The notes beneath the pieces were generated by a model that saw only the letters and a program-made list of their open reading frames with translations, was not told the DNA's origin and searched no databases. Shown here in pieces: positions 1 through 64,000 of a stretch of DNA of 64,000 nt. How positions within the stretch are numbered: the stretch's first letter is position 1; every line of letters begins with the position of its first letter. Position numbers and translations under genes: made by a program. The DNA comes from a virus. The stretch lies in IMG/VR virus record IMGVR_UViG_3300022744_000026, positions 14,098 through 78,097 of that record; one strand, 5' to 3'.

Positions 1-1865
1 CCAAGCGCGCAGCCGAGGCGGTGGCTGGCATGTTGGTTGTCCCGGAGTTCGACCCCACCGAGCCCGGCGAGCCGACCGACTGGAATGACCTGGCGCAGAA
101 GTCAGGGCTTGCCGCGGTGGTCGCGCAGTTCGACCTGGCGCTGAACCCGCCCGCCGCGCCGCCAGCGCCGGCCGTGCCCAGCGAGCCGCCGACTCTGCCG
201 CCGCCACCGATGCCGGTGGCCGGCGACGAGCCGGACATGGAGCGCAACGGGTACTTCTCGGTCCTGGGGTATGACCACGACACCTATTACCTGTTCCAGC
301 ACGAGCGCCGGCAGATATCGAGGTACACCAAGGGCGACTTCGGCAAGGCTGGCCTGATCGAGCTGGCGCCGCTGAACTGGTGGGAGACATACTTCCCCGG
401 CAAGCAGGGCCTGGACGCCAGTGCTGCCATGAACTGGCTCATCCGCGTGGCGGCGCGCCGCGGCATCTACGACATCAGCCGGATTCGCGGGCGCGGCGCG
501 TGGACGGACGACGGGCGCATTGTCTACCACCACGGCAGCAGTCTGACGGTGGACGGACAGGTGACGGATGTGACGCGGATTGTGAGCCGGTATGTCTACG
601 AGCTGGACCGGCCGCTGCCGGATCCGGCGCCGGAGATGCTGACCAGCGATGAAGGCGAGGCGATCCTCGACCTGGCGATGAAGTTCAGGTGGTCGAAGCC
701 TGGGAGCGCTGCGCTGGCGGCTGGATGGGCTGCGCTGGCGCCTGTTTGCGGGGCGCTGAAGTGGCGTCCGCATGTCTGGTTGGCGGGTGGCCCGGGGTCC
801 GGGAAATCAACAGTTCTTAACGATTTTTTGTTTTTCCTTACAGGCGGACTGGCTTTGTTCGCACAAGGCAACTCGACCGAGGCCGGCATCCGCCAGTCCC
901 TGCGCGCGGATGCGCTGCCAGTGCTCTACGACGAAAGCGAGCAGAACACCGATCAGGAGCGACACCGTGTGCAGGGCATCATCGCCCTGATTCGCCAGAG
1001 TTCAACCGAATCTCAGGCGCGCACACTGAAGGGCACGGCCGGCGGCGAGGCCAGCGCGTACCACATCCGCAGCATGTTCTGTCTCGCCTCCATCCAAGTC
1101 GGCCTGCGCAACCAGGCCGACACCGAACGCATCAGCCAACTCAACCTGCGCCCGAAGCACGAGGACCGAGACCCGGCCGCGACGTGGGCGGCGCTGTCGA
1201 AGGCGCTGGCGGCTCTGCGCGCCGACAAGGAACTGCCCGCCAGGCTGCTGCGCCGCTCGATCGACCTGCTGCCGGTGACACTGCAGAACATCGGCGTATT
1301 CAGTCGGGCCGCCAGCGAGCGGTTTGGCAGCGTGCGCGACGGCGACCAGTACGGGACATTGCTGGCGGGCGCATGGTCGCTGCAGTCCACAGAGGTTGCC
1401 GGGCATGACGAGGCGCTGGAGTGGATCGACCGATACGACTGGAGCGAGCACCGAGACCAGGCGGATGGCGACACCAGCGAGGATGCCCTTGCCGCCCTGC
1501 TGGAGCGCCGTGTGCGCGTGTCTGGCAGCATCGAGGCCACGGTGTACGAGTTGATCCGCGAGGCGCGCGGACAGTCGAACAACGGCCTGGACATCGGCAA
1601 GTCGATCGCCGAGGCTACGCTGACGCGCCATGGCATGCGCTTCACGCCGGACTGGCTGGTGTTCGCCAACAAGAGCCTTGGCCTGACCGAACTCATGCGC
1701 GGCACGCCATACGAGCAGGACATGCGCGGCCTGCTGCTGCGCATCAAGGGCGCAGACCGCAACGACAACCAGCCGATGTCGATCAACGGCACGGCCACCA
1801 AGGTGGTTAGGGTGCCGCTGACGCGAGTGCTGGGGCAGCAGCGGTATCTGGACGAGCCGTTCTAG
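1..1865 (+). CDS. Phage primase-helicase, 5'-truncated by the window edge (end of Toprim-like region plus P-loop NTPase)
   Basis: Frame is open from the window start. AAEAV..P.F...TDWNDL is the typical end of a phage Toprim domain. Walker A GGPGSGKST and Walker B VLYDESE are present. Confidence 0.8.
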   Translation, partial: KRAAEAVAGMLVVPEFDPTEPGEPTDWNDLAQKSGLAAVVAQFDLALNPPAAPPAPAVPSEPPTLPPPPMPVAGDEPDMERNGYFSVLGYDHDTYYLFQHERRQISRYTKGDFGKAGLIELAPLNWWETYFPGKQGLDASAAMNWLIRVAARRGIYDISRIRGRGAWTDDGRIVYHHGSSLTVDGQVTDVTRIVSRYVYELDRPLPDPAPEMLTSDEGEAILDLAMKFRWSKPGSAALAAGWAALAPVCGALKWRPHVWLAGGPGSGKSTVLNDFLFFLTGGLALFAQGNSTEAGIRQSLRADALPVLYDESEQNTDQERHRVQGIIALIRQSSTESQARTLKGTAGGEASAYHIRSMFCLASIQVGLRNQADTERISQLNLRPKHEDRDPAATWAALSKALAALRADKELPARLLRRSIDLLPVTLQNIGVFSRAASERFGSVRDGDQYGTLLAGAWSLQSTEVAGHDEALEWIDRYDWSEHRDQADGDTSEDALAALLERRVRVSGSIEATVYELIREARGQSNNGLDIGKSIAEATLTRHGMRFTPDWLVFANKSLGLTELMRGTPYEQDMRGLLLRIKGADRNDNQPMSINGTATKVVRVPLTRVLGQQRYLDEPF

Positions 1866-2122
1866 CAGTGGCCTCGGCTACTGGGCGGGGGCTTGGCTGG
1901 CGCCGGTGGCGGTGCTGGCGCCAGCCCTCGGCGCTTGTGGAATAGGCCGATCCGGTCCCGGATATCGGCCACGCACTGATCGCCCGTCGCTATGCTCGGG
2001 CACGCCTGGCGGTACTCGCTGCCGGAGTACGCGCGGACCACCACCTCCCTAGAGTCCGGCGCGTACCACACGGACTCAATGGCGCTGTAAAAAACAACCA
2101 CGTCATTGATCTTGAGCCACAT
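1862..2122 (-). CDS. Hypothetical protein
   Basis: 86-aa ATG ORF convergent with the primase gene. Confidence 0.5.
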   Translation of the reverse strand: MWLKINDVVVFYSAIESVWYAPDSREVVVRAYSGSEYRQACPSIATGDQCVADIRDRIGLFHKRRGLAPAPPPAPAKPPPSSRGHC

Positions 2123-2155
2123 GCGATATTTTTGCCGAATACGGGCGGTGGCGGA

Positions 2156-2189
2156 AACAAAAAAGCCCCGCGTGGGGGCTTGTTGTTTT
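2156..2189. terminator. Intrinsic terminator, possibly bidirectional
   Basis: AAGCCCC-gcgt-GGGGGCTT hairpin flanked by A and T tracts, at the end of the leftward operon. Confidence 0.7.
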
Positions 2190-2197
2190 TGAGGGTT

Positions 2198-2554
2198 CTA
2201 TGGCCCTGGCTGGCTGGTTGTTGGCGCGCTGGCAGCCCGTATCTGCCTGACCCTGGCCTCAGTTACCCCCGCCTCCAGCGCGGCCGACGTCGCCGTGCCA
2301 CCCTGCTCCAGCAGGTGCAGCACCAGTTCCCGCGTCGACTCCGCGCGCTGGCGGGCTTTGATGCCTCGCTCGACCCGGCCGGCGCATTCCTTCACGCGAG
2401 CGGGTCCGATCGCCTTGACCACCGAGTCCACCAGTTCATAGGTCGACCAGCGGTGCCCATCGGCGCACTTGTAGCGGCGCCAGACGCCGTATTCCATGGT
2501 CCGGGTCTCAAGCACGCGCGACGTGGTGAGCCCGCAGGTTGTGCAGCGCATCAT
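2198..2554 (-). CDS. NrdR-N/Ogr-like zinc-ribbon protein with C-terminal HTH
   Basis: MRCTTCG..SRVLETR...WRRYKC..GHRWSTYE resembles the NrdR Zn ribbon; C-terminal TSAALEAGVTEARVRQIR looks like an HTH. Confidence 0.7.
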   Translation of the reverse strand: MMRCTTCGLTTSRVLETRTMEYGVWRRYKCADGHRWSTYELVDSVVKAIGPARVKECAGRVERGIKARQRAESTRELVLHLLEQGGTATSAALEAGVTEARVRQIRAASAPTTSQPGP

Positions 2555-2856
2555 AGGAGTCGAGCGATTTCGCTGGTGAGCGTGGCGTCTTGGTCCGCGA
2601 GCCCGATCAGGCGCAGGAACCCCAAATAGCTCATCGAGCCGCGCTTTTGGTTGCACGGCAGGCATGACAGTACAAGGTTGCTGGACTCGTTGCCGCCGCC
2701 CTCGCAGATGGGTTTGATGTGGTCGAGTGTGATGCGACGACGGTGCACCACAACATCGCAGTAGTGGCACGGCGCCTCGCGCCGGCCGTCCATCAACACG
2801 TCGAGCTGGTTTTTCCGCTCGCCGATGCTCCATGGCTTCGTTGCGCGGTGAGACAT
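2551..2856 (-). CDS. HNH endonuclease
   Basis: CHYC...TLDHIKP...GG.N..SNLVLSCLPCNQKRG. Confidence 0.9.
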   Translation of the reverse strand: MSHRATKPWSIGERKNQLDVLMDGRREAPCHYCDVVVHRRRITLDHIKPICEGGGNESSNLVLSCLPCNQKRGSMSYLGFLRLIGLADQDATLTSEIARLL

Positions 2857-2858
2857 GT

Positions 2859-3176
2859 CTATGACTGCTTGCAGGGGTAGGCTGCCACCAGCCCGCGCAT
2901 GATGATGGGCGCTGCGGGGGCGTAGGGGCCTTCCTTTGAGTTGACCAGCGCGCGCTTGGCGGTGTTCATCGCCATGGCCAGCGTGGTGCCTTGAGGAGCG
3001 CAGATCAGGAACCCGACTGCGGCATCCCACAGGCCGGCGACGTAGCCCATGGAGTCCACGAACTGCGGACTGGGCGGCTGGCTCATGTTGAACAGGACTT
3101 CGCCCGCTGAGCGGAACTGCGCGCTGGCTGTGGCGCAGGACAGGGCCAGGGTGGCGGCGATGAGGGTGGATTTCAT
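2859..3176 (-). CDS. Secreted Rap1a/Tai-like immunity family protein
   Basis: Signal peptide; GYVAGLWD, ICAP and terminal YPC pattern of the Rap1a family. Confidence 0.7.
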   Translation of the reverse strand: MKSTLIAATLALSCATASAQFRSAGEVLFNMSQPPSPQFVDSMGYVAGLWDAAVGFLICAPQGTTLAMAMNTAKRALVNSKEGPYAPAAPIIMRGLVAAYPCKQS

Positions 3177-3180
3177 GGAG

Positions 3181-3417
3181 TCACTTTCTACCGCACAACC
3201 GGCGCGCGGTGTCCGCCTTGTGAGCGGGGTTGTCGTTGCCAAACCACCAGGCGGTGCAGATTTCGCCGCGCTCGGCAGTCGAGAGGAGCGCCTTGGCCGG
3301 CGCGGGTTTTGGCGCAATGCAGGCGCTGGCGGCGCCGTGCTGGCGGCCATCGGCTTGCCCGATCAGGTAGGCCGTCCAGCCGACCACCACGGCTGCGAGC
3401 AGGTGGCGGATGCGCAT
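3181..3417 (-). CDS. Hypothetical exported or membrane protein
   Basis: N-terminal hydrophobic segment; CTAWWF motif; fits the operon tiling. Confidence 0.55.
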   Translation of the reverse strand: MRIRHLLAAVVVGWTAYLIGQADGRQHGAASACIAPKPAPAKALLSTAERGEICTAWWFGNDNPAHKADTARRLCGRK

Positions 3418-3418
3418 G

Positions 3419-3724
3419 TCAGGAGGCGCGCAGGGCCGCGGACGCGAGTGTGCTGGCGGTGCCGACGACGGCGGCCAAGCAGATGCCGAAGATGATCGAC
3501 TCGAAGGGCGTGGCGGTGGCTTCGCAGCCGAGGCGGGCGCGCAGTCGTTCGGCGGTGGCCTTGGCGGACGCCTCCTCGCGCTCCAGGGTGGCGAGCAGTG
3601 CGGCGTGCGCCTCGCTGCCGGGGTCGGTCAGCAGCAGGTCGGCGCTGAGGTCGGTGATCTCGTCCTCCAGCAGGGAGAGCTTGAGGCGGTCTTTGAATGT
3701 GATGATGCGGGTGAGGAGGTTCAT
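3419..3724 (-). CDS. Hypothetical protein
   Basis: Tiles the leftward operon; start taken at MNLLT. Confidence 0.5.
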   Translation of the reverse strand: MNLLTRIITFKDRLKLSLLEDEITDLSADLLLTDPGSEAHAALLATLEREEASAKATAERLRARLGCEATATPFESIIFGICLAAVVGTASTLASAALRAS

Positions 3725-3830
3725 GGTGGGGCTGCTTGTGGGGAGGTGCCGCCAGCCGGGCGGCGCGGGTGGTCGCACTGGTCAGCCCCTGGGGGAGGGG
3801 CTGAGCGGTGGGATCAGGAGGCGCGGGCGA

Positions 3831-4049
3831 TCAGAGTGTGCCGACAGGAGTACCCGTGTCGTGATAGATCCAGCCGCACAGCGTGCCAGGCTGGCGACGG
3901 ATGATCTTGCGGCAGCCGGGGCCGCCAGCCCACAGGATCGATGTGTAGTTGGCCTCTGCCGGTGGCCGGTGCGCTGCCTCGATCTGTGTGTACGCCTGCC
4001 TCAACACTCGATCGAGTACGACGCTGGCGCGGTGCTGTTTGCGGGTCAT
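3831..4049 (-). CDS. Hypothetical protein
   Basis: ATG preceded by an AGGAG ribosome-binding site. Confidence 0.5.
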   Translation of the reverse strand: MTRKQHRASVVLDRVLRQAYTQIEAAHRPPAEANYTSILWAGGPGCRKIIRRQPGTLCGWIYHDTGTPVGTL

Positions 4050-4158
4050 GATGGGCTCCTTGGTTGGTTGCGTTGTTCGATGACTGAATTCTGCTACGCG
4101 CAGCCGTTCTTGTGTTGTTAGATTTACCTATGGCACCACTCACGCCAATGCACTCAGC

Positions 4159-4443
4159 CTATCGTGCCTCCACGCCCGGCCCGTCCGCCTCCAGCCGATC
4201 CAGCTTCTCCTTGCGCCGCAGCGCCAGGTCGCGCCAGATGTCGCGCTCGGCTTCCAACTCGGCCTCGCGCTCGGCTGCGCGACGGCGGGGGATTAGCTCC
4301 CACACCTGGGGGTTGTCGCGGCGTTGCTGGCGGACTTCCTCGGCAGCGTCGGCGGTGCGCGCCAGGCTGGGGCCGAACTGCTCGACCCATCCGTTGCAGA
4401 TGAGGTAGCCGGATGTGGGGATGTCGCGGATGGGGGTGGGCAT
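4159..4443 (-). CDS. Hypothetical protein
   Basis: Tiles the operon; start taken at MPTPIR. Confidence 0.5.
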   Translation of the reverse strand: MPTPIRDIPTSGYLICNGWVEQFGPSLARTADAAEEVRQQRRDNPQVWELIPRRRAAEREAELEAERDIWRDLALRRKEKLDRLEADGPGVEAR

Positions 4444-4444
4444 G

Positions 4445-4750
4445 TCAGTCTTTGGTGGTGGCGGCTGCGATGGCTGCGCGAAGTTGCTTGATTGACTCAA
4501 TATAAAGCTCATCATCTGCTAACTTTCTTCTGTAGATTGGAGTGTCAAAAAGACCTCGCATATTTAGCAGAGCATCCAGCAGATCAGGCGCCGCGGCGAT
4601 CAGGCGAGCGTTTGCCCTGCGCTCGTCCAGTGGACCTATTGGCGCAACGAATGCAATGGGCGAGCAGCCACGCGACTTGCTGTCGCTGTCGCATACCTGC
4701 GTCTTGTCGAGGTGGTTTAATTGCCACGGCCCTGGTGTGTGCTTGCTCAT
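4445..4750 (-). CDS. Conserved phage early protein (HTPGPW...ANARLIAAAP family)
   Basis: MSKHTPGPW and RANARLIAAAPDLLDAL signatures. Confidence 0.8.
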   Translation of the reverse strand: MSKHTPGPWQLNHLDKTQVCDSDSKSRGCSPIAFVAPIGPLDERRANARLIAAAPDLLDALLNMRGLFDTPIYRRKLADDELYIESIKQLRAAIAAATTKD

Positions 4751-5046
4751 GATTGCAACTCCAATACAGCCAACTCCAACCGGAGCTTGCGCACCACAGC
4801 CCGCAGGCTGGCGATGCGTGGCAGGAACTCGGGACCGCCACGCAGCAGCGTGCAGCGGTATGAAAGGTCGGCGGCCAGGTGATCGGCGTCGGTGGCGTCG
4901 ATGGTCTGGTGGCCGGCGGTGAACGACAGGCCGCGCCAGTGCGCGCGGTACTGCTCAGACGTGCTGGTGTCCTCGGCGCGGCGTGCCGCGGCTTCCTGGC
5001 AGGCTTGCGCCTGCAGGGTGGTGAGGTTGATGCGGATGGTGGTCAT
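4747..5046 (-). CDS. Hypothetical protein
   Basis: ATGA overlaps with both neighbouring genes. Confidence 0.6.
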   Translation of the reverse strand: MTTIRINLTTLQAQACQEAAARRAEDTSTSEQYRAHWRGLSFTAGHQTIDATDADHLAADLSYRCTLLRGGPEFLPRIASLRAVVRKLRLELAVLELQS

Positions 5047-5795
5047 ACGGGCGGGAACTGGTGCTGCTGGCTGCGCTGGCGGTAGGTTGGCGCGGCATCG
5101 CTAGGCTGCTTGCCGGGCAGCGGCGTGCCGATGGCGGGGCGGGTCGCTTTGCGGCGCTCCAGCTTTGCCAGCAGGTCGAAGCCGCAGGCATCGTCTCGCA
5201 TCGGCATGATGATCATCAGCGCCTCGTGGATGTGCATGAACTGCACGGCGACGGCGCTTTGCGGGTTTTCAGACCACAGGCGAACGCCAGAGAATCGGCC
5301 TGCACCGATAGACGCCAGGTCGTTGGCCTGGGACAGGTATTTCGGATTGACGGCGCCAGCGGTGCAGGGCTTGAGCTTCGAAAACTCGGGGATGACCCGG
5401 ATGATGTCGGGGAATTTGCCCGTCATCTGTGCAGGCCCTGGCGACACGAACTGCTCGGTCTCGTCGTGAGCTGCACCGTGCCTGGAGTTGATGCTCAGGC
5501 GCTGGCCGTCCAGCACGGCGATCATGTCCGGCTTGCTCTTGACGCGAGCAGCCGCGGCGAGCAGGCCAGGCTTGATCGCGATGGTGATGTCGGACGCGCC
5601 GACGATGTCGCCATCGGCGTCGTGCACGATAGCTGCGGCGTGGCCGTCGCAGCCGCAGACGAGCACGCCGGGGCCATCGGGGTACTTCAGGACGTGGATG
5701 CCGTTGAGGTAGTACCGGATGTCGGCGATCGCACGGCAGGTGGCGGCCATGCGCAGGGCGCGCAGGCTGAATTTGGCGCGGATGGTGGTGGTCAT
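5043..5795 (-). CDS. DNA polymerase III beta-clamp-like protein (short phage version)
   Basis: DIRYYLNGIH, GCDGH, GKFPDIIRVIP, VNPKYL and IIMPMR match DnaN domain II-III motifs. Confidence 0.8.
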   Translation of the reverse strand: MTTTIRAKFSLRALRMAATCRAIADIRYYLNGIHVLKYPDGPGVLVCGCDGHAAAIVHDADGDIVGASDITIAIKPGLLAAAARVKSKPDMIAVLDGQRLSINSRHGAAHDETEQFVSPGPAQMTGKFPDIIRVIPEFSKLKPCTAGAVNPKYLSQANDLASIGAGRFSGVRLWSENPQSAVAVQFMHIHEALMIIMPMRDDACGFDLLAKLERRKATRPAIGTPLPGKQPSDAAPTYRQRSQQHQFPPV

Positions 5796-5947
5796 GTCGG
5801 TTGTGCCGGTGGTGCCGGCGTTGTGGTGGTGGCGATGGGTTGGCGACGCGCCAGGATGTCCGCAGCGCCCGCATAGCACTGCCAGACGACGGCAGCGCAG
5901 CAGCAGGCGCTGATGAGTTGCATGAGGATGGTGGCGCGCGTGGTCAT
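5792..5947 (-). CDS. Small hypothetical membrane protein
   Basis: Hydrophobic ORF with an ATGA overlap into the clamp-like gene. Confidence 0.4.
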   Translation of the reverse strand: MTTRATILMQLISACCCAAVVWQCYAGAADILARRQPIATTTTPAPPAQPT

Positions 5948-6080
5948 GGCGATACCAGGCGAAGCACCCGCACCCAGTAATGCACACGCGAGCGTGCGGT
6001 GGGGTCGCTGTGGCGCATGGCGTAGAGGGCGGGTATCTTGTTGCGGGCCATGAGGGCGGCGCATTGGCGTTCGAGGGTGG

Positions 6081-6407
6081 TCACTGCACCACCACCATGG
6101 CAGCCGAGCCACCCGAGCGCTGCGCGCCGCACCAGCCGGTGGAGATGTGCCACACGCCGGCCTCCAGCACGGCTTCCACGTACTGGATCTGGCAGCGGTT
6201 GCGGTAGCTGTTGGGGACGAAGCCCCAGGCGCTGTACACGCGCACGCGGCGCTTGGCTGTGCCCAGGTGCGTCACCAGGGTGGCGACCTCGTCGGCATCG
6301 ATCGCACGCTTGGTGCGCAGGCCGGGCTTGCCGAAGGCGGGCGCCAGGGCTGCGATGGCGGGCGCGGGGATAGCTCCGGCAGAGGCGAATTCGGGGATGA
6401 GGTACAT
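6081..6407 (-). CDS. Hypothetical protein
   Basis: AGGAG ribosome-binding site before MYLIP. Confidence 0.6.
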   Translation of the reverse strand: MYLIPEFASAGAIPAPAIAALAPAFGKPGLRTKRAIDADEVATLVTHLGTAKRRVRVYSAWGFVPNSYRNRCQIQYVEAVLEAGVWHISTGWCGAQRSGGSAAMVVVQ

Positions 6408-6453
6408 GGTGCGGCTCCTTGTGCATTGCGTAGCGACCCATCCGCCACACCTA

Positions 6454-6464
6454 AAATTTACTAC
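6454..6464 (-). promoter_or_regulatory. GTAGTAAATTT early-promoter-like motif
   Basis: Identical 11-mer at 6454, 6694 and 8716, each upstream of a gene in the same orientation. Confidence 0.55.
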
Positions 6465-6688
6465 AGCCACACCCACGCATCATGAGGGTTTGCTATCAGG
6501 TCCAGTGACTCGATAGCGGCTGCAATGCTGGCGCAGGCGTCGATGGCGGCGGTCGCGTCAGCGGCGGGTGTCAGGCCCATCTGCTGGTCGAGCTGCAGGC
6601 GCACGTCGACGGGCAGGGTGAGCCAGTCGGCGTGCACTTGCTGTGACCACAGCAGGAGGGGGTCGGCGGTGAGGTAGTCGGCTTGCAT
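6461..6688 (-). CDS. Hypothetical protein, probably leaderless
   Basis: ATG lies 6 nt after TAAATT. Confidence 0.5.
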   Translation of the reverse strand: MQADYLTADPLLLWSQQVHADWLTLPVDVRLQLDQQMGLTPAADATAAIDACASIAAAIESLDLIANPHDAWVWL

Positions 6689-6693
6689 GACTG

Positions 6694-6704
6694 AAATTTA
6701 CTAC
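6694..6704 (-). promoter_or_regulatory. GTAGTAAATTT early-promoter-like motif
   Basis: Repeat copy; TAAATT-N6-ATG geometry. Confidence 0.6.
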
Positions 6705-6774
6705 ATTGCAGCCACCCGGGATGAGGGGTTGCACTGTAAGTTGCTATGTGTCTGTGCAAGTCGATTGCCGGAGG

Positions 6775-7443
6775 CTATTGGTCGATGGCGGCGGTCAGGG
6801 CTTCCATCTGCGCGGCTTCGAATGCCTCGCGCGAGCCCCAGGAGGCGTGCTGCTCGTTGCTGGGGTCGTAGTCGATCCAGCCGTGGGGGCGGTAGGGGGC
6901 TGGAGCCGGCGCCGCGACGGGCTTGACTGGTGCGGGAGCCGGCGCCTCGCGCAGTCGCTCGATGGTCATCAGGCTGGTGCGCATGCTGTAGCTGGTGGTG
7001 AACCTGCGGCCGATCCGCATGCCGGTGTTGCTGATGTGGGAGCGGGTCGTGGGCACCTTGTGCGGCTCGATCGTCAGCGTCATCCGGCCGCCAGGCGGTA
7101 GCAGGTCGATGCCGGCGAGTGCGCCGGTGACCTTGCTGGCGACCTCGGCGGTGGTGCTCTGCGCGGTCGGCGTGAGGCCGCAGGAGCGCAGCACGTTGGC
7201 AGCGAAGGCCGGGCTGAGCCACATGAGATAGGCCAAGGCCAGCTCGCGCGTGGCGTGGGTGGTGCTGGCTTCGCAGCGCAGTTCAGCCACCAGGGCGGTC
7301 GTCTGGCGCAGCGCCAGGAACCGTTCAGGGCGCTGCGCGTCGTTCGCGCCGATGGCTGAGTGGATGTCGAGCAGGTTGTGGGTGGTGGTTGGCATACATG
7401 CATTCACTTGATGAGGAGGAGTGAGTGTATGAGCTTTCGACAT
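6775..7443 (-). CDS. KilA-N domain protein (start may be 7395)
   Basis: LLDIHSAIG..QRPERFL....T.ALVAEL...HATRELALAYLMWLSPAFAANV matches KilA-N. Confidence 0.8.
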   Translation of the reverse strand: MSKAHTLTPPHQVNACMPTTTHNLLDIHSAIGANDAQRPERFLALRQTTALVAELRCEASTTHATRELALAYLMWLSPAFAANVLRSCGLTPTAQSTTAEVASKVTGALAGIDLLPPGGRMTLTIEPHKVPTTRSHISNTGMRIGRRFTTSYSMRTSLMTIERLREAPAPAPVKPVAAPAPAPYRPHGWIDYDPSNEQHASWGSREAFEAAQMEALTAAIDQ

Positions 7444-7540
7444 TCACTGGATGGCTTGTGAATGAATGTTTTTGGCTGGTCGGTAATAGATTCAGGGCGA
7501 AATCGTTGAGCAAATACCATCAACGGTTAGGAAAGTTATC

Positions 7541-7791
7541 AATGAAATCAACGACTTAGCTCTAACCCTACCAAATTACCTGTTACCGGCCAAAAAGACA
7601 TATAGAGAGAGAAAGACATATAAACATTCATTCATTTATACAGTGAATGAATGAATGAATATATTTCTCTCATAGTGTTTATATCTATGGTAATATTGGT
7701 AAGGTAAGTAGTAAGTAGAAAAAATTCTTCTTCAAGATCAACAACTTAGCGTCATTACCTGAAGTATTACTTGAACCGAACCGGTATTACC
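7541..7791. repeat. AT-rich origin-like element, copy 1
   Basis: TTACC/GGTAA repeats, CATTCATTCA/TGAATGAATG inverted core and ATCAACAACTTAGC; homologous to 33249-33450. Confidence 0.75.
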
Positions 7792-7853
7792 GTTGCTGAC
7801 CTGCACGGTAATTCACGGGTTCTCCTGGGTGGATTGCGCAGAAAACAGGCACA

Positions 7854-8423
7854 ATGAGGGGAGCGGATAGAAGGCTAGCTAAAATGCACAAAGTCACCTA
7901 CTTCACCCCGGAATGGGCGCCCCAAGGGCGCTTGTTTTTCCGGTGCGACCGCCTGGCGGCGACGCTGGGGCCCGAGCAGTGCGCGACGAACTGGGGGCGC
8001 GCTACGGCGGGCGACGGGATGCTGAGGTGCAAGGGGTGCAGGGTCGGGGCGGAGCATGCGGGGCAGGACCGCGCCAACGCTCACCCGCTGCGGGGGATGA
8101 TGATCTGCGCTAGGTGCCAGCGTGGCTGCAGCCGGCTGGTCGAAGGCTGGACGTGTGTGAGCTGCTATAACCGCGGCCGCGAGTGGCGCATGCAGCGCAA
8201 CGCCAAGGGCAGCTTCCCGAGCCGCATGAAGCCGCTGGTGCCGATGACGATCACCTACACCGAGGCCGGCGTCCCCGGCGTGCTGCGGCGCCAGTGGACG
8301 CAGAGCCGCGAGGAACTGGTGTTCGGCTTGTTGCGCGACGCTACCGGCGAGGTGGCGATTGCGTTCAACGGCAAGCCGAACCTGTCCGGCGCTACCGGAA
8401 CCCCGCAGGGGTCGCTCTGGTGA
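7854..8423 (+). CDS. Cys-rich (zinc-finger-like) hypothetical protein
   Basis: CKGC, CARC and CVSC motifs; start may be 7884. Confidence 0.7.
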   Translation: MRGADRRLAKMHKVTYFTPEWAPQGRLFFRCDRLAATLGPEQCATNWGRATAGDGMLRCKGCRVGAEHAGQDRANAHPLRGMMICARCQRGCSRLVEGWTCVSCYNRGREWRMQRNAKGSFPSRMKPLVPMTITYTEAGVPGVLRRQWTQSREELVFGLLRDATGEVAIAFNGKPNLSGATGTPQGSLW

Positions 8424-8686
8424 GCGGCTGGACGATCGAGCCGCACGTCTGCCGCGCCTGCGGTGGCCGCGTGCTGAGCCAGGACACGGAAGGCGAGGAA
8501 ACCCGCTACCGCTGCAGCAACTGCGGAACCGAGGCGCTGGGGCGTCGGCCATGGGTGGTGTGCGGGTGCGGGATCAGGATTCGCGGCGCGGTGGATGCTG
8601 GACTGAGGTGCCGGCAGAACCCTGATCGGTCGATCGAGGTGCCCGCGGAGATTGTGGTGATGCAATCGATTGAGCGGGCCCGATAG
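8420..8686 (+). CDS. Zinc-ribbon protein
   Basis: GTG start overlapping the upstream stop; CRAC, CSNC and CGC motifs. Confidence 0.65.
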   Translation: MSGWTIEPHVCRACGGRVLSQDTEGEETRYRCSNCGTEALGRRPWVVCGCGIRIRGAVDAGLRCRQNPDRSIEVPAEIVVMQSIERAR

Positions 8687-8715
8687 CCAACCCCAATCCA
8701 CACCCCACCCGCCAC

Positions 8716-8726
8716 GTAGTAAATTT
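8716..8726 (+). promoter_or_regulatory. GTAGTAAATTT early-promoter-like motif
   Basis: Third identical copy, upstream of ORF 8758. Confidence 0.55.
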
Positions 8727-8757
8727 GAGGCTCTACTAACCAACCAGCCCCACTGCC

Positions 8758-9060
8758 ATGCATCCCCTCTTCCTCCTCGTCGCAAGCGCCCCGCCCACCG
8801 TCCCCGCGTGGTTCCGCGACCCCACCCCCGCCCCAGTCCGCCCCGTCGTCTGCCAGCAGGCCGAGTATGCGCTCGATGCCGAATGGGATGCCTGCGATGT
8901 CGACGAGCAGTACCGCGCCGATTACCTGCGCCTGCTGGAGTGGCGCGGGCACCTGATGAACTGGTCTGCCGGCATGGATCAGCGCCGCGCCATCGCCTGG
9001 CCGCTGGCGTGGGCGCAGATGCAGATGGAGCAACTGAAGGCCGCGGGGGTGGAGTTGTGA
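8758..9060 (+). CDS. Hypothetical protein
   Basis: Operon tiling and typical codon usage. Confidence 0.6.
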   Translation: MHPLFLLVASAPPTVPAWFRDPTPAPVRPVVCQQAEYALDAEWDACDVDEQYRADYLRLLEWRGHLMNWSAGMDQRRAIAWPLAWAQMQMEQLKAAGVEL

Positions 9061-9272
9061 GCCGCATCCCTGCCCTGGCGGCCGTCTGCATCGGCTGGCT
9101 GCTGGTGTTCTCCGGCTATCTGTGGGGCTTGGCCGACCTCGGCTGGTACGTCGCCACAGGCGCCACGCTGACCGGCTTTGACTGGCTGGATGTCACCGGC
9201 GCTGCCGTGCTTGGCGTGCAGACTGGGGTGATGCTGCTGATCGGGTGGATGGCTTGGGGGGATGAGGTATGA
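9057..9272 (+). CDS. Small membrane protein
   Basis: GTGA overlap with the upstream gene; two hydrophobic segments. Confidence 0.55.
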   Translation: MSRIPALAAVCIGWLLVFSGYLWGLADLGWYVATGATLTGFDWLDVTGAAVLGVQTGVMLLIGWMAWGDEV

Positions 9273-9718
9273 CGGTCACGGCCAGAGCCCGCGTCAAACT
9301 CGTCACCCGCAAGCAGCGCACCGGCTCGCTTCCCGAGCGGATCATCGCCACACTGCGCGAGCACGGCCCGATGACGGCGATCGTCCTGCACGAGGTGCAC
9401 TTCCCCACGTGCCTGCGGTCCGGCATTTCACGCGCGCTGAACCAGCTCATGAGCAGCGAGACGTGGCGCGGCACGAAGCGGCATCGCCGGGCCTACATCA
9501 AAGCTTGGGAGCGCAGCGACGCGGACGGCAGGCTCTACCTGCGCGCGGTGTATGCGTCGGGCATCAACCGGCCGAACGCCGAGAAGCCGCCGATGCTGAC
9601 GCAGGCTGAGCGGCGGGCGCGAGTCGCCGAGCGCAAGCTGGAGAAGCAGCGCATGGAGGCTGCAAATCTGGTGGCTCGCGTCCCCGCCAGCATCTTCCAC
9701 CTCGGCGCCACACTGTGA
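9269..9718 (+). CDS. Hypothetical protein, possibly winged-helix DNA-binding
   Basis: IIATLREHGPMT...ISRALNQL pattern; GAGG ribosome-binding site. Confidence 0.6.
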   Translation: MTVTARARVKLVTRKQRTGSLPERIIATLREHGPMTAIVLHEVHFPTCLRSGISRALNQLMSSETWRGTKRHRRAYIKAWERSDADGRLYLRAVYASGINRPNAEKPPMLTQAERRARVAERKLEKQRMEAANLVARVPASIFHLGATL

Positions 9719-10176
9719 GCGCCGGCCCGGTCGTGGCGCGTAAGCTGTGGCTGGGACCAACAAGGGATGAAATGGACGCAACTAACCCTTTCCTTCTGGC
9801 CGGCTCTGGCGCCCTGATGGGCATGGCCGTGTCGTTCGCCGTGTCGGCGTTCATCGATCGGCGGCGCGAGCGCGCCATCGATGACAGCTTTGAAAGCCTG
9901 TTCGAGACCGACCCCTGGCACACCCTGCCTGACGGCAGGATCGAACTCGGCGCCACGGGCTACGCCATCAAGCACCTGCCCGGCAGCGATGCGGCGTTTC
10001 AGTTGTTCAGTCCGGAGGGCGTGCGCGTGGCGACTGGTCAGCCCGGCTCGCTGGACCAGCTCAAGGGCTATGCCGAGACGCTGGCCGACGAGCGCCAGCA
10101 GTTCGAGCCGCTGGACGACGTGGCCGGGCTGGCGGCCCGCGTCGATGCCCTGGTGGCGCGGGTGCGCAAGCCATGA
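9715..10176 (+). CDS. Hypothetical protein with an N-terminal TM segment (start may be 9772)
   Basis: Operon tiling; hydrophobic segment. Confidence 0.6.
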   Translation: MSAGPVVARKLWLGPTRDEMDATNPFLLAGSGALMGMAVSFAVSAFIDRRRERAIDDSFESLFETDPWHTLPDGRIELGATGYAIKHLPGSDAAFQLFSPEGVRVATGQPGSLDQLKGYAETLADERQQFEPLDDVAGLAARVDALVARVRKP

Positions 10177-10673
10177 GCTTTACCATCCCCGCCCGCCCGG
10201 GCCCGGCCGAGATCGCCGACCGCCTGCTGCGCCTGCCCGAGTTCGAGCACCTGCGCGCTGGCGAGGCCCGCGTGGTGTACCTGATGCGGGTGGATCCGGT
10301 CATCAAAGCCGGCCGCCAGGTTCTGGGCACCTGCTACCTGCCGACCGTGCAGGGATCGCTCAAGCCGCTGTTCGACTGGCTGCTGGCGGACCGGTTCGGC
10401 AATGACCCGCCGATCGACTTCCTGATCGTGCTGGACACCGAGTACTGGCAAGCCGCCAGCGAGCTGCAGCGGGAAATTCTGGTCTATCACGAACTCATGC
10501 ACTGCGGACAGGCCGTGGACAAGCACGGCGCCGACCGGTTCGACCCGGTGACGGGCCAGCCGATCTGGTGCATCCGCGGACATGACGTGGAGGAATTCGT
10601 GGCCGTGGTCGAGCGCTACGGCCAGCACAACGACGACATCCGCCGCTTTGTCGCGGCAGCGAAGGGGGAATGA
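10173..10673 (+). CDS. Putative phage metallopeptidase
   Basis: LVYHELMHC (HExxH) and IRGHDVEEF..VV.RYG. Confidence 0.85.
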   Translation: MSFTIPARPGPAEIADRLLRLPEFEHLRAGEARVVYLMRVDPVIKAGRQVLGTCYLPTVQGSLKPLFDWLLADRFGNDPPIDFLIVLDTEYWQAASELQREILVYHELMHCGQAVDKHGADRFDPVTGQPIWCIRGHDVEEFVAVVERYGQHNDDIRRFVAAAKGE

Positions 10674-10921
10674 TGAAAGACCTTGTTGCCCGCCCTGTGC
10701 GGCCAGGTGATCTGGTGGTGGTCGCGGTCCCCGAGGGGTTCCCGGCCTGGATGCTGCAGGACACGGTGCGCGCCATGCGTGGCCGACTGCCGCGCGACGT
10801 GGCGATGACGTTCCTGCCTGCAGGCCTGGGCGTAGAGGTGCGCCGGCCGCCGGAGGGCGATCGCACGCCCGCGCACTTCGAGCTTCCCGAGGTTGAGTGG
10901 CGCGCTATCAACAGTGATTGA
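10670..10921 (+). CDS. Hypothetical protein
   Basis: ATGA overlap with the upstream gene. Confidence 0.55.
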   Translation: MMKDLVARPVRPGDLVVVAVPEGFPAWMLQDTVRAMRGRLPRDVAMTFLPAGLGVEVRRPPEGDRTPAHFELPEVEWRAINSD

Positions 10922-10956
10922 CAGTGGGTTGATAGTTGATAGTGCGCATTGATAGA

Positions 10957-10970
10957 CGTGACACCACCAT
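10957..10970 (+). promoter_or_regulatory. Putative late promoter CGTGAC-AC-CACCAT
   Basis: ATG 10977 follows 6 nt later. Confidence 0.75.
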
Positions 10971-10976
10971 TAACGC

Positions 10977-11639
10977 ATGGCGACAAAACACCCCCGCAGG
11001 GCCGAGGCTGAGGCCGCAATCCGAGTCCACCTGAGCACGCGCGGCAATGGTGACTGGGAGGCCGTGCTTACGCAATTTCCAGACGTGTCGGCGCCGAGCA
11101 TGTGGCGGTGGATCCGCGAGGTAAAGGCGGGCGCACCGGAGGGCGCGCAGCTCAAGACCGCCGTCAGCCGCATCCGCCGGTCGCTCAAGGACGACAAGGT
11201 GTATCGCACCGAGGAGGCCAGCCAGCAGGCCGTGCGGCACATCGCCGATCAACTGCCGGCGGCGCCGCGGCCGGAGTACATCGCCAGGACCGGGTCAGCC
11301 GGCCTGGAGAACATCGACTTCGTGCGCGAGATCCGGCACCTGTACTCCGACGCCCTGATGCTGCGCGCGTACTGCACAAAGGTCGACGCCGAGACCGGGC
11401 AGGAGAGCATCAAGCAGCCGATGCTGTTCGAAAAGCAGATCGCGCGGCGTGCCAGCCTGATCGAGACCAGCATCAAGACCGTGCAGGAGCTTTGGGACTT
11501 GCGCACGATGCAGGGGTTTTATCAGGCGATCATCGAGGAGATCGGCAAAGAGGCGCCCGATGTCCAGCACCGCATCATGGACAGGTTGCGGGCGCTGAAC
11601 AACGAGCGCGGCATGACGATGTTCACCACGGCGTTCTGA
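10977..11639 (+). CDS. terS: Terminase small subunit (putative)
   Basis: N-terminal HTH, helical body, immediately upstream of terL. Confidence 0.65.
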   Translation: MATKHPRRAEAEAAIRVHLSTRGNGDWEAVLTQFPDVSAPSMWRWIREVKAGAPEGAQLKTAVSRIRRSLKDDKVYRTEEASQQAVRHIADQLPAAPRPEYIARTGSAGLENIDFVREIRHLYSDALMLRAYCTKVDAETGQESIKQPMLFEKQIARRASLIETSIKTVQELWDLRTMQGFYQAIIEEIGKEAPDVQHRIMDRLRALNNERGMTMFTTAF

Positions 11640-11640
11640 C

Positions 11641-13737
11641 GTGCGCGGGGTTGTGCAGAGGCGTAGGGGCCTGCCGGACTACCGCAGCGGCCTGTCGAGC
11701 CTGATCTCGAAGCTGGAGGAGAAGACCGGCTATCGGGTGGCAAAGGTCGGCATCGAGGCGGGCGTGACGTTCCGCGACTGGTGCGAGGAGCTTGGCCGCA
11801 AGGGCATGAAAGTCGACGGAAAGCCGTTCAAGCTGGACGACCGCCCGGCCATGGCATGGATCTACGATCAAGTGCCCAGCACTGAGGATGAGGCCTACCG
11901 CCTGGTGCTGGTGCTGATGAAATGCGCGCAGGTGGGTTTTACGGTCATGGAGATGCTTGCGTGCATCTACCTGGGCCTGCGCTTCGGGCCGGCAATCGTC
12001 GGCATGTTCCTGCCGGACATGAACCTCGCCGGCCTGAAGTCGACCGAGCGGTTCATGCCCATCGTGCGCTCCACGCCGAGCGTGCACGAGCTGATGACTC
12101 AGGACGCGCCGGACGGCAGCGGGCGCAAGCAGGGCGAGGGCAACGTCAACCGCCGCCGCATTGGTGAAGCGCTGTTCGTGTTCAGTTGGACATCTGGCCG
12201 GGCCACCACCGAGTCTGTGCCCATGGACGTCCTGAGCTTCGATGAAGTGCAGGAAATGACGCTGGAGCAGATGGAGAAGACCATCGAGCGCCTGAGCGCC
12301 AGCCCGCTGCGTTTCGTGCTGATGGGGTCGACCGCCAACTGGCCTGATGCCGACATCCACCACTGGTACAAGCGCGGCAGTCGGCGGCGCTTCCATACCC
12401 GCTGCCGCACATGCGGTGTGGCTGAGCCCATCGATGAGTACTTTCCGCAGTGCTTCAAGTTCGATGAGGCCACGGGTGTGCATCGGTACACCTGCCGGGC
12501 AGGGCACGTGATCGATGACCCGCAGGACGGCGAGTGGATCGCCGAAAACCCGGATGCCGACCCGCCGGTGAATCTGGACATCCCCAAGAAAGACCGGCCG
12601 CTGCGGATCCGCAGCATCCACTTCCCGCAGATGCTGAGCCCGACGATCAGCCCGACTGAAATTTGGGACGCCTACCGGTTCGCGGAGTCGATGAAGAACT
12701 TCTTCAACCGCAAGTTGGGGAAGCCGTATCTGGATCCGAGCCAGGTTCCGGTGACGCTGGAGCACCTGCGCGAGGCCGAGCGCCAGGGCATCGCCATGGG
12801 CCTGCAGTGGGAGTCCCGCGGCAAGGGTTGCTTCATGGGCATCGACCAGATGGGCAACTTCAATGTCGTGGTGATCAAGCGTCGGCTGGACGATGGCCGG
12901 CAGGCGCTGGTGCACGCCGAGCTGGTCTACGACGCCGACCCTTTCCAGCGGTGCAGCGCGCTCATGGAGGCATTCGGCGTCTATGCGTGCGTGGTCGAAA
13001 TCAACCCGAACTACAACGACGCGAAGCGCTTCGCCAACCGCCACCCTGGTCGGGTGTTCATCTGCGACAGCTTCGGCAAGGTGGCGGAAGGCATGATCCA
13101 GTGGGGCGACGCCATGAAGCTGGACACCAGCGAAAGGCGCACCAGCGAGGATGCGCGCGACCGCTACACGCTGCGCATGGACCAGTTCAAGTGCATGCAG
13201 GTCAGCATGGCGCGGTTCACGCACACTGACCCACGCACCGGCGCGCCCGCCCCGCTGTGCCTGTTCCCGGACGCGCAGGGGCTGGTGCAGGATGTGGTCG
13301 AGTCAGGCGCCAGGCAGCAAAAGCCAGTCCTGCCGATCGCGTGGCACCACTTCACGAAGACCGCGCTGGTGTCCGAGAAGGACGACGAGACGAACAAGTA
13401 CAAGCGCGTCGTCAAGAAAATCGGCATCGACCCGCACTTCAGTTATGCGAACATGCTGTGCGATGTCGCATGGGCCCGCGCGCATGGGACGACGCTTTTC
13501 ATCATGCCCGAGGAGTCGTCCACCATGAGCGCGAAACTGGACAACGACATGGCGAGGCTCGACCTCTCCAAAGTCCCATCCGCCCACGCCGCCCGCGTCG
13601 TGGAGATCATGACCGCCCCGACCGTCACCGGCACCTGCGGCACCTGCACGGCCTACATGGACGGCCAGTGCACCGAGCGAGGCTTCAACGTGGCGGCGCG
13701 CGACACGGCGTGTGACCTGTACGCGGCTGAGGCGTGA
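11641..13737 (+). CDS. terL: Terminase large subunit (GpA-like)
   Basis: MKCAQVGFT, SFDEV, GSTA, CRTC Zn motif, NFFNRKLG and MGIDQ nuclease motif. Confidence 0.9.
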   Translation: MRGVVQRRRGLPDYRSGLSSLISKLEEKTGYRVAKVGIEAGVTFRDWCEELGRKGMKVDGKPFKLDDRPAMAWIYDQVPSTEDEAYRLVLVLMKCAQVGFTVMEMLACIYLGLRFGPAIVGMFLPDMNLAGLKSTERFMPIVRSTPSVHELMTQDAPDGSGRKQGEGNVNRRRIGEALFVFSWTSGRATTESVPMDVLSFDEVQEMTLEQMEKTIERLSASPLRFVLMGSTANWPDADIHHWYKRGSRRRFHTRCRTCGVAEPIDEYFPQCFKFDEATGVHRYTCRAGHVIDDPQDGEWIAENPDADPPVNLDIPKKDRPLRIRSIHFPQMLSPTISPTEIWDAYRFAESMKNFFNRKLGKPYLDPSQVPVTLEHLREAERQGIAMGLQWESRGKGCFMGIDQMGNFNVVVIKRRLDDGRQALVHAELVYDADPFQRCSALMEAFGVYACVVEINPNYNDAKRFANRHPGRVFICDSFGKVAEGMIQWGDAMKLDTSERRTSEDARDRYTLRMDQFKCMQVSMARFTHTDPRTGAPAPLCLFPDAQGLVQDVVESGARQQKPVLPIAWHHFTKTALVSEKDDETNKYKRVVKKIGIDPHFSYANMLCDVAWARAHGTTLFIMPEESSTMSAKLDNDMARLDLSKVPSAHAARVVEIMTAPTVTGTCGTCTAYMDGQCTERGFNVAARDTACDLYAAEA

Positions 13738-14105
13738 CCATGCGCATCCTAGTCACCGGAGGGCGCTCCTACGCTGACCGCGATGCCGTCTGGTCAGCGC
13801 TTGACCGTGTGCACGCCAAGCGCGGTCTGACCTGTGTCATCCATGGGGCAGCCACCGGCGCCGATGAGCACGCCAGGGCCTGGTGCATCGCTCGCCGCAT
13901 TCCCATGGAGGTCTACCCGGCCAACTGGCGCCCCGTGGTTGGCGGTGGCATCGACCGTAGCGCTGGGCCGCGGCGCAACGCTGACATGCTGGAGCGTGGG
14001 CGCCCTGACGGCGTGGTGGCCTTCCCAGGCGGCACAGGCACTGCCGACATGGTGCGTCGAGCCGAAGCCGCAGGCATCAAGGTGTGGCGCCCAACCGCGG
14101 CGTGA
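13734..14105 (+). CDS. SLOG/YspA-like (DUF2493) protein
   Basis: MRILVTGGR, VIHGAATGAD, AGPRRN and VAFPGGTGTADMV. Confidence 0.85.
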   Translation: MTMRILVTGGRSYADRDAVWSALDRVHAKRGLTCVIHGAATGADEHARAWCIARRIPMEVYPANWRPVVGGGIDRSAGPRRNADMLERGRPDGVVAFPGGTGTADMVRRAEAAGIKVWRPTAA

Positions 14106-14114
14106 CGGCATCAT
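14101..14114 (+). promoter_or_regulatory. Putative late promoter CGTGAC-GG-CATCAT
   Basis: ATG 14121 follows 6 nt later. Confidence 0.75.
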
Positions 14115-14120
14115 GCCCCC

Positions 14121-15755
14121 ATGGCTAACCTGACCCCCACCCCCGGCTGGGACAACGTCCCGCAGCATGAAATCAGCACCGTAGCCATCGGCGGGCCTGG
14201 CGGCACGGCGAATGCGCAGGCGCAGGCGTTGCTGAATCGGCTGGAGGCGCTGCGGGGGACTGCGGCGGGTCAGGGTGGGGCGCTGGTGGGATTGCAGGAT
14301 GCCCGGGGGTATTTTGCGACCGACAATGTTGAGGCGGCAACTCAGCTTCTCGGATCGCGCACATCTGCTATCGGCGTCAGCATCACTGATGCGGCGTACG
14401 GGGCTGTGTCTGGCGCCGACTGCACTGCGGCGATCATTGCTGCTGATGCCGCCGTGGCAGCCGCTGGCGGGGGTGTCGTGCTGATCCCGGCGGGGACCTG
14501 GAAGTACAACAGCACCATCTCAAGGTCGACCAATGTGACCTGGCGCGGGGTGTCGTCGCTGGCGTCAAAGCTGCAGTGCACGAATGGCACTGCGCAGATC
14601 ATCAACTCTGGTGGGCGCGGTGGCCTAGAAGACCTGTATATCGAAGGCCCTTATCTGACGCAGGCGACTCGTATCGCTGCGGCCTCTACGTCCATCGGCG
14701 TGGTCGATGGTGGTGCAACGATTTGGGTGCGCAATGTCCGTATCAAGTATTTCAAGAAGGGATATTCCAAAACCATTGGTTATTGGTGCGAGTATCACAA
14801 ACTGTGGCTGGAGGAAAACGGCACGGGTTTTAGTTGGGATAACACTGGCGCAGATTTTTGCAACCTGATTGCGTTCTACTCTTGCACGTTCCGGCAGAAT
14901 GACCGCAATGGTATTGCAAGCACAGCCGTCAATAACAACACCACCATCAATTACATTGGCTGTGACGTTGAGGCGAACTGCTCTGAAGACCCGGCCACAT
15001 ACCCGCAGATTGCGATTGGTTTCGCCCGCAATGTGAACTGGTTCGGAGGGTATGCAGAACCAGGAACGGTATCTCCAGCACCTGATTTTTGGGTGTTGTC
15101 AAATACATCGATCTGGAACATTACAGGGCTATACCTCGGTGGCGCAAGGAAGGCATTTACATCCAGCAGCAACGGTACTGGGACTGGGCGCATCGCCAAT
15201 GTTTATTTTGCTGGCGGCACTGCACTCATAACGTCGGCGGTCTACGATTTCCCGTCGTGCTTGAATATCACGGTTTATGACCGCAATACGCACACGGCGG
15301 CTATCACGCTGGACGGCGCAGGCTCGCAGCGCATCGCCAGCGGTGATCAGTTGGCCACGCGCACGGCTCCGGCTAGCTTCACGCCAGTGCTGTCCGGCAC
15401 CGGTACAGCCGGCACGTTTACTTATACGGTACAGGTCGCACGCAGTTCAAAAAACGGCAACATGCGCACGTATGCTGGACGGATCACTATTTCTGCCATT
15501 ACAGTAGCGCCGACAGGTAATATTCAGATCAGCCTGCCGTCCACCTGCATTAATGCTACCAATATCAGATATACCGGCGTACTGGATTGCTCAGGTGTCA
15601 CACTGAGCGGTGCAAATACGTATTTCTACGGCCGGATTGATCCGAACACCTCACAGATGACCCTATTCCAGGGCGGCTCGTCGTCCACGGCGCTGCAGGC
15701 TGCAAACATTACAGCCACCTCGCAGATCATCTGGTCGATTACGTACGAGGAGTGA
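14121..15755 (+). CDS. Tailspike/tail-fibre-like protein with a probable beta-helix (pectate-lyase-like) domain
   Basis: N-terminal MANL...GG.GG.AN.QAQAL.NR fibre anchor; YGA...D.TAAI..A...GGGVVLIPAGTW beta-helix cap; lower-GC body. Confidence 0.75.
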   Translation: MANLTPTPGWDNVPQHEISTVAIGGPGGTANAQAQALLNRLEALRGTAAGQGGALVGLQDARGYFATDNVEAATQLLGSRTSAIGVSITDAAYGAVSGADCTAAIIAADAAVAAAGGGVVLIPAGTWKYNSTISRSTNVTWRGVSSLASKLQCTNGTAQIINSGGRGGLEDLYIEGPYLTQATRIAAASTSIGVVDGGATIWVRNVRIKYFKKGYSKTIGYWCEYHKLWLEENGTGFSWDNTGADFCNLIAFYSCTFRQNDRNGIASTAVNNNTTINYIGCDVEANCSEDPATYPQIAIGFARNVNWFGGYAEPGTVSPAPDFWVLSNTSIWNITGLYLGGARKAFTSSSNGTGTGRIANVYFAGGTALITSAVYDFPSCLNITVYDRNTHTAAITLDGAGSQRIASGDQLATRTAPASFTPVLSGTGTAGTFTYTVQVARSSKNGNMRTYAGRITISAITVAPTGNIQISLPSTCINATNIRYTGVLDCSGVTLSGANTYFYGRIDPNTSQMTLFQGGSSSTALQAANITATSQIIWSITYEE

Positions 15756-15882
15756 TCATTGATGACGCACATACTCGACTGGCTCAAGCGATGGGCCGAC
15801 CTCACCATGGGGCGGCCGACTTCTTTCTGTCTCTCAGAGTGTGCGGCATGATCCCGTCGATCCGGCGCTAACCCACTCCCAT

Positions 15883-15896
15883 CGTGACGCTACCCT
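15883..15896 (+). promoter_or_regulatory. Putative late promoter CGTGAC-GC-TACCCT
   Basis: ATG 15903 follows 6 nt later. Confidence 0.75.
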
Positions 15897-15902
15897 CCCC
15901 CA

Positions 15903-17645
15903 ATGGACACCGCACGCCACGTCGCCTTCAACCCTGCCGCTCCTGACGACGAGCGGCAGGACGCCCTGAGCGAGCTGACGAAGGCGCACATGCCGTCAGC
16001 GGCGCCAAGCTCCAACATGCTGGAGCTGGTGCAGTACGTGCGCGAGCAGTACGAGGCCGACAGCATGGAGAAGGCCATGCATGCGCAGAACGTGGTGCCT
16101 TTCCCCAGCATGGCGGCGCGCGAGCACAAGCCCGGCCAGCAGTCTGTGTGGCTGGATGACGTGCAACTGAACATCCAGGGCAACTGGTACGAGCGGCCGA
16201 CCGGGTTCAGCTTCGACGCCATGCGCGCCATGGTGCACGGCACGCCGTTGCTGAATGCGATCATCATGACGCGCCAGCGCCAGGTGGCGCGGTTCTGCCG
16301 TCAGAACGTGGTGGGCCGCGGGGAGGGCTTTCGCATCGCGCTGAAAGACCCCAAGGCCAACCCCGACAGCAGCCAGCAGGCAGCCATCGGTCTGATGCAG
16401 GACTTCTTCCAGAATTGCGGCTGGGAGCGCAAGGCGCGTCAGCGCATGCGGCTGCGGCGCGACAGCTTTGCGGGATTCATGACGAAATCCCTGCGCGAGA
16501 CCCTGACGCTCGACAGCATGCCGATCGAGACCGAATGGAAGCGCGACAAGCGCCTGGGACTCGACGGCATCTATGCCGTCGACGGCAGCACCATTCGCCT
16601 GTGCACAGAGCAGGGCTACGACGGCGACGACGAGATTTTCGCGCTGCAGGTGGTGCAGGGGCAGGTGCGCAGCGCGTACACCTACGACGACCTGATCTAT
16701 GTGCCGCGAAACCTGCGCGCCGACGTCACTGCTGGCGGCTACGGGCTGAGCGAGACGGAGATCCTCATCAAGGTGGTGACGGGCTTCCTGAACGCCTTCA
16801 CCTACAACACGGGGTACTTCGACAACAACAAGATCCCCAAGGGGATGCTGCACCTGACCGGCAACTACAGCGAGCAGGACATCAACGCCTTCAAGAGGCA
16901 ATGGAACGCCATGGTGAAGGGCGTGAACAACGCCTGGACGCTGCCGGTGATGGTGAGCAAGGATCAGGAGTCGAAGGCTGCCTTCGAGAACTTCGGCGCC
17001 GAGCAGAACGAAATCATGTTCGCCAAGTGGATGACCTTCCTGGCGAGCCTGGCGTGCGCAATCTACGCCATCGACCCGACCGAGATCAACTTCGAAGCGT
17101 TCACTGCCGGCACGTCGAGCCTCAGCGGCAGCGACACCGAGGAGAAGATCGCCCACAGCACCGACAAGGGCCTGCGGCCGATCCTGAGCTACTACGAAAG
17201 CCTGTTCACCGACTACGTGGTGAGCGAGTGGGGCGACGAGTACGTCTTCCGCTGGACCGGCCTGGACGACGAGGCGCCCGAGCAGATTTTCGAGCGCCAG
17301 AAGCTGGTGATGACCGTCAACGAGATGCGCGCGCTCGACAACATGGAGTCGATCGATGACCCATGGGGCGACTCGCCGATCAACCCGTCACTGCAGTCGG
17401 CCTGGCAGATGAGCCAGCAGCAGGGGCAGGAGGACTACGGCCAGCCAGGGGCGCCGCAGCCTGGCGCCGAGCAGCAGGGCGACGAGGACGGCCAGGACTT
17501 CGGCCAACCGCAGGCCGGCGACTTCGGGCAGCCGAAGCCTGACCAGCCCGAGCAGGCCGCGCCTGCCGAGCAGCCGCAGGACGCCGACACCGTCGCCAAG
17601 GCATTCGGCCTGCCGGCGCTGCCGATCTACGGGATCAACGAGTGA
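15903..17645 (+). CDS. Portal protein
   Basis: AVDGSTIR, GYGLSETE, YFDNNKIPKGML, KGLRPIL and MTVNEMR portal motifs. Confidence 0.9.
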   Translation: MDTARHVAFNPAAPDDERQDALSELTKAHMPSAAPSSNMLELVQYVREQYEADSMEKAMHAQNVVPFPSMAAREHKPGQQSVWLDDVQLNIQGNWYERPTGFSFDAMRAMVHGTPLLNAIIMTRQRQVARFCRQNVVGRGEGFRIALKDPKANPDSSQQAAIGLMQDFFQNCGWERKARQRMRLRRDSFAGFMTKSLRETLTLDSMPIETEWKRDKRLGLDGIYAVDGSTIRLCTEQGYDGDDEIFALQVVQGQVRSAYTYDDLIYVPRNLRADVTAGGYGLSETEILIKVVTGFLNAFTYNTGYFDNNKIPKGMLHLTGNYSEQDINAFKRQWNAMVKGVNNAWTLPVMVSKDQESKAAFENFGAEQNEIMFAKWMTFLASLACAIYAIDPTEINFEAFTAGTSSLSGSDTEEKIAHSTDKGLRPILSYYESLFTDYVVSEWGDEYVFRWTGLDDEAPEQIFERQKLVMTVNEMRALDNMESIDDPWGDSPINPSLQSAWQMSQQQGQEDYGQPGAPQPGAEQQGDEDGQDFGQPQAGDFGQPKPDQPEQAAPAEQPQDADTVAKAFGLPALPIYGINE

Positions 17646-18370
17646 AGACCGCCGCGCAGCAGCAGGCCCAGCCGATCCCCGGCTGCGCGCCTGGCGACGA
17701 GGTGTGGCTCAAGCACCCGGACGGGCCCGTGACCGCGAAAGTCCTGGCGCACGGGCAGCACGGTCTGACCGTCGACGTCGGCGGCAAGCAGCACCGCGTG
17801 AAGTGGGACAAGGTGCACGGGCACAAGCGGCGCACGGCCATCAACATGCAGGTCGAGGACGAGGGCGAGGATGGAATGGTGGTGCGCGACCAGCTCGGCC
17901 GGCGGCATTTCGTGGCAGTGCCTCCCGAGGCACGCGAGGAGCGGATGGTGGTGAAATCACATGGTGGCGGCGCCAGGCTGCTGGTGTTCGCAAAGGCGCT
18001 GAAGCAGCCCGAGAACGAGCAAGGCGGCTGGACCGAGGCGGGCAAGGCGCCGGCAAGCAAGGGCCATCACGTGGCGTTCCAGCACGGCGAGCACGCCGGC
18101 CGCGGCGAGGTGCAGGCGGCGGGCCGGGATGGCGTGACCGTGAAGGACGGCGCTGGCGCCAGCCATCAGGTGCCGCACAAGGCTATCACGCACCGGTGGG
18201 AAGGCAAAGAGGCGCCGACCGCTGGCCCTGGTGAGCCGGCCAGCCCGTCAGACGAGCTGCGCGAGTTCCTGGCCGGGCTGCTGAAAGACGCGCCGGACGA
18301 CGTGCAAAAGTGGATCGGCCAGTACGTGCAGAGCCAGTCGAGCGAAGAAAAAGCCGATCGGCCTGGTTGA
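17642..18370 (+). CDS. Hypothetical head-associated protein with SH3-like repeats
   Basis: GTGA overlap with the portal gene; two V.A.G..G.TV units; LLVFAKA tag. Confidence 0.7.
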   Translation: MKTAAQQQAQPIPGCAPGDEVWLKHPDGPVTAKVLAHGQHGLTVDVGGKQHRVKWDKVHGHKRRTAINMQVEDEGEDGMVVRDQLGRRHFVAVPPEAREERMVVKSHGGGARLLVFAKALKQPENEQGGWTEAGKAPASKGHHVAFQHGEHAGRGEVQAAGRDGVTVKDGAGASHQVPHKAITHRWEGKEAPTAGPGEPASPSDELREFLAGLLKDAPDDVQKWIGQYVQSQSSEEKADRPG

Positions 18371-18420
18371 AAGAGGTTAGAGTAGTGTCTCTGCTAAACC
18401 TCAACTCACCAGCAACTCAC

Positions 18421-18597
18421 ATGGCAACCACTTTCACCATCGGCCAAAAGGTCACCTACAAGCTGCACACCGGCCGCACCGGTTCGGGCGTCATCGACAG
18501 CATCAGCAACGGTGCGCGCGGCGCGTTCTACGCTGTCAAGCACGACGACGGTACGATCCTGAAGCTGCGTGCTGCGCAGATCACGTCGGCGGCCTGA
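18421..18597 (+). CDS. Small SH3/Tudor-like protein
   Basis: FTIGQKVTY...GSGVI...FYAVK pattern; good codon usage. Confidence 0.6.
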   Translation: MATTFTIGQKVTYKLHTGRTGSGVIDSISNGARGAFYAVKHDDGTILKLRAAQITSAA

Positions 18598-18615
18598 GCA
18601 GGCAGCGAGCGAGCC

Positions 18616-18858
18616 ATGATCATTCGCACTTCGCGGCACAGGTTCAATCTGCCGGTTTCACTGTGGGTCAGCCTCGCAGTAGCAGTCGTGGTGTCTGTGC
18701 TGGCCTTCTGGCTACCCATCCATGGGCGCGGCGATGTGTGGTGCAGCATCTGCGGATGCATTGCATGGCTCTGGTGCTTCGCTGAGCGCGACAAGCGCGC
18801 GGCTACCGTCTACGAACCGATGATCCAGCGCATCGATACGTTTGACCACCGATGGTGA
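18616..18858 (+). CDS. Small membrane protein
   Basis: Two hydrophobic segments. Confidence 0.45.
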   Translation: MIIRTSRHRFNLPVSLWVSLAVAVVVSVLAFWLPIHGRGDVWCSICGCIAWLWCFAERDKRAATVYEPMIQRIDTFDHRW

Positions 18859-18879
18859 GCAAAGCGCCCGGCACCCGCC

Positions 18880-19890
18880 GGGCCATCAAGTCAGCCGGCG
18901 TATGCCCGTTGACTTGATGGCCCCACATCCAAGGCTTGGCCCCTTGGAGTTCCCAGCGATGGGGAGATACACGAGACACGCTGCCTTATGCGAGTGTGGG
19001 GCCGTCAGCTATCACAGATGCGCCAGCCGGAAAGCCCGGCAACTGCGCGACAAACAGTCCCAAGCCTGGGGCATCTGTGATGGTTGCACGCAGAAATGCG
19101 CACATAGACCGACGAGGGAAGGCGTCTGCTGGACGACGCCGGAAGACGATACGCGGATCATCACCGCCCCTGCGACTCGGGTCTCAGTCTTCACCGACCA
19201 TCACCAAATTCCGGACCGCGGCCCACAGCGCGATGGGAATCAAAACAGGCTTTCTGTGGGCGAGCTGAGGCGCGCGAGATAAGCGCCACCGTGAGGCGGA
19301 CCGTTAAGTCGTCAACACCTGGGGCAGCCCGGGGCGCGCAGGGGTAGTGCCTGACAAACCACCCGGGGGAAGGGCCCGGGGCCACCGGATTGCGAGCAGC
19401 ACTGGCGACTGCAGCAGACTGTAAATCTGTAGCCCCTAGGGGCAACGGGGTTCGACTCCCTGGCAATCCACCACTGACCATCATCACAGCGGGTGAGCGC
19501 CTGCTGCGATGATGGCCGGCGCAGTCTTGGCCTCTGCGCATCGAGCCGCACACCCCGTGCGCGCCCGCGGTAAGCACCCTGCCTCATGGGATCGGTCGTC
19601 AACAGCCGTTGTAACGGATGCCGCTGGGCCTACGGCCGGAGTGCATCGCCGCAGTCTACGTAAGCGGCACAATCAACAAGCGGTGGGTAATCGGCCTAGA
19701 GTCGTCATCATCCCCCACTGGCCGGGAAACCGGCTGACGCGAATAGCCGATCTGCGGCGGTCTCGCGCCACAAGGTCGCCGCAGACTTCAGCGCCACCCC
19801 CGGGTGGCGTTGTCGTTTGTAACGTGCATCCTCCTCAGCGCCCCGTGGCGCCGTTGCCTACCCCCGCGCCTAGGCGGGTCACAAGCCCGG
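18880..19890 (+). ncRNA. Putative cluster of structured non-coding RNA elements around tRNA-Tyr
   Basis: Series of long inverted repeats; no convincing coding ORF. Confidence 0.45.
19387..19473 (+). tRNA. tRNA-Tyr (GTA)
   Basis: Acceptor GGATTGC/GCAATCC-A-CCA; anticodon arm GCAGA-CTGTAAA-TCTGT; long variable arm; GGTTCGACTCC T arm. Confidence 0.9.
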
Positions 19891-19941
19891 CCTGATAAAT
19901 TAAATTTGCGTCATCAACTACCGCGCTTCGGCGCTAATGTC

Positions 19942-20547
19942 ATGACGCAGATCAAACACCTCCTGGCCGCCGCCCTGTGCGGCATTTCGTTCGCTGCCGC
20001 CGCTGGCGGCTCTGGCGAGTACCGCACCAGCGGCACGGCCTCGGGCAGCACCAGCGGCACGGCAACCGCCGTCGCGCGCACCGCGCCGGGCCAGATGGGC
20101 AGCTCGTACAGCTTCGCCAGCGGCGAGGGCCGCGCCACATACAGCGCCACCCCTGGCGCCGGCTCGTTCGACGTGTCGAGCAGCGGCATCGCGTGGAACC
20201 AGTCGACCGGCGGCGCCACTGGGCAAGCCACATCGCTCGGCGACTCCCGCGCCACCATTGCCAGCGGCACGCGCGCAGTCGGCGGGAGCGGTGTAGGGCA
20301 AGCCGGCTACAGCATCGCTGCCGGCGACAACCAGGGCATTACCGCCAGCGGGCAGGCCACGGGCAACTACACAGCCAGTGCGGTGCCTGGGTCTGCGCGG
20401 GTGACCTACACGGCTGACGCCCTGGCGGGCAAGGGCGGTGTAACCGTCGACGGCACGCCCCTGGCGGCCGGCACCGGCACGTCCATGGCCTCGGCTGTGG
20501 CAAACGCCGTCGCTGGCGTGGCCGTTCGTACCCACGGCGAGGACTGA
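19942..20547 (+). CDS. Secreted Gly/Ser/Ala/Thr-rich protein
   Basis: Signal peptide MTQIKHLLAAALCGISFAAAA; low-complexity beta-type body. Confidence 0.7.
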   Translation: MTQIKHLLAAALCGISFAAAAGGSGEYRTSGTASGSTSGTATAVARTAPGQMGSSYSFASGEGRATYSATPGAGSFDVSSSGIAWNQSTGGATGQATSLGDSRATIASGTRAVGGSGVGQAGYSIAAGDNQGITASGQATGNYTASAVPGSARVTYTADALAGKGGVTVDGTPLAAGTGTSMASAVANAVAGVAVRTHGED

Positions 20548-20550
20548 TCC

Positions 20551-21453
20551 ATGAAGCGCATCCTTGCAGTGATCTGCCTGGGTGTCGCTTCGGCGGCATC
20601 CTGGGCGCAGTCCAGCGCGACGCAGCAAGCGGACGCGGCGGCGAGCAATGCCGGCGTGAGCACCGGCGTGCAGTCGCAGTCGAGCGCGCAGACGTGGGTG
20701 TTCCCGGCACCGGTGGCCCCGGGCATGGTTGTGGCGGCCAAGTGCACGAATGCCGGCGTCAAGTCGGCCGCGCTGCTGTTCAACTTGGTTTCGTGGTCCG
20801 TGCCTGACCGCGAGGTGTCGCTCGGCTGTCAGGCTGCGGCTGACATCGACATGCTGGTGCGGCTGTGCCAGTTCGGCGCCGCGGCGCGCGTGCAAGCGCA
20901 TTACCTGCGCGCGGCATACGGCATCGAGGTGGCGCCACACCCAGGCGCGGTCGACCTGGGGCCGGACGAGTGCTTCAAGCCGAAGGCGGCGCCAGCGCCT
21001 GTGCCCATCGAGGCGCTGCCGCCGACGTCGGCCGGGCCGGCGCCCGTGGCGCAGCCGGTGGTGGAGGTGCACCCGTTGCCGCCGGCACCGGCGCCTGCGC
21101 CGCCAGCGCCACCCGCCGCGGCGCAGCGCCAGCCGTTCGAAGTGACCGTCCTGTTCCCGTTCGACAAGTCAACTCTCGACGCGAACGCCCGCACAGCCCT
21201 GGACGTCGCTGCCAGGTACGTGCAAGCCACGCCAGCCGCCAAGCTGGTGCTGACCATCGGACACGCCGACCGCAAGGGCGCCGCCGCCTACAACGTCGAC
21301 CTGTCGCGGCGTCGCGCCGAGTCCGTGAGCGCATTCCTCTTGGCGGCCGGCGTGCGCCCCGAGATGATGCGCATCGAGTACCGAGGCAGCACCGAGCCCG
21401 TGTCACCGCAGGATGAGCGAAACCGACGCGCCACCTTGCAGGTGATTGAGTAA
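20551..21453 (+). CDS. Secreted OmpA-family (peptidoglycan-binding) protein
   Basis: Signal peptide; Pro-rich linker; VLFPFDKS, GHADRKG..YN..LS.RRA.SV and RNRR. Confidence 0.9.
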   Translation: MKRILAVICLGVASAASWAQSSATQQADAAASNAGVSTGVQSQSSAQTWVFPAPVAPGMVVAAKCTNAGVKSAALLFNLVSWSVPDREVSLGCQAAADIDMLVRLCQFGAAARVQAHYLRAAYGIEVAPHPGAVDLGPDECFKPKAAPAPVPIEALPPTSAGPAPVAQPVVEVHPLPPAPAPAPPAPPAAAQRQPFEVTVLFPFDKSTLDANARTALDVAARYVQATPAAKLVLTIGHADRKGAAAYNVDLSRRRAESVSAFLLAAGVRPEMMRIEYRGSTEPVSPQDERNRRATLQVIE

Positions 21454-21486
21454 AACTATCAGCAAAAATGAGTAAGAGCAACTAGA

Positions 21487-22215
21487 ATGGGCGCTCTTTT
21501 ACTGGGGGATGTGATGAGTGATGTGACTTACTCGCAGTGGCTCGAAATGGGCTACACGAAGGTTTTGCTGGAGCAGATCAAGGGTATGGCAGGCGACTGC
21601 CCTGACCCTGGTGCCTGCGAGGCTGGCATGATCTGCCAGGCGGCTGCGGAGAGGTTGACGTCGGCGCAGCATGCCGACCATCTGCCGCCCGGCCACCCCG
21701 ATCGCGCCAAGGCATTCTTCGCCAGCCGGCCGATGCCGACCACTGCTCCGGTGGCGCCTCTGGCGGACACCATCCGCGCGATCGCAGAGAACGTCGATGT
21801 CACCGGCGCAGATGGGTATGGCAGTCTATGGCAAGCGCAGCCTGGCGACCCCGACGATCAGTGCACCACCCGTGAAGATGGCAAGCGCATGTACTTCGCG
21901 CCGACAACGGATTGGATCCCGACGTCGCATTCATCGGCTATTGATGCGACCGGCGCTCCCGACACCCAGTGCACCACCCACGGGGACGGCGAGTGCGACG
22001 CGCAGGGGTCTTGCATGCATGCCCCGCCCGCCGCATCGCGGGTGCCGCTGACGCCGGCACAGCAACATGCGGATGAACTGCGCAGCCTGCTGTCCGGCTG
22101 GGTCGACAGCTTTGCCGACTGCATCGAAGGCGGCGAGTCCGACGAGATGGTGGTGGCGACCCGCGCCGCGCTCGCAAAGACTGAGGCCTCCAGCCAGGAA
22201 GGCGGTGCAGCATGA
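21487..22215 (+). CDS. Hypothetical mosaic protein
   Basis: First gene of an ATGA-coupled cassette array. Confidence 0.55.
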   Translation: MGALLLGDVMSDVTYSQWLEMGYTKVLLEQIKGMAGDCPDPGACEAGMICQAAAERLTSAQHADHLPPGHPDRAKAFFASRPMPTTAPVAPLADTIRAIAENVDVTGADGYGSLWQAQPGDPDDQCTTREDGKRMYFAPTTDWIPTSHSSAIDATGAPDTQCTTHGDGECDAQGSCMHAPPAASRVPLTPAQQHADELRSLLSGWVDSFADCIEGGESDEMVVATRAALAKTEASSQEGGAA

Positions 22216-22505
22216 CCCACCGCGTCTACAAATACCAGCTACCCGGGCTGAGCGACTGGATCACCATGTGGATGCCCGCTGGCGCCGAGCCGCTGTGCGT
22301 TCAGGTGCAGAACGACCAGCCATGCATGTGGGCGCGGGTGGATATCAGCCAGCCACCCACAGTGTACCACTTCCGCGTCGCTGGCACGGGACACGACCTG
22401 GGGAGCAACGTTGGCAGGCACATCGGCAGTTTTCAGATGCACGGCGGCGCGCTGGTGTTCCACGTTTTTGCGGATGGGGTTGAGCAGAAAGGCGGTGCAG
22501 CATGA
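22212..22505 (+). CDS. Conserved hypothetical phage protein
   Basis: VYKY.L...MPAGA..L.VQ.Q...MWA.V...GTGH...IGSFQ...LVFHVF. Confidence 0.75.
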   Translation: MTHRVYKYQLPGLSDWITMWMPAGAEPLCVQVQNDQPCMWARVDISQPPTVYHFRVAGTGHDLGSNVGRHIGSFQMHGGALVFHVFADGVEQKGGAA

Positions 22506-22726
22506 GCACGGACAAGCCGCTGGCGTTGGCGCTGGCCGATAGCGCGCACCTTGGGTATCGCGTGGGGTGGCAAAAGCAGGCTCAGTCCGAACTGCGCCGT
22601 CTGCATGCGCGAGTGCAGGAGTTGGAGGCCGCCACAGATCCGGGTAAACGGTGCCCATGCGGCTACCCAATGCCGTGCGCCATAAATGTCCCCATCGGGT
22701 TCTGCAGGAATGGCGGTGCAGCATGA
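22502..22726 (+). CDS. Hypothetical protein
   Basis: ATGA coupling; ALALAD...ELRRLH motif shared with the next gene. Confidence 0.6.
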   Translation: MSTDKPLALALADSAHLGYRVGWQKQAQSELRRLHARVQELEAATDPGKRCPCGYPMPCAINVPIGFCRNGGAA

Positions 22727-22998
22727 GCGCCGACAAGCAACCCAAGGCGCTACGGCTGGCTGATGCGCTCAAAAGCCGGACGCGCTGGCATGACTTGACC
22801 GACGACCAGTGCGATGCGGCAGCCGCAGAGCTGCAACGCCTGCACGAGCTGAATGCGCAGTTGCTGGCGGCGCTGCGCGGCTGCATCAGCGAGGCTGAAC
22901 ATGTCGGCGCTGACGGCTGGATGACTGGCGGAATGCACTCTGACGAGTATCGCGCGGCAGTCGCAGCCATCGCAGCCGCAACGCAGGCCACCCTATGA
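22723..22998 (+). CDS. Hypothetical protein
   Basis: QPKALRLADAL...AAAELQRLH motif. Confidence 0.65.
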   Translation: MSADKQPKALRLADALKSRTRWHDLTDDQCDAAAAELQRLHELNAQLLAALRGCISEAEHVGADGWMTGGMHSDEYRAAVAAIAAATQATL

Positions 22999-23186
22999 CC
23001 ACCGACACCTTCCTCCACCAAGCCGAGTCCTTCCTCACCCGCCACGGCCGCCGCGCCTGGTGGCAGGTGATGGGTGACCACGGTGTCGATACGCTAGCTG
23101 GTGCGATCGAGAAGCGGGACAGGATCGCGGAGACGATGCGCGATATCGACGCCATCACCAGCGGGCTTCCCGGCCCCGAGGCGTGA
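22995..23186 (+). CDS. Hypothetical protein
   Basis: ATGA coupling. Confidence 0.5.
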   Translation: MTTDTFLHQAESFLTRHGRRAWWQVMGDHGVDTLAGAIEKRDRIAETMRDIDAITSGLPGPEA

Positions 23187-23195
23187 CCCCACACT
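23182..23195 (+). promoter_or_regulatory. Putative late promoter CGTGAC-CC-CACACT
   Basis: ATG 23202 follows 6 nt later. Confidence 0.75.
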
Positions 23196-23201
23196 CCCCG
23201 C

Positions 23202-24341
23202 ATGGCCCTACTTTTCGACCTCGCAGCCCTATCCGCACGCCAGACCGACGCGGTCCTGCATGACATTTTCTGCAAGGCCCACGGGCACGAGGGCGACGGC
23301 GATGGGATATGGGCACCGGTCGACAACCCGTTTCTGGAGCGGATCGTTCAGCTATTCAGCGACCGTGGCCTGATGCGGATCGGAAGGCTGCGCGACGAGC
23401 TGCAGGCGTGGCTGGCTGGGGACCGGCACCAGGCCGGCGAGGCGAAGCCGCGCCCGCCGACAGATCGCGTCGTCTGGACGGATCAGGAGCTTGGCGTGGT
23501 GCGCCTGTACCTGCGCTCTCTGCCGCCAGACGCATGGACGATTGACGATCACATGCTGCTGGTGGACTTCCTGCACCAGCGCTACATGAGCCCGGACGAC
23601 CTGCGCACGGAGGCCGATTGGCTGGCGAGCCGGTCCGTCCTCATGGGGCGCGTGCAGTCGCAGATGGACACGCTGACGACCAAGCAGGCTGACGCCGTAC
23701 TGGCGGCAGAGTCCGTCCCGGCATGGCCTGAACTCGCCGGGCAGGTGCTGTCATTCGCCCGCAACCGCTGCGCCGATGCCGTCACCAGGGTGAGCGAAGG
23801 CATGCGGCTGCAACTGCGCCAGACGATCGCTCAGGAGGTGGAGCAGGCGCACCTGGCGGGGCGGCCGGTGTGGTCGACGGCGCTTCAGACGAGGCTGCAG
23901 GATGAGTACATGGTGCAGAACAGGGACTGGCGGCGCGTGGCGCTCACCGAGTCAGCCGAGGCGCTGAATCAGGGGTTCGTGGCCTGCCAGGAGCCGGGCC
24001 AGAAGCTCAAGCGGGTGGAGCAGTACAAGGGCGTCTGCGCGTGGTGCGCGAAGATCGACGGGCGGGTGATGGAGGTGGTTGACCCGAGTGAGCCGGAGAA
24101 GGATGGGGAGAGGCAAATTTGGGTCGGGAAAACGAACGTCGGCCGAAGCGTGGCGCCTCGCAAGCGCGTGGGTGATCTGCTGGTGGAGCGTGAGCCGGAT
24201 GAGCTATACCATATCGCTTCCGGCGCCCAACATCCAAATTGCAGAGGCAGATGGGTTCCCGTCATCACCGACAAGCCCGGTGACGACCCTCAGTTCGGAG
24301 ACTGGTTGCGGGCTACTTTGCAGGGCGTGACGGCAGCATAG
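23202..24341 (+). CDS. Head morphogenesis protein (Mu gpF/SPP1 gp7-like)
   Basis: RDWRRVALTE, CAWC and HPNCRGRW. Confidence 0.8.
   Translation: MALLFDLAALSARQTDAVLHDIFCKAHGHEGDGDGIWAPVDNPFLERIVQLFSDRGLMRIGRLRDELQAWLAGDRHQAGEAKPRPPTDRVVWTDQELGVVRLYLRSLPPDAWTIDDHMLLVDFLHQRYMSPDDLRTEADWLASRSVLMGRVQSQMDTLTTKQADAVLAAESVPAWPELAGQVLSFARNRCADAVTRVSEGMRLQLRQTIAQEVEQAHLAGRPVWSTALQTRLQDEYMVQNRDWRRVALTESAEALNQGFVACQEPGQKLKRVEQYKGVCAWCAKIDGRVMEVVDPSEPEKDGERQIWVGKTNVGRSVAPRKRVGDLLVEREPDELYHIASGAQHPNCRGRWVPVITDKPGDDPQFGDWLRATLQGVTAA
24326..24339 (+). promoter_or_regulatory. Putative late promoter CGTGAC-GG-CAGCAT
   Basis: ATG 24346 follows 6 nt later. Confidence 0.75.
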
Positions 24342-24345
24342 GGCT

Positions 24346-25740
24346 ATGGCCAAGCCCGCCCCTCTCTACGTCCACCGCCCTGTCACCAACGCTGCGGACT
24401 TGGTGGCGTGGGCCCGCTCGCAGGGATTCAAGAGCCCCATGCCAGCCGAGAAGTGGCACGTGACGCAGGCATACAGCCGCAAGCCGGTGGACTGGCACGC
24501 GGCTGGTGACTCGTTCGACAAGTTGAAGGCCAGCGGCGGCGCGCGCACCGTGTCGCCTCTCGGCAAAGACGGCGCCGTGGTGCTGCACTTCGATAGCGCC
24601 GACCTGCGCCGCCGCTGGCGCGAGTTCCGCGACGCTGGCGCCTCATGGGACTACGATGCCTACCGGCCGCACGTGACCATCACCTACGACGGCGGCGACG
24701 TGGATCTGTCCAAGGTCGAACCCTACACAGGGCCGATCGAGTTCGGCCCCGAGGTGTTCGAGGCACTGAAGGAGAACCCGATGGCGAAGGCCCTTCCGTT
24801 GGTACTGCTCTTCAAGTCCATGGTCCCCACCTACACCCGCCACGACGGCACCGTAGTCCAGGCCCACAGCACCAAGGTCCAGCGCCGAGCCAGCGCGCAC
24901 CCTGGGCAAGGCGACCTGTTCCGCGAACCGTCCAAGCCGCTGGGGCCGAACCCCTACAAAGGCAAAGGCCCTGTGAAAGACACTGGTGATCTATTCGCTG
25001 ACACGGATGAGCGGCAAGCCAAACCACGGGCGCCTGCCACGGAAACGCCGGAGTTTAAGAAGTGGTTCGGCAATTCAAAGGTTGTGGACAAGGATGGGAA
25101 GCCGCTGGTGGTGTATCACGGCACCAAGTCAGATTTTGGTGCTTTCGATCTGAAGCGCGCAGGAGCAAGCGATGATGGACTGGCTGGCCGAGCTTTTTAC
25201 CTGACCTACAACCCGGAAGAAGCAAGCGGATACGCGGAGGGTGATAACTTCGGCAGAGGTGACTCACCGAACGTGATGCCTGTTTTTGTGTCCATGCAAA
25301 ACCCTTTGCGTATCGTTGACGGCAAGCTGCCGGATGGGCGGAGTGTTATGTCTGTGCATAATGGGTTTGGCTCTGGCATCAATAGCAAAGGCGGCGCAGA
25401 GGTGCAGCGCATCGCCAATGAAGGCGGACATGACGGCGTCATGTGGGTCCGCCGCGATGGCGGTGTCGGGCATGTTGCTGTTTTTAGACCCAACCAAATC
25501 AAATCTGCAACCGGCAACCGTGGCACCTTCGACCCCAGTGAGGCCGACATAACCAAGGCCCTTGCTGGCGCCAGGGTGGTGCTGCGCAAGTCAGGCGACC
25601 AGCAACTGGATGCACTGATCGCCGAGCACGAGCGGCTGGTGGGTGTGCTGAATTCGCCAGACCACGCCGACGACCGGCGAGAGGCCAAGAAGCAGGCGCG
25701 CGAGCTGGCGGGCTATCGGCGCGAGCGGCAGGCGCAATGA
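24346..25740 (+). CDS. Multidomain protein: Acb1/T4 57B-like 2H phosphoesterase fused to a polyvalent-type ADP-ribosyltransferase-like domain
   Basis: Two HxT motifs (WHVTQAYS, PHVTITY); FKKWFGNSKVVD.DGKPLVVYHGT...FY...A.GYA...V.PVF...NP...NQIKSATGN.GTFD. Confidence 0.8.
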   Translation: MAKPAPLYVHRPVTNAADLVAWARSQGFKSPMPAEKWHVTQAYSRKPVDWHAAGDSFDKLKASGGARTVSPLGKDGAVVLHFDSADLRRRWREFRDAGASWDYDAYRPHVTITYDGGDVDLSKVEPYTGPIEFGPEVFEALKENPMAKALPLVLLFKSMVPTYTRHDGTVVQAHSTKVQRRASAHPGQGDLFREPSKPLGPNPYKGKGPVKDTGDLFADTDERQAKPRAPATETPEFKKWFGNSKVVDKDGKPLVVYHGTKSDFGAFDLKRAGASDDGLAGRAFYLTYNPEEASGYAEGDNFGRGDSPNVMPVFVSMQNPLRIVDGKLPDGRSVMSVHNGFGSGINSKGGAEVQRIANEGGHDGVMWVRRDGGVGHVAVFRPNQIKSATGNRGTFDPSEADITKALAGARVVLRKSGDQQLDALIAEHERLVGVLNSPDHADDRREAKKQARELAGYRRERQAQ

Positions 25741-25943
25741 CGCAGGGCTGGCACCCGCGCGAAGTCACCCAAGCCTGGGCCGTCATCTGGCCGGACGGGC
25801 GAATGCTTGCAGACACCAGCTTCAACGACGAGCAGCACGCTTGGCAGGTCTGCCTGGGTTGGCCGGATGCCGACGAGATCGAAGCGGCCAAGCGCAGGGG
25901 CGCAAGAGCAGTTCGAGTGACCGTCGTCGCGCCGGCATCGTGA
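25737..25943 (+). CDS. Hypothetical protein
   Basis: ATGA overlap with the upstream gene. Confidence 0.55.
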   Translation: MTQGWHPREVTQAWAVIWPDGRMLADTSFNDEQHAWQVCLGWPDADEIEAAKRRGARAVRVTVVAPAS

Positions 25944-25952
25944 CCCCACACT
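25939..25952 (+). promoter_or_regulatory. Putative late promoter CGTGAC-CC-CACACT (leadered)
   Basis: 40 nt before ATG 25979, with a GAGG ribosome-binding site between. Confidence 0.7.
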
Positions 25953-25978
25953 AGGCCCCGCACCAAGCGAGGCCACGC

Positions 25979-28900
25979 ATGCTCATCCTGTTCGCCAAGT
26001 CCCAGCAGTCCCTGTTCGTCAACATCCCCGTGCACGTCAAGGGCACCGTCCGCAAGGACGGCACGCGGGTGGCGGACCACATGAGCATGCGGCGCAAGAA
26101 GCTGGAGCCGCACCAGGCGGCTGAGCACCACCAGGCAGGGCTGTTCGGGGACGCAGAGCACCACGCCGCGCCGGCTGGGCCGAAGCTGGGCGCCAAGCTG
26201 ACTAAGTTCCTGCAGCGCCACGGCGGCGCGGCCCGCATGGCGGACACGCTGGCGGGGTTCACGCCTGAGCAGCGCGCGAAGATGCTGGACATGATGGCGG
26301 TGCTGGGGGGTGTGTCGGCGAATGAGGTGCATCAGGCGCTGAGTGCGCATGGCGCAGATCAGCCCACTGGCCACACCGAGCCCACCAGCCCTGCCGAGCC
26401 CGACCTGTTCTCCCAACCCGCCGAGGCCAGCGCCCAGGCGCCCGCCGCACCCGCGGCCACCACCCCGGAGTCCACCCCCACCCATGTGCCCGAACCTGCG
26501 AAAGCTGCAGAAGAAACAAGCGCGGCGCCTGCGCCGAAAGCAGACCCTGAAGGCGGCGTCGTCAGCAATGGGACTGGTGCAGCGGCAGTAGCCGACCATG
26601 GCCCGCGCGACGGCGACCGCAATGCGGAAGGGTTGGTGTTCAAGGATGGCCGCTGGCACAGGGAGGAGCCCGCGGCCGAGCAACATGCACCAACCACGCC
26701 GGCCACCCCCGCCCTGACCACCTACACCACCGCCAAAGGCAAGACCCTAACCGGCGTGGTGCGCGCCGACCTGACCAAGGAGCAGGCGCAGGCGATCGAT
26801 CCGTACACGTTCCGGCACCAGGGCGGATGGTTCATCCGCGAGAAGCACCTGAGCGCAGCGCCGGCCACGTCAGCCGCGCCCGCCACCGATATCGCCACTG
26901 CGCCGGCTGCTGCCGCCCCCGCCGCACCTCCCGAACCAGCCCGCCCCTCCGGCGCCAAGCTCCGCACCGCCGGCCAAGCCCTGACCGAGAAGGCCGAAGC
27001 CGAAGCCAACCGCGACCGCAACACCAACACCGCGCGGCGCGCCCGCATGGCATCCAGCGCCGAGGCCGACGCCCGCGCGCAAGCCGCCATCGGCCGCACT
27101 ATGGTCAACCTCGCCGACGCCATCGACGCCGGCCAGGCTCACCACCTGAACGGTGTGACAAGCCGCGCGGCTGTCGAGACGCTGGACCTGATCCTGCGCC
27201 GGGCGATGCATGCGGCCGACCGCAATCTGAGCTACGCCGACTCGCAGGCTCGCAAGGGCCGCCCGCCCGAGCCCGACGACATCCGCGCTGCCGTGATGCC
27301 GACGATCACGCTGCACCCGAGCGTGGCCGCTGACCTGGCGAAGGCGCTGGCGGGCGTGAAGGGTGCGGCAAAGGTAGCAGGCCGGCTACACCGGAGTGCC
27401 ACGGATGGCGGATCTCTGGTGTGGCTGTCGCAGGATGACGCGCAAGAGCTTTCCGACAAGCTCAAGGCGGCCGGCAAGGAAAGCCTGGCCAAGTGGCACC
27501 TGGGCGAGCAACTGAGCACCGTGAAGCGCCTGGGCGCCATGGGCATCAAGACCGACGCCGACCTGCGCCTGGCGCTGGCCGAGTACGTCATGTACCGCGA
27601 CGGCCCGAAGGCTGCCGACCCGATCAAGGCGGCCGAGCGCGCCCTGGTGGGTCAGAAGGTTGGCGTGGACTTCTTCCCGACGCCGAAGGCGCTGGCCGGG
27701 CGCATGGCTGAGCTGGCGGGCGTGAAGCCGGGCATGTCGGTGCTGGAGCCGAGCGCCGGATCGGGCAACTTGGCCGACGCGGCGCGCGAGGCCGGCGGCG
27801 ATGTGCACGCGATCGAGGTGTCGGACCGGTTGCGCAACCTGCTGGGCGCGAAGGGGCACAAGCTGGTGGGGCGCGACTTCTTGGAGCATGCGGCGCCAGG
27901 GCAGTACGGCGCGGTCCTGATGAACCCGCCGTTCGGCAACCGCCAAGATGCAGCCCACATCATGCACGCCTGGGACATGGTGGCGCCCGGAGGCAAGCTG
28001 GTGGCGATCGCCGGTGAAGGCGTGTTCGGTGGCAGCGACCGCAAGGCCGTCGAGTTCCGCGAGTGGCTGGAGGAGCACGGCGCCGACGTCGAGAAGCTGC
28101 CGGAGAACACGTTCCGCGACGCCGGCCTGCTGGCGCAGACGGGAGCAAATGCGCGGCTGGTGGTGTTGACGAAGCCGGAGGCTACGGCGGCGGCGCAGGC
28201 TGACGCCGGGCCGCAGGAAGGCGAGCGCAACGCTGAGGGGCTGGTGTTCAGGGATGGGAGGTGGCATCGGGAGGAGGCTGAGCAGACCGCCGCGCCAGCC
28301 CCTGCCACCCCCGACCCCGCCATCACCCACGCCGAAGACAAAGCCGACCTCGCCGAGGAGTTGATGCGCAACCCGGAGTCGGAGCGGGCGAAGGAGTTGA
28401 TTCAGAGGGTGGCGGCTGGGCCGAAGGCTGTGGAGCCTGCCGCGCCCGACCCGCTGACGATGACTCCAAAGCAGTACCACGAGGCCAAGCTGCGCCAGAT
28501 GGCGGCGGGCAACGACATTGACTTGTCGGAGGTCCGTGAGATGTACGACACCGAAGCGGGCAAGAAGGCCAACGAACAAGAATGGGTCGACGGCATCATG
28601 TCGGCTGCGAAGGCTGGCAAGCCGTTGACTCGTGCTGCGCTGGACAAACTTCATGAGGCGAGGCCTGGGGCGGTTGGTCAGTTGGCCCACGACTATCCCG
28701 AGGCAAAAATTCCTTCTGGCTATCAAGTCCCTGACGCGCGCAAGTCAGAAGCAGATGAGCAAGCCGCTCGCGTGGCGAATCGGAAAGCCATCAAGCAGGA
28801 AAGCAAGGCTCGACGGGGTGGTGCACCCACCCCCGACGACCTCGACCCCACCAGCCCCAACTACCGCTACCGCGACACCGGCCAGATCGCCGGCAGCCGC

Positions 28901-30982
28901 AAGGAGCAGGCTGCAGCGCAGATCCGCGCCGCCGGCCGCACTGGTGCGCGCCTGCGGATGACGGACGTGGACTGGAACGAGATCGAGGCCAACCCGCGCG
29001 AGGCCGAGGAGTTGATCACCAAGTCGAACCTGTTCGGCAAGGTCGACTGGACCGGCCTGCGCGAGCAGGGCATGGAGCCGGGCGCGGGGTTCTTGTTGGA
29101 CCGCGTGTATGCCAGCGTGGGCACCGAGCCCAGCGAAGCCACGCCGCAGGCCCGCAAGGACTACGCCCTTGGCCTGGAGACGCTGCGCGACCGCATGGAG
29201 CGCTGCAAGACGCCGGACGAGGTTACCAAAGTCCTGAACGACATCCGTGAAGAAATTCAGGGTGTGATGATGTCGGCGGGTGAGTCTGAGGAGTATCAGG
29301 CTGCGGTCGCCGAGGCGCGTGCACTGGGGGACAAGGCGAAGGCGGCTGAAGAAGCCAAGAATGCGGTATACAAAGAGTGGAGCAACGCTCAGAGCGCCGC
29401 CAGCAGCGCGAAGTACGAGCAGGAGAAGCGCCAGCGCCGCGGCTGGAAGCCAGACCCTGAGCTTGACGCCAGGGTCACCAGCCTGACCAAGCTCACCGAG
29501 GACAAGCACGCAGCTTACATGGCGTACATCGCCGATCACCCCGAGCTAAGCGCCACCAAGCGCGACCACGGCGGCGGCTTCGTGTCCTATGACAACGACA
29601 TGGAGTGGGCTGCCAGGCAGGCATGGTCTCGCGTGGCCGCTGTGAAGGCTGCCGCCAAGTCGCGCAACCTGATCGAGAACCCCATGACTCGCGCATGGTC
29701 GCGCCTGGGCGAAAAGTTCCTGCGCGTCGTCCACTACCGCACCCACAAGGGCAGCGAGGCATTCCAAGGCCACGTTGCCAGCGCCAAGCTGGGCAAGGTG
29801 AAGGACTGGTCCTGGGCCGAGAAGGACACAGCAGCGCCGGCACCGCGCGCCAACAAGCGCGAGCAGGGATTCCAACTGGCCGTGGCCGAGAAGTTCGACC
29901 GCAAGGGCGGCCGGGCGGTGAAGGCCGACAGCAGCATGGGGCTGAAGTCGGCGTTCGGCCTGCGCGACGTGCAGTCAGGCAACTGGGTCTTGAATGACCC
30001 TGCGTCGGCCGCGTGGCACCACCAGAAGACCGCCGAGGCGTTCGCTGACCTGGCGGACCTGCTGGGTGTGCCCGACGCGCACGTGAGCGCGAATGGCCGA
30101 CTGGCGATCGCGTTCGGCGCGCGAGGCAAGGGCAATGCAGGGTTCGGTGGCGCAGCGCGGGCTCATTACGAGCCGGTGCAGCGCGTCATCAACCTGACGA
30201 AGATGGGCGGCGGCGGCGCCCTGGGCCACGAGTGGTTCCACGCCATCGACAACATGGCGAAGGAGGCCGAAGGCAGCGGCGCGGCGGGCGCTGGTGAGTT
30301 CGCCAGCGAGAACCCCAGCCTGCTGCCGCCGGGCGAGCTGCGCGACGCCTTCACGGCCCTGCGCGACGCCATCACCACGGGACCGCACCAGCACGCGCAG
30401 GAGGTGACCTACACCGACCGCGACGTGAAGCTGGCGCGCTACAACATCGACCACCAGACCTACGGCAGCAGCATCGCCAGGTCGATCAAGGTGGCAGGCG
30501 GCGCCGATGCCGCGGTGAAGGCCGTTGAGGACCACTTCTCCAGCCGCTACCCGAAGGGTCTGGACAAGAAGGCCACCAAGCAGCGAGACCAATGGGTGAC
30601 GCTGGCGGCTGCGTACCACGGCGGGCAAGAGGCCGGCGGGTCGGTGGTGGTGAAGCGTGGCCGCTCGATGAGCAGCTTCCAGCTTGAGGCGCAGAAGCTC
30701 GACGGCGGGCAAGCCGGCAAGTACTGGAGCGAGCACCGCGAGATGGCCGCGCGGGCGTTCCAGTCATGGTGCGAGGACCGGCTTGCGGCGCGCGGTCAGC
30801 AGAACGATTACCTGTCCGTCTACGCCGACAACAAGTACCACGTCGACCCGCTGTTCGGCCCGCAGTACCCGTACCCTGCCGGCGAGGAGCGCGAGCGCAT
30901 CAACGCGGCGTTTGATCGGGTGGCGGCGGCGATGCGCAAGAGTGGGACGCTGGCGAAAGCGTGGGGGTTGCAGGCTGCGTGA
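25979..30982 (+). CDS. Large polyvalent protein: N6-adenine methyltransferase plus LPD1-like/HExxH domain (DarA/DarB-like)
   Basis: FFPTP, VLEPSAGSG and MNPPF; LAIAFGARG, AHYEP...INLTK..G.GALGHEWFHAID and YWS...EM.ARAF. Confidence 0.85.
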   Translation: MLILFAKSQQSLFVNIPVHVKGTVRKDGTRVADHMSMRRKKLEPHQAAEHHQAGLFGDAEHHAAPAGPKLGAKLTKFLQRHGGAARMADTLAGFTPEQRAKMLDMMAVLGGVSANEVHQALSAHGADQPTGHTEPTSPAEPDLFSQPAEASAQAPAAPAATTPESTPTHVPEPAKAAEETSAAPAPKADPEGGVVSNGTGAAAVADHGPRDGDRNAEGLVFKDGRWHREEPAAEQHAPTTPATPALTTYTTAKGKTLTGVVRADLTKEQAQAIDPYTFRHQGGWFIREKHLSAAPATSAAPATDIATAPAAAAPAAPPEPARPSGAKLRTAGQALTEKAEAEANRDRNTNTARRARMASSAEADARAQAAIGRTMVNLADAIDAGQAHHLNGVTSRAAVETLDLILRRAMHAADRNLSYADSQARKGRPPEPDDIRAAVMPTITLHPSVAADLAKALAGVKGAAKVAGRLHRSATDGGSLVWLSQDDAQELSDKLKAAGKESLAKWHLGEQLSTVKRLGAMGIKTDADLRLALAEYVMYRDGPKAADPIKAAERALVGQKVGVDFFPTPKALAGRMAELAGVKPGMSVLEPSAGSGNLADAAREAGGDVHAIEVSDRLRNLLGAKGHKLVGRDFLEHAAPGQYGAVLMNPPFGNRQDAAHIMHAWDMVAPGGKLVAIAGEGVFGGSDRKAVEFREWLEEHGADVEKLPENTFRDAGLLAQTGANARLVVLTKPEATAAAQADAGPQEGERNAEGLVFRDGRWHREEAEQTAAPAPATPDPAITHAEDKADLAEELMRNPESERAKELIQRVAAGPKAVEPAAPDPLTMTPKQYHEAKLRQMAAGNDIDLSEVREMYDTEAGKKANEQEWVDGIMSAAKAGKPLTRAALDKLHEARPGAVGQLAHDYPEAKIPSGYQVPDARKSEADEQAARVANRKAIKQESKARRGGAPTPDDLDPTSPNYRYRDTGQIAGSRKEQAAAQIRAAGRTGARLRMTDVDWNEIEANPREAEELITKSNLFGKVDWTGLREQGMEPGAGFLLDRVYASVGTEPSEATPQARKDYALGLETLRDRMERCKTPDEVTKVLNDIREEIQGVMMSAGESEEYQAAVAEARALGDKAKAAEEAKNAVYKEWSNAQSAASSAKYEQEKRQRRGWKPDPELDARVTSLTKLTEDKHAAYMAYIADHPELSATKRDHGGGFVSYDNDMEWAARQAWSRVAAVKAAAKSRNLIENPMTRAWSRLGEKFLRVVHYRTHKGSEAFQGHVASAKLGKVKDWSWAEKDTAAPAPRANKREQGFQLAVAEKFDRKGGRAVKADSSMGLKSAFGLRDVQSGNWVLNDPASAAWHHQKTAEAFADLADLLGVPDAHVSANGRLAIAFGARGKGNAGFGGAARAHYEPVQRVINLTKMGGGGALGHEWFHAIDNMAKEAEGSGAAGAGEFASENPSLLPPGELRDAFTALRDAITTGPHQHAQEVTYTDRDVKLARYNIDHQTYGSSIARSIKVAGGADAAVKAVEDHFSSRYPKGLDKKATKQRDQWVTLAAAYHGGQEAGGSVVVKRGRSMSSFQLEAQKLDGGQAGKYWSEHREMAARAFQSWCEDRLAARGQQNDYLSVYADNKYHVDPLFGPQYPYPAGEERERINAAFDRVAAAMRKSGTLAKAWGLQAA

Positions 30983-31187
30983 CAGCCTCCAGCGCCGCCA
31001 TCATCCGCTCGAACTCTGCCACCAGCTCCAGCACTGCGCTGGCGCGCAGGCTGACCATCGCCGAGCCGCGCGCAGCGGCCCTGGCGGTGGATCTGCTGCG
31101 ACCCTGAAGCAGGCCCACGTCGAAGGCGCTCTCGATCTCCGCGCGGGCCTTGGCGCGCATGCGGATCAGGTCGGCGCGGGATGTCAT
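30900..31187 (-). CDS. Hypothetical protein
   Basis: ATGA-coupled to the upstream DfrB-like gene; its 3' end overlaps the convergent gene. Confidence 0.45.
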
Positions 31188-31510
31188 GGGATGGGCCAGC
31201 CATCGCCGAAAAGCACCTCGATCATGTCCGCTGCCTGCAGCCTGGCAGCGCGCACATGATTCTCGCTGAGTCCGTGGGGGTTGCGCAGCGTGTGCAGCAG
31301 CGTTGCCTTGTCCATCGTAATCTCCGGCTCGCGCACCGCATGCAGCGCCTTCACCGGGTAAATCTGCACCGAGCCCGGGTGCGCGAAGCTCTCGACGGCG
31401 ACGCCTTCGCTGGTCAGGTTGGTGTTGTAGTTGCCGACGACGCGGCCGACCCAGTCGCTGCCGCTTGACTTTGAGACAAAGGTGCCAGGGTGGAATTTGG
31501 GGGTGGTCAT
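31184..31510 (-). CDS. dfrB: Type II (R67/DfrB) dihydrofolate reductase homologue with a C-terminal extension
   Basis: [51 protein letters not shown] aligns with the R67 core, including VQIY. Confidence 0.85.
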
Positions 31511-31523
31511 GGGGATCTGCTGG

Positions 31524-32180
31524 CTAAGCTGCGTGGGAGACTGCAGTTTTGGATTTGTCGTATTGCTCGACAGCCCACACCAGCGCAAAGCAGCACCACA
31601 TGAAGCTGTGCGTATAGCGCTTGAAAGCGTGTTCACTGTCAAAAATATCATCGAACTGGCATCTGGCGCTGCCATCGCGCCAACTGAAGTCGTAGGCCGC
31701 CACGGGGCCGCGATGCTCATCGTCGGAGTAATCCAGCACACTGCGGTCGACCGACTCCCATAGATCGCGCCGCTGGTCCTTGGTGGTGCTATACCAGTTG
31801 TCGCGCACCCATTCTCGGCGGTGTCGGCGGATCTCGTCAGCAAAGCCATCGGGGTCGTACTCGCGGGCGCCGCCGCGTTCTGACGCCTTGAGCTTTTCGG
31901 CCCAGTACCGCAGATCGATGCGGTACTTCCGCTCGCCGGCCGGTCGGCGGAAGAATTCGAGCATGTCATGCGTGCGCTCGAACACGAAGTCACCCATATC
32001 TCCGCGGTACAGCAGTCCACCAGGGTAGGTGATCAGGTGAAAGCTGTATGGTGTGCCACCGTCCGCATGACCGAACCGAAGATGGCGGTACACGCCAGCA
32101 TCGTGCAGGACTGTCATTTGGTGGTCGTAGGTGTCTCTCCGAAAGTTGGTCAGGACCTTGTCGTATCTGTCTTGCTTCAT
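31524..32180 (-). CDS. Conserved hypothetical phage protein
   Basis: [14 protein letters not shown]...F.LIT.PG.L...GDMG.FVF...YWAEKL pattern. Confidence 0.75.
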
Positions 32181-32533
32181 GGTGTCGGTGTTGTGAGGTA
32201 GGTAGTGGCTCGGTATGGATCGGGCGTCAAATGCGCCCGCGTGGTGTAGCTCAGCCAGCCGTTGACCGAGTGCATGGGGATGTCGTAGCCGGCCGCCAGC
32301 ATGGCAGCGTGCACGGCGTTCGGCGGCATCCTGGCGCCGAGCCGGCGCACCTCCAGCACGACGGCGTCGGGGAACTTGACGGCAGGATGCGCGCCAGCGG
32401 CGCGAACCTTGGGGCCGTGCACCACAGTGGGCTTGCGTGGCGCCTTGGGCTCGGAGAGTGCTTCCGATAGGCTCGGGCGGATCTCGGGTAGGGCGCGGAA
32501 CTGGCGGTGGGTGCCTTGAGGGGAGCGGCTCAT
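32177..32533 (-). CDS. Hypothetical protein, possible HTH
   Basis: ATGA coupling; HP.VK....VLEVR pattern. Confidence 0.55.
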   Translation of the reverse strand: MSRSPQGTHRQFRALPEIRPSLSEALSEPKAPRKPTVVHGPKVRAAGAHPAVKFPDAVVLEVRRLGARMPPNAVHAAMLAAGYDIPMHSVNGWLSYTTRAHLTPDPYRATTYLTTPTP

Positions 32534-32853
32534 GGCATCGCTGCGCCGATCTCGGCGGCGGCGCGGAGGATGGCGAGGCGGGTAGCGGCCGTTGGGTCGT
32601 TGCCGTGGTCTTCCGTCAGGTTGTCTCCAGAGTCAGGCCCGGTTCGATAGCCGACCATCACATGCGGCGGGTAGCTCGTGTTGATCCACTGCGTGACGCA
32701 CATGCTGAGCCTCACCGCCAGCCGCAGCGCGTCGCCGTCATCGTCGCGTGGGTTCCACCCAGCGCGCGGCAAGTCGGACGCACATTCGAACTCCTCGGAC
32801 CAGTACCCCGCAGCCTTCGCAGCCAAATCCAGCATCTCCCGCTCAGTCCTCAT
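32530..32853 (-). CDS. Conserved hypothetical phage protein
   Basis: REMLDLAAKAAG, WNP..DDGDALRLAV.L and ATRLAILRAAAEIG; GGAGG ribosome-binding site. Confidence 0.75.
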   Translation of the reverse strand: MRTEREMLDLAAKAAGYWSEEFECASDLPRAGWNPRDDDGDALRLAVRLSMCVTQWINTSYPPHVMVGYRTGPDSGDNLTEDHGNDPTAATRLAILRAAAEIGAAMP

Positions 32854-33029
32854 TTCCTACCTCCAGTCACCCGCACATTCACCACCCGCACCACCAGTCC
32901 CGCCAAGATGCAGGCATAGAAGTACAGCGTTCCCAGCGCCTTGTTGCCGAACAGGCTGGCGCCGCCAAACATCACTGCCAGCACGAGGGCGCCGGCCACC
33001 AGTTGGTCAGTCCGGCGCATTGCCTTCAT
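32850..33029 (-). CDS. Small membrane protein
   Basis: Two hydrophobic segments; ATGA coupling. Confidence 0.45.
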   Translation of the reverse strand: MKAMRRTDQLVAGALVLAVMFGGASLFGNKALGTLYFYACILAGLVVRVVNVRVTGGRK

Positions 33030-33248
33030 CCTGCGGCTCGTAGCCGTCTTCGTCCTTCGGATCGGGGTCCATGTGTGCCTCCATGTTGTGTGGGTGCAGT
33101 GTAGCGATTTTGATGATGTTGTGCGGCTTGTTACAAGTTGACGCAAGGCCGGTAATGGCTGGCAGGGGCAGAACTGACCCCGGTTAGACACTCGGTAATT
33201 TGAAAACGGCCCGTCTACACTAGGCGTTTTCAATTGCTGCGCTGCACC

Positions 33249-33450
33249 ATTACCGGATTACCAGTTACCCGCACAAGACATATAGAAAGACACATAGAAC
33301 ATTCACTACATTCATTCATATTGTAGTTAGTGAATGAATATATAAATCTCTCATAGTATCTAGTATTATGGTAATAATGGTAATTTGGTATTGGTATAGA
33401 AGAAAAGACAATGAAATCAACAACTTAGCGAATTACCGGCAACCTAACCA
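33249..33450. repeat. AT-rich origin-like element, copy 2
   Basis: Co-linear with 7575-7760: AAGACATATAGA, CATTCATTCA, GTGAATGAATATAT, TCTCTCATAGT, ATGGTAATA and ATCAACAACTTAGCG. Confidence 0.75.
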
Positions 33451-33538
33451 AGCCTAACCGACGTTCCGCACCACAACCGGCGGAAAGCTGCTACAGTGCG
33501 GGCTGTGCACGGCGAGCTGCACTGGTGCTGAAAGCGGG

Positions 33539-33667
33539 TACACTGCATCGGTCGACTTTGGTTGACCCGGCGTGACACCCGGAAATTTGGATGTAAACAA
33601 GGGCTGATGCTCTGCGGGTAGGCTTACCAAAGCCTGTGTCACACCTGCTGAGCGTCAGTCCTTTTTT
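33539..33667 (+). promoter_or_regulatory. Structured leader or antisense-type attenuator upstream of the antirepressor
   Basis: TACACT -10-like hexamer; two small hairpins with loops complementary to sites inside a downstream stem that ends in T6. Confidence 0.6.
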
Positions 33668-33678
33668 GCTTTTGCACT

Positions 33679-34470
33679 ATGAACAACCTTATCCCTTTTG
33701 AGTTCGACGGCGCTGCCGTGCGTGTTGTGACTGGAGGCGACGGCGAACACCAGTTCGTCGCGTCCGATGTCCTTGGTGTTCTCGCTCTTGACCGCAAAGC
33801 GCTGGAACGCCTGGATGACGATGAGAAGGGTGTGAGTTCAATTCACACCCCTGGTGGCCACCAGCAGATGACCACCATCAACGAGTCCGGCCTCTACAGC
33901 CTGATCCTCGGCAGCCGCAAGCCCGAAGCCAAGCGGTTCAAGAAGTGGGTCACCAGCGAGGTGCTGCCGGCCATCCGCAAGACCGGCGTCTACGCCACGC
34001 CGGCCGCCGCTGCGCCGACCGGTGATGATCTAAAGCTGTCGCTGCTTGAGTCCGCCGTGCGTCGCGGTCTGGTGAGCGCCCCGGCTGCGGAGATTGCCGC
34101 CCTGCGGATCATTGGCGTGGAGCCCGAGCCTGCGGTGCCAGCCGCCATCCTGCCGAGGATCGAGTCTTCGGACGTTCGTGTGGTGCCGTCTCCGCGCAAG
34201 CCGCGCGCACCGGCCGCGCCGAAGCCGAAGATCCAGCTCACGGCGAGTGTTTACGGCAGGATGCACTGGCCAGATGCGGCGCTGCGCGTTGAGTTGCACC
34301 AAGCGGAGGAGTGGTTGACGCAGAGTGAAAGCACGCTCTTGGCCGCAATGAAGGAGCGTGGCTATCTGGACGGCGAATTCGAGCCGACGCCAAAGGCCAA
34401 GAATCTGCGCGACAAGTACGGTTGGAAGCTGAGGGCGCTGCTCGGCGCGCTGGGCGTCTCGGCGTACTGA
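33679..34470 (+). CDS. Bro-N domain antirepressor-like protein
   Basis: FEFDG..VRVV...FVASDV...LDDDEKG...TPGG.Q.M..INESGLYSLIL.SRKPEAKRFKKWVTSEVLPAIRKTG. Confidence 0.92.
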   Translation: MNNLIPFEFDGAAVRVVTGGDGEHQFVASDVLGVLALDRKALERLDDDEKGVSSIHTPGGHQQMTTINESGLYSLILGSRKPEAKRFKKWVTSEVLPAIRKTGVYATPAAAAPTGDDLKLSLLESAVRRGLVSAPAAEIAALRIIGVEPEPAVPAAILPRIESSDVRVVPSPRKPRAPAAPKPKIQLTASVYGRMHWPDAALRVELHQAEEWLTQSESTLLAAMKERGYLDGEFEPTPKAKNLRDKYGWKLRALLGALGVSAY

Positions 34471-34485
34471 TGCCGCTAATGCCAT

Positions 34486-34499
34486 CGTGACCCCATCAT
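34486..34499 (+). promoter_or_regulatory. Putative late promoter CGTGAC-CC-CATCAT
   Basis: ATG 34506 follows 6 nt later. Confidence 0.75.
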
Positions 34500-34505
34500 G
34501 GCGCG

Positions 34506-37500
34506 ATGGCACTCATCCTGTTCCTCAAGGCATCGTCTATTCCGGCTGGCGCGCGCTGGATCAGCGTGCACCCCAATGGCGATGCTGGCCCGGCCCAGCC
34601 CATCCTGATCCAGCCGCAAGCTGACGGCAGCGCGAAGGTCATCGGCGGCGCAGGTGGCAGCCTCAACCACATGCGCATCCGCGCCGTGCGCAGCGAGGCC
34701 GAGTACAAGGCTGAGGCCGAGAAGTCCCGCGCCGAGAAGACCGCACAGAAGAAGGCGCAGACCCTGGCGGACAAAGCCGCCGGCATCCACGAGTCCAAGA
34801 AGAAGGCGCGCGACGCCGTGACTGCGCAGCGGCGCAAGGCACAGCAGGAGTTCGTGCAGACGGTCGCGGAGGCTGCCGGGTGGAAGCCGGAGCAACTGGC
34901 GCCGCCCGATGTGTCCGGCCTGAGCGAAGGCGCCGCGCGCAAAGCGGTCGACCAGCACCACCGTGAGATTTTCCAGAAGGCCCGGGAGGTCGTTGAGCAG
35001 CAGCGCCAGCGGCTGGTGCACGACTCGGACGCCCGCGCGCAGGCTGGTCTGGGCGAGGTGCCGCTTGAGTCCAGCAAGCCCGAAGACCTGTCCGTGCAGG
35101 ATCTGGCGCCGGTGCAGACGGGCAACAGCGGGCTGGGGTTCTCTGCCGAGTACGGCAAGCGCGCCGCGGCGGCCGGGCTGACTGCCGAGGAGAAGTCCGC
35201 CGAGGCCGGCGCTGCCAAGCCGCCGCTCACCGACGAGCAGCGCAAGGCGGCCGTCGAGCGCGGCGAGGCAAAGAAGCTCATCAAGAAGGAGCTTGAGGGC
35301 ATCAAGCAGGCCGAGCGGCCCAAGGTGGCTGTCGACCTGATCGACGCGAAGAAGGCGGCCGACCTGCTGCGCGCCGAGAAGAAGATGCAGGCGCTGGAGA
35401 AGCAGGCTCGGCAGGCCACCAAGCAGATTGACGACTCGAAGACCGAGCCCAAGGCGTTTGTTCTGGAGTACACGGCCGACGATGACGTCGACGCGAAGAT
35501 CAAGCAGGACATCGATGACGAACTCGCCACGGTAGCGACCACGTCATTTCTCAACGAAGTCGGCAAACTCGCAGACGGCGACCCGCGCGATCGCCTGGGC
35601 AAGCACGTCGGCCACGGCGCCTACAACGCGATCAACGCTGTGTCGCTGGCTGTTGGTGGCGACGCGCTGATCGACCGCTCTGTCGTGGACGTGCTGGGCA
35701 TTGATGCAGCCACGCAGATCCTGGCGCGCCGCGTGCAGCGCGACATGCCCGACCAGGCTGAGCGGATTGCGGAAGGCGTCAAGGCGTTCCATGCTGACAC
35801 GCACGCCGCCACCACGGCCCGCGCGCTGACGCAGGCCGCGCAGCTCACTGATGCCGCGAAGGCGATCGAGCTGCCGGACGGCGAGACGGCCACGGACCTG
35901 CAGACCGCGCAGGAGTTGAACGCCAAGCGCCGCGCCGCGGTCGGCGACGCGCAGCGCATCCTGGGGCAGGTCTACGGCGAGCAGGAGGCCAATGCGAGCA
36001 TGGTGATGGCGCTGAGCCGCAAGGCGCGCGACAAGTTGGATGTGCCGATGGGCAAGGGCAGCATCGAGTCGGCGATCACGCAGGCTCGGGCGCTGGGCCT
36101 GCAGCGCGGCGAGTACACCATCGAGCAGCGCGCCGGCCAGACGTGGCTGACTGTGCACGATACCGGCATGGACCGGCTGGCGAAGCCGATCCAGCGCGCG
36201 GACGTCGAGCAACTGCGCGACAACCTCGACATCATGTCCGGTGCACATGACGAGGACGGATGGATGCCGAAGGGCGTGGCGGACAGGCCGGACTTGGACT
36301 TGAGGCCTGAGCCTGGCGTGGCGCCGCGGCTGGGGAGTGAGTTCGCCCCCGAGGCTGGAGGCGACATTGAGCAGCACCTGCGCGACTACATCGGCGGGCG
36401 GGCGGCGGATGGGGACACGCCGTCTGACATCCTGGCGGATGTCCAGTCGGCCGAATTCTTCCGCAAGGCTGGCGACACGGCCGCCTACCGGGCAGCGCTG
36501 GATGCCGTGGCGCCGAACGACAACGGACAGGTGCGCGCGGAGGCCATGGGCCCGGCGTTCGATCGCTATGCCGACGACTTCGTGAAGCGCGAGTATGGCG
36601 GCGCGCGCAGCGCGCTGAACAGCCAGCAGGTGAAGGTTGACGACGTTGCCGGCGAGGCGCTGCACCGCGCCCTGGCCGAGCACCCGGACGGCGTGGCGGC
36701 GTTCAAGGCGATCGGCGACCTGACGAACAAGGACCAGCGCACCCTGCGAGAGTTCTTTCACCGCGAGATTGCGAAAGAGGATCCCGAGGCGGCGGCCACC
36801 CGCCACCAGTTGGAGGCGCATACTGCCGCCGAGCCCGAGCGCGAAACCGAAGACATGTTCGGCGAGCGCACCGAAAACCCCGAGTGGTCGGAGTGGCGCA
36901 GCAAGCGCGACGAGCTGGCGGGAAAGCTAAGCGCCGGCAGCCTGGACTGGGCGAAGTACGCCGACACGCACCGTGGCCATGAGAAAGCCTACGAGTCGAT
37001 TCAGGACATCATCCGTGGCCGCGTGAGCGAGGCATTCGCGCGGCACCACAACACGCTGCGGCCCAATGAGCCGGTCAAGGTCGGCCGGTCGGTCATCCGC
37101 AACAACCTGAACCACCTCGATGCCACGGACCCGGCTGCGCGCGCCGATCGGGAGCGCAAGGAAAGCGAGTTGCGCGACAGCCTGCGCGAGCGCGTGCAGG
37201 GCCGGTACGCGGCCGGCGGCGTCAGCGACAAGCTGGATGCGGCGCGCGACCAGCGCGAGGCATTCGAGCAGGCGCAGATGGGGTTCTTCGGTGGCGACGA
37301 GCCGGCGGCAGGCGCGCAGGCTGGAAAGCTGGCGCCTGACCTGAAGGCCGGCGACGAGCGCCACACCCTAGGACACGCCGCCGAGCGCCAACTCGCCGGC
37401 CTGGTGGCACGCATGGGCGGCAACTTCAAGCCCGGCCAGCCGGTCAAACTGTTCCGCCCCACCATGTCCGGCGGCGACAACTACGCGCGCCAGCGCGCCA

Positions 37501-39035
37501 TCAAGCTGATCGAGAAAAACAAGCGCATGGGCCTGCACCTGGGTGCCGGGTCAGGCAAGACCCTGGTGAGCCTGGGTGCGTTCACGCACATGAAGGCACA
37601 GGGCAAGGCCAGCCGCGCGATCTACGCCGTGCCCAGCATCGTGCAGGGGCAGATGGGCGCGGAGGCGCTGCGGTTTCTGGAGCCAGGCAAGTACAACTGG
37701 CACTGCCAGCCTGGCGCCAGCCGGGATGAGCGGATCGCGGCTTACAAGAATCCTGCGCACGATTTCTGCGTGGTCACGCACCAGTCGCTGCGCGACGACC
37801 TGATCCACCTTGGTGCTGAGCATGCCGGCATCGAGCCGGACGCCATGCGCGAGAAGCTGGGCACGATGCGCCGCGGCGAGCGCAAGGAGTGGGCCAGCAA
37901 GGTGCTGGAGCATCACGGCATCCACTTCGACTTCTCGGCAGTGGATGAGGGGCACAACCTGCTGGACCGCGCCGGCAAGGCCGACTCTGCGATGTCGGTT
38001 GCGATCGGCGGGCTGACGGATCACACGCCGTACCACCTCAGCATGACTGCCGACCCGGTGCGCAACAACGACGCCAGCGAAGTGTTTTCTGCCCTGCAGA
38101 AGGTCGCACCAGACCGCTACACCGACCGCGCCGAGTTCATGCGCCGCTACGGCCCGGACACCGTGGCATCGAAGGACGGCCTGCAGCGCGAGATGGCGCG
38201 CTACTTCTACGCGCACAGCATCACGCCGGACGTGAAGGCCACCAGCCAGGAAATCAAAGTGCCGCTGCACGAGGAGCAGAAGACCGCCATGGCGCAGCTC
38301 GACCGCGACATCTCGACCATGAGGCTGGCGCGCATGCGCAAGACCGTGGACGTGGAGACCGCCAAGCGGGTGAGCCCGGGTGCGTTCGAGGGCGTGCCAG
38401 AGGACAAGCACGAGGCCGTCGCCAAGGGGCTGCAGGACTCCATCGGCATCGTGCGCGAGACCGCGACGCAGCGCGTCATCAACGCCCACCCGAAGGCCGA
38501 GAAGATGACCGAGCTGGTCAAGCAGATCAAGGCGCGCCCCGGCAAGGCCGGCGTGGTGTTTGTGCACAGCCTGGAAAGCGTGGAAGCCATCAAGCAGCGG
38601 CTCGAAGGCGAGGGCATGCGCGTGGTGACGATCAGCGGGTCCGACTCCAGCGAGGAGAAGGACCGCAAGCGCAAGATGTTCAGCCCGGACTCAGGCGAGG
38701 CGCAGGCCGATGTGCTGGTGGCGAGCGATGCCGCCAGCACGGGGCTGAATGCGCAGAGGGGGCAGTATCTGGTGCAGTACGACACGCCCGCGACGGCGGT
38801 GACACACGCTCAGAGGCGGGCCCGCATCCATCGCACGGGACAGAAGCAAGACATCGACCTCATCGACTTGGTGGCGGACCATCCGTCCGAGCGCAAGGCG
38901 CGCGACCGGCTGGCGAAGAAGTACAGCATGCGGCAGGTGATGACCTCACCCCTGGAGAAGGTGGACGATACCGGCGTGGCTGCGTATCTGAACGCGCGCA
39001 AGGTGCAACAGGACGAGCAGAGCGGGTTGTTTTGA
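34506..39035 (+). CDS. Large polyvalent protein with a C-terminal SF2/SNF2-like helicase
   Basis: GAGSGKT, VDEGH, MTADP, STGLNAQ and QRRARIHRTGQ. Confidence 0.85.
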   Translation: MALILFLKASSIPAGARWISVHPNGDAGPAQPILIQPQADGSAKVIGGAGGSLNHMRIRAVRSEAEYKAEAEKSRAEKTAQKKAQTLADKAAGIHESKKKARDAVTAQRRKAQQEFVQTVAEAAGWKPEQLAPPDVSGLSEGAARKAVDQHHREIFQKAREVVEQQRQRLVHDSDARAQAGLGEVPLESSKPEDLSVQDLAPVQTGNSGLGFSAEYGKRAAAAGLTAEEKSAEAGAAKPPLTDEQRKAAVERGEAKKLIKKELEGIKQAERPKVAVDLIDAKKAADLLRAEKKMQALEKQARQATKQIDDSKTEPKAFVLEYTADDDVDAKIKQDIDDELATVATTSFLNEVGKLADGDPRDRLGKHVGHGAYNAINAVSLAVGGDALIDRSVVDVLGIDAATQILARRVQRDMPDQAERIAEGVKAFHADTHAATTARALTQAAQLTDAAKAIELPDGETATDLQTAQELNAKRRAAVGDAQRILGQVYGEQEANASMVMALSRKARDKLDVPMGKGSIESAITQARALGLQRGEYTIEQRAGQTWLTVHDTGMDRLAKPIQRADVEQLRDNLDIMSGAHDEDGWMPKGVADRPDLDLRPEPGVAPRLGSEFAPEAGGDIEQHLRDYIGGRAADGDTPSDILADVQSAEFFRKAGDTAAYRAALDAVAPNDNGQVRAEAMGPAFDRYADDFVKREYGGARSALNSQQVKVDDVAGEALHRALAEHPDGVAAFKAIGDLTNKDQRTLREFFHREIAKEDPEAAATRHQLEAHTAAEPERETEDMFGERTENPEWSEWRSKRDELAGKLSAGSLDWAKYADTHRGHEKAYESIQDIIRGRVSEAFARHHNTLRPNEPVKVGRSVIRNNLNHLDATDPAARADRERKESELRDSLRERVQGRYAAGGVSDKLDAARDQREAFEQAQMGFFGGDEPAAGAQAGKLAPDLKAGDERHTLGHAAERQLAGLVARMGGNFKPGQPVKLFRPTMSGGDNYARQRAIKLIEKNKRMGLHLGAGSGKTLVSLGAFTHMKAQGKASRAIYAVPSIVQGQMGAEALRFLEPGKYNWHCQPGASRDERIAAYKNPAHDFCVVTHQSLRDDLIHLGAEHAGIEPDAMREKLGTMRRGERKEWASKVLEHHGIHFDFSAVDEGHNLLDRAGKADSAMSVAIGGLTDHTPYHLSMTADPVRNNDASEVFSALQKVAPDRYTDRAEFMRRYGPDTVASKDGLQREMARYFYAHSITPDVKATSQEIKVPLHEEQKTAMAQLDRDISTMRLARMRKTVDVETAKRVSPGAFEGVPEDKHEAVAKGLQDSIGIVRETATQRVINAHPKAEKMTELVKQIKARPGKAGVVFVHSLESVEAIKQRLEGEGMRVVTISGSDSSEEKDRKRKMFSPDSGEAQADVLVASDAASTGLNAQRGQYLVQYDTPATAVTHAQRRARIHRTGQKQDIDLIDLVADHPSERKARDRLAKKYSMRQVMTSPLEKVDDTGVAAYLNARKVQQDEQSGLF

Positions 39036-39049
39036 GCTAAATTGCGACC

Positions 39050-39304
39050 ATGACCCACCCACGCCAACACCTAGCCGACCTCGCCGCCCTGTCCCACAAG
39101 ACCGAGCAGGCCGAGCGCAACATCCTGGCGCGCGCCGAGTCGGCGCTTGCGCGGTGCCAGTCCGACATTGACCGGCTGCGGCCGGCTGCGCTGGTGCCTG
39201 GCGCCAGCGAGGCGATGGAGTATCAGCAGGCGGTGATGGACCGCGGGCGGCTGCAGGTGGTGATTGCGCAGGCGAGGAAGCTGCTGGAGAAGGCGAATGG
39301 CTGA
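39050..39304 (+). CDS. Hypothetical protein, probably leaderless
   Basis: TAAATT (39038-39043) lies 6 nt before the ATG. Confidence 0.6.
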   Translation: MTHPRQHLADLAALSHKTEQAERNILARAESALARCQSDIDRLRPAALVPGASEAMEYQQAVMDRGRLQVVIAQARKLLEKANG

Positions 39305-39554
39305 TCGGTGCACGCGGTGTGGCGGGGAGATGAGGCCGGGTGTCGCCATGGGGCAGACGTACACGGGGTCGGCTGACTTCGCTGGCGGCGAGGTGGTGAC
39401 GATGTCGCCGGGTGGGCCTGGGCGGCTGGTGGCGTGCCTGAAGTGTGTGGGTTGCGGGCACTCGGTGTCGGCGCCCGCTGGGATGGTCAAGTCGGGGCCG
39501 GCGGGGTGCTGGGATGCGCCTGAGCTGGGGGCAGGGCGCTGGAGCGCCGAGTAA
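39297..39554 (+). CDS. Zinc-ribbon protein
   Basis: CTRC...CVGC. Confidence 0.55.
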   Translation: MADRCTRCGGEMRPGVAMGQTYTGSADFAGGEVVTMSPGGPGRLVACLKCVGCGHSVSAPAGMVKSGPAGCWDAPELGAGRWSAE

Positions 39555-39566
39555 CCGCCCCTGCGT

Positions 39567-39580
39567 CGTGACCGCACATT
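39567..39580 (+). promoter_or_regulatory. Putative late promoter CGTGAC-CG-CACATT
   Basis: ATG 39588 follows 7 nt later. Confidence 0.7.
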
Positions 39581-39587
39581 TGCGGTC

Positions 39588-40511
39588 ATGCACGATGCAT
39601 CCAGCCTGCCCGACTTCATCAGCATCTCGGGCTTGTTCAAGGCGATGCCCCAGTCCGAGGGTGGGCAGCGCTTCGTGTACTTCGAGGCATCGAACGAAGG
39701 TCTGGACCAGCAGAACGAGATCGTGAGTGCGAAAGCGCTGGGTGAGTCGAAAGACTACTACCTCCGCTACGGCAACATTGACATAGATCATTTGACCCTG
39801 ACCGGCCGCCCGAACCCGGCGAAGGGCTATCCCGGCATCCCGGACTACATGAGCTACGAGATTGGCGTGCCCGTTGAGGTGCGCCAGTCCGGCAAGACGA
39901 CGTTCGTCAAGAGCCAGATCAAGTCCGGCGAGGGCCCTGCGGCCGAGAAGGCGAACCAGTTCTGGAACAGCCTGATGACGAACCCGCCGACCCGCTGGTA
40001 TCCCAGTGTCGGCGGCGCCATCGACCCCGAAGGGCGGATTGTCGAACTGGACCCGGCCACCGGCGCCAAGAAGGTGATCATCACCAAGGTGCGCTGGACG
40101 AACATCGGCGTGAGCCTCACGCCCGTCAACCAGCATGTCCCCGGCTGCGCCACGGTGCCGATCGGCGCCTTCGCCAAGTGCCACACGCCTGGTGGCGGAT
40201 TAGACCTGACCAAGGCCCTGACCGCCGGCTACGGCTCCGATTCCGCCACCCTCACCGGCGGCGCAGCCCTGCGCATGCAGTCGCTCGACGGCGCCGTGCG
40301 CGACACCACCGTGCCCACGCCCCAATACTGGACATGGCGCGACAAGATGGCCGGCGCCATTCGTGACGGCAGCATTCGCATACCGAACGCTGAGGGCTTG
40401 ATTGCCCACAGCGCCACTACCTACGGCATGCCCCTGTCCGATGCCGCGGAATACGTGGAGCGCTTTTTGCGCGACCTGAAACACGGACTATCTCGACGGA
40501 GAAACGCATGA
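39588..40511 (+). CDS. Prohead protease
   Basis: EAS.E..DQQNE, GNIDIDH, PSVGG and PVN motifs; position before scaffold and capsid genes. Confidence 0.8.
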   Translation: MHDASSLPDFISISGLFKAMPQSEGGQRFVYFEASNEGLDQQNEIVSAKALGESKDYYLRYGNIDIDHLTLTGRPNPAKGYPGIPDYMSYEIGVPVEVRQSGKTTFVKSQIKSGEGPAAEKANQFWNSLMTNPPTRWYPSVGGAIDPEGRIVELDPATGAKKVIITKVRWTNIGVSLTPVNQHVPGCATVPIGAFAKCHTPGGGLDLTKALTAGYGSDSATLTGGAALRMQSLDGAVRDTTVPTPQYWTWRDKMAGAIRDGSIRIPNAEGLIAHSATTYGMPLSDAAEYVERFLRDLKHGLSRRRNA

Positions 40512-41164
40512 GCGGCAACTTTGACGCCCTTCTGGCCGAACTGAATGACGAAGTGGCTGGCATGGCCAAGGCGATGCCGGCTGGTGACGATCTGGACGAC
40601 GAGGACGAAGACAGCAACACCGTCGACACGGCCGACACCGACAAGAAGGTGATGGCTGCTGGTGACGGCGACGCCGACGACGCTGGCGGCGATCCCGATG
40701 GCGACGAAGACGACAAGCCGATGATGGGCAAGAGCATGACCGTCGAAATCGACGGCAAGCAAGTCGAAGCCATCGACGGCACCGAACTGGTGAAGTCGCT
40801 GATGGGCCAGGTCGAGCAGTTGGGCGGCAAGCTCGGCGCTACCGAAGCCAGCCTCGCCAAGGCTCTGTCGGACACGCTGGCCGTGGTGAAGGGCCAGGGC
40901 GCCGTCATCAAGTCGCTGCAGGAGACCGTCACCAAGCTGGCCGCTGCCGGCCGTGGCCGCAAGTCGGTCGTCACCGTCGCCGACCCGGCGCCGATGGCGA
41001 AGTCGGCCGGCGCCGCCGCCCCGCTGCAGGGCCGTGAACTCATGGCCAAGGCCCTTGCTGCACAGCAGGCCGGACGCCTGACCGGATTGGACGTCGCCCG
41101 CGTCGAGTCTGCAATCAACCAGGGCGCGCCGGCTCCTGCCGACGTTCTTTCTCGCATCAACTGA
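40508..41164 (+). CDS. Putative scaffold protein
   Basis: Acidic N-terminus, coiled coil and many xK(A/S) sites; lies between protease and capsid genes. Confidence 0.7.
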   Translation: MSGNFDALLAELNDEVAGMAKAMPAGDDLDDEDEDSNTVDTADTDKKVMAAGDGDADDAGGDPDGDEDDKPMMGKSMTVEIDGKQVEAIDGTELVKSLMGQVEQLGGKLGATEASLAKALSDTLAVVKGQGAVIKSLQETVTKLAAAGRGRKSVVTVADPAPMAKSAGAAAPLQGRELMAKALAAQQAGRLTGLDVARVESAINQGAPAPADVLSRIN

Positions 41165-41176
41165 CCAGGAGGCCCC

Positions 41177-42637
41177 ATGGCACTCGAAGACATTGTGAAC
41201 AGCTCTGTGCCCGGCGGCTCGACCGTGATGGGCGAGATGGGCGACGCTGACCTGCAGGCGCTGCACAAGGCGCTGACGGCCGGCTACGGTTCGGACACCA
41301 ACGGCCTGACGGGTGGCTCTGCCTTCCGCATCCAGTCGCTGGACACCACGCTCAAGGCGACGGTGCAGGACAACAGCCACTTCGCGCTGTTCAATGCCCT
41401 GAGCAAGCCGCGTGCGACCGCGGTGGTCGATGAATGGACCGAACAGGATTCCATCGGCGGCTTCCTGGGCGGCACGTTCAACGATCAGGACGGTACGGCG
41501 CAGGAAACGAATGGTTCCTACACCCGCCGGACCGCGAACGTGAAGTACCTGATGACGTACCGCAAGGTGCCCATCGTGCTGCAGCAGCAGAGCAACATCA
41601 CCGACGTGGTCGCCATCGAGACGGTCAACGGCACCAAGCAGCTCCTGACCGACATCGAGCACGGCCTGTTCGAGGGCGATTCGTCCATCCTGCCGAAGTC
41701 GTTCGACGGCATCTATGCGCAGATGGCCGGCTTCAATGGTGGCGCGAACATCTTCGACATGGCTGGCCAGCCGCTGAACACCATCGACCCGATCAGCCGC
41801 GCTGCTGAACAGGTCTTCGGCTACGGCTCGTTTGGCAAGCTGACCCACCTGTACCTGCCGCCGGCCATCCAGTCGGACCTGAATGCAGGCCTGGACCCCG
41901 CCTTCCGCGTCGCGCTGGACAACAGCCCGAACAGCGTGATGCTGGGCACCCACGTGTCGGGCATCCGCACCAGCTATGGCAACATCGCCACCACGACGGA
42001 CGTTTTCGTGCGCGACGAGCGCATGAAGAAGCCCTTCGAAGTGCGCAATGCGACCCACCTGGCTGTGTCGGCTGCGAACATCGCGTTCAAGCCTGCCTCG
42101 TTCACGGCTGTGGCTGGCGTCGGCGCCAGTGATTCCGCCTGGGGTTCGACCCATGCCGGCAACTACTTCTACGCCGTGACCGGCATCAACCACAACGGCG
42201 AGACCGCCGCTCTGGTGTCGGCCAGCGTGACCGTGGCGGCCACCCAGCAGGTGACCATCACCATCACGCAGTCGGCCAGCGGCACGGAAACCGGCTACGT
42301 CATCTACCGCAGCCGCAAGAACGGCACCAGCGCACTGACCGACCTGCGCGAGATGACCAAGGTCGCCAAGGCCGGCGCCACCACCACGTTCATCGACAAG
42401 AATCGCGTGATCCCGGGCTCGACCCGCGCCTACGCGCTGAACCTGTCGCCGAGCGATGGCAGCATCGACTGGAAGCAGTACCTGCCGATGATGAAGATCC
42501 CGATGGCCGCGGTGCAGTCGCCGATCATCCCGTGGCTGCAGATGATCTGTGGCTACATGCGCGTGACCAAGCGCGCGCACCATGTTGTCTTCGACAACGT
42601 CGTGCCCAGCGGCGCGAGCTGGAAGCCGTTCGTCTAA
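41177..42637 (+). CDS. Major capsid protein (Herelleviridae-like)
   Basis: KALTAGYG...AFRIQSLD N-arm; LFEGDS...SFDGI; GYVIYR; strong ribosome-binding site and codon bias. Confidence 0.88.
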   Translation: MALEDIVNSSVPGGSTVMGEMGDADLQALHKALTAGYGSDTNGLTGGSAFRIQSLDTTLKATVQDNSHFALFNALSKPRATAVVDEWTEQDSIGGFLGGTFNDQDGTAQETNGSYTRRTANVKYLMTYRKVPIVLQQQSNITDVVAIETVNGTKQLLTDIEHGLFEGDSSILPKSFDGIYAQMAGFNGGANIFDMAGQPLNTIDPISRAAEQVFGYGSFGKLTHLYLPPAIQSDLNAGLDPAFRVALDNSPNSVMLGTHVSGIRTSYGNIATTTDVFVRDERMKKPFEVRNATHLAVSAANIAFKPASFTAVAGVGASDSAWGSTHAGNYFYAVTGINHNGETAALVSASVTVAATQQVTITITQSASGTETGYVIYRSRKNGTSALTDLREMTKVAKAGATTTFIDKNRVIPGSTRAYALNLSPSDGSIDWKQYLPMMKIPMAAVQSPIIPWLQMICGYMRVTKRAHHVVFDNVVPSGASWKPFV

Positions 42638-42672
42638 GACGGCGGCGTCAGGGGTGACCCTGTCCTGACATG

Positions 42673-42696
42673 GCGGGGCCCTAGCGGCCCCGCTTC
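42673..42696 (+). terminator. Hairpin or weak terminator after the capsid gene
   Basis: GCGGGGCC-ctagc-GGCCCCGC with a short T tail. Confidence 0.5.
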
Positions 42697-42716
42697 ACCG
42701 ATCACCGGAGACTGAA

Positions 42717-43016
42717 ATGCGCCTTGTCTGCACCATCCCCACCGCCACCAGCCCGATCAACGGCCACGACTTCGACGGCCAGCCCGGCAACTTGGTGTCG
42801 GTCAACGACATCCCCGATGAAGAAGCCGCGATCTTCCTGACCGTGCCCGGTTACTTCGAGTTCGGCGCCGAGCCGGCCAGTGCCGCCCAGCAGGATGACA
42901 CCGCCACGATTGACGCCCTGCGCGGCGAGTTGTCGTCATATGGTGTCGAGCCCAAGAGCACCTGGCGCGCCGCCCGCCTGCAGGCCGAGATCGCCAAGGC
43001 CAAGGCCAGCGCCTGA
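42717..43016 (+). CDS. Hypothetical virion-associated protein
   Basis: GGAG ribosome-binding site; C-terminal LR.EL...GV.....W...RL..EI helix-extension-helix-like motif. Confidence 0.7.
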   Translation: MRLVCTIPTATSPINGHDFDGQPGNLVSVNDIPDEEAAIFLTVPGYFEFGAEPASAAQQDDTATIDALRGELSSYGVEPKSTWRAARLQAEIAKAKASA

Positions 43017-43032
43017 CCTCGCCTGGCGGCGT

Positions 43033-43046
43033 CGTGACCCGACACT
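43033..43046 (+). promoter_or_regulatory. Putative late promoter CGTGAC-CC-GACACT (leadered)
   Basis: 40 nt before ATG 43073, with an AAAGGAG ribosome-binding site. Confidence 0.65.
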
Positions 43047-43072
43047 AAGGTCTACCGACCAAAGGAGCCGCA

Positions 43073-43252
43073 ATGGCGCTTGCCGAAGGCCAACGGGTGC
43101 GCCTTGTCGCACCCGTGATCGAGGGGCCGATCCTCGACACCCGCTACAACAAAGATGCCGGCGAGCTGGAGCATCTGGTGTCGTTCACGGCGCCCGATGG
43201 CGATGCCGCCGAGCGGTGGTTTCTGCAGTCCCAACTGGAGCCCACCGAATGA
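43073..43252 (+). CDS. Small hypothetical protein (59 aa, not in the ORF track)
   Basis: AAAGGAG ribosome-binding site; MALAEGQRV...QLEPTE*; ATGA overlap with the next gene. Confidence 0.7.
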   Translation: MALAEGQRVRLVAPVIEGPILDTRYNKDAGELEHLVSFTAPDGDAAERWFLQSQLEPTE

Positions 43253-43812
43253 GCCGCTACGCTGAAGCCGCCAATGCCGCTGACGGCGCCACGGCGGGCG
43301 TCATCCGCAACTCTGGCATGGCCGAGCAGGCGCATGCCGAGGGCTACTACACCGCCACCTGCTACGGCCCGGATGGCGCGGTGAAGTGGACGGACGACAT
43401 CCACAATCTGGTGCTGACGGCCGGCAAGAATCACGCCCTGGACAACTACCTCGCCGGCAGCGCCTACACTGCGACGTGGTTCATGGGCCTGGTGGGCTCG
43501 ACCAGCTTCACGGCCATCGCCGCGGCGGACACCGCTGCATCGCACGCCGGCTGGACCGAGGAGACCAACTACAGCGCTGGCGCGCGCCCTACCGCGGCGT
43601 TCTCCGCTGCGGCCTCTGGCGCCAAGGCGCTGAGCGCCGCCCTGACCTTCACCATGTCGGCTGGCGCCACCGTCAAGGGCGCATTCTTGGTCAGCAACTC
43701 CACCAAGGGCGGCACCACGGGCACCATCTACTCGGCGGGCCTGTTCACCGGTGGCGACAAGGTGCTGGCATCTGGCGACTCGTTGGCGATCAGCTACTCG
43801 GCGTCGCTGTAA
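43249..43812 (+). CDS. Virion structural protein
   Basis: KWTD...NLV...GKN..LD motif; start taken at MSRYA. Confidence 0.7.
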   Translation: MSRYAEAANAADGATAGVIRNSGMAEQAHAEGYYTATCYGPDGAVKWTDDIHNLVLTAGKNHALDNYLAGSAYTATWFMGLVGSTSFTAIAAADTAASHAGWTEETNYSAGARPTAAFSAAASGAKALSAALTFTMSAGATVKGAFLVSNSTKGGTTGTIYSAGLFTGGDKVLASGDSLAISYSASL

Positions 43813-43828
43813 CACGCTGCTGGGCATG

Positions 43829-43864
43829 AAAGCCGCGACTGGCTGGGCTGGCGCGGCTTTTTGT
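43829..43864 (+). terminator. Intrinsic terminator
   Basis: AAAGCCGCG...CGCGGCTTTTT. Confidence 0.65.
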
Positions 43865-43879
43865 ATTTGAGGGCTGGGT

Positions 43880-44911
43880 ATGACTACGCTGTTTGCTTGT
43901 GGTGAGGATGTTGGGTTCGCCGTGGTGGGAGCGGGGACTGCGGTTGATACTGCCACTACGGCTGCTCGGCGGACGTCGTTTTCGCGTTGTGCGCTGGCAT
44001 GTGGAAGTGGTGGCACCCCTTCAAACGGGGACGGTTGGCTCGGTGCGTTTTCCTCCACGTCGAACTCGTTCTGGTTTACGGCCCGTTTCTACACGAATAA
44101 CAACGTCAACTTGGTCGCTGGTTTCCGCTTGATGAATTTCAGGGATGGCACGACATCAAGGATCGAGCTGCGGAATAAAACTACTGGAACTGGTGATATC
44201 GGAATATACAAGGTCACCGCCGCTGGCGTTGCGACCCTTTTGGCGACGGCATCAACAAACATAACTAGTACTACGTTATTCAGGATTGATATCCAGATAA
44301 ACTACAGTGCATCTGGTTTTGTAAGACTGTACTATAATGGTGGGCTAGTTGCAGACACTGGCGTCGTTGACGTTACTACTGACTCCGCGACGAATTTGAG
44401 TTCGTTTGTGTTGAGTGTGCCGCATAACATTTCAGGAAGAATCGGATATTGGTCCGAAATCATCGTCACCGACGTCGACACCCGCAGCCTGAGCCTGATC
44501 ACCGTCGCCCCACTCGCAGCCGGCGCCGCGAACACCTTCTCGACCCCGGGTGCAGTCGGCAACATCAACGAGGTGACGATCAACGACACCACGCTGATCA
44601 GCAGCGCCACGGCCAACCAGATCGCCGAGTACACCGCTGACACGAGCCTGATCACCTCGGCTGGCGGCAACCCGGCCGTCCGCGCGGTGTCCACGTACAG
44701 CCGCAGCCAGCGTGGCGCCACGGGGCCGCAGAACATGCAGCACGTGGTGCGCGTGGGCGGCACGGACTTCACCAGCGCGACCAAGAGCCTGATCACCTCC
44801 TTCGGCCAGGTGTCGCACGTCTTCGAGCTGAACCCCGCCACGTCAGCCGCTTGGGCCATGTCCGACATTACGACGGCAGGCTTCAACATCGGCGTGAAGT
44901 CCATCGCGTAA
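43880..44911 (+). CDS. Putative virion fibre or decoration protein (beta-rich, lectin-like)
   Basis: Thr/Ser-rich beta pattern; lower-GC N-terminal half; NPATSAAW C-terminus. Confidence 0.6.
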   Translation: MTTLFACGEDVGFAVVGAGTAVDTATTAARRTSFSRCALACGSGGTPSNGDGWLGAFSSTSNSFWFTARFYTNNNVNLVAGFRLMNFRDGTTSRIELRNKTTGTGDIGIYKVTAAGVATLLATASTNITSTTLFRIDIQINYSASGFVRLYYNGGLVADTGVVDVTTDSATNLSSFVLSVPHNISGRIGYWSEIIVTDVDTRSLSLITVAPLAAGAANTFSTPGAVGNINEVTINDTTLISSATANQIAEYTADTSLITSAGGNPAVRAVSTYSRSQRGATGPQNMQHVVRVGGTDFTSATKSLITSFGQVSHVFELNPATSAAWAMSDITTAGFNIGVKSIA

Positions 44912-44917
44912 CGCGCC

Positions 44918-46171
44918 ATGGATGTCTCAAAGTTCCTAGCGTTTGCGGTCGCGGGCCCGGCCGACACGGCTGTCACCGTCAGCAAGCTAGCGACTTTTGC
45001 CGTTGTCGGCCCGGCTGACACCGACACCACCGTCAGCAAGTTCGTCGCCTTCGTGGTGGCTGACTTCTCCGCGCCGCAGACGGATGGTGTCACGGAGGCT
45101 GCATCTGCTGCTGATGCCGTCTCGGCGATTCAGGTGCTGCTGGCGTCGGTCAGCGAGTCCGCGACGGCGAGCGATACGGCATCCGGCGTCCAGTCCGCGG
45201 CCGGCGACCTGACTGAGGCGGGTACTGCGGTCGATACGCAGTCGACGTCCTCTGTCGTGCCTGGGCAGGTGTCGGAGGCGGCTGGCGCCGCTGACGCGGC
45301 CACGGCGGCCAACGCGCTCGGGGTCAGTGTTGCCGAGACCGCCAGTGCGGCCGATGTGCCGTCAGCGGCTCAGACCACGCCGGCCGCGCTGGCTGAGACC
45401 GCGGCAGCCACCGACCTGCTGTCGACCGTCCTGGCGGCTGTTGCGGCACTGTCTGAGGCGGCAGCGTCGGCGGACGCCGTGACGGCTGGCCTGCGGCTGT
45501 CCGTGCTGGTGTCGGAGGCGGCTGCTGCGACTGACGCCGTTGCGGCGGCGTTTGCAGCCACGGCCAGCCTCGCTGAGTCGGCCGGCGCGGCAGACGCGCA
45601 GAGCGCCGCCCAGCAGCTCAACGTGGTCATTCTGGAGGCCGGCGCTGCGGATGATCTGGTGTCGGGCGTCCAGGCGGCCATTGCGGCGCTGAGTGAAGCG
45701 GCTGCTGCCGGCGACGTGGCGGCCGGCGCTGCGACTCTGGTGACGTCGGTGGCCGAGCCCGTGGCTGCGCTGGATGATGCCGCGGCGGTGCTGCTGGCTG
45801 TTGCTGGCGTGGACGAGCCCGCCGCGGCCTTGGACGACGCCAGCGGCGAGGCGATCGAGAACGCCAGCCTGACCGAGCAGGCGCAGTCATCCGACGACTG
45901 GTCTGGCGTGCGGCATCTGGTGGCGGCCTTGGCAGAGCAGGCGGCTGCTGGTGACCTGATCATCATCATCAGCGATCTGCCTGCCCACGGCGACCGCGCC
46001 TTCACCATCACCGACACGCCCGGCGCGCGGGTGATGGTGGCGACGACGCCTGGCGGCGGGCGGGTGTTCCGCGTCGACACGCCAGACGGCGGCCGGGTTC
46101 TGGTGGTCGAGCCGGCAGCGCCGAGAAATTTCATCGTCGGCCCGCGTCGTGTGTTCATCATCAAGCCCTGA
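44918..46171 (+). CDS. Ala-rich repetitive virion fibre-like protein
   Basis: Three VSKFxAFAV repeats followed by many (L/V)sE.a.a.D repeats of about 20 aa. Confidence 0.65.
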   Translation: MDVSKFLAFAVAGPADTAVTVSKLATFAVVGPADTDTTVSKFVAFVVADFSAPQTDGVTEAASAADAVSAIQVLLASVSESATASDTASGVQSAAGDLTEAGTAVDTQSTSSVVPGQVSEAAGAADAATAANALGVSVAETASAADVPSAAQTTPAALAETAAATDLLSTVLAAVAALSEAAASADAVTAGLRLSVLVSEAAAATDAVAAAFAATASLAESAGAADAQSAAQQLNVVILEAGAADDLVSGVQAAIAALSEAAAAGDVAAGAATLVTSVAEPVAALDDAAAVLLAVAGVDEPAAALDDASGEAIENASLTEQAQSSDDWSGVRHLVAALAEQAAAGDLIIIISDLPAHGDRAFTITDTPGARVMVATTPGGGRVFRVDTPDGGRVLVVEPAAPRNFIVGPRRVFIIKP

Positions 46172-46183
46172 CCTAGAGGCACC

Positions 46184-47308
46184 ATGGCAACGCAACTACA
46201 AACCGACAACCGCGGCCTGTGGGCTGAGCAAGACAAAGACGAGTTCCTCGACTACTCGATGGACTGGTCGGACTGGCTCGACGTCGGCGACACGATCGCC
46301 ACCAGCGTGTGGGATGACGTGCCTGGCTTGGTGCTGAGCCAGTCGTCGCACTCCGACACCCTGGCAAAGATTTGGGTGCAAGGCGGCGCGCCGACGACGT
46401 GGTACGCGGTGGTCAACCGGATCACCACGGCGATGGGGCGCACCGGTGACCGCGCGTTCCGGCTGTTCATCACCGATCAGGCGCCCACCCTGGCGGACAT
46501 GAGTTCGGCGCTGTTCCCGAACTTGCCCGCAGCGGTTGACCAACTCAAGCGCGACCGGCTGGTGCTGGTGGGGCAGTCCATCGGGCTGTCCGTGGCGGAC
46601 ATGACCACGGATTTCCTGCGCGGCAAGCTGCTGGCTGCTGAGGCGAAAGCCCAGCGCGAACTGCGCTGCTACTTCGCGCCGACTGTCATCATCCCTGAAG
46701 ATGCGCCGCAGGACGAGATTGACGCCCTGGTGACCGCCGGCACGCGCTACGCGCAGGAGCCGGCCTACGACTACGAGCCGGGCTGGCTCATGCCGGACAG
46801 CTACGGCTACCTCGCGGCCCGCCAACGGCCGATCATCAGCGTGCAGTCGATCCGGCTGGTGTACCCAGTGCCGACGCGCTCGGTGTTCGAGATCCCCATC
46901 GACTGGGTGCGGCTCGACCGCAAGTATGGGCAGATCAGGCTGGTGCCGAGTTCGTCGGCGTTCCTGGCGCCGCTCTCGGTGTTCCTGCTGCCGGCAGTCG
47001 GCGCTGGCGGCCGGGCCGTGCCGAACATGATCCAACTCCGGTACACCGCCGGCCTGTCCAATGCTGCGCGCGACTTCCCTGACCTGATCGACGTCGTCAT
47101 GAAGATGGCGGCCGTCAGTATCATTGAGGACGCCATGATGCCCGGCAGCGGCAGCATCTCGGCGGATGGTCTGTCGCAGTCGCTGAGCGTGGATGTGTCG
47201 AAGTATCAGGACACCATCGACCGGCTGATGAACGGCCCGCCAGGCAGCAACGGCGGCCTTCGCACGGCGATCCATGGTGTGGTGGTTGGGTTCATGGGGG
47301 GTGCGTGA
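46184..47308 (+). CDS. Fibre-adaptor domain fused to a head-tail connector (neck) protein
   Basis: N-terminal D.DE.LDYS.DWSDWL..GDTI..S.W; C-terminal Q.PIISV, .RYTAGL and S.S.DGLSQS. Confidence 0.7.
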   Translation: MATQLQTDNRGLWAEQDKDEFLDYSMDWSDWLDVGDTIATSVWDDVPGLVLSQSSHSDTLAKIWVQGGAPTTWYAVVNRITTAMGRTGDRAFRLFITDQAPTLADMSSALFPNLPAAVDQLKRDRLVLVGQSIGLSVADMTTDFLRGKLLAAEAKAQRELRCYFAPTVIIPEDAPQDEIDALVTAGTRYAQEPAYDYEPGWLMPDSYGYLAARQRPIISVQSIRLVYPVPTRSVFEIPIDWVRLDRKYGQIRLVPSSSAFLAPLSVFLLPAVGAGGRAVPNMIQLRYTAGLSNAARDFPDLIDVVMKMAAVSIIEDAMMPGSGSISADGLSQSLSVDVSKYQDTIDRLMNGPPGSNGGLRTAIHGVVVGFMGGA

Positions 47309-47940
47309 TGCGACTCAACCCGGCGGCGTTCAACGCGCACTTGAGCCACATGGGGCAGCGCGTGCTGTGGCAGCGCGCGACGGCGTGTCCGTGCGTCGAG
47401 ACGCACAGCGGCGCAGCCAAGCCTGGGTGCCCGCTGTGCCACGGCAAGGGGCAAATTTACGGTGCCGAAGTCGCCACGGTCGTCGGCGTGGCGAGCCAGA
47501 AGGTGGTGAAGGCTTGGGCGCAGTTCGGGATGTACGAATCTGGTGACGCGATCCTCGTCATTCCTAGCGACTCGCCGATGTACGACGCCGGGCGATTCGA
47601 CAAAATCACGATGCTCAATGGATCGGACAGGTTCTCGCGCGTGCTGGTGCGTGGTCGCAATGACAGGCTGTTCGAGCGCGCGCTGTCCGTCGACCGCGTG
47701 TTCTGGCTGAACACGGCTGGCGATGCGGTGGTCGAAGGCGGGATTCCGGCTGTGGCGCAAGACGGGTCGCTGACGTGGGCGGCAGGCGAGCCGCCGGCTG
47801 GCACCAAGTACACGATCGAAGGGCAGCGGCAGCCGACGTACTATGTGTTTGACAATATGCCATCGGACCGCAACGAGCACCAAGGCGCGCTGCTGCCGAA
47901 GAACTTGGTGGCCAGGCGCTGGGACGTGATGAGTAGGTAG
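47305..47940 (+). CDS. Head-closure/neck protein
   Basis: GQ.V.W.RA..CPC......CPLC.GKG motif. Confidence 0.7.
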   Translation: MMRLNPAAFNAHLSHMGQRVLWQRATACPCVETHSGAAKPGCPLCHGKGQIYGAEVATVVGVASQKVVKAWAQFGMYESGDAILVIPSDSPMYDAGRFDKITMLNGSDRFSRVLVRGRNDRLFERALSVDRVFWLNTAGDAVVEGGIPAVAQDGSLTWAAGEPPAGTKYTIEGQRQPTYYVFDNMPSDRNEHQGALLPKNLVARRWDVMSR

Positions 47941-47946
47941 TATAAT
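47941..47946 (+). promoter_or_regulatory. Consensus -10 box (TATAAT) for the endonuclease gene, leaderless geometry
   Basis: TATAAT-AGATAC-ATG. Confidence 0.6.
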
Positions 47947-47952
47947 AGATAC

Positions 47953-48660
47953 ATGACTAACGCCGGAATTTATCTGATTACTGTAGATAGGCCAAACAAT
48001 CTGCCTCTTTACTATATTGGTCAATCTCAGAATATAAGCTTAAGATTTAACCAGCATAAATCATCATTGCGCAACAGCAAACACCACAACAAGCGCTTGC
48101 AACTTGCCATTAACAAATATGGCTTTGATTCATTGAGTTTTGTTGTACTTGAAACGTGCTGCGTTGAAGAACTCGATGAGAGAGAGCATTGGTGGCTCGA
48201 ACAGGTGGTTGGATTTGACCGGGTTTGTAATTATTGTATTGACCCGGCAGCCCCATTAAGAGGACGTAAATTCTCTGATGAACATCGAAGTAAGATAGCG
48301 GCGGCATTATCTGGTGAGCGGCACTACAGCAGGTCAAGAGGCGCTATGCCAATCGAGCATCGCCAAGCCATATCGCGCGGCGTGAAGGGGAAAACCAGAT
48401 CAGAAGAAAGTCGGCGCAGGATATCCAATTCCACTAGGGGTGAGGCTAACCCTATGTTTGGCTTGAGCGGTGACAAAAGTGCGAGATCTCAAGCGGTACG
48501 CGGTACGCATTCAATAACCGGTGAAATCGTAGAATTCGAAAGCATGAACCTGGCTGAATTGTCTGGATTTATTCAGGAATGCATTTCTAGGTGTTGCGCT
48601 GGAAAACAAAAACTCCATAGCGGTTTTGCTTGGGAGCGCATTAACCGCCACGCTTCATAG
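47953..48660 (+). CDS. Free-standing GIY-YIG homing endonuclease with NUMOD3-like repeats
   Basis: GIYLI...YYIGQS..I..R..QH; SDEHRSKIA and SEESRRRIS..GE.NPMFG; markedly lower GC. Confidence 0.9.
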   Translation: MTNAGIYLITVDRPNNLPLYYIGQSQNISLRFNQHKSSLRNSKHHNKRLQLAINKYGFDSLSFVVLETCCVEELDEREHWWLEQVVGFDRVCNYCIDPAAPLRGRKFSDEHRSKIAAALSGERHYSRSRGAMPIEHRQAISRGVKGKTRSEESRRRISNSTRGEANPMFGLSGDKSARSQAVRGTHSITGEIVEFESMNLAELSGFIQECISRCCAGKQKLHSGFAWERINRHAS

Positions 48661-49480
48661 CTTCAGCAAAGACGTTTTCCGCCAGCGGCTTCATTTTCTC
48701 AACAACACTTCTGGCAATGTGTTGCCCTGGCTGCGGTGGAATAATCCAGCCATTTGAGCCCTCCATGAGCACACGGAACGTCATGTACTGGCTGTAGTTT
48801 TTCCCGCCCATGCTGGTGTCGAACCTCACCATGCCCTCATAACGGCTGTGCTGCTTGGGCAGTCCCACCAGCTTCTCACCCCACTGGTACAGGTTGCGCG
48901 GCACCATCACATGCTGCCGCGTGGCCTGGTTGAACAGGAATGGCGTCTGGTGCTTCTTCCCCATCACCTGGGTGCCCCACCTGGGGTGCAGTGAAGTCAC
49001 CTCGCCAGCCGGGCGCTGGCCCTGGCCGGCGACCGTGCTGGCCTTCAGCAGCTTCGCGGCATCGTAGACCGCATCAGGCATGGCCTTCGCATGCGCCTCA
49101 TTCCCTGGCGTGTTGTGCCTGAACGGGATGATGAGGAACCGGCGACCGTCCTTCGTCCGGCGCACCTTGCTGCTGGTGTCGAGATACTTCTTAAGGTCGC
49201 GCGCCGGTCGGCCGTCGTCAATCTCCTTGGCGTACTTGTATTCGCTCCAGACGAGGCCTTCAAAGTCGCCGGTCATCTTGGCCTGGATGCTGGCCGCGTA
49301 GGCGTCTTTCTCACCAGACCACAGCTTGGCGCGCTGCACCGACTCCATCCAGCTTGACTGCGTGGCAGTCACCACGGCGCGCACGGCCTGATTCAACCTC
49401 GGCAGCACGGCAGCATTGATGATCGCGCCGGCCTGGGCGCCGACGTCTGTCAGGTCGACGCGGATCTGGAATTGGCTCAT
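48641..49480 (-). CDS. Neck/tail-completion protein, inverted relative to the operon
   Basis: YA..ID.GRP.RDLK..L..S.KV...KDG.RFL.IPFRH and YMTFRV...S.GWI.P; start taken at MSQFQ. Confidence 0.75.
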   Translation of the reverse strand: MSQFQIRVDLTDVGAQAGAIINAAVLPRLNQAVRAVVTATQSSWMESVQRAKLWSGEKDAYAASIQAKMTGDFEGLVWSEYKYAKEIDDGRPARDLKKYLDTSSKVRRTKDGRRFLIIPFRHNTPGNEAHAKAMPDAVYDAAKLLKASTVAGQGQRPAGEVTSLHPRWGTQVMGKKHQTPFLFNQATRQHVMVPRNLYQWGEKLVGLPKQHSRYEGMVRFDTSMGGKNYSQYMTFRVLMEGSNGWIIPPQPGQHIARSVVEKMKPLAENVFAEAMKRGG

Positions 49481-49487
49481 GCGTAGC

Positions 49488-49501
49488 ATCCTGCCGTCAC
49501 G
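49488..49501 (-). promoter_or_regulatory. Putative late promoter CGTGAC-GG-CAGGAT (minus strand)
   Basis: ATG at 49480 follows 7 nt later; back-to-back with the copy at 49508. Confidence 0.75.
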
Positions 49502-49507
49502 CCTCGT

Positions 49508-49521
49508 CGTGACCGCACCAT
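49508..49521 (+). promoter_or_regulatory. Putative late promoter CGTGAC-CG-CACCAT
   Basis: ATG 49528 follows 6 nt later. Confidence 0.75.
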
Positions 49522-49527
49522 TCACTC

Positions 49528-50370
49528 ATGTCGATCACAGCCATCACGCCGATTCCGTCAGGGTCTGCGCTCAGGGTCTACCTGAGCCCACCCGCTGGCG
49601 CCGTCGCGTGGCGCATCCTGCGCAAGGCTGCTGATACCTTCACGGGGCCCAACGATGTCGATGCTCTGGTTGTGCACGCCGGCACTGCTCGCAGCGCACT
49701 GGATGACGTGGGCCTGGTGGATGGCTCCACCTACTTCTACCGCGTCTATTACTGGTCCGGCACGACGTGGACTGCCAGTGCGAGCCTGAGCGCCACGCCT
49801 GGCGCGACGTACTCGGACGAGTCCGCTGACGCGCTCACGGTGTTCCGCGACCGCATCGACGCCGGCCTGACGGTCGAAGTGGCGCGCGGCGCACTGAAGC
49901 ACGAACTGGGTGTGATCCCCGTGCTGACGGCCCCGCCGCTGTACGACGACACGCGGTTTCCCATGGTGACGGTGCACCTCCAGAACGAGTCGCCGGCCGA
50001 GCGCTACGTAGGCGAGAACCTGACGGGCGATGCGAACGACATCGACTGGTTCACCGGCACGTCGGACGACTCGCAGGGCTGGCTGGCGGAAACCACCCTG
50101 GTCGTCATGGGCTGGGCGCTGAACCCGGACGCCCGCAAAGACCTGCGCAAGTCGCTGCGCCGGATCTTGATTGCGAACCTGCCGGTGTTCGATGAACACG
50201 GCCTGCTGAACGTGTCGTTCTCCCAGCAGGATACCGAGGACTTCACCGCCTACTCGGCCCCCGTCTATCAGGTCATGACCACCATCACCTGCAAGACGCC
50301 CATTCTGGTGTCCGCGCCTGGCGCCGACATCATCACCGACATTGCGCTGACTGCCGGCGCGATCAACTGA
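49528..50370 (+). CDS. Putative tail terminator with an N-terminal FN3-like domain
   Basis: D.GL.DG.TYFYRVY motif; position just before the sheath gene. Confidence 0.6.
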   Translation: MSITAITPIPSGSALRVYLSPPAGAVAWRILRKAADTFTGPNDVDALVVHAGTARSALDDVGLVDGSTYFYRVYYWSGTTWTASASLSATPGATYSDESADALTVFRDRIDAGLTVEVARGALKHELGVIPVLTAPPLYDDTRFPMVTVHLQNESPAERYVGENLTGDANDIDWFTGTSDDSQGWLAETTLVVMGWALNPDARKDLRKSLRRILIANLPVFDEHGLLNVSFSQQDTEDFTAYSAPVYQVMTTITCKTPILVSAPGADIITDIALTAGAIN

Positions 50371-50379
50371 GGCATTGGC

Positions 50380-50586
50380 ATGGCCAAGACCACCAACGAT
50401 GAGCCCGTGGCACTGCCCGCCGACGAGCTGACCCTGACCGAGTTCTGCACCCGCCTGTCGGCGCGCGATCGGCGCGTCGAGTTGATCGGCGGCTTCCATG
50501 CCTCGCAGCGCGCGGCAGAGCGGCACAAGGACACCGAGGCGGCCTATCAGGCGGCTTTCGACGCTTTCGCAACGCAACCTGTCTGA
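50380..50586 (+). CDS. Small hypothetical tail protein
   Basis: GAGG ribosome-binding site; directly upstream of the sheath gene. Confidence 0.65.
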   Translation: MAKTTNDEPVALPADELTLTEFCTRLSARDRRVELIGGFHASQRAAERHKDTEAAYQAAFDAFATQPV

Positions 50587-50594
50587 GGTAGACC

Positions 50595-52310
50595 ATGAGC
50601 GTATTTTTCAACGGCCGGTTGCTGGTCAGCCCCACCGTTCAGTCGGTGGTGGACGATTCCGCGATGGCCAATCGCAACCTTTCGGTTGGCAACGTCGTGG
50701 CCCTGGTGGGCCGTTCCAGTGGCGGTCAGCCGAACACGGCACTGACGTTCGGCTCGCCCAGCGAGGCCATCGCCACGCTGCGTGATGGCGAACTGCTCAC
50801 GGCGGCGCTGAAGGCCTTCGATCCGAGCGCGCAGACCGGCGGCCCGGCTTCGGTGGTGGCCGTGCGCGTCAACCCGGCGACGCAGGCCAGCCTGGCGCTG
50901 CTGGATGGCGCGTCGGCCACGGTGGTCAACCTCGTGTCGACCGACTATGGCCTGTGGACGAACCAGATCAAGCTGAAAATCGAGGCTGCCACCACGGCGG
51001 GCCGCAAGCTCACCACGCAGGTCGGCAACAGCTACTTCAGCCAGGACGACGTGCTGCGCAACGCCTTCACGGTGCGCTACACCGGTGGCGCTGCGTCGGC
51101 GCAGATGACCGTCAACGGCACCACGGTGACGCTGGCGGCTCCCACCGGCACTACGGTGGCGACCATCGATCTGGCGACGTACCCGACGATCCAGCAACTG
51201 GTGGACCGCATCAACGTGGTCACCGGCTTCACTGCTGCCGTGCTCGACGGCAACGGCGCCGCGCCGACGCTGCAGGGCCTGGACTTCGTGACCGCGCAGG
51301 ACGTGAAGACCGCCACCTACACCGCCACGGCGCACCTGCAGGCGATCGTGGACTGGTTCAACGGACTGGGCGAGGGCTTCGTGACCGCCACGCGCCCGGC
51401 CGGCGTCGGCACGCTGCCGGCGGTGCTGCCGTTCACCTACCTGGCTGGTGCCGTCGACGGCGTGGTGACCAACACCGAGTGGTCGAACGCCTTCACCACG
51501 CTCCAGACGGTGGATGTGCAGTGGGTGGTCCCGGTCTCCAGCGACCCGAGCATCCACGCCATGGCTGACTCGCACGTCGCGTTCATGTCCGGCGTCGGCC
51601 GCATGGAGCGCCGCGCGATCTGCGGTGCGCCGGCCGGCACCAGCGATGCGACGGCGATCACGCTGGCGAAGGCCATCAACAGCGATCGCACGTCGCTGGT
51701 GCACCTCGGCTACTACGACTTCAATGCCGCCGGCACGCTGACGCTGTACCCGCCCTACATGACCGCCGCCCTGCTGGCCGGCGCGTTCTCGGGCGTGAAT
51801 CCCGGCACCTCGCTGACCAACAAGACCATCAAGGTCCGCGGCCTGGAGCGCAAGCTGCGCAACCCGACCGACACCGACGCGCTCATCACCGGCGGCGTGC
51901 TGTGCGTGGAAGACACCGCGCAGGGCTTCAAGGTGGTCAAGTCGATCAGCACGTGGCTGGTGAATGACAACTACAACCGCGTGGAAGTGAGCACCGGAGT
52001 GGCGCTGGACTTCGTGGCGCGCAATGTCCGGCTGGCTCTGGATGTGCTGCGGGGGGAGAAGGGCAACGCGATGGCCCTGGCTCGCGCCAAGTCGATCGTC
52101 CGCGGCACGCTCACCGAGTTGGCGCGCGACGAGCCGCAGGGCCCCGGCGTGCTGGCTGGCGACGCCACGAACCCGGCGTTCAAGGGCATCTCGGTGTCGC
52201 TGGACGGCGACGTGATGCGTGTGGAGTTCCAGTGCTCGCCTGTCGTGCCCACGAACTACATCCTCGTGTCGATTTTTGCGACGCCGTTCCAAGCCACCGT
52301 TACCGGCTGA
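50595..52310 (+). CDS. Contractile tail sheath protein
   Basis: 571 aa; ALVG.S.GG.P, SLTNK, L..GGV...E, K.ISTW and V.P.NYI. Confidence 0.9.
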   Translation: MSVFFNGRLLVSPTVQSVVDDSAMANRNLSVGNVVALVGRSSGGQPNTALTFGSPSEAIATLRDGELLTAALKAFDPSAQTGGPASVVAVRVNPATQASLALLDGASATVVNLVSTDYGLWTNQIKLKIEAATTAGRKLTTQVGNSYFSQDDVLRNAFTVRYTGGAASAQMTVNGTTVTLAAPTGTTVATIDLATYPTIQQLVDRINVVTGFTAAVLDGNGAAPTLQGLDFVTAQDVKTATYTATAHLQAIVDWFNGLGEGFVTATRPAGVGTLPAVLPFTYLAGAVDGVVTNTEWSNAFTTLQTVDVQWVVPVSSDPSIHAMADSHVAFMSGVGRMERRAICGAPAGTSDATAITLAKAINSDRTSLVHLGYYDFNAAGTLTLYPPYMTAALLAGAFSGVNPGTSLTNKTIKVRGLERKLRNPTDTDALITGGVLCVEDTAQGFKVVKSISTWLVNDNYNRVEVSTGVALDFVARNVRLALDVLRGEKGNAMALARAKSIVRGTLTELARDEPQGPGVLAGDATNPAFKGISVSLDGDVMRVEFQCSPVVPTNYILVSIFATPFQATVTG

Positions 52311-52322
52311 TGAGAGGTTGAT

Positions 52323-52751
52323 ATGAAAGTGAACCAGAATGTCCGGTCGGCGAACCGCCTGGCCATCTTCTTCGACGGCAAGCAGATCGGCGCTCTGCAG
52401 TCGGTCCGCCAGTCGGATGACTATGGCCTGGAGGGTGTGTACGGAATTGGGGACATCAATCCCGTAGAGCACGTGCCCACAGCGGCCCGCTACACGCTGT
52501 CGGTCAGCAACGTCGTGCTGCGCAAGGGCGACATGCGCAGCGCCGGCCTGATCCCCGAAAACGGCGCGGCTGCGCTGCAAGGTCTGGTGTTCGACATCGT
52601 CCAACTGGACAAGGACACCGGCGAGGAGCTGCGCAAGTACACCGGCTGCAGCTACGCCAGCGGCGACATCGACGTCAGCCGCAACGCCATCGTCATGGCC
52701 AACGCCAGCTTCATGGCGCTGGACGTGAGCGGCGGCGCCCCCACCGTCTGA
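52323..52751 (+). CDS. Tail tube protein
   Basis: SAN......DGKQIG..QS....DYG.EGVYGIG...P.EHV; follows the sheath gene. Confidence 0.88.
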   Translation: MKVNQNVRSANRLAIFFDGKQIGALQSVRQSDDYGLEGVYGIGDINPVEHVPTAARYTLSVSNVVLRKGDMRSAGLIPENGAAALQGLVFDIVQLDKDTGEELRKYTGCSYASGDIDVSRNAIVMANASFMALDVSGGAPTV

Positions 52752-52765
52752 ACTGAGGCAACATC

Positions 52766-52996
52766 ATGAGCAAGTCCAACAAAGACAAGATCAGCTCGAC
52801 GGGCTTCGTCGGCATGACATCGACCGACTCCGTCAACATCTTCGAGATGGCGACCATCCTGAAGATCACGCCGTCTGCCGTGCGCCAGCGCGTGGCCGCC
52901 GGCACGCTGCCGCAGCCGCGCTACGATGGCCGCGGCGAGCGCACGTGGCTCAAGTCCGACCTCACCACGGCTGGCATCACTGCCGTGGTGCCGTGA
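52766..52996 (+). CDS. Small HTH (AlpA/Xis-like) protein
   Basis: EMATILKITPSAVRQRVAAGTLPQP......W. Confidence 0.65.
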   Translation: MSKSNKDKISSTGFVGMTSTDSVNIFEMATILKITPSAVRQRVAAGTLPQPRYDGRGERTWLKSDLTTAGITAVVP

Positions 52997-53005
52997 CGGC
53001 ACACT
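52992..53005 (+). promoter_or_regulatory. Putative late promoter CGTGAC-GG-CACACT (leadered)
   Basis: Upstream of the chaperone gene; followed by hairpin CGCCGCCC-act-GGGCGGCG and a GGAG site. Confidence 0.7.
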
Positions 53006-53058
53006 GACCCTACCTGCAAACAGCGCCGCCCACTGGGCGGCGTTCTCATGGAGCCTAC

Positions 53059-53403
53059 ATGCGCACACCTGCCCCTGGTGATTTCCCTGTCGACGTCGAG
53101 GGCGTCGGAAGTTTCGTCTTCGGCCGCAGGACGCTGCGCGATGAACTGCGGATCTCGGCAGAGATCGCCCGCACGAACGAGGGTGTCGACACCAACAACG
53201 CCCAGCCAGGTACGCCGGAGTACTTCCTCGCGCAGGTTGGTGGCTGGATGGCCGTGCTGCGAGTCCTGACTGTCAACGCCCCGGCCGAGTGGGATCTCGA
53301 CACGATGGACCCGCTGGACGAGACGACGTACCAGAAACTCGCGCTGGCCCATGCGGCGCTGCGCGAAAAGGAGGGCTCTTTTCGCCGAGGAGCAAAGCCG
53401 TAG
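53059..53403 (+). CDS. Tail assembly chaperone
   Basis: Position between the tube and tape-measure genes; size. Confidence 0.75.
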   Translation: MRTPAPGDFPVDVEGVGSFVFGRRTLRDELRISAEIARTNEGVDTNNAQPGTPEYFLAQVGGWMAVLRVLTVNAPAEWDLDTMDPLDETTYQKLALAHAALREKEGSFRRGAKP

Positions 53404-53653
53404 AGCTAAGCGGCAAGGGCGGCAACTTGCGCAGTCGCTCTCGTTCCTGTTCCGCAAGCGGTACAACCTGCCGCCGACCGATCCGCGATTTTTGGAGATG
53501 ACGCCAGAAGGCATCGAGGCCGACTACTGGGCGCATCACTACGCCGAAAATCCGACCGAGGATGAGGTCGTGGATGAAGAATACAGCCTGGCGGACGAAA
53601 TCGCCGCGGCGGACGCGGCGGCGGACATGCCGGATGACTTTGAGGATGTGTGA
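53381..53653 (+). CDS. Frameshifted C-terminal extension of the tail chaperone
   Basis: Overlapping +1 frame FRKRYNLPPTDPRFL with no good start or ribosome-binding site; TCT TTT CGC at 53377-53385. Confidence 0.65.
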   Translation, partial: FAEEQSRRAKRQGRQLAQSLSFLFRKRYNLPPTDPRFLEMTPEGIEADYWAHHYAENPTEDEVVDEEYSLADEIAAADAAADMPDDFEDV

Positions 53654-56376
53654 TGGCTGACGGCGTCAAGATTCCAGTATCTGCGGACCTTGATAAGGCC
53701 GACATAGCGCGCACGATCTCTGACTTCACGGCGCAGATGAACAGGGTTGGCGACTCGATCGCCAAGATGAACAAGCTCAAGTTCAACCCTGTCGACAAAG
53801 CTGGCCTGGAAGACCTCAAGAAGGTCGTGGCGCAGTTCGAGGCGCTGAAGAAGATCAACCCCGACCTTAAGCGGAGGCTGAATGCCACGGGACAAGGTGG
53901 CACGAACTTCCACGATGTCGACTGGGGGCGCGTCTACACGGGCGGGCAAGGCGCGCAGCGGGTGTTCAACTACGTCGGCGCCGGCACGGCCTATGGCGAT
54001 CGGCTGTGGGCGACGCCAGCGGCACCGCCTGGGGGTCGTCCCCCTGGACCGCCCGGCGGCGGCGGTGGTGGTGGAGGCGGTGGTGGTGGAGGCGGCATGC
54101 CCCCCCAGCCCCCTGGCGGCGGCGGGTTCCCCGGGCAGGGCATCGTCAATGCTGGCTTGGGCGCTGCCGGCCCTGTCGGCGGCGTGGCCGCGCGCTCGAT
54201 CAACGCAGGCGCATCCGGCGGGTTCGGCGCCGGCCTGAGCACCATGATGGGCGGCCTTGCCGCGCTGGGTGTCAGCAAGGCTGTCGGCGCCGTGATGGGC
54301 AAGCTCGGCGATGCCGAACAGGAGTCGATCCGCTACGACACCCTGAAGCGCACCATCGGTGACGTGAACGTCGGGTTCAACGTCCTGCGCGACTCAGTGC
54401 GGCATGCGGCGAAGGGCATGGACACCACGTTTGACGAGGCCCAGCAACTCGCGCTGCAGTTCGCCAAGATGGCCAACGTCGGCCCTGGTGGCGCGGTCGG
54501 CATGCACCGAGAACTGATGGTCGGCGGCGGGCTGGCTCGCTCGCTTGGCCTGGACCTCGGCGCCGGCACCGGCCTGATGGCCTCGGCCCGTGTCAACAAG
54601 CTCACCACTGACGAGACGGGCAGCAAGCGACTGGCGCTGCTGATCGGCGAGGCGGTCGGCCGCGTCGGCTTTGCGAAGGCCGACGAACTCATGACGGCGG
54701 TGACGTCGTTCATCGGCAGTCAGACGCGCGCCAGCCTGTCGCCGGCCAATCTGGCGGGCTACCTCGGCAGTTTGGTGGGCATGGCTGGCAGCGGCCGGGC
54801 GGGTCTGGACGTCGGCAACTCGGCGTCGATTCTTGGCCGCGCAAACTCCGCCGTGATGGGCGGCGGTGCGGCCGGCGAGGCGGGCAACAACTTCATGCTC
54901 GCGGCACTGGGGCGCAGTACCGGCCTGAACCCGATCCAAGTCCGTCTGCTGCAGCAGCAAGGGCTATTCGGTAGCACCGGCAGCACATTCGGGTCGGGGT
55001 CGCTCTACGCGCAGTACAGCGGCAAGGTGATGGCCGGCAACAGCACCAGCAACATGGCGCGCATCGTCGGCGGGCTGAAAAGCCAATACGGCGGCAACTC
55101 TGACATGCTGCTGTCGGCCACCGCCAGCCTGCTCGGCTTGAACGAGACGCAGGCCATGGCCCTGCTCACGCACGGCACGGGCAACAACCTCGGCGGGCTG
55201 GAGGGTCGGCTGAGCCGCACGGGCGTATCCCTGAGCCAGTTGAACGCCAACGGCATCGGCGCGCTGGCGCGCATCAACGGCGGCAGCATGAGCGACCTGC
55301 AGGCGCAGGCGTCGTCGCTGCTTGGCCGCACTGGTGCCGATGCGCTCATGCCAGACGAGGCCAAGCGGCTGAAGGAGGCCATGGGTGGCACCGACATCGA
55401 GAAGATGAAGGACGTCCTGACCGAGCTTACCGCCACGCGCGATCAAGAGAAGACCGAAGGCTCTGAGACGCGCCGCTCGATCGCGGGCGTCGAGCGGGTC
55501 ACGCAGCAGTTCGCTGGCACGCTCATCCCGGTGGCGAACACCATCCGGGATGCCGTGGTGGCGATGGCCGCGAAGATCGCGCCTGACTCGCAGTTCGGCA
55601 AGGCCGCAGCAGACCTGGCGGGCATCAAGCAGTTCGACCAAGTCGCGGCGCAGTCCAAGGCCGACTTGGACAAGTACGATCAGGAGACTGCCGATCTGCG
55701 CCAGAAGCCAGGCTATGCCGCCATGAACCCGGCCGCCCGCAGCGCCTGGGAGAATGGCCGGTCACTGGAGCGCGAGAAGCGCGCGGCGATCGCTCAGCGC
55801 AACATGGGGTACGCCGGCAAGTACGCGGGTGGTGCCGATGCGCTCATGAATGCACTCATCCAGACGGAATCTGGCGGGCATCACATCGACCCGGCGACGG
55901 GCCGCCTGCTGGTGAACAAGGACACCGGCGCGATGGGCATAACGCAGGTGATGCCGGGCACGGGCACGGATCCCGGGTTCGGTGTGACGCCCCTGCAGAA
56001 CAACTCCGAGACGGAATACCGCCGGTTCGGCCGAGACTACCTCGCGGCGATGCTGCAGCGGTACAAGGGTGATTCATCGCGCGCCCTGGGCGCCTACAAC
56101 TGGGGCCCCGGGAACGTCGATAATGCGATCGGCATGTACGGCGACGACTGGCTGAAGAATGCGCCGCCGGAGACGCAGGCCTACGTGCGCAAGATCATGT
56201 CGCAGCAGTCGTCCGCGCCAGGGTCGGCGGCGATGGGCATGACCGGTGCGGGTGCTGGCCGCGGCGGCGCCGAAGCCTATGCTTCCATCGACATCCGGGT
56301 GCACCGTGATGGCGGCGTCGACACGCGCAACGTCAAGGCGAAGTTCAACAAGCCGGTCCCGGCCGGAGTCCAGTGA
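53650..56376 (+). CDS. Tape measure protein with a C-terminal lytic transglycosylase
   Basis: Ala/Gly-rich helical body; ESGG, GAMGITQVMP.T and ALGAYNWGPG. Confidence 0.85.
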   Translation: MMADGVKIPVSADLDKADIARTISDFTAQMNRVGDSIAKMNKLKFNPVDKAGLEDLKKVVAQFEALKKINPDLKRRLNATGQGGTNFHDVDWGRVYTGGQGAQRVFNYVGAGTAYGDRLWATPAAPPGGRPPGPPGGGGGGGGGGGGGGMPPQPPGGGGFPGQGIVNAGLGAAGPVGGVAARSINAGASGGFGAGLSTMMGGLAALGVSKAVGAVMGKLGDAEQESIRYDTLKRTIGDVNVGFNVLRDSVRHAAKGMDTTFDEAQQLALQFAKMANVGPGGAVGMHRELMVGGGLARSLGLDLGAGTGLMASARVNKLTTDETGSKRLALLIGEAVGRVGFAKADELMTAVTSFIGSQTRASLSPANLAGYLGSLVGMAGSGRAGLDVGNSASILGRANSAVMGGGAAGEAGNNFMLAALGRSTGLNPIQVRLLQQQGLFGSTGSTFGSGSLYAQYSGKVMAGNSTSNMARIVGGLKSQYGGNSDMLLSATASLLGLNETQAMALLTHGTGNNLGGLEGRLSRTGVSLSQLNANGIGALARINGGSMSDLQAQASSLLGRTGADALMPDEAKRLKEAMGGTDIEKMKDVLTELTATRDQEKTEGSETRRSIAGVERVTQQFAGTLIPVANTIRDAVVAMAAKIAPDSQFGKAAADLAGIKQFDQVAAQSKADLDKYDQETADLRQKPGYAAMNPAARSAWENGRSLEREKRAAIAQRNMGYAGKYAGGADALMNALIQTESGGHHIDPATGRLLVNKDTGAMGITQVMPGTGTDPGFGVTPLQNNSETEYRRFGRDYLAAMLQRYKGDSSRALGAYNWGPGNVDNAIGMYGDDWLKNAPPETQAYVRKIMSQQSSAPGSAAMGMTGAGAGRGGAEAYASIDIRVHRDGGVDTRNVKAKFNKPVPAGVQ

Positions 56377-57830
56377 TGAAAACGGTCAAGGTCTACCAGC
56401 CTCAATTCGGCGTCACTCTCTACAAGATGGTGGCGCGCAAGGGCCTTGGCGGGAAGCTGGTCACAAGCGACAGGTTCCAGGGCACTGTGCAGCAGCAGGC
56501 CATCGACCTGACGCCGTTCATCGGCGACGGCGCGTCTGTCCGCACCAACAAGTCGGTCCGCCAGCCGGCCGGCGGGTTCCAACTGACGATTGGCGATCAG
56601 GCCCACGGCTCGGCTGCACTGGAGTCGCTGTACGGCCTGATTGAGCCGATGGACATGATCGAGATTCGCGCCAGGCACGCCCTGACTGGTGCCGGCCAGC
56701 CTCCCATCCTGATGCGCGGCTTCGTGTCCGACGTGTCGAGAAGCGAAGGCATGGGCGGCGACGGTCGGCCGCAGCGGCAGGTGACGATCAGTGGACAGGA
56801 CTACGGCAAGGTCTGGCAGATCATGCAGATCGTGTTTTGGGCCGACTACATCCTGGGCCAGGACTTCATCTCTGGGTTCCGGTTGTTCGAGAAGTTCGGC
56901 GTGGGGTTCGAGACTGCGCTGAAGGTGCAGGACTTCGTGCAGCAGGTTTTCGACAAGTGCATCAACCCGTTCATCGACAAGATGATGCCGGCCGACTTCC
57001 CGCTCCCGCGAAAGATTCAGGTCGACATCGCGGTGAAGCATGGCACCACGTCGCCTGGCATCCAGTCGCAGCAGGGGAACTTCTACAACCTGCTGTCCGG
57101 CTTCAGCGACGTCGGCGTCTGGAACGAGTTGTTCATCGAGGACCGCGATGACGGCGTGTTCTGCGTCTTCCGCCCGAACCCGTACCTGACGGCCTCGGAT
57201 GACCCGCCGAAGAAAATCCAGCCGGATGCGCCGGACCCAACCTACATCGATGTGAGCGACGAGGACTTGATGTCGCTATCCGTGTCGCGAGGCGACGCGA
57301 ATGTGAGTAATTACTACTGGGTGTCTGCACCAAGGTTCCAGCTTGTCGATGACTACATCACGCGCCAGTGGGCGGTGACTCAGGGCGCGCGGGACACCGT
57401 GGTGCTGGCTGAATACACCAACAGCCAGGAAAAGCTGTACGGCACCAGGGCGATGCAGACGGAAACGGCGCTCGGGAACGACGCCATGCTGACGCACAAC
57501 ACCGGCGACGAGCAGCCCGGCATGACGAAGCAGGCGCAGACCATGGTGGATTGGGTCAACGAACGCCGCCGCGTCCTAGTCGAGCAGAACAAGGACAACG
57601 TCCTGTTCGAGCGCGGCAGCATGCGCCTGCGTGGCAACGAGGACATCAAGGCCGGCACCTACGTTCGCCTGACTCGCGGCAGCACGTCGGCCGTCTACTA
57701 CGTGGTGGAGGTCGACCACGAGATCGTGCCCTTCTCGGGCTGGTTCACCACGGTGCAGTTTGAGCGGGGGACTGGGTTCATCCGGCGGGTGCAGGCGGGT
57801 GGGTCGCCTTATCTGGCGGAGATGTCATGA
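56373..57830 (+). CDS. Baseplate hub protein
   Basis: ISGQDYGK; GSMRLRGN..I..G..V...YYV.EV.H; position. Confidence 0.75.
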   Translation: MMKTVKVYQPQFGVTLYKMVARKGLGGKLVTSDRFQGTVQQQAIDLTPFIGDGASVRTNKSVRQPAGGFQLTIGDQAHGSAALESLYGLIEPMDMIEIRARHALTGAGQPPILMRGFVSDVSRSEGMGGDGRPQRQVTISGQDYGKVWQIMQIVFWADYILGQDFISGFRLFEKFGVGFETALKVQDFVQQVFDKCINPFIDKMMPADFPLPRKIQVDIAVKHGTTSPGIQSQQGNFYNLLSGFSDVGVWNELFIEDRDDGVFCVFRPNPYLTASDDPPKKIQPDAPDPTYIDVSDEDLMSLSVSRGDANVSNYYWVSAPRFQLVDDYITRQWAVTQGARDTVVLAEYTNSQEKLYGTRAMQTETALGNDAMLTHNTGDEQPGMTKQAQTMVDWVNERRRVLVEQNKDNVLFERGSMRLRGNEDIKAGTYVRLTRGSTSAVYYVVEVDHEIVPFSGWFTTVQFERGTGFIRRVQAGGSPYLAEMS

Positions 57831-58714
57831 CACTACGGATCGGCCGCGTCACCGCGGTGCACCACGAGGACCACAGCGTCGACCTTGTGATGGTCGATGA
57901 CGGCAGCCGCCTGACCGGCGTGCAGGTGCTGGCGATCGGCGCCAGCAGCAACACCGGGCTGGTGAGCCTGCCCGAGCCGACCGCCACGGCGGACAAGTGG
58001 GACTTGACGCAGCGCACCGACAGGGACGCGGCGGCGGTGGTCGGCATGCTGGGGCCAAACACCTGGGTGGTGGTCGGCTTCCTCATGCCGCAGATCAGCC
58101 AGATGACGTTCGCGGCCGGGCGCTACATGAACCGGCTGCCGAGCGATGTCTACACGACGGTGGACGGCGCGGGGAATGTCGAGCTGCACCACCCATCGGG
58201 GTCATACATCCGGCTGGCCGAGACGCCAGCGCACGAGGATCTGGCGGGGCAGAACTTCGACGGCAACTTTGCCCTGGCCAAGAACACCGGCCGCAGCCTG
58301 CATCTGCAGGTGGTGGTGGGCCCGACGACGATTCATATCACGCCGGCCGGCGCGGTGACGATCGACCACCCTGGCGACCTGACGGTGAACACCGGCGGAA
58401 ATGCCTCGGTGACGGTGGCAGGCACCACCACGGTGAACTCCACCGGCACGGCGACTGTGCACGCGCCGTCCGTCACCATCGACGCGGCTGCGACCACGTG
58501 CACCGGCTCGCTGACCGTGAATGGCCTGCTGACCTACCAAGGCGGCATGACCGGCTCTGGCGGCAGCGGCGCGACGATGACCGGCAATGTGGTGATCACC
58601 GGCAACGTCCTGACCACGGGCGACCTGAAGAACAACGGCAAGTTCGTCGGCAGCACGCACACGCACCAGTACGTCGTCAGCGGCTCCGTCCTGACCACGA
58701 CTGTGCCGAATTGA
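57827..58714 (+). CDS. Baseplate spike (gpV/gp5-like)
   Basis: OB-fold start IGRV.AV; beta-repeat body; terminal HTH(Q) iron-binding motif. Confidence 0.85.
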   Translation: MTLRIGRVTAVHHEDHSVDLVMVDDGSRLTGVQVLAIGASSNTGLVSLPEPTATADKWDLTQRTDRDAAAVVGMLGPNTWVVVGFLMPQISQMTFAAGRYMNRLPSDVYTTVDGAGNVELHHPSGSYIRLAETPAHEDLAGQNFDGNFALAKNTGRSLHLQVVVGPTTIHITPAGAVTIDHPGDLTVNTGGNASVTVAGTTTVNSTGTATVHAPSVTIDAAATTCTGSLTVNGLLTYQGGMTGSGGSGATMTGNVVITGNVLTTGDLKNNGKFVGSTHTHQYVVSGSVLTTTVPN

Positions 58715-58724
58715 CCGCCGGCAT

Positions 58725-58738
58725 CGTGACGCCACACT
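58725..58738 (+). promoter_or_regulatory. Putative late promoter CGTGAC-GC-CACACT
   Basis: ATG 58745 follows 6 nt later. Confidence 0.75.
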
Positions 58739-58744
58739 TGGCGC

Positions 58745-59935
58745 ATGCTGTCCCTTGGCGCGCCATCTGACCAGACTGCCGGCGCCTGCCCGATTTCGTT
58801 CGTCCTTGACGACCCGACGTCGGCAGGCGCTGCGCTCAATGTCGTCACGCTGGCAATCCGGCCGGAGGACTTGAGTCGCCAGGAGCCGAGCCGGCTGACG
58901 GTTCAGCAGACCCTGGGCGGCGCGTGGGCCGACTCGTTCGGCGCCGGGCTGGCGCAGATCACCATCAGCGGGCACACAGGCTGGCATCGCATGTACGGCT
59001 CTGGCCTGGAGGTGGCGAACCAGTCCGGCCGCGCTGACGGCGCCATGCGGTTCGTGCAGTTGCGCGACACGGTGTTCGACCAGTGGCACAAGCGGCGCGC
59101 CGCGGCGTCGTCTGCCGGGTTGGACCCGAGCAAGATCAAGCTGATTTTCTCGGACGGCCTGCACGGCACCACGCACATCGTCGCGCCGGTGTCGTTCACG
59201 CTCCGCCGCAGCCGCAGTCGGCCGCTGCTGGCGCAGTATCAGATCAGCATGGTGGCGCTCGGGTCGATGGATGACGACGTGCTGGAGTCGACCATCCCAT
59301 CGATCATCGACGGCCTCACCAAGGGCCCGCTGTTGGAGGCCGGCCTGAAAAGCCTGGCGGCCAGCGCCACGAAGATCGCCGGCTATGCTGGCGAGGTCAC
59401 CACTTGGGTCGACAAGGCCGCGTCGGTGCCCGTGCGCTCGTTCATGCAGGCGACCGGCGCGCTGTATCAGGCCGTGCGTGATGGCGTCGGGTCGATCAAC
59501 GGCGCGGCGGATCAGCTCATCCTGATTGCGCGCGATGCCAGCAAGGCGGGGATGAACATCTTCCACAGCATCGCCGCCATCGTGAACCTGCCGAGCCAGA
59601 TCCGGGCGCGGGCGATGGACGTGGCTGCCGCCTACCGGAATGCGTTCTGTGCCCTGCGCGGCGCGCTGTCAGGTGCTGGGTACTATGAGGACTACAGCCC
59701 CCTGTACGGCGCCAGCAACTGCAGCTCCACGGCCGGCGGCCGGGCGCTCACGCAATTCGCCGGGCTGAACACCTTCGCGCAGACGGTGACCACCACCACG
59801 ACCACGGCGGCGCTCTCGACCGATGGCAGGGCGAGCCTTGGGGTGCTGGCTTCTTCCGACCCGGTGTTGGCGCCGATGTCGTTGGCGACGATCGGGCCGC
59901 TGGCCTCCAGTGCGGCGCGGGGCATCTCGGTATGA
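58745..59935 (+). CDS. Baseplate/tail-tube initiator protein
   Basis: IRPE......P.R....QTLGG...D.FG.G...ITISGHTG; F...RS.SRPLL..Y. Confidence 0.75.
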   Translation: MLSLGAPSDQTAGACPISFVLDDPTSAGAALNVVTLAIRPEDLSRQEPSRLTVQQTLGGAWADSFGAGLAQITISGHTGWHRMYGSGLEVANQSGRADGAMRFVQLRDTVFDQWHKRRAAASSAGLDPSKIKLIFSDGLHGTTHIVAPVSFTLRRSRSRPLLAQYQISMVALGSMDDDVLESTIPSIIDGLTKGPLLEAGLKSLAASATKIAGYAGEVTTWVDKAASVPVRSFMQATGALYQAVRDGVGSINGAADQLILIARDASKAGMNIFHSIAAIVNLPSQIRARAMDVAAAYRNAFCALRGALSGAGYYEDYSPLYGASNCSSTAGGRALTQFAGLNTFAQTVTTTTTTAALSTDGRASLGVLASSDPVLAPMSLATIGPLASSAARGISV

Positions 59936-60546
59936 CCGTCGACCTGCGCACGCCCCTGACGGGGTTCCGGTTCGTTGAGACGCGCCGTGGCGACACGATG
60001 CAGGCGCTTGCCCTGCGCGAGCTTGGCGACGGCAAGCGGTGGCCTGAACTCGTCGCGCTGAACAAGCTGGCGCCGCCGTACATCACGGACGACGCATCGC
60101 TTGTCACTGACGGCGTGGTGCTGACCGGCACGCTGGTGCTTGTGCCGGCGTCGGCAGCCGCCGCGATCAGCACCGACCCCGACCTCGTGTTCGAGCGCGA
60201 TATCTCCCTGGTGGGCGGCGTGCTGCAGATCGTCGGCGGGGACTTCGGCCAGGTGTCGGGTACGGCGAACCTGAGTCAGGCGCTGCGCCACCGGATCGAC
60301 ACGGACCGCGGCGATCTGGTGATGCACCCCGAGTACGGCAGTCGCGTGCGCGAACTGCTCGGCGCGGCGAACGGCGCCACGGCCGGGCAACTGGCTGCGG
60401 CCTACGCCAGGGCCTCCGTCGCGGCCGACCCGCGCGTGCAGCGCATCCGCAGCGCCGTGGCCGATGTGTCCGGCGACAGTATTTCTGTGACCGTCGTCGC
60501 TGAGCCCATCACGGGGCGAGCGGTCGATGCGACCGTGACCTTCTAG
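59932..60546 (+). CDS. LysM-like plus gp25-like baseplate protein
   Basis: GDTMQALA.RELGD...W.EL..LN.L; G..NL.QAL..R..T..G....HPEYGS and DPRV. Confidence 0.8.
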   Translation: MTVDLRTPLTGFRFVETRRGDTMQALALRELGDGKRWPELVALNKLAPPYITDDASLVTDGVVLTGTLVLVPASAAAAISTDPDLVFERDISLVGGVLQIVGGDFGQVSGTANLSQALRHRIDTDRGDLVMHPEYGSRVRELLGAANGATAGQLAAAYARASVAADPRVQRIRSAVADVSGDSISVTVVAEPITGRAVDATVTF

Positions 60547-60555
60547 GGGTAGGCC

Positions 60556-61689
60556 ATGGCCTTTCAGATCAAGGACTTTTCTTCGATCGCCGCCTCGCTC
60601 ATCAATCTGGTGCGCGCGACGACGAACAAGGTCACGGACTTCAACCGCGGGTCGATCATCCGCACGATGCTGGAGGCAACCGCCGCTGAGTTGGAGGAGC
60701 TGTACTTGATGATGTACGTGGGGATCAAGGAGGCCATCCCGGTCTCGGTGTTCCGCACGTTCGGATTCGACCCTCTGGCGGCGCAGGCAGCGAGTGGTGT
60801 CATCCGGTTCGGCACCAGTGGCGGCGTGCTGGCGACCACGGTGATCAACATCCCGTCCGGGACTGTGGTCCGCATCCCGGGCACCACCACCACCTATGCG
60901 ACGCAGGCTGCCGCAGCCATATCGCTCGGCAACAGCTACGTGGATGTGCTGGTGGCGGCTCAGTCGCCTGGGCTGGCCGGCAACGCTGGATCAGGGGTGA
61001 TCACCGAACTGCCGTCCGCCATCTCTGGCGTGGGAACTGTGACCAACCCGGCGCCTTTCATCAATGGCCGAGACGCGGAATCAGATGAGGCGCGCAAGGT
61101 CAGGTTTCAGGGCTACATCGCCAGCCTGGCGCGCGGCACCAAGTCGGCCATCGTCTACGGCGCCAAGACATCGGCGCTGACCGACTCGTTGGGTTCGGTG
61201 ACCGAGTACGTCGCGCACGCCAGCGTGCTGGAGCCGTGGATGACCGACTCGGCGCAGCCGATCAGCCTGGTGCGCTGCTACGTGCACAACGGCGCCAGCG
61301 CCACCAGCGGCGCCCTGGTGACGCGCACTCAGCAGGTGATCGACGGCTACTACGACAGCAGCGGCGCGCCCGTGCCGGGCTGGAAGGCTGCCGGCGTGCA
61401 ATGCATCGTGGCGGCGGCCAGCGACCAACCCATCAACGTCACGGCGACTGTGACCATCGCTCCCGGCTTCACCTCGTCCGATGTCCTAGCGGCGGCGGAT
61501 AGCGCCGTGAAGGCCTACCTCCAGGGCCTGGGCGTTGGCGAGGACGTGCGCGTGAGCGAACTGGTCGCCATCGTGCGGCGCGACATCGACGGCGCCTTCA
61601 ACCTCTCGATGTCGGCACCATCGGCCGACGTCACGGTGGCCGACAACGCCAAAGCCATCCCCGGCACCATCACACTGACCGCAGCATGA
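60556..61689 (+). CDS. Baseplate J/gp47-like wedge protein
   Basis: TDFN.GS..RT.LEA, G..GN, NG.D.ESD...K.RF and W.AAGV. Confidence 0.9.
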   Translation: MAFQIKDFSSIAASLINLVRATTNKVTDFNRGSIIRTMLEATAAELEELYLMMYVGIKEAIPVSVFRTFGFDPLAAQAASGVIRFGTSGGVLATTVINIPSGTVVRIPGTTTTYATQAAAAISLGNSYVDVLVAAQSPGLAGNAGSGVITELPSAISGVGTVTNPAPFINGRDAESDEARKVRFQGYIASLARGTKSAIVYGAKTSALTDSLGSVTEYVAHASVLEPWMTDSAQPISLVRCYVHNGASATSGALVTRTQQVIDGYYDSSGAPVPGWKAAGVQCIVAAASDQPINVTATVTIAPGFTSSDVLAAADSAVKAYLQGLGVGEDVRVSELVAIVRRDIDGAFNLSMSAPSADVTVADNAKAIPGTITLTAA

Positions 61690-63272
61690 AACTCGTTGAA
61701 AAGCTGCTGGGCTACCTGAACCGGGTGTTCGACAAGGGCCCTGACGCCGCGCTTGCGCTGCGCCTGCGGTATGACGGCTCGGCGATGTCGTGGACGGTGG
61801 CGGACGGCGTGCTGACCACCACTGTGACGGGTGGCACCGGCGCGGCTTTGCGTGTCGACCTGGCCGGGTTCACGGTGGGCACGCTGTCGGTGTTCCTGGC
61901 GGCGCAGCCCGGATACACGGTGCCATTCGTGGATACCGGCGAACTGTTGGGGCTGTCCGCCCTGGCGCTCATCGATGCCACAGGCGATCAGGCGCAGAGC
62001 AACGGTGACCACCTGACCGCGTTCCGCTCGGTACTGTGGTCGTACATGACCGGGCAGGCCACCGAACTGACTTCTTCGCGGGCGGCGATCGGCGAGGCGC
62101 TGCTGCAGATCGCCGCCACCACGGCGAGCGACACGTGGGTGGATGAGCACGGCGGGTATTACGGCATACCGCGCCGCAACGGCGAGGCCGACGCCCCGTA
62201 TGCGGCCCGCATGGTGGCTGAAATCACCTCGGCGCGCGGCAACGGCGTGGCCATCGCTGAGGCGATCCGCCTGGCGACCACCGGCATCTCTGCGAAGGTC
62301 ACCGACTACGCGACGATCACGGTGTCTGGCGGCGGCGTGGGCAGCTATGGCCTGTTCGATGCTGACGTGGAAGTCGGCGTCGACTCGCCGCTTGACCAAG
62401 TCCAGATCAACAGCAACACGCTGTCGATCATCGAGGCCATGCGCGATGCGGGGACGCACCTGCGCAAGCTGCGCTACATCCGCACCACCACGCTGGCGCC
62501 CTACATGGGCGCCTACCTGCGCGTGGGGCACGAGGTGTCGCTGAGCTGGAGCGGGTACAACCTGTTCTACGGCCCCAGCGGGCCCAGCCTGACGGCGACC
62601 TGGGCGCTGGATGGCTCGCAGACGTATTCCGGCATGTACCAGGCGCCGGTGACGCCTGCGCTGTTCATCACGGCGCCGTCGTTCTCGGCGCCGACATCCA
62701 GCGTTTCTGGCACCACATTCACGGCGAGCGCGGCGGGATCGGCATCGATCGCTGGCGGCGGCTCGACCGTGGCCTACAGTGCTGCCGGCGCAATCCAGTC
62801 GAGCACGTACAGCCTGATCGCGGACGGGAACTATGCTTTCCCGTCAAGCCTCTCCATGGATGTCGACATCACGTCGACCAATCCGTACTGCGGCGCGATC
62901 AGTATTGCGTCCATGCCGACGACGACGGGCGCGAATGGCTACGTGGAGGTCAGCTTCTTCCCGGCCTTCAACCAGTTGACCATCAACACGCCGAACACCA
63001 GCACGACAGTCACCGACGCATCGCTGGCGGGCGCTCAGACCATCCGCATCGAGTATTCCGGCGCCGGCATCATCACGGTGAAGCGCAATGGCACCACGCT
63101 GGTGACGCTGACCGACCCGGCCGCGTTCGATGTGGTCCCGGACATCCCCACCGATCCGACGACGCGCTGCTTGGGGTTCATCGATGTCACAGGCGGCGGC
63201 ACCGATTCTGTCTCTCGGGCCTGCACCATGACTGGGTTGCGCCTCGTCGGCAATTTCATTCTGGTTCCCTGA
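61686..63272 (+). CDS. Baseplate wedge (gpI-like) protein with a C-terminal beta-rich extension
   Basis: TA...W.D.HG.YYGIPR..GE.D..YA.R motif. Confidence 0.7.
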   Translation: MKLVEKLLGYLNRVFDKGPDAALALRLRYDGSAMSWTVADGVLTTTVTGGTGAALRVDLAGFTVGTLSVFLAAQPGYTVPFVDTGELLGLSALALIDATGDQAQSNGDHLTAFRSVLWSYMTGQATELTSSRAAIGEALLQIAATTASDTWVDEHGGYYGIPRRNGEADAPYAARMVAEITSARGNGVAIAEAIRLATTGISAKVTDYATITVSGGGVGSYGLFDADVEVGVDSPLDQVQINSNTLSIIEAMRDAGTHLRKLRYIRTTTLAPYMGAYLRVGHEVSLSWSGYNLFYGPSGPSLTATWALDGSQTYSGMYQAPVTPALFITAPSFSAPTSSVSGTTFTASAAGSASIAGGGSTVAYSAAGAIQSSTYSLIADGNYAFPSSLSMDVDITSTNPYCGAISIASMPTTTGANGYVEVSFFPAFNQLTINTPNTSTTVTDASLAGAQTIRIEYSGAGIITVKRNGTTLVTLTDPAAFDVVPDIPTDPTTRCLGFIDVTGGGTDSVSRACTMTGLRLVGNFILVP

Positions 63273-63275
63273 CAT

Positions 63276-63289
63276 CGTGACCGCACGAT
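63276..63289 (+). promoter_or_regulatory. Putative late promoter CGTGAC-CG-CACGAT
   Basis: ATG 63296 follows 6 nt later. Confidence 0.75.
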
Positions 63290-63295
63290 AGCAAA

Positions 63296-64000
63296 ATGCC
63301 CACATTCCAGACCATCCACACGAATTACGGGCTGTCGCGCATCACGGCAGCGCTATCGTCGGGCGTGCCGATCAACCTGACGCAGTTGGCTGTCGGCGAT
63401 GGTGGCGGCTCGTCAACGACGCCGGCCCCGACGCAAACCGGACTGGTGCACGAGGTCTGGCGCGGCACGGTCAACCGGATCGTCACTGACCCGGCGCTGC
63501 CTGGGCGGATCTTCGTGGAGGCCGTGATCCCGTTCGATGCCGGCGGCTGGACAATCCGCGAGTTCGGCATCTTCGATGATGCCGGGCAGTTGTTCGTGGT
63601 GGGCAATTTCCCGGCGACGTACAAGTCGGTCCCCAGCGACGGAGCCAGCACGGACGTGATCCTGCGCGTCGAGATCGTCATGTCGAACACCGCGGTGATC
63701 ACGCTGGTGGTCGACCCCTCGGTGACGATCGCCACGCAGTCGTGGGTGCTGACGAACGTGACCCGGTCGACCCTGGCGCCTGGCGGCACCACGGGGCAGG
63801 TCTGGACGAAGCTGTCCAATGTCAGCGGCGACGCCGACTGGCGCTCGCCCGGGTCGTCCACGATCATCGTGGATGCGGTGGAGGAGCCGGTGACGGCCCT
63901 TGCCGCCGGGCAGGCGACCATCAACCTGACGACGTGCACCACGCTCGGTCTGGTGGTGTTCATCGAGGGCGTGCGGATCCCCAAGGCCACGGGTGTCGAC
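63296..64000 (+). CDS. Tail fibre protein, N-terminal part (runs off the window)
   Basis: MPTFQTIHTNYG...LAVGDGGG...LVHEVWR...GGWTIREFGIFD...GNFP..YK, the P2 gpH-type N-terminus. Confidence 0.88.
   Translation, partial: MPTFQTIHTNYGLSRITAALSSGVPINLTQLAVGDGGGSSTTPAPTQTGLVHEVWRGTVNRIVTDPALPGRIFVEAVIPFDAGGWTIREFGIFDDAGQLFVVGNFPATYKSVPSDGASTDVILRVEIVMSNTAVITLVVDPSVTIATQSWVLTNVTRSTLAPGGTTGQVWTKLSNVSGDADWRSPGSSTIIVDAVEEPVTALAAGQATINLTTCTTLGLVVFIEGVRIPKATGVD

What the first reader, a model, noticed from the sequence alone, without database searches (positions are those of the whole stretch)
10957..63298. Fourteen-copy late promoter CGTGAC-N2-(C/T/G)ANNNT that mostly drives leaderless mRNAs
Seen: CGTGAC starts at 10957, 14101, 15883, 23182, 24326, 25939, 34486, 39567, 43033, 49501 (minus), 49508, 52992, 58725 and 63276. 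Each copy is followed after 2 nt by a -10-like hexamer (CACCAT, CATCAT, TACCCT, CACACT, CAGCAT, CACATT, GACACT, CAGGAT, CACGAT). In 9 copies the ATG starts exactly 20 nt after the C, and in 2 copies 21 nt. That is 6-7 nt after the hexamer, at the expected +1, with no Shine-Dalgarno. The other three copies precede genes that do have a ribosome-binding site. All targets are packaging, head, tail or head-cargo genes. Inference: a phage-specific late promoter in which a fixed box abutting a degenerate -10 replaces the -35 element, read by a phage activator or modified sigma, with largely leaderless translation. I do not recognise this promoter class.
Basis: partly seen in the sequence, partly recalled or inferred. 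Interest (0 to 1): 0.9.

Follow-up and report, generated by a model that had tools for sequence, protein, structure and literature searches.

The report
Phage late promoter giving leaderless mRNAs
A 16-base signal (GTCGTGAC, two bases, then a weak -10 box) sits in front of the packaging, head, tail and cargo genes of this ~92-kb uncultured phage; it is very probably a phage-specific late promoter with no -35 box that usually starts the message at the ATG, it is shared by a large family of phages of Proteobacteria, and the protein that reads it is unknown.

Summary
All 14 listed copies exist, and there is a 15th at 40362. The composite motif CGTGAC-N2-[C/T/G]ANNNT occurs 15 times against 1.45 in shuffles. 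With an ATG 20-21 nt after the C it occurs 11 times against 0.15.

The same signal, G-22 T C G T G A C-15, N2, C-12 A-11 c a A/C T-7, N5, C-1 A+1TG, with nothing conserved at -35, lies before orthologous late genes in seven cultured relatives. Their hosts are Pseudomonas, Bordetella, Aeromonas, Escherichia and Yersinia. It also gave 143 hits, against 0 for the reversed control, in 44 related IMG/VR records.

The most likely reading is a late promoter in which host RNA polymerase recognises a minimal -10 (A-11, T-7) and a phage factor reads the box. Promoter-proximal genes are leaderless. Operon-internal genes such as capsid, sheath and tube carry Shine-Dalgarno sites.

The closest known system is the P1 late promoter, read by Lpa. 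It shares a GTGAC core, but the box lies 4 bp further from the -10, and no Lpa homologue is present here. Thermus phage Lalka27a is the closest leaderless analogue with mapped starts.

No sigma factor was found; the search for a T7-type polymerase was uninformative. A conserved, translationally coupled pair of zinc proteins (7884-8423 and 8420-8686) is the best candidate reader, by inference only. No transcription start was measured. This scan has already noted the same motif in at least five other genomes of the family.

The parts
10957..10976 (+). Late promoter copy. Predicted start is the ATG at 10977 of a 220-aa gene just upstream of the large terminase (11641-13737).
   Evidence: TerL Pfam hit
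14101..14120 (+). Late promoter copy, leaderless at ATG 14121 (544-aa gene, low GC, no homologue in relatives). The TGA inside the box is the stop codon of the gene at 13734-14105.
15883..15902 (+). Late promoter copy, leaderless at ATG 15903 (portal).
23182..23201 (+). Late promoter copy, leaderless at ATG 23202 (379-aa conserved head-region gene). The box TGA is the stop codon of 22995-23186.
24326..24345 (+). Late promoter copy, leaderless at ATG 24346 (Acb1 / ADP-ribosyltransferase cargo protein).
25939..25958 (+). Late promoter copy with a leader of about 20 nt and a GAGG site; the gene is 25979-30982 (1667-aa polyvalent protein with an LPD1 domain).
34486..34505 (+). Late promoter copy, leaderless at ATG 34506 (1509-aa polyvalent helicase protein).
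39567..39587 (+). Late promoter copy, ATG 21 nt after the C (39588, prohead protease homologue).
40362..40381 (+). It lies inside the protease gene. The predicted start is about 40382, ahead of the scaffold (40508) and major capsid (41177) genes.
   Evidence: metatranscriptome contigs from two studies begin at 40390 and 40396 (weak hint)
43033..43052 (+). Late promoter copy with a leader of about 20 nt and an AAGGAG site; the gene starts at 43073.
49481..49501 (-). Minus-strand late promoter copy, leaderless at the ATG at 49480 (gene 48641-49480, conserved in all relatives).
49508..49527 (+). Late promoter copy back to back with the minus-strand copy; leaderless at ATG 49528 (280-aa adaptor-like gene, then sheath and tube).
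52992..53011 (+). Late promoter copy with a leader of about 47 nt containing a hairpin and a GGAG site; the gene starts at 53059 (tail chaperone and tape-measure unit). The box TGA is the stop codon of 52766-52996.
58725..58744 (+). Late promoter copy, leaderless at ATG 58745 (tail tube initiator / baseplate).
63276..63295 (+). Late promoter copy, leaderless at ATG 63296 (gene runs off the window).
7884..8423 (+). Candidate reader, part A. A 179-aa cysteine-rich protein with two predicted zinc sites. It is the first gene of the rightward operon that leads into the late genes and is conserved in every member of the clade. It matched no Pfam or PHROG family, and no PDB structure matched it clearly.
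   Evidence: inference only
8420..8686 (+). Candidate reader, part B. An 88-aa zinc-ribbon protein whose GTG start overlaps the stop codon of part A (GTGA), which implies translational coupling. It is conserved in all five relatives compared.
   Evidence: inference only

Best explanation
The motif is a phage-specific late promoter about 22 bp long. A minimal -10 hexamer (C/T/G-A-N-N-A/C-T) keeps only the two bases that sigma-70-type factors flip out, A-11 and T-7. It is too weak to work alone and has no -35 partner. An 8-bp box, GTCGTGAC at -22 to -15, two bases upstream of the hexamer, supplies the missing affinity. The box is most likely read by a phage-encoded protein that binds it and the host RNA polymerase holoenzyme. 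Late genes therefore switch on only after that protein has been made. Transcription starts 7 nt after the hexamer (C-1, A+1). In 11 of 15 copies that base is the A of the start codon, so the first gene of each late unit is translated from a leaderless mRNA. The genes behind it (scaffold, capsid, sheath, tube, tape measure) use ordinary Shine-Dalgarno sites. Shown here: the motif, its statistics, its position and orientation, the split in Shine-Dalgarno use, and conservation across the clade. Inferred: that it is a promoter, where the start lies, that a phage factor is needed, and that the factor is the conserved zinc-protein pair at 7884-8686 (about 0.35 for that last step).
For: 1. Enrichment: 15 sites against 1.45 in shuffles, and 11 against 0.15 with the ATG. 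The ATG-linked form is enriched 7- to 80-fold in each of seven genomes.
2. Spacing: the distance from box to next ATG peaks sharply at 20 nt (35 sites) and 21 nt (8 sites) out of 128.
3. Logo from 27 sites in six phages: G-22, T-21, an invariant CGTGA, C-15, invariant A-11 and T-7, C at -1 in 20 of 27, and no information at -35.
4. Start codons: 41 of 43 predicted leaderless starts are ATG.
5. Divergent pair: the 47-bp region between the divergent genes 48641-49480 and 49528-50370 holds only two back-to-back copies. The same pair is seen in Dolphis, PHB04, Touem01 and several IMG/VR records, with variable spacing between the boxes.
6. Translation signals: promoter-proximal genes lack GGAG/GAGG, while internal genes have it at -8 to -11.
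7. Clade-wide presence: the motif occurs in Dolphis, PHB04, ST4, ECML-606-1, fHe-Yen8-01 and Touem01 with 0 reversed-control hits. There are 143 hits against 0 control in 44 IMG/VR records that carry the 179-aa protein, almost all on one strand per record.
8. No own transcription machinery detected: no Sigma70_r2 hit, and no sigma factor or polymerase among the Pfam and PHROG hits of the early and cargo genes.
9. Experimental analogue: in Thermus phage Lalka27a, whose portal, capsid, sheath and cargo genes are homologous, late promoters with only a -10 box have starts mapped 6 nt downstream and give leaderless mRNAs (bioRxiv 10.64898/2026.04.20.719267).
10. Precedent for a box close to the -10 read by a phage activator: P1 late promoters and Lpa.
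Against: No transcription start, timing or expression data exist for this phage or any cultured member of its clade. The only RNA evidence is a few low-depth metatranscriptome contigs, which cannot show starts. No reader protein is identified. The zinc-protein pair has no detectable similarity to any transcription factor, and its presence coincides with the whole clade, so co-occurrence carries no independent weight. Two complete 53-56-kb IMG/VR records carry the 179-aa protein but gave no hit to the strict leaderless pattern. Efficient translation of leaderless mRNAs is not the rule in Proteobacteria. In the enterobacterial members most copies do carry leaders.
Confidence: 0.75

Rival explanations
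1. A phage-encoded, highly diverged sigma-like protein or a new polymerase replaces host sigma-70 and reads the whole 16-bp signal itself. T4 gp55 does this with TATAAATA, and the SPO1 sigma factors do likewise. In this reading there is no activator helping host sigma-70.
For: The signal is one compact bipartite unit with rigid 2-bp spacing. The structural module is distantly related to SPO1-like phages, which use their own sigma factors. Several conserved early proteins have no assigned function.
Against: No Sigma70_r2 match in this genome or four relatives. No sigma family appears among the Pfam and PHROG hits. The retained bases A-11 and T-7 and the 7-nt distance to the start are exactly those used by host sigma-70.
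Confidence: 0.12
2. Host RNA polymerase reads the signal unaided. The phage only shuts off -35-dependent promoters late in infection, so these -35-independent promoters win. Thermus phage P23-45 gp39 is recalled to act in this way (from memory, not checked here).
For: The hexamer keeps the sigma-70 key bases. The motif is conserved across hosts whose RNA polymerases are themselves conserved.
Against: The hexamers match TATAAT at only 3-4 of 6 positions, with C at -12. There is no TG at -15/-14 and no -35. Such sites should be very weak for unaided holoenzyme. An invariant 8-bp box with no known contact in holoenzyme is hard to explain. In P1 the related box needs Lpa.
Confidence: 0.08
3. The motif acts in RNA rather than DNA. 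It would be a processing or translation signal, for example a site where a nuclease trims long transcripts to the AUG.
For: The fixed distance to the AUG would also fit an RNA signal.
Against: The divergent gene pair at 49481-49527 needs two promoters, and nothing else is there. The conserved positions are those of a -10 element with C-1/A+1. Four copies have leaders of 20-126 nt, so the distance to the AUG is not obligatory.
Confidence: 0.03
4. GTCGTG is the -10 element of an ECF-type sigma factor, and transcription starts near A-11. The mRNAs would then have leaders of 10-11 nt without a Shine-Dalgarno site.
For: ECF -10 elements often contain GTC or CGT (from memory, not tested).
Against: ECF promoters depend on a GGAAC-like -35, and nothing is conserved 16-17 bp upstream of the box. 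No sigma gene was found. This reading does not explain the invariant T-7 or the C-1/A+1 preference.
Confidence: 0.02

Closest known systems
Bacteriophage P1 late promoters (LPpac, LPs, LPsit and others), activated by the phage protein Lpa (gp10) with host SspA
   Same: Many late promoters are spread over a ~94-kb myophage genome. Each has a -10 hexamer, no -35, and a short conserved box close upstream that a phage-encoded activator reads. The P1 box contains the same GTGAC core: the P1 record annotates ATGTGACTT as the '-22 region' of LPpac, and AAGTGACT-type boxes precede TANNNT at five more sites.
   Different: In P1 the box is a 9-bp inverted repeat with 6 bp between GTGAC and the hexamer. 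Here the box is the asymmetric GTCGTGAC with 2 bp between, so it lies 4 bp closer. The P1 copies seen have leaders; LPpac lies about 35 nt before pacA. The Lpa family (PF25716) matches P1 at 1.9e-58 but not this genome, Dolphis, PHB04 or ECML-606-1. The zinc proteins show no similarity to Lpa. Only ban-, ssb- and rdgC-like replication genes are shared with P1.
Late promoters of Thermus phage Lalka27a (bioRxiv 10.64898/2026.04.20.719267); the same preprint reports a similar leaderless pattern for phage YS40
   Same: The phage has homologous portal, protease, capsid, sheath, tube and polyvalent cargo genes. It has sixteen late promoters with only a -10-type hexamer plus one upstream conserved position. 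Starts are mapped 6 nt downstream, and most transcripts are leaderless. It has a divergent late promoter pair, no phage sigma factor or polymerase, and the authors infer an unknown phage factor.
   Different: The hexamer is TAGGGT. The upstream element is a C at -25, usually within GAC at -27 to -25, not GTCGTGAC at -22 to -15. Leaderless mRNAs are common in the Deinococcus-Thermus host (PMC12340547) but not in Proteobacteria. Lalka27a has no homologue of the 179-aa zinc protein.
Unexplained phage-specific promoter motifs of Pseudomonas phages 14-1 and YuA (PMC10914365)
   Same: The motifs are mapped at real transcription starts, do not resemble sigma-70 promoters, are silent in E. coli reporters, and the authors suggest they may need additional phage-encoded transcription factors.
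   Different: The sequence is different (a CTGGG core about 5 bp from the start in 14-1), the phages are unrelated, and no leaderless architecture is reported.
T4 late promoters (TATAAATA, read by gp55/gp33 with the sliding clamp); from established knowledge, not tested here
   Same: Late promoters consisting only of an element in the -10 region, with no -35, read through phage proteins on the host core enzyme.
   Different: The element is a different, AT-rich 8-mer with no separate upstream box. No gp55-like sigma was detected here. T4 late mRNAs have leaders.

Membership tests
P1 Lpa-dependent late promoters | -10 hexamer with no -35 element | tested here: met
   The logo of 27 sites has invariant A-11 and T-7 and no information from -45 to -30.
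P1 Lpa-dependent late promoters | Conserved 9-bp inverted repeat (AAGTGACTT type) centred near -22, with 6 bp between GTGAC and the hexamer | tested here: not met
   P1 has GTGAC-N6-TANNNT at six sites. Here the arrangement is GTCGTGAC-N2-hexamer, the box is not palindromic, and it lies 4 bp closer. Only the GTGAC core is shared.
P1 Lpa-dependent late promoters | The phage encodes an Lpa homologue (Pfam PF25716) | tested here: not met
   PF25716 matches P1 at 1.9e-58 as a positive control. It gives no match at E<=10 in this genome (85% complete), Dolphis, PHB04 or ECML-606-1. Searching with the Lpa protein itself also finds nothing.
P1 Lpa-dependent late promoters | Dependence on host SspA as co-activator | not testable with these tools
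   This needs genetics or biochemistry.
Extended -10 sigma-70 promoters | TG at -15/-14 directly upstream of the hexamer | tested here: not met
   -15 is C in 20 of 27 sites, and T at -15 followed by G at -14 is not the consensus. The conserved GTG lies at -19 to -17.
Leaderless, -10-only late promoters of Thermus phages (Lalka27a type) | Late-gene promoters with a -10 element only, start 6-7 nt downstream coinciding with the start codon | tested here: inconclusive
   The geometry is met: the ATG lies 6-7 nt after the hexamer in 43 of 128 sites, and C-1/A+1 is preferred. No start was measured for this clade.
Leaderless, -10-only late promoters of Thermus phages (Lalka27a type) | TAGGGT hexamer with a conserved C at -25 | tested here: not met
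   The hexamer here is CAcAAT-like and the upstream element is GTCGTGAC at -22 to -15.
ECF sigma promoters | GGAAC-like -35 element 16-17 bp upstream of a GTC/CGT -10, and a phage or host ECF sigma | tested here: not met
   Nothing is conserved upstream of -22. No Sigma70_r2 hit in five genomes.
T7-like single-subunit RNA polymerase promoters | The phage encodes a T7-type RNA polymerase (PF00940) | tested here: inconclusive
   There were no hits, but the control genomes do not contain the family either, so the search was uninformative. No large early protein is left unassigned: the 950-aa, 533-aa and 440-aa proteins have helicase or ATPase hits.
T4 late promoters (gp55/gp33) | TATAAATA at -10 and a gp55-like sigma | tested here: not met
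   The hexamers are GC-rich with C at -12. No sigma region 2 match was found, although a very diverged gp55-like protein cannot be excluded.

The most novel reading that the evidence does not exclude
A translationally coupled pair of small zinc proteins with no clear structural match (179 aa and 88 aa, 7884-8686) is a new kind of promoter-specificity factor. It would replace -35 recognition by reading an 8-bp box directly next to a minimal -10 on host sigma-70 holoenzyme. It would work unchanged in beta- and gamma-proteobacteria. The phage clade would use the resulting leaderless starts to set low translation of low-copy virion proteins (portal, protease, terminase partner, adaptor, baseplate hub, cargo) ahead of Shine-Dalgarno-led high-copy proteins in the same operons.
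Probability: 0.3. Interest if true: 0.8.

Novelty: new variant of a known kind. Interest (0 to 1): 0.6.

Why it matters
1. It gives a testable transcription map for a large, almost unstudied clade of ~90-kb myophages. The clade has ten cultured records on five or more host genera, including animal and plant pathogens' phages, and dozens of metagenomic genomes, some of them proviruses.

2. It points to an unidentified factor that retargets host RNA polymerase to a box 2 bp from the -10 element. Holoenzyme normally occupies that position, so the mechanism should differ from MotA/AsiA, Ogr, Mor/C and, in geometry, from P1 Lpa.

3. Systematic leaderless late mRNAs in phages of Proteobacteria are unexpected. 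The contrast between high-GC members (mostly leaderless) and enterobacterial members (mostly with leaders) offers a natural experiment on leaderless translation.

4. In practice, gene callers miss these starts. Two Dolphis genes are annotated 60-160 nt too short. The 22-bp element could also serve as a compact, orthogonal, late-only promoter for phage engineering.

Tried and rejected
- Lpa homology. A PF25716 search, an Lpa protein search, BLASTP and a profile comparison against the zinc proteins were all negative, with P1 as a positive control.
- Phage sigma factor or polymerase. Sigma70_r2 found none. PF00940 was uninformative because its controls were silent. Pfam and PHROG scans of about 45 early, middle and cargo proteins found none.
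- Fold of the 179-aa protein. The AlphaFold2 model is good (pLDDT 84), but neither Foldseek against the PDB (best E 0.59) nor VIA-align (best Z 2.7) gave a match. The ESM Atlas gave only unnamed viral clusters (one search failed).
- The 88-aa protein gave only generic sub-threshold zinc-ribbon hits.
- RNA evidence. Two metatranscriptomes hold a few low-depth contigs over 40390-42400, 43068-43271 and 49763-49986. They cannot show starts or strands, and uncovered parts mean nothing.
- Covariation between the zinc protein and the box. The protein is present in exactly the clade that has the box, including Mecenats66, where TCGTGAT boxes remain before the adaptor and protease genes. No independent contrast was obtained.
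- Shared regulator with Lalka27a. Only structural, cargo and SSB genes are shared.
- The consensus sigma-70 and terminator scan of 1-20000 was uninformative. A second call failed on a size slip.
- Literature. No paper in the held library describes this motif or the transcription of this clade. The original P1 promoter papers are not held, so P1 was read from its GenBank record.

Full report
**What the window is.** The window is bases 14098-78097 of a 78-kb IMG/VR virus record judged 85% complete. It has 65.5% G+C. DNA of this phage occurs in freshwater and wastewater metagenomes. Its terminase, portal, protease, capsid, sheath, tube and baseplate genes are 40-65% identical in protein to those of a group of ~90-95-kb myophages. 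These are Bordetella phage PHB04 (the closest), Pseudomonas phages Dolphis, Jeremy and Touem01, Aeromonas phage ST4, Escherichia phage ECML-606-1, Enterobacter phage phiT5282EW, Yersinia phage fHe-Yen8-01 and, more distantly, Morganella phage Mecenats66. Further out come Thermus phages (Lalka, phiMa) and SPO1-like phages. The left part of the record holds replication and recombination genes: RdgC, helicases, a PD-(D/E)XK nuclease, SSB and resolvases. From window position ~10950 rightwards nearly everything is on the + strand and is virion-related.

**The observation.** All 14 listed copies are present. CGTGAC alone is not over-represented: 41 copies against 59 expected. What is over-represented is the composite.
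- CGTGAC-N2-[C/T/G]ANNNT occurs 15 times against 1.45 in 200 dinucleotide shuffles (maximum 5).
- With a start codon 5-7 nt after the hexamer it occurs 11 times against 0.15 (maximum 2).
- The distances are as stated: 20 nt from the C to the ATG in nine copies and 21 nt in two. Three copies have leaders with GAGG, AAGGAG or GGAG in the usual place.
- All copies lie in the late half of the genome and point the same way as the gene that follows.

**Anatomy.** I pooled the 27 copies with 20-nt spacing from six genomes. The logo is G-22 (21/27), T-21 (21/27), invariant C G T G A at -20 to -16, C-15 (20/27), two weakly G/C positions, C-12 (17/27), invariant A-11, c, a, A/C at -8, invariant T-7, five unconstrained bases, C-1 (20/27) and A+1 T G. 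These 27 sites were selected with a pattern that fixes CGTGA, A-11, T-7 and the ATG, so the invariance at those positions follows from the selection. G-22, T-21, C-15, C-12, C-1 and the empty -35 region are the independent observations. No position between -65 and -23 carries information.
- The retained bases of the hexamer, A-11 and T-7, are the two that sigma-70-family factors capture in pockets (established knowledge).
- The 7-nt distance to a purine preceded by a pyrimidine is the normal start-site geometry.
- The hexamers match TATAAT at only 3-4 positions, lack T-12 and lack a TG extension. With no -35 they should be very poor promoters for unaided holoenzyme.
- The box is asymmetric. 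At the divergent pair, the distance between the two boxes varies among phages (6, 19 and 21 bp), so each box belongs to its own promoter and the two do not form one dimer site.

**Why it is a promoter.**
1. The genes 48641-49480 (-) and 49528-50370 (+) diverge from a 47-bp gap that contains nothing but two back-to-back copies. Both genes need a promoter there. The same arrangement recurs in Dolphis, PHB04, Touem01 and several metagenomic relatives.
2. The distance from the box to the next ATG has a sharp mode across seven genomes: 35 sites at 20 nt and 8 at 21 nt out of 128. Of 43 such starts, 41 are ATG and 32 have C at -1. This fits the known preference of leaderless translation for a 5' AUG.
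3. In this genome the first gene after each copy has no Shine-Dalgarno sequence. Operon-internal genes do: capsid has AGGAGG, and scaffold, sheath, tube and tape-measure genes have GGAG or GAGG at -8 to -11.
4. GenBank annotators independently chose the same ATGs for the Dolphis portal, gp6, gp8 and gp14 genes. Where they did not (gp15 and gp25), homology to this phage begins at the leaderless ATG upstream of the annotated start.
5. In Thermus phage Lalka27a, which shares the structural and cargo modules, late promoters of the same architecture have transcription starts mapped 6 nt after the hexamer and give leaderless mRNAs.
6. The only direct RNA data here are weak. Contigs from two metatranscriptome studies cover the scaffold and capsid genes. 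Both begin at 40390-40396, which is 8-14 nt after the start predicted for the unlisted internal copy at 40362. Contigs cannot prove a start.

**Conservation.** The pattern CGTGA-N4-A-N3-T-N6-RTG occurs 6, 2, 8, 4 and 2 times in Dolphis, ECML-606-1, PHB04, ST4 and fHe-Yen8-01, with no hit to the reversed control. Touem01 has seven leaderless copies. The ATG-linked form is enriched 7- to 80-fold over shuffles in each genome. In 44 IMG/VR records chosen only because they encode the 179-aa zinc protein, the strict leaderless pattern occurs 143 times against 0 for the control. It is almost always on a single strand per record, and it is present in 12 of 14 records that are at least 90% complete. 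The high-GC members (this phage, PHB04, Dolphis, ST4, Touem01) are mostly leaderless. The enterobacterial members mostly insert a 10-25-nt leader with a Shine-Dalgarno site after the same promoter and keep only one leaderless copy each, at the adaptor gene. The same signal in phages of beta- and gamma-proteobacteria, over a G+C range of 47-66%, argues that it is a phage trait read by a phage product and is not a host promoter class.

**What reads it.** No sigma region 2 match exists in this genome or four relatives. The T7-type polymerase search was uninformative, but no large early protein is left unassigned. Transcription therefore most likely depends on the host enzyme. Only three small potential regulators are conserved throughout the clade.
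- An 81-aa HTH protein heads the replication operon, a Cro-like position.
- Two adjacent genes sit at the head of the rightward operon that runs into the late genes.
  - One is a 179-aa cysteine-rich protein at 7884-8423. Its invariant cysteines indicate two zinc sites.
  - The other is an 88-aa zinc ribbon at 8420-8686. Its GTG start overlaps the first gene's stop codon.

The 179-aa protein has homologues in all ten cultured records of the clade and nowhere else in 50,697 phage records. It matches no Pfam or PHROG family. It folds confidently (pLDDT 84), yet no PDB structure matches it clearly. I rate this pair as the best candidate (about 0.35). The evidence is only position, conservation and metal-binding character, and its distribution coincides with the clade.

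**Comparison with known systems.** Notes from earlier follow-ups of this scan on other genomes of the clade named P1 late promoters as the nearest relative. I tested that.
[quoted passage not shown] Lpa works with host SspA.
- The P1 record annotates LPpac as a '-22 region' ATGTGACTT, four bases, then TACCCT. A scan finds AAGTGACT-type boxes 6 bp before TANNNT at five more sites.
- The two systems therefore share the logic and even the GTGAC core. In P1, however, the box is palindromic and lies 4 bp further from the hexamer, and the copies seen have leaders.
- The Lpa family is absent here and in three complete relatives, with P1 as a positive control.
- The zinc proteins are unrelated to Lpa. 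Only ban-, ssb- and rdgC-like genes link the two genomes.

This signal works like a P1 late promoter but is not a member of that family. Lalka27a is the nearest example for leaderless output. There the hexamer is TAGGGT, the upstream element is usually GAC at -27 to -25, and the zinc protein is absent. Extended -10, ECF, T4-late and T7-type promoters each fail a defining feature or remain untestable (see the membership table).

**A functional reading (inference).** The leaderless genes are mostly low-copy or unassigned ones: the terminase partner, portal, protease, adaptor, baseplate hub and cargo proteins. The abundant proteins lie behind them with strong ribosome-binding sites. A leaderless first cistron may therefore set a low translation rate within a strongly transcribed late operon. 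In four copies the TGA inside the box is the stop codon of the preceding gene (14103, 23184, 25941, 52994), which shows how tightly promoter and coding sequence are packed.

**Verdict.** The promoter class is a new variant of a known kind: an activator-dependent phage late promoter without a -35 box. It has an unusual box position, an unknown reader and an unusual leaderless output for phages of Proteobacteria. I found no description of it in the held literature. It has been noted several times by this scan on other genomes of the same clade. Confidence that it is a late promoter is about 0.85, that most copies give leaderless mRNAs about 0.75, that a phage factor is required about 0.75, and that the factor is the zinc pair about 0.35.

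Noticed in passing
window 10917-10956: Directly upstream of the first late promoter there is a TTGACA followed by three direct repeats of TTGATAG(A). The last repeat abuts the CGTGAC box. This may be a regulator or packaging-protein site at the head of the terminase operon.
   Followed up: no
window 14103, 23184, 25941, 52994: In four promoter copies the TGA inside the CGTGAC box is the stop codon of the preceding gene, so promoter and coding sequence overlap.
   Followed up: yes
window 40362-40400: An unlisted promoter copy lies inside the protease gene, ahead of the scaffold and capsid genes. RNA contigs from two metatranscriptome studies begin 8-14 nt after its predicted start.
   Followed up: partly
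L009 (Dolphis MT711888.1) 14320 and 23688: The annotated starts of Dolphis gp15 (14482) and gp25 (23748) lie about 160 and 60 nt downstream of leaderless ATGs where homology to this phage already begins. Gene callers appear to miss leaderless starts in this clade.
   Followed up: partly
Lalka27a (L120-L123), about 20 TAGGGT sites: Most Lalka27a late promoters carry GAC at -27 to -25. That is the same trinucleotide that ends the box here (-17 to -15), but one helical turn further upstream. It could be coincidence or a distant relationship between the two systems.
   Followed up: partly
window 14121-15755: A 544-aa gene with visibly lower G+C (about 59%) has no Pfam match and no homologue in any relative. 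It sits between the terminase and portal genes under its own leaderless late promoter and looks like an acquired moron. Relatives carry other inserts at this spot (tRNAs, holin, recombinase).
   Followed up: partly
window 24346-39035: Three large late genes look like head-packaged polyvalent cargo: an Acb1 (anti-CBASS) domain fused to an ADP-ribosyltransferase domain (24346-25740), a 1667-aa protein with an LPD1 domain, and a 1509-aa helicase-containing protein that is 36% identical to a Lalka27a protein.
   Followed up: partly
window 7500-7850: An AT-rich ~350-bp region between the leftward early genes and the zinc-protein operon contains a 15-bp-stem palindrome (7625-7657, CATTCATTCATT...) and the only sigma-70-like hexamer pairs found in the first 20 kb.
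   Followed up: no
genome 8824-10227 (L010), 112-1056 (L010), 11832-12302 (L010): A DnaB-like helicase is 42% identical to the P1 sequence at 66427-67824; from memory, not checked in the record, this is P1 Ban. An RdgC-like protein and SSB also have their best cross-phage matches in P1, although the structural genes are unrelated to P1.
   Followed up: partly
IMG/VR records behind L057 and L103 (G011, G038): Two complete but much smaller (53-56 kb) viral genomes encode a homologue of the 179-aa zinc protein yet gave no hit to the strict leaderless promoter pattern. They are a useful contrast for testing whether the protein and the box go together.
   Followed up: no

Follow-up and report, generated by a model that had tools for sequence, protein, structure and literature searches.

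A candidate hydrophobic tag ending in a predicted prohead protease site on putative anti-defence cargo proteins of a 78-kb myophage

Results

The late region and its head module

The window, meaning the whole 64,000-nucleotide stretch of viral DNA analysed, comes from a 78-kb myophage of the PHB04/Mecenats66 group and forms its late region; the head module, in the order protease, scaffold, capsid, is of the SPO1/Twort type. The features considered here are as follows.

15903..17645, + strand: portal protein (Pfam Phage_portal, phrog_12)
17642..18370, + strand: post-portal cargo-type protein with two repeat domains (translation)
23202..24341, + strand: MuF / SPP1 gp7-like minor head protein (phrog_581 at 4e-5)
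24326..24339, + strand: late promoter-like element 5' of the Acb1-ART gene (CGTGAC-N3-A-N3-T)
24346..25740, + strand: Acb1 (2H phosphoesterase), ART-PolyVal and helical tail (Pfam Acb1 5e-40, ART-PolyVal 2e-27)
25939-25952: late promoter-like copy for the methylase protein (CGTGAC-N3-A-N3-T)
25979..30982, + strand: 1667-aa polyvalent protein with N6-methyltransferase, zinc metallopeptidase (HEWFH) and LPD1 (Pfam, phrog_15406)
34486-34499: late promoter-like copy for the helicase (CGTGAC-N3-A-N3-T)
34506..39035, + strand: 1509-aa SF2 helicase, DarB-like cargo protein (Pfam Helicase_C, ResIII; phrog_62)
39050..39304, + strand: small conserved gene 3' of the helicase (similar small ORF in PHB04, Mecenats66 and IMG/VR loci)
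39588..40511, + strand: prohead (head maturation) protease (phrog_1028 at 3e-23)
40508..41164, + strand: scaffolding protein; seven hydrophobic-x-K[AS] sites (columns conserved in 11 relatives)
41177..42637, + strand: major capsid protein, SPO1/Twort type (phrog_752 at 8e-78)

Gene 23202 also matched Pfam Phage_Mu_F (0.027) and TIGR01641 (0.019), though weakly. The protease matched its PHROG family only, with no match in Pfam, NCBIfam or the PDB sequences. In the 1667-aa protein, Pfam LPD1 and phrog_15406 were matched and MTS fell below threshold; the helicase match to phrog_62 begins at profile position 1. The product of gene 39050 may be a Ulx-like partner, an analogy taken from a Thermus phage preprint.

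The element CGTGAC-N3-A-N3-T occurs 15 times against 1.7 expected, and its start precedes the start codon by exactly 20 nt in nine genes, by 21 nt in the protease gene and by 40 nt in gene 25979. An earlier note on this DNA had given each large cargo gene a late promoter of its own; the copies at 24326, 25939 and 34486 are there, but they are not special to cargo, as most late genes have one.

Conserved lysine sites in head proteins

We define the loose motif as [LIVMF]-x-K-[AS] and the strict N-terminal tag as [LIVMF]{3}.K[AS]; an arrow marks a proposed cut. The enrichment over non-head proteins on which the earlier note had staked its proposal is borne out by residue shuffles: head-module proteins hold 35 loose motifs vs 15.6 +/- 3.7 (0 of 1000 shuffles reach 35), and proteins outside the module hold 21 vs 15.3, which is not significant. 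In alignments of relatives, 12 of the 34 conserved-lysine columns in capsid, protease, scaffold and portal are hydrophobic-x-K[AS] columns, and none of the 32 in seven tail and neck proteins is. All the strings quoted in the earlier note occur in translations of the genes to which it assigned them; for these four head proteins the sites are conserved across relatives, and the motif persists as far as phage SPO1.

The predicted capsid maturation site, LHK31↓A32 (nt 41267-41272), would give the mature N-terminus ALTAGYGSD. Its K↓[AS] column is kept in 12 of 12 relatives and aligns to K24↓S25 of a staphylococcal phage capsid protein (PDB 5lii); S25 is the first residue of the shorter, 439-residue staphylococcal capsid chain deposited as PDB 9row. 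The protease, in which five K[AS] columns are conserved among 11 relatives, has sites of its own at GLFK18↓A19, following an N-terminal propeptide, and at LTK209↓A210, after which it repeats the capsid mature N-terminus (ALTAGYGSD..LTGGAALRMQSLD); SPO1 gp3.2 has both features. Scaffold sites lie at K21, K75, K96, K118, K135, K165 and K181, seven columns conserved through 11 relatives of 36% mean identity; in a six-genome alignment the motif occupies six of seven conserved-lysine columns, and in SPO1 the scaffold carries 11 of them. In scaffold and protease, some of the conserved K[AS] columns could reflect helix or strand features rather than cutting.

In the portal, K57↓A58 (nt 16071-16076) and K566↓A567 (nt 17598-17603) both fall in K[AS] columns kept in six of six relatives, and a cut at the second would remove a 14-residue C-terminal tail. 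The MuF-like protein begins with a hydrophobic stretch (MALLFDL); its site is FCK25↓A26 (nt 23274-23279), and four relatives have an equivalent I/L-Y/F-K↓[AS]. Because of the conserved sites and the start of the shorter PDB capsid chain from a related phage, we consider it likely that the prohead protease cuts after lysine in hydrophobic-x-K↓[AS].

N-terminal tags on the giant proteins

Of the 57 genes that lie between portal and protease in the window genome and 11 related loci, 9 have the strict N-terminal tag, vs none of 362 others (Fisher p = 9e-9). Beyond this zone, giants with a tag also occur, starting MRLLLLK↓S in ST4 and TIRYFLK↓A in Mecenats66; within it, no tag is present on the OmpA-like gene, DUF7352, the Bro-N gene or small ORFs.

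Both giants of the window begin as the earlier note had them. The 1667-aa protein starts MLILFAK7↓S8 (nt 25979-26002), and a hairpin-like peptide follows, extending to H34 (nt 26080). The helicase starts MALILFLK8↓A9 (nt 34506-34532). Its K8 is invariant in 67 aligned homologues, and the tag is present in 109 of the 109 N-termini inspected from 120 homologues; between 6 and 19 residues precede the lysine, and of these P5-P2 remain I/V, L, F/L, L. An AlphaFold2 model places helicase residues 1-16 in coil outside the first beta-sheet.

The proposal that the giants are cut into free effectors was not supported by comparison. When motif matches in the 1667-aa protein are set against the PHB04 and L014 tags, the N-terminal site alone aligns, and within giant proteins the short motif occurs 40 times against 46.5 expected, neither enriched nor depleted. 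Because only the N-terminal site is conserved and internal matches are at chance, the two giants are probably trimmed at the N-terminus and not split. Composition alone predicts about four loose motifs per giant; the four-residue form is therefore uninformative alone, and the cut site is not definable by sequence alone.

Internal double-site cassettes

Internal tags take the form of double-site cassettes: h-x-K↓[AS], 3-11 hydrophobic residues, then K↓[AS]. The Acb1-ART protein has two. PMAK↓ALPLVLLFK↓S lies at residues 145-158 (cassette 1, M146-S158, nt 24781-24819) and the peptide SMVPTYTRHDGTVVQAH comes next, reaching about nt 24885; DITK↓ALAGARVVLRK↓S lies at residues 401-416, after the ART domain (cassette 2, I402-S416, nt 25549-25593). 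Homologues have the same cassettes. The AlphaFold2 model gives confident Acb1 and ART domains, with pLDDT below 50 only at 144-160, 185-195, 219-225 and 406-420, so that the cassettes fall exactly in low-confidence linkers, in agreement with the domain-boundary placement given in the earlier note. The Acb1-ART protein is probably a polyprotein.

In gene 17642, the translation confirms a cassette between the two repeat domains, MVVK↓SHGGGARLLVFAK↓A at residues 102-119 (nt 17945-17998). Homologues share the layout, with LVTK↓SLGADGRVLLFFK↓A in PHB04 and VMVK↓SANPRILFLK↓SHV... in L014, and both extend into C-terminal regions absent from gene 17642. Since the Acb1-ART protein and gene 17642 have internal tags only and none at the N-terminus, a signal at that end is not needed in every case. 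The earlier note mentions neither this lack nor the double-site form of the cassettes, nor the peptide described next.

A conserved peptide after the tag

A conserved peptide of 20 residues, [AS]HVxxYTRKDGTxVxxHxD (core HVxxYTRKDGTxVxxH), comes after many of the tags. It is absent from Pfam, and hundreds of proteins from metagenomes carry it N-terminal to effector domains of unrelated kinds. A profile search with tag plus peptide returned 575 cluster representatives. K[AS] lies exactly eight residues upstream in 95 of 197 peptide cores, with F, L or M at P3 in 92%, and in 33 of 47 internal copies there is a second K[AS], upstream by 5-16 residues. Domains of the tagged proteins include InPase, ART-PolyVal, PBECR3, Zeta toxin, NUDIX, LPD3, DdrB-ParB and Acb1, and the tag also precedes a (p)ppGpp-related enzyme, methylase and helicase. 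This comparative evidence upholds the portable tag on unrelated enzymes proposed in the earlier note, in which the splitting of the giants was the part left without support. Among IMG/VR loci with the tagged peptide, 21 of 31 hold homologues of the window-clade terminase, portal, MuF, protease, capsid or helicase.

Discussion

A proposed route for cargo, and its alternatives

The analysis suggests that this phage and its relatives practise plug-in loading of anti-defence enzymes into the capsid, with release there. Cargo enzymes encoded beside the head genes, under the same late promoter-like elements, would carry a hydrophobic 6-13-residue propeptide ending in a cut site, placed N-terminally on the methylase and helicase giants and within a double-site cassette in gene 17642 and the Acb1-ART protein. 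In a step modelled on the T4 capsid targeting sequence and on the N-terminal signal of P1 DarB, to which we give perhaps an even chance, the greasy propeptide would dock cargo during core assembly, on the scaffold, the protease or the interior of the shell. The protease would then remove the propeptide: Acb1, ART and the helical tail would come apart, the two giants would each lose 7-8 residues, and the HVxxYTRKDGTxVxxH-type peptide would be left as a mature N-terminus. Cargo would exit with the DNA and be active before phage gene expression; Acb1 would counter CBASS, and the methylase and helicase would, like DarB, counter restriction. Targeting, cleavage, virion presence and injection of the cargo we infer by analogy with T4 and P1; we found no virion proteomics in the literature for PHB04, Mecenats66 or the Thermus phages. 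As a whole, this account of tag, cut site and cargo seems to us somewhat better than an even bet.

The motif could instead mark protease sites only: the hydrophobic P6-P2 would extend what the prohead protease recognises and have no addressing role, and cargo would be recruited via the MuF-like protein, the post-site HVxxYTRKDGT peptide or folded-domain contacts. Ordinary scaffold and capsid sites do have P3, P1 and P1' in common with the tags, the Acb1-ART protein and gene 17642 do without an N-terminal tag, the conserved peptide after many tags could be the real handle, and other phages load Acb1 by direct portal or protease fusion. However, P6-P4 are far more hydrophobic in tags than in the conserved sites of scaffold, capsid and portal; linkers retain the whole greasy peptide and a second, upstream excision site (the 33 of 47 copies above), although one site suffices for splitting; and the helicase is tagged yet lacks the peptide. 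We judge this reading unlikely.

Less probable again, and doubtful in our view, is an element that stays uncleaved, its hydrophobic strand and hairpin forming a binding or oligomerisation module between domains, with protein, DNA or membrane as partner and K[AS] as a structural turn. The HVxxYTRKDGTxVxxH core is also tandem-repeated in signal-peptide proteins without K[AS] (PV or DV instead), so it can be an independent unit, and the Acb1-ART model has a weak two-strand hairpin at 163-171. Yet the P3-P1' pattern of the K[AS] junction matches that of the conserved capsid, scaffold, protease and portal sites, the helicase and other proteins carry the tag without the hairpin, both AlphaFold2 models show the tags as coil or at low confidence, outside the folded domains, and the length before the lysine is free.

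Processing of cargo by the zinc metallopeptidase of the 1667-aa protein, rather than by the prohead protease, would accord with its HExxH region, a sub-threshold CLCA_X-like match at 1321-1443 and the autoprocessing that Iyer et al. predicted for such domains (PMC5512222), but is very improbable, the K↓[AS] sites being kept in Dolphis and SPO1 head proteins with no tagged giant in the head-gene stretches examined. That the motif is a chance string of a lysine-poor, alanine-rich proteome fits its frequency inside the giants (about four expected in each), and was rejected as next to impossible by the shuffles, the gene-position test, the conserved-column counts and the hundreds of homologues.

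Comparison with known systems

The T4 capsid targeting sequence (CTS; on IPI-III and Alt, and removed by the gp21 prohead protease) is likewise a short N-terminal peptide on unrelated head-packaged proteins that ends in the phage's own protease motif; the T4 scaffold too is cut at many motif copies, and the T4 cargo includes an ADP-ribosyltransferase and anti-restriction functions. In T4, however, P1 is glutamate (L/I-x-E), vs lysine in h-x-K↓[AS] here. The head module of the window belongs to another lineage, the SPO1/Twort type; its tag is strongly hydrophobic, also occurs as internal double-site cassettes and is often followed by the conserved 20-residue peptide, and the system is known from sequence alone.

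Packaging signals have precedents in the T4 CTS and the P1 DarB N30, and in P1 an N-terminal signal of at most 30 residues is sufficient for packaging (PMC9024508). The P1 Dar system (DarB methylase-helicase, Ulx, DarA, Hdf) resembles the window in that a giant methyltransferase and helicase is encoded with head genes and a small gene follows the helicase. Here methylase and helicase are two separate proteins, and P1 was absent among the tblastn matches of the helicase. Dar proteins have no consensus signal, whereas the window tag is a clear consensus, and the P1 capsid is cut after glutamate (E120↓S121).

Polyvalent proteins, predicted to be packaged by Iyer, Burroughs, Anand, de Souza and Aravind (2017; PMC5512222), share with the window a repertoire of ART-PolyVal, LPD1, metallopeptidase, methylase, SF2 helicase and 2H phosphoesterase, a late-gene context, and predicted packaging and injection. 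That work differs in proposing self-processing by the metallopeptidase; the passages of it that were searched mention neither a shared tag nor a cut-site cassette nor the HVxxYTRKDGT peptide.

In phiKZ and SPN3US, the proteases (gp175 and gp245) have another specificity, for a motif ending in glutamate, there is no short consensus tag, and cleavages were proven by mass spectrometry where ours are predicted. As proposed for the window, N-terminal propeptides are cut from many of their head and ejection proteins at a single consensus motif, and a targeting role is suspected for those propeptides (PMC10052503).

Gene order and head lineage

The genome is a single 78,097-bp contig of 65% G+C, of which the window is bases 14098-78097, and protein searches place the window in the late region of a myophage. 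The closest cultured relatives are Pseudomonas phages Touem01 and Dolphis, Morganella phage Mecenats66, Bordetella phage PHB04 and Aeromonas phage ST4; Thermus myophages and the SPO1/Twort-like Herelleviridae are remoter relatives by capsid. No terminal repeat was found on the 78.1-kb contig, which is shorter than the genomes of the cultured relatives (86-95 kb) and may not be complete. The relatives share one gene order: portal, variable cargo genes, protease, scaffold, capsid.

Features of the late region and its flanks
11641-13737, terminase
13734-14105, YspA/SLOG-family protein 3' of terminase, untagged
15903-17645, portal, followed by a variable gene block
19387-19473, tRNA-Tyr, an untagged passenger
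20551-21453, OmpA-family protein with a signal peptide-like N-terminus, untagged
22212-22505, DUF7352, untagged
23202-24341, minor head protein, weakly MuF/gp7-like
24346-25740, protein with Acb1 and ART-PolyVal domains (Acb1-ART)
25979-30982, 1667-aa protein with methyltransferase, HExxH peptidase and LPD1 (methylase giant)
33679-34470, Bro-N protein, untagged
34506-39035, 1509-aa SF2 helicase (helicase giant)
39588-40511, head maturation protease, phrog_1028
40508-41164, scaffold
41177-42637, major capsid protein, phrog_752, with neck and tail genes beyond
47953-48660, GIY-YIG/NUMOD3 homing endonuclease of low GC among the neck genes, untagged

A tblastn search with the capsid protein matched 95 Bacillus and 12 Staphylococcus records, among others, and its PDB matches were 9vel (SPO1 Gp6.1; 1.5e-31) and 5lii (4e-15). 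By capsid homology and the order protease, scaffold, capsid, the head module is of the SPO1/Twort type.

The element CGTGAC-N3-A-N3-T occurs in 15 copies, against 1.7 expected, between 10957 and 63289 (for example at 15883, 23182, 24326, 34486, 39567, 49508, 58725 and 63276), and we infer that it is a promoter. The distance from motif start to start codon is exactly 20 nt for nine genes, including those for the portal, the MuF-like protein, Acb1-ART and the helicase; it is 21 nt for the protease gene and 40 nt, with a GAGG, for the methylase giant. The exact 20-nt spacing implies leaderless late mRNAs, with 25979 as an exception, and the spacing supports the N-termini as annotated and expression together with the head genes. 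Copies do stand before the Acb1-ART, methylase and helicase genes, as the earlier note had observed, and before most late genes as well.

A head-specific motif and its probable protease

The earlier note had proposed that a hydrophobic-x-K(A/S) pattern is shared by head proteins and candidate cargo, and every string it quoted was found in the translations. Its expectation that the motif should be enriched in head over other proteins also holds. The + strand proteins encoded from portal to capsid contain the loose form, [LIVMF].K[AS], 35 times; residue shuffles gave 15.6 ± 3.7, and none of the 1000 reached 35; in the remaining proteins of the window the count was 21 against 15.3, which is not significant. 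The scaffold alone has seven loose motifs in 218 residues.

In alignments of 11-12 relatives, the capsid protein keeps one K[AS] column, the protease five, the scaffold seven and the portal two. The capsid column lies directly before the conserved ALTAGYG; all 12 of 12 relatives keep it, as does SPO1. This agrees with the sequence pattern expected at a propeptide site of SPO1/Twort-type capsids, a lysine immediately ahead of [AS]-x-x-[AT]-G-Y/H. In six genomes, the full motif was found in 12 of 34 conserved-lysine columns of capsid, protease, scaffold and portal, and in none of 32 such columns in seven tail and neck proteins of the same genomes. SPO1, a distant member of the capsid lineage, has 11 scaffold sites; its protease carries ILK↓S close to the N-terminus and also LDK↓SLEAGY, and its capsid protein carries LNK↓ALEAGH (arrows mark predicted cuts). 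We conclude that the motif is real, that it is specific to head proteins and that its conservation is wide.

The window capsid site LHK31↓A32 aligns with VVK24↓S25 of a staphylococcal phage capsid protein (PDB 5lii, 463 residues), and the capsid chain of PDB 9row, 439 residues long, begins at S25. This start would fit removal of a propeptide after lysine in the staphylococcal phage, as the earlier note had stated. Taken together, these alignments make it likely that h-x-K↓[AS], where h is hydrophobic, is the site cut by the prohead protease.

Searches with the protease of Pfam, NCBIfam (even at loose thresholds) and PDB sequences gave no match, and its assignment as a putative prohead protease draws on PHROG 1028, gene position and a conserved histidine and serine. 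The histidine (in NIDIDH) is kept in all relatives except SPO1, and the serine (in PSVGG) is invariant; these two residues might be catalytic. Residues ~207-247 of the protease (40206-40330) repeat the mature N-terminus of the capsid protein at residues ~29-68 (41261-41380), K↓ALTAGYGSD..LTGGAALRMQSLD. The repeat directly follows the second conserved site of the protease and is kept out to SPO1 (LDK↓SLEAGY). It may be a mimic of the capsid arm that docks the protease in the prohead.

The same site heads unrelated proteins between portal and protease

A strict N-terminal form of the motif, [LIVMF]{3}.K[AS] among residues 1-22, was sought in this genome and 11 related loci. It was present in 9 of 57 portal-protease genes and in 0 of 362 others (Fisher p = 9e-9, the helicase orthologues among the matches not being independent). 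Besides helicase orthologues, this tag heads non-orthologous proteins. In PHB04 it begins a (p)ppGpp-related enzyme (MIVFLK↓A), a 169-aa protein (MGAVVLLK↓A) and the methylase giant (MIILLTK↓A); elsewhere it heads Mecenats66 ORF50 (TIRYFLK↓A), an ADP-ribosyltransferase of ST4 (MRLLLLK↓S) and a 626-aa zeta-toxin-like protein (METKILFFK↓S) of the related locus L014. One short peptide is common to unrelated proteins, namely the methylase, the helicase, Acb1-ART and the post-portal protein encoded from 17642 here, and the (p)ppGpp-related enzyme, an ART and others in relatives. Its residues from P3 to P1', relative to the predicted cut, are the same as those of the conserved columns of capsid, scaffold, protease and portal. 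Many genes of the zone, such as those for the OmpA-family protein, DUF7352, Bro-N and tRNA-Tyr, have no tag and need not encode cargo.

Among 120 helicase homologues, all 109 N-termini inspected read M-x(0-12)-[P/R/L]-[I/V/L]-L-[F/L]-[L/I/V]-K-[A/S]. The tag lysine is invariant in an alignment of 67 sequences; the peptide before it is 6-19 residues long, and the spacing to the IPxGARWITVHPNG domain is constant. Even Thermus phage Lalka27a still has PVILWAEPALLAK↓A just ahead of that domain.

A reading of the tag as a signal peptide was rejected on its length (6-13 residues), its lack of cysteine and the existence of internal copies. Codon constraint on leaderless mRNAs was likewise rejected: 25979 has a 20-nt leader, internal copies occur, and relatives of 49-53% G+C keep the residues. 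A third reading, in which the tag is a structural strand, was tested with AlphaFold2 models of two proteins. For Acb1-ART (alignment of 46 rows, mean pLDDT 80.5), the Acb1 (7-143) and ART (235-400) domains are confident and pLDDT falls below 50 at 144-160, 185-195, 219-225 and 406-420, the first and last of these stretches holding the protein's two internal tag cassettes. In the model of the helicase N-terminus (67 rows, mean pLDDT 82), residues 1-16 are coil at modest confidence and the first beta-sheet starts at 17. The tag is thus predicted to lie outside the folded domains in both proteins.

Double-site cassettes, and giants that probably stay whole

Within proteins the tag takes the form of a cassette with two sites. 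Acb1-ART has PMAK↓ALPLVLLFK↓S and DITK↓ALAGARVVLRK↓S, and the protein of gene 17642 has MVVK↓SHGGGARLLVFAK↓A; cassettes of the same design in homologues are PMTK↓SAGPVLLLAK↓A, PMKK↓SIPLVLFFK↓A and VMVK↓SANPRILFLK↓S. A double cut would free a peptide about as long as the N-terminal propeptides, so an internal domain looks like a pro-protein with the upstream site in place of its methionine. In some cargo proteins the C-terminus consists of the first site and a greasy tail, for example AMIK↓ALVLFLAARPAN in PHB04, and such ends resemble what a cassette would leave behind on the splitting of a fused cargo gene. C-terminal tails in two related loci (L001 12545-13054, L001 8224-9705 and L014 262-2142) read AMIK↓ALVLFLAARPAN, LQK↓AAPFSKMIMLIRRT and ILRK↓SLLK↓SMIVVWRVKK.

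The earlier note had also taken the two giants to be polyproteins, and this did not survive comparison with homologues, which keep only the N-terminal site: K158 and K654 of the helicase and K455, K1015, K1654 and K1660 of the methylase are not kept, K1660 being the lysine of the LAKA that the note had listed at the end of the 1667-aa protein. With only the N-terminal site conserved, both giants are probably trimmed by 7-8 residues and remain whole, rather than being cut apart. In ten giants the loose motif is at chance level (40 seen, 46.5 expected, not significant). The idea that cargo should be depleted of a motif that is always cut gains no support either way from these counts. We predict true polyproteins only in the case of Acb1-ART and of the gene 17642 protein with its homologues, which corrects the view that giant polyvalent proteins must be cut.

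A recurrent peptide that follows many of the tags

The cut site is often followed by a peptide of consensus [AS]-H-V-x-x-Y-T-R-K-D-G-T-x-V-x-x-H-x-D, of which the Acb1-ART version is SMVPTYTRHDGTVVQAH and the methylase giant has a longer variant. A 48-position profile of tag plus peptide, searched against 1.84 billion proteins, returned 575 cluster representatives at E <= 1e-3, of which 44 reached E <= 1e-10. The best 147 proteins contain 197 peptide cores, and in 95 of these K[AS] stands exactly eight residues before the core; F, L or M occupies P3 in 92% of the 95, and leucine predominates at P4. The 95 divide into 48 N-terminal and 47 internal copies, and a second K[AS] lies 5-16 residues upstream in 33 of the 47 internal ones. 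Pfam domains on 53 tagged proteins were InPase, ART-PolyVal, PBECR3, Zeta toxin, NUDIX, DUF6900, LPD3, DdrB-ParB and Acb1; with NUDIX and DUF6900 set apart, the list is that of the polyvalent proteins.

Searched as a DNA pattern, the tagged peptide matched 31 IMG/VR loci, and at 21 of the 31 the retrieved stretch, at most 14 kb long, also encodes terminase, portal, MuF, protease, capsid or helicase homologues of this clade. No Pfam family covers the HVxxYTRKDGT peptide or its tandem-repeat form, and a literature search for the strings YTRKDGT and ILFLKA found no paper. The core also occurs as 2-7 tandem repeats, V-x-V-x-G-Y-x-R-K-D-G-T-Y-V-x-P-H-x-R, in the database proteins P0129, P0138, P0144, P0157, P0185 and others. 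These tandem-repeat proteins have signal peptide-like N-termini, and PV or DV replaces the K[AS] junction.

A possible loading grammar and known systems

To our knowledge, T4 is the only phage in which the loading of injected anti-defence enzymes is understood in detail, with partial knowledge for P1; for polyvalent proteins it is a prediction. That the greasy propeptide addresses cargo to the prohead is plausible, about as likely as not; that the cargo is injected and acts against host defences is what we infer from homologues. More tentatively, and with rather more doubt than belief, we suggest that a large clade of SPO1-headed phages uses a grammar of three parts, in which the greasy propeptide is the capsid address, K↓[AS] the release and an exchangeable basic peptide such as HVxxYTRKDGTxVxxH the handle for retention or ejection, so that any enzyme domain could be inserted, alone or in a string of several, and reach the host along with the DNA.

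The internal proteins of T4 carry a cleavable capsid-targeting sequence (CTS), and an N-terminal signal of P1 DarB is sufficient within its first 30 residues, the Dar proteins having no common consensus (PMC9024508). In phage SPN3US, mass spectrometry showed that the prohead protease removes N-terminal propeptides at a consensus motif, and the authors suggest T4-like targeting roles for them (PMC10052503). The system described here would work in the same way as the T4 CTS, but its P1 residue is lysine rather than that of L/I-x-E, and whereas T4 has the gp21 protease and gp23 capsid lineage, the capsid here belongs to phrog_752 and its PDB relatives are capsids of SPO1 and Staphylococcus phages. 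With a lysine at P1 and a different head lineage, the tag system is not a member of the T4 CTS family.

The proteins match the polyvalent proteins of Iyer et al. (2017) in repertoire (ART-PolyVal, Acb1 (2H), LPD1, methyltransferase, HExxH peptidase region and SF2 helicase) and in late, virion-associated gene setting, lying between the portal gene (15903) and the protease gene (39588) with late promoter-like copies. Iyer et al. predicted that polyvalent proteins are packaged and that their own metallopeptidases process them, and term searches of the paper found no description of a tag (PMC5512222). If the proposed grammar is true, it, and not the proteins' own peptidases, would explain their loading and dismantling.

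A tag that matches the head protease motif would also serve as a sequence rule for virion cargo, and hence for early-acting counter-defence proteins, in hundreds of uncultured phages. It names exact residues for testing in the cultured relatives PHB04, Mecenats66 and ST4, and is a possible short handle for putting foreign proteins into a second, non-T4 type of capsid. Literature searches found no virion proteomics for PHB04, Mecenats66 or the Thermus relatives, and a paper on Felix O1 had nothing relevant.

P1 DarB combines methylase and helicase in one protein, whereas here they are encoded by two genes, 25979 and 34506, and phage P1 is absent among the 18 phage records matched by the helicase at E <= 1e-5. 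A preprint on Thermus phages proposes that related phages package their DarB-like and Ulx-like proteins. An 84-aa ORF 3' of the helicase gene (39050-39304) is kept in relatives and has no family match; it is likened to the small partner gene, Ulx, of P1 solely by analogy with that preprint.

Acb1 as predicted cargo

The Acb1 domain matches PF23474 at 5.4e-40 over residues 6-144, and both 2H motifs, HVTQ and HVTI, are present. These features, with the confident fold of the model, are those of an anti-CBASS phosphodiesterase, and such activity is predicted. Among homologues of 24346-24780, Acb1 is very often fused to portals (PF06381, PF04860, PF06074), XkdF-type proteases (PF14550) or DUF2213; with fusions to portals and proteases so frequent, virion delivery of Acb1 seems to be common and to follow several routes. 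The GC3 of the Acb1-ART gene, noted for 25040-25560, is 0.74, against 0.82-0.88 in its neighbours.
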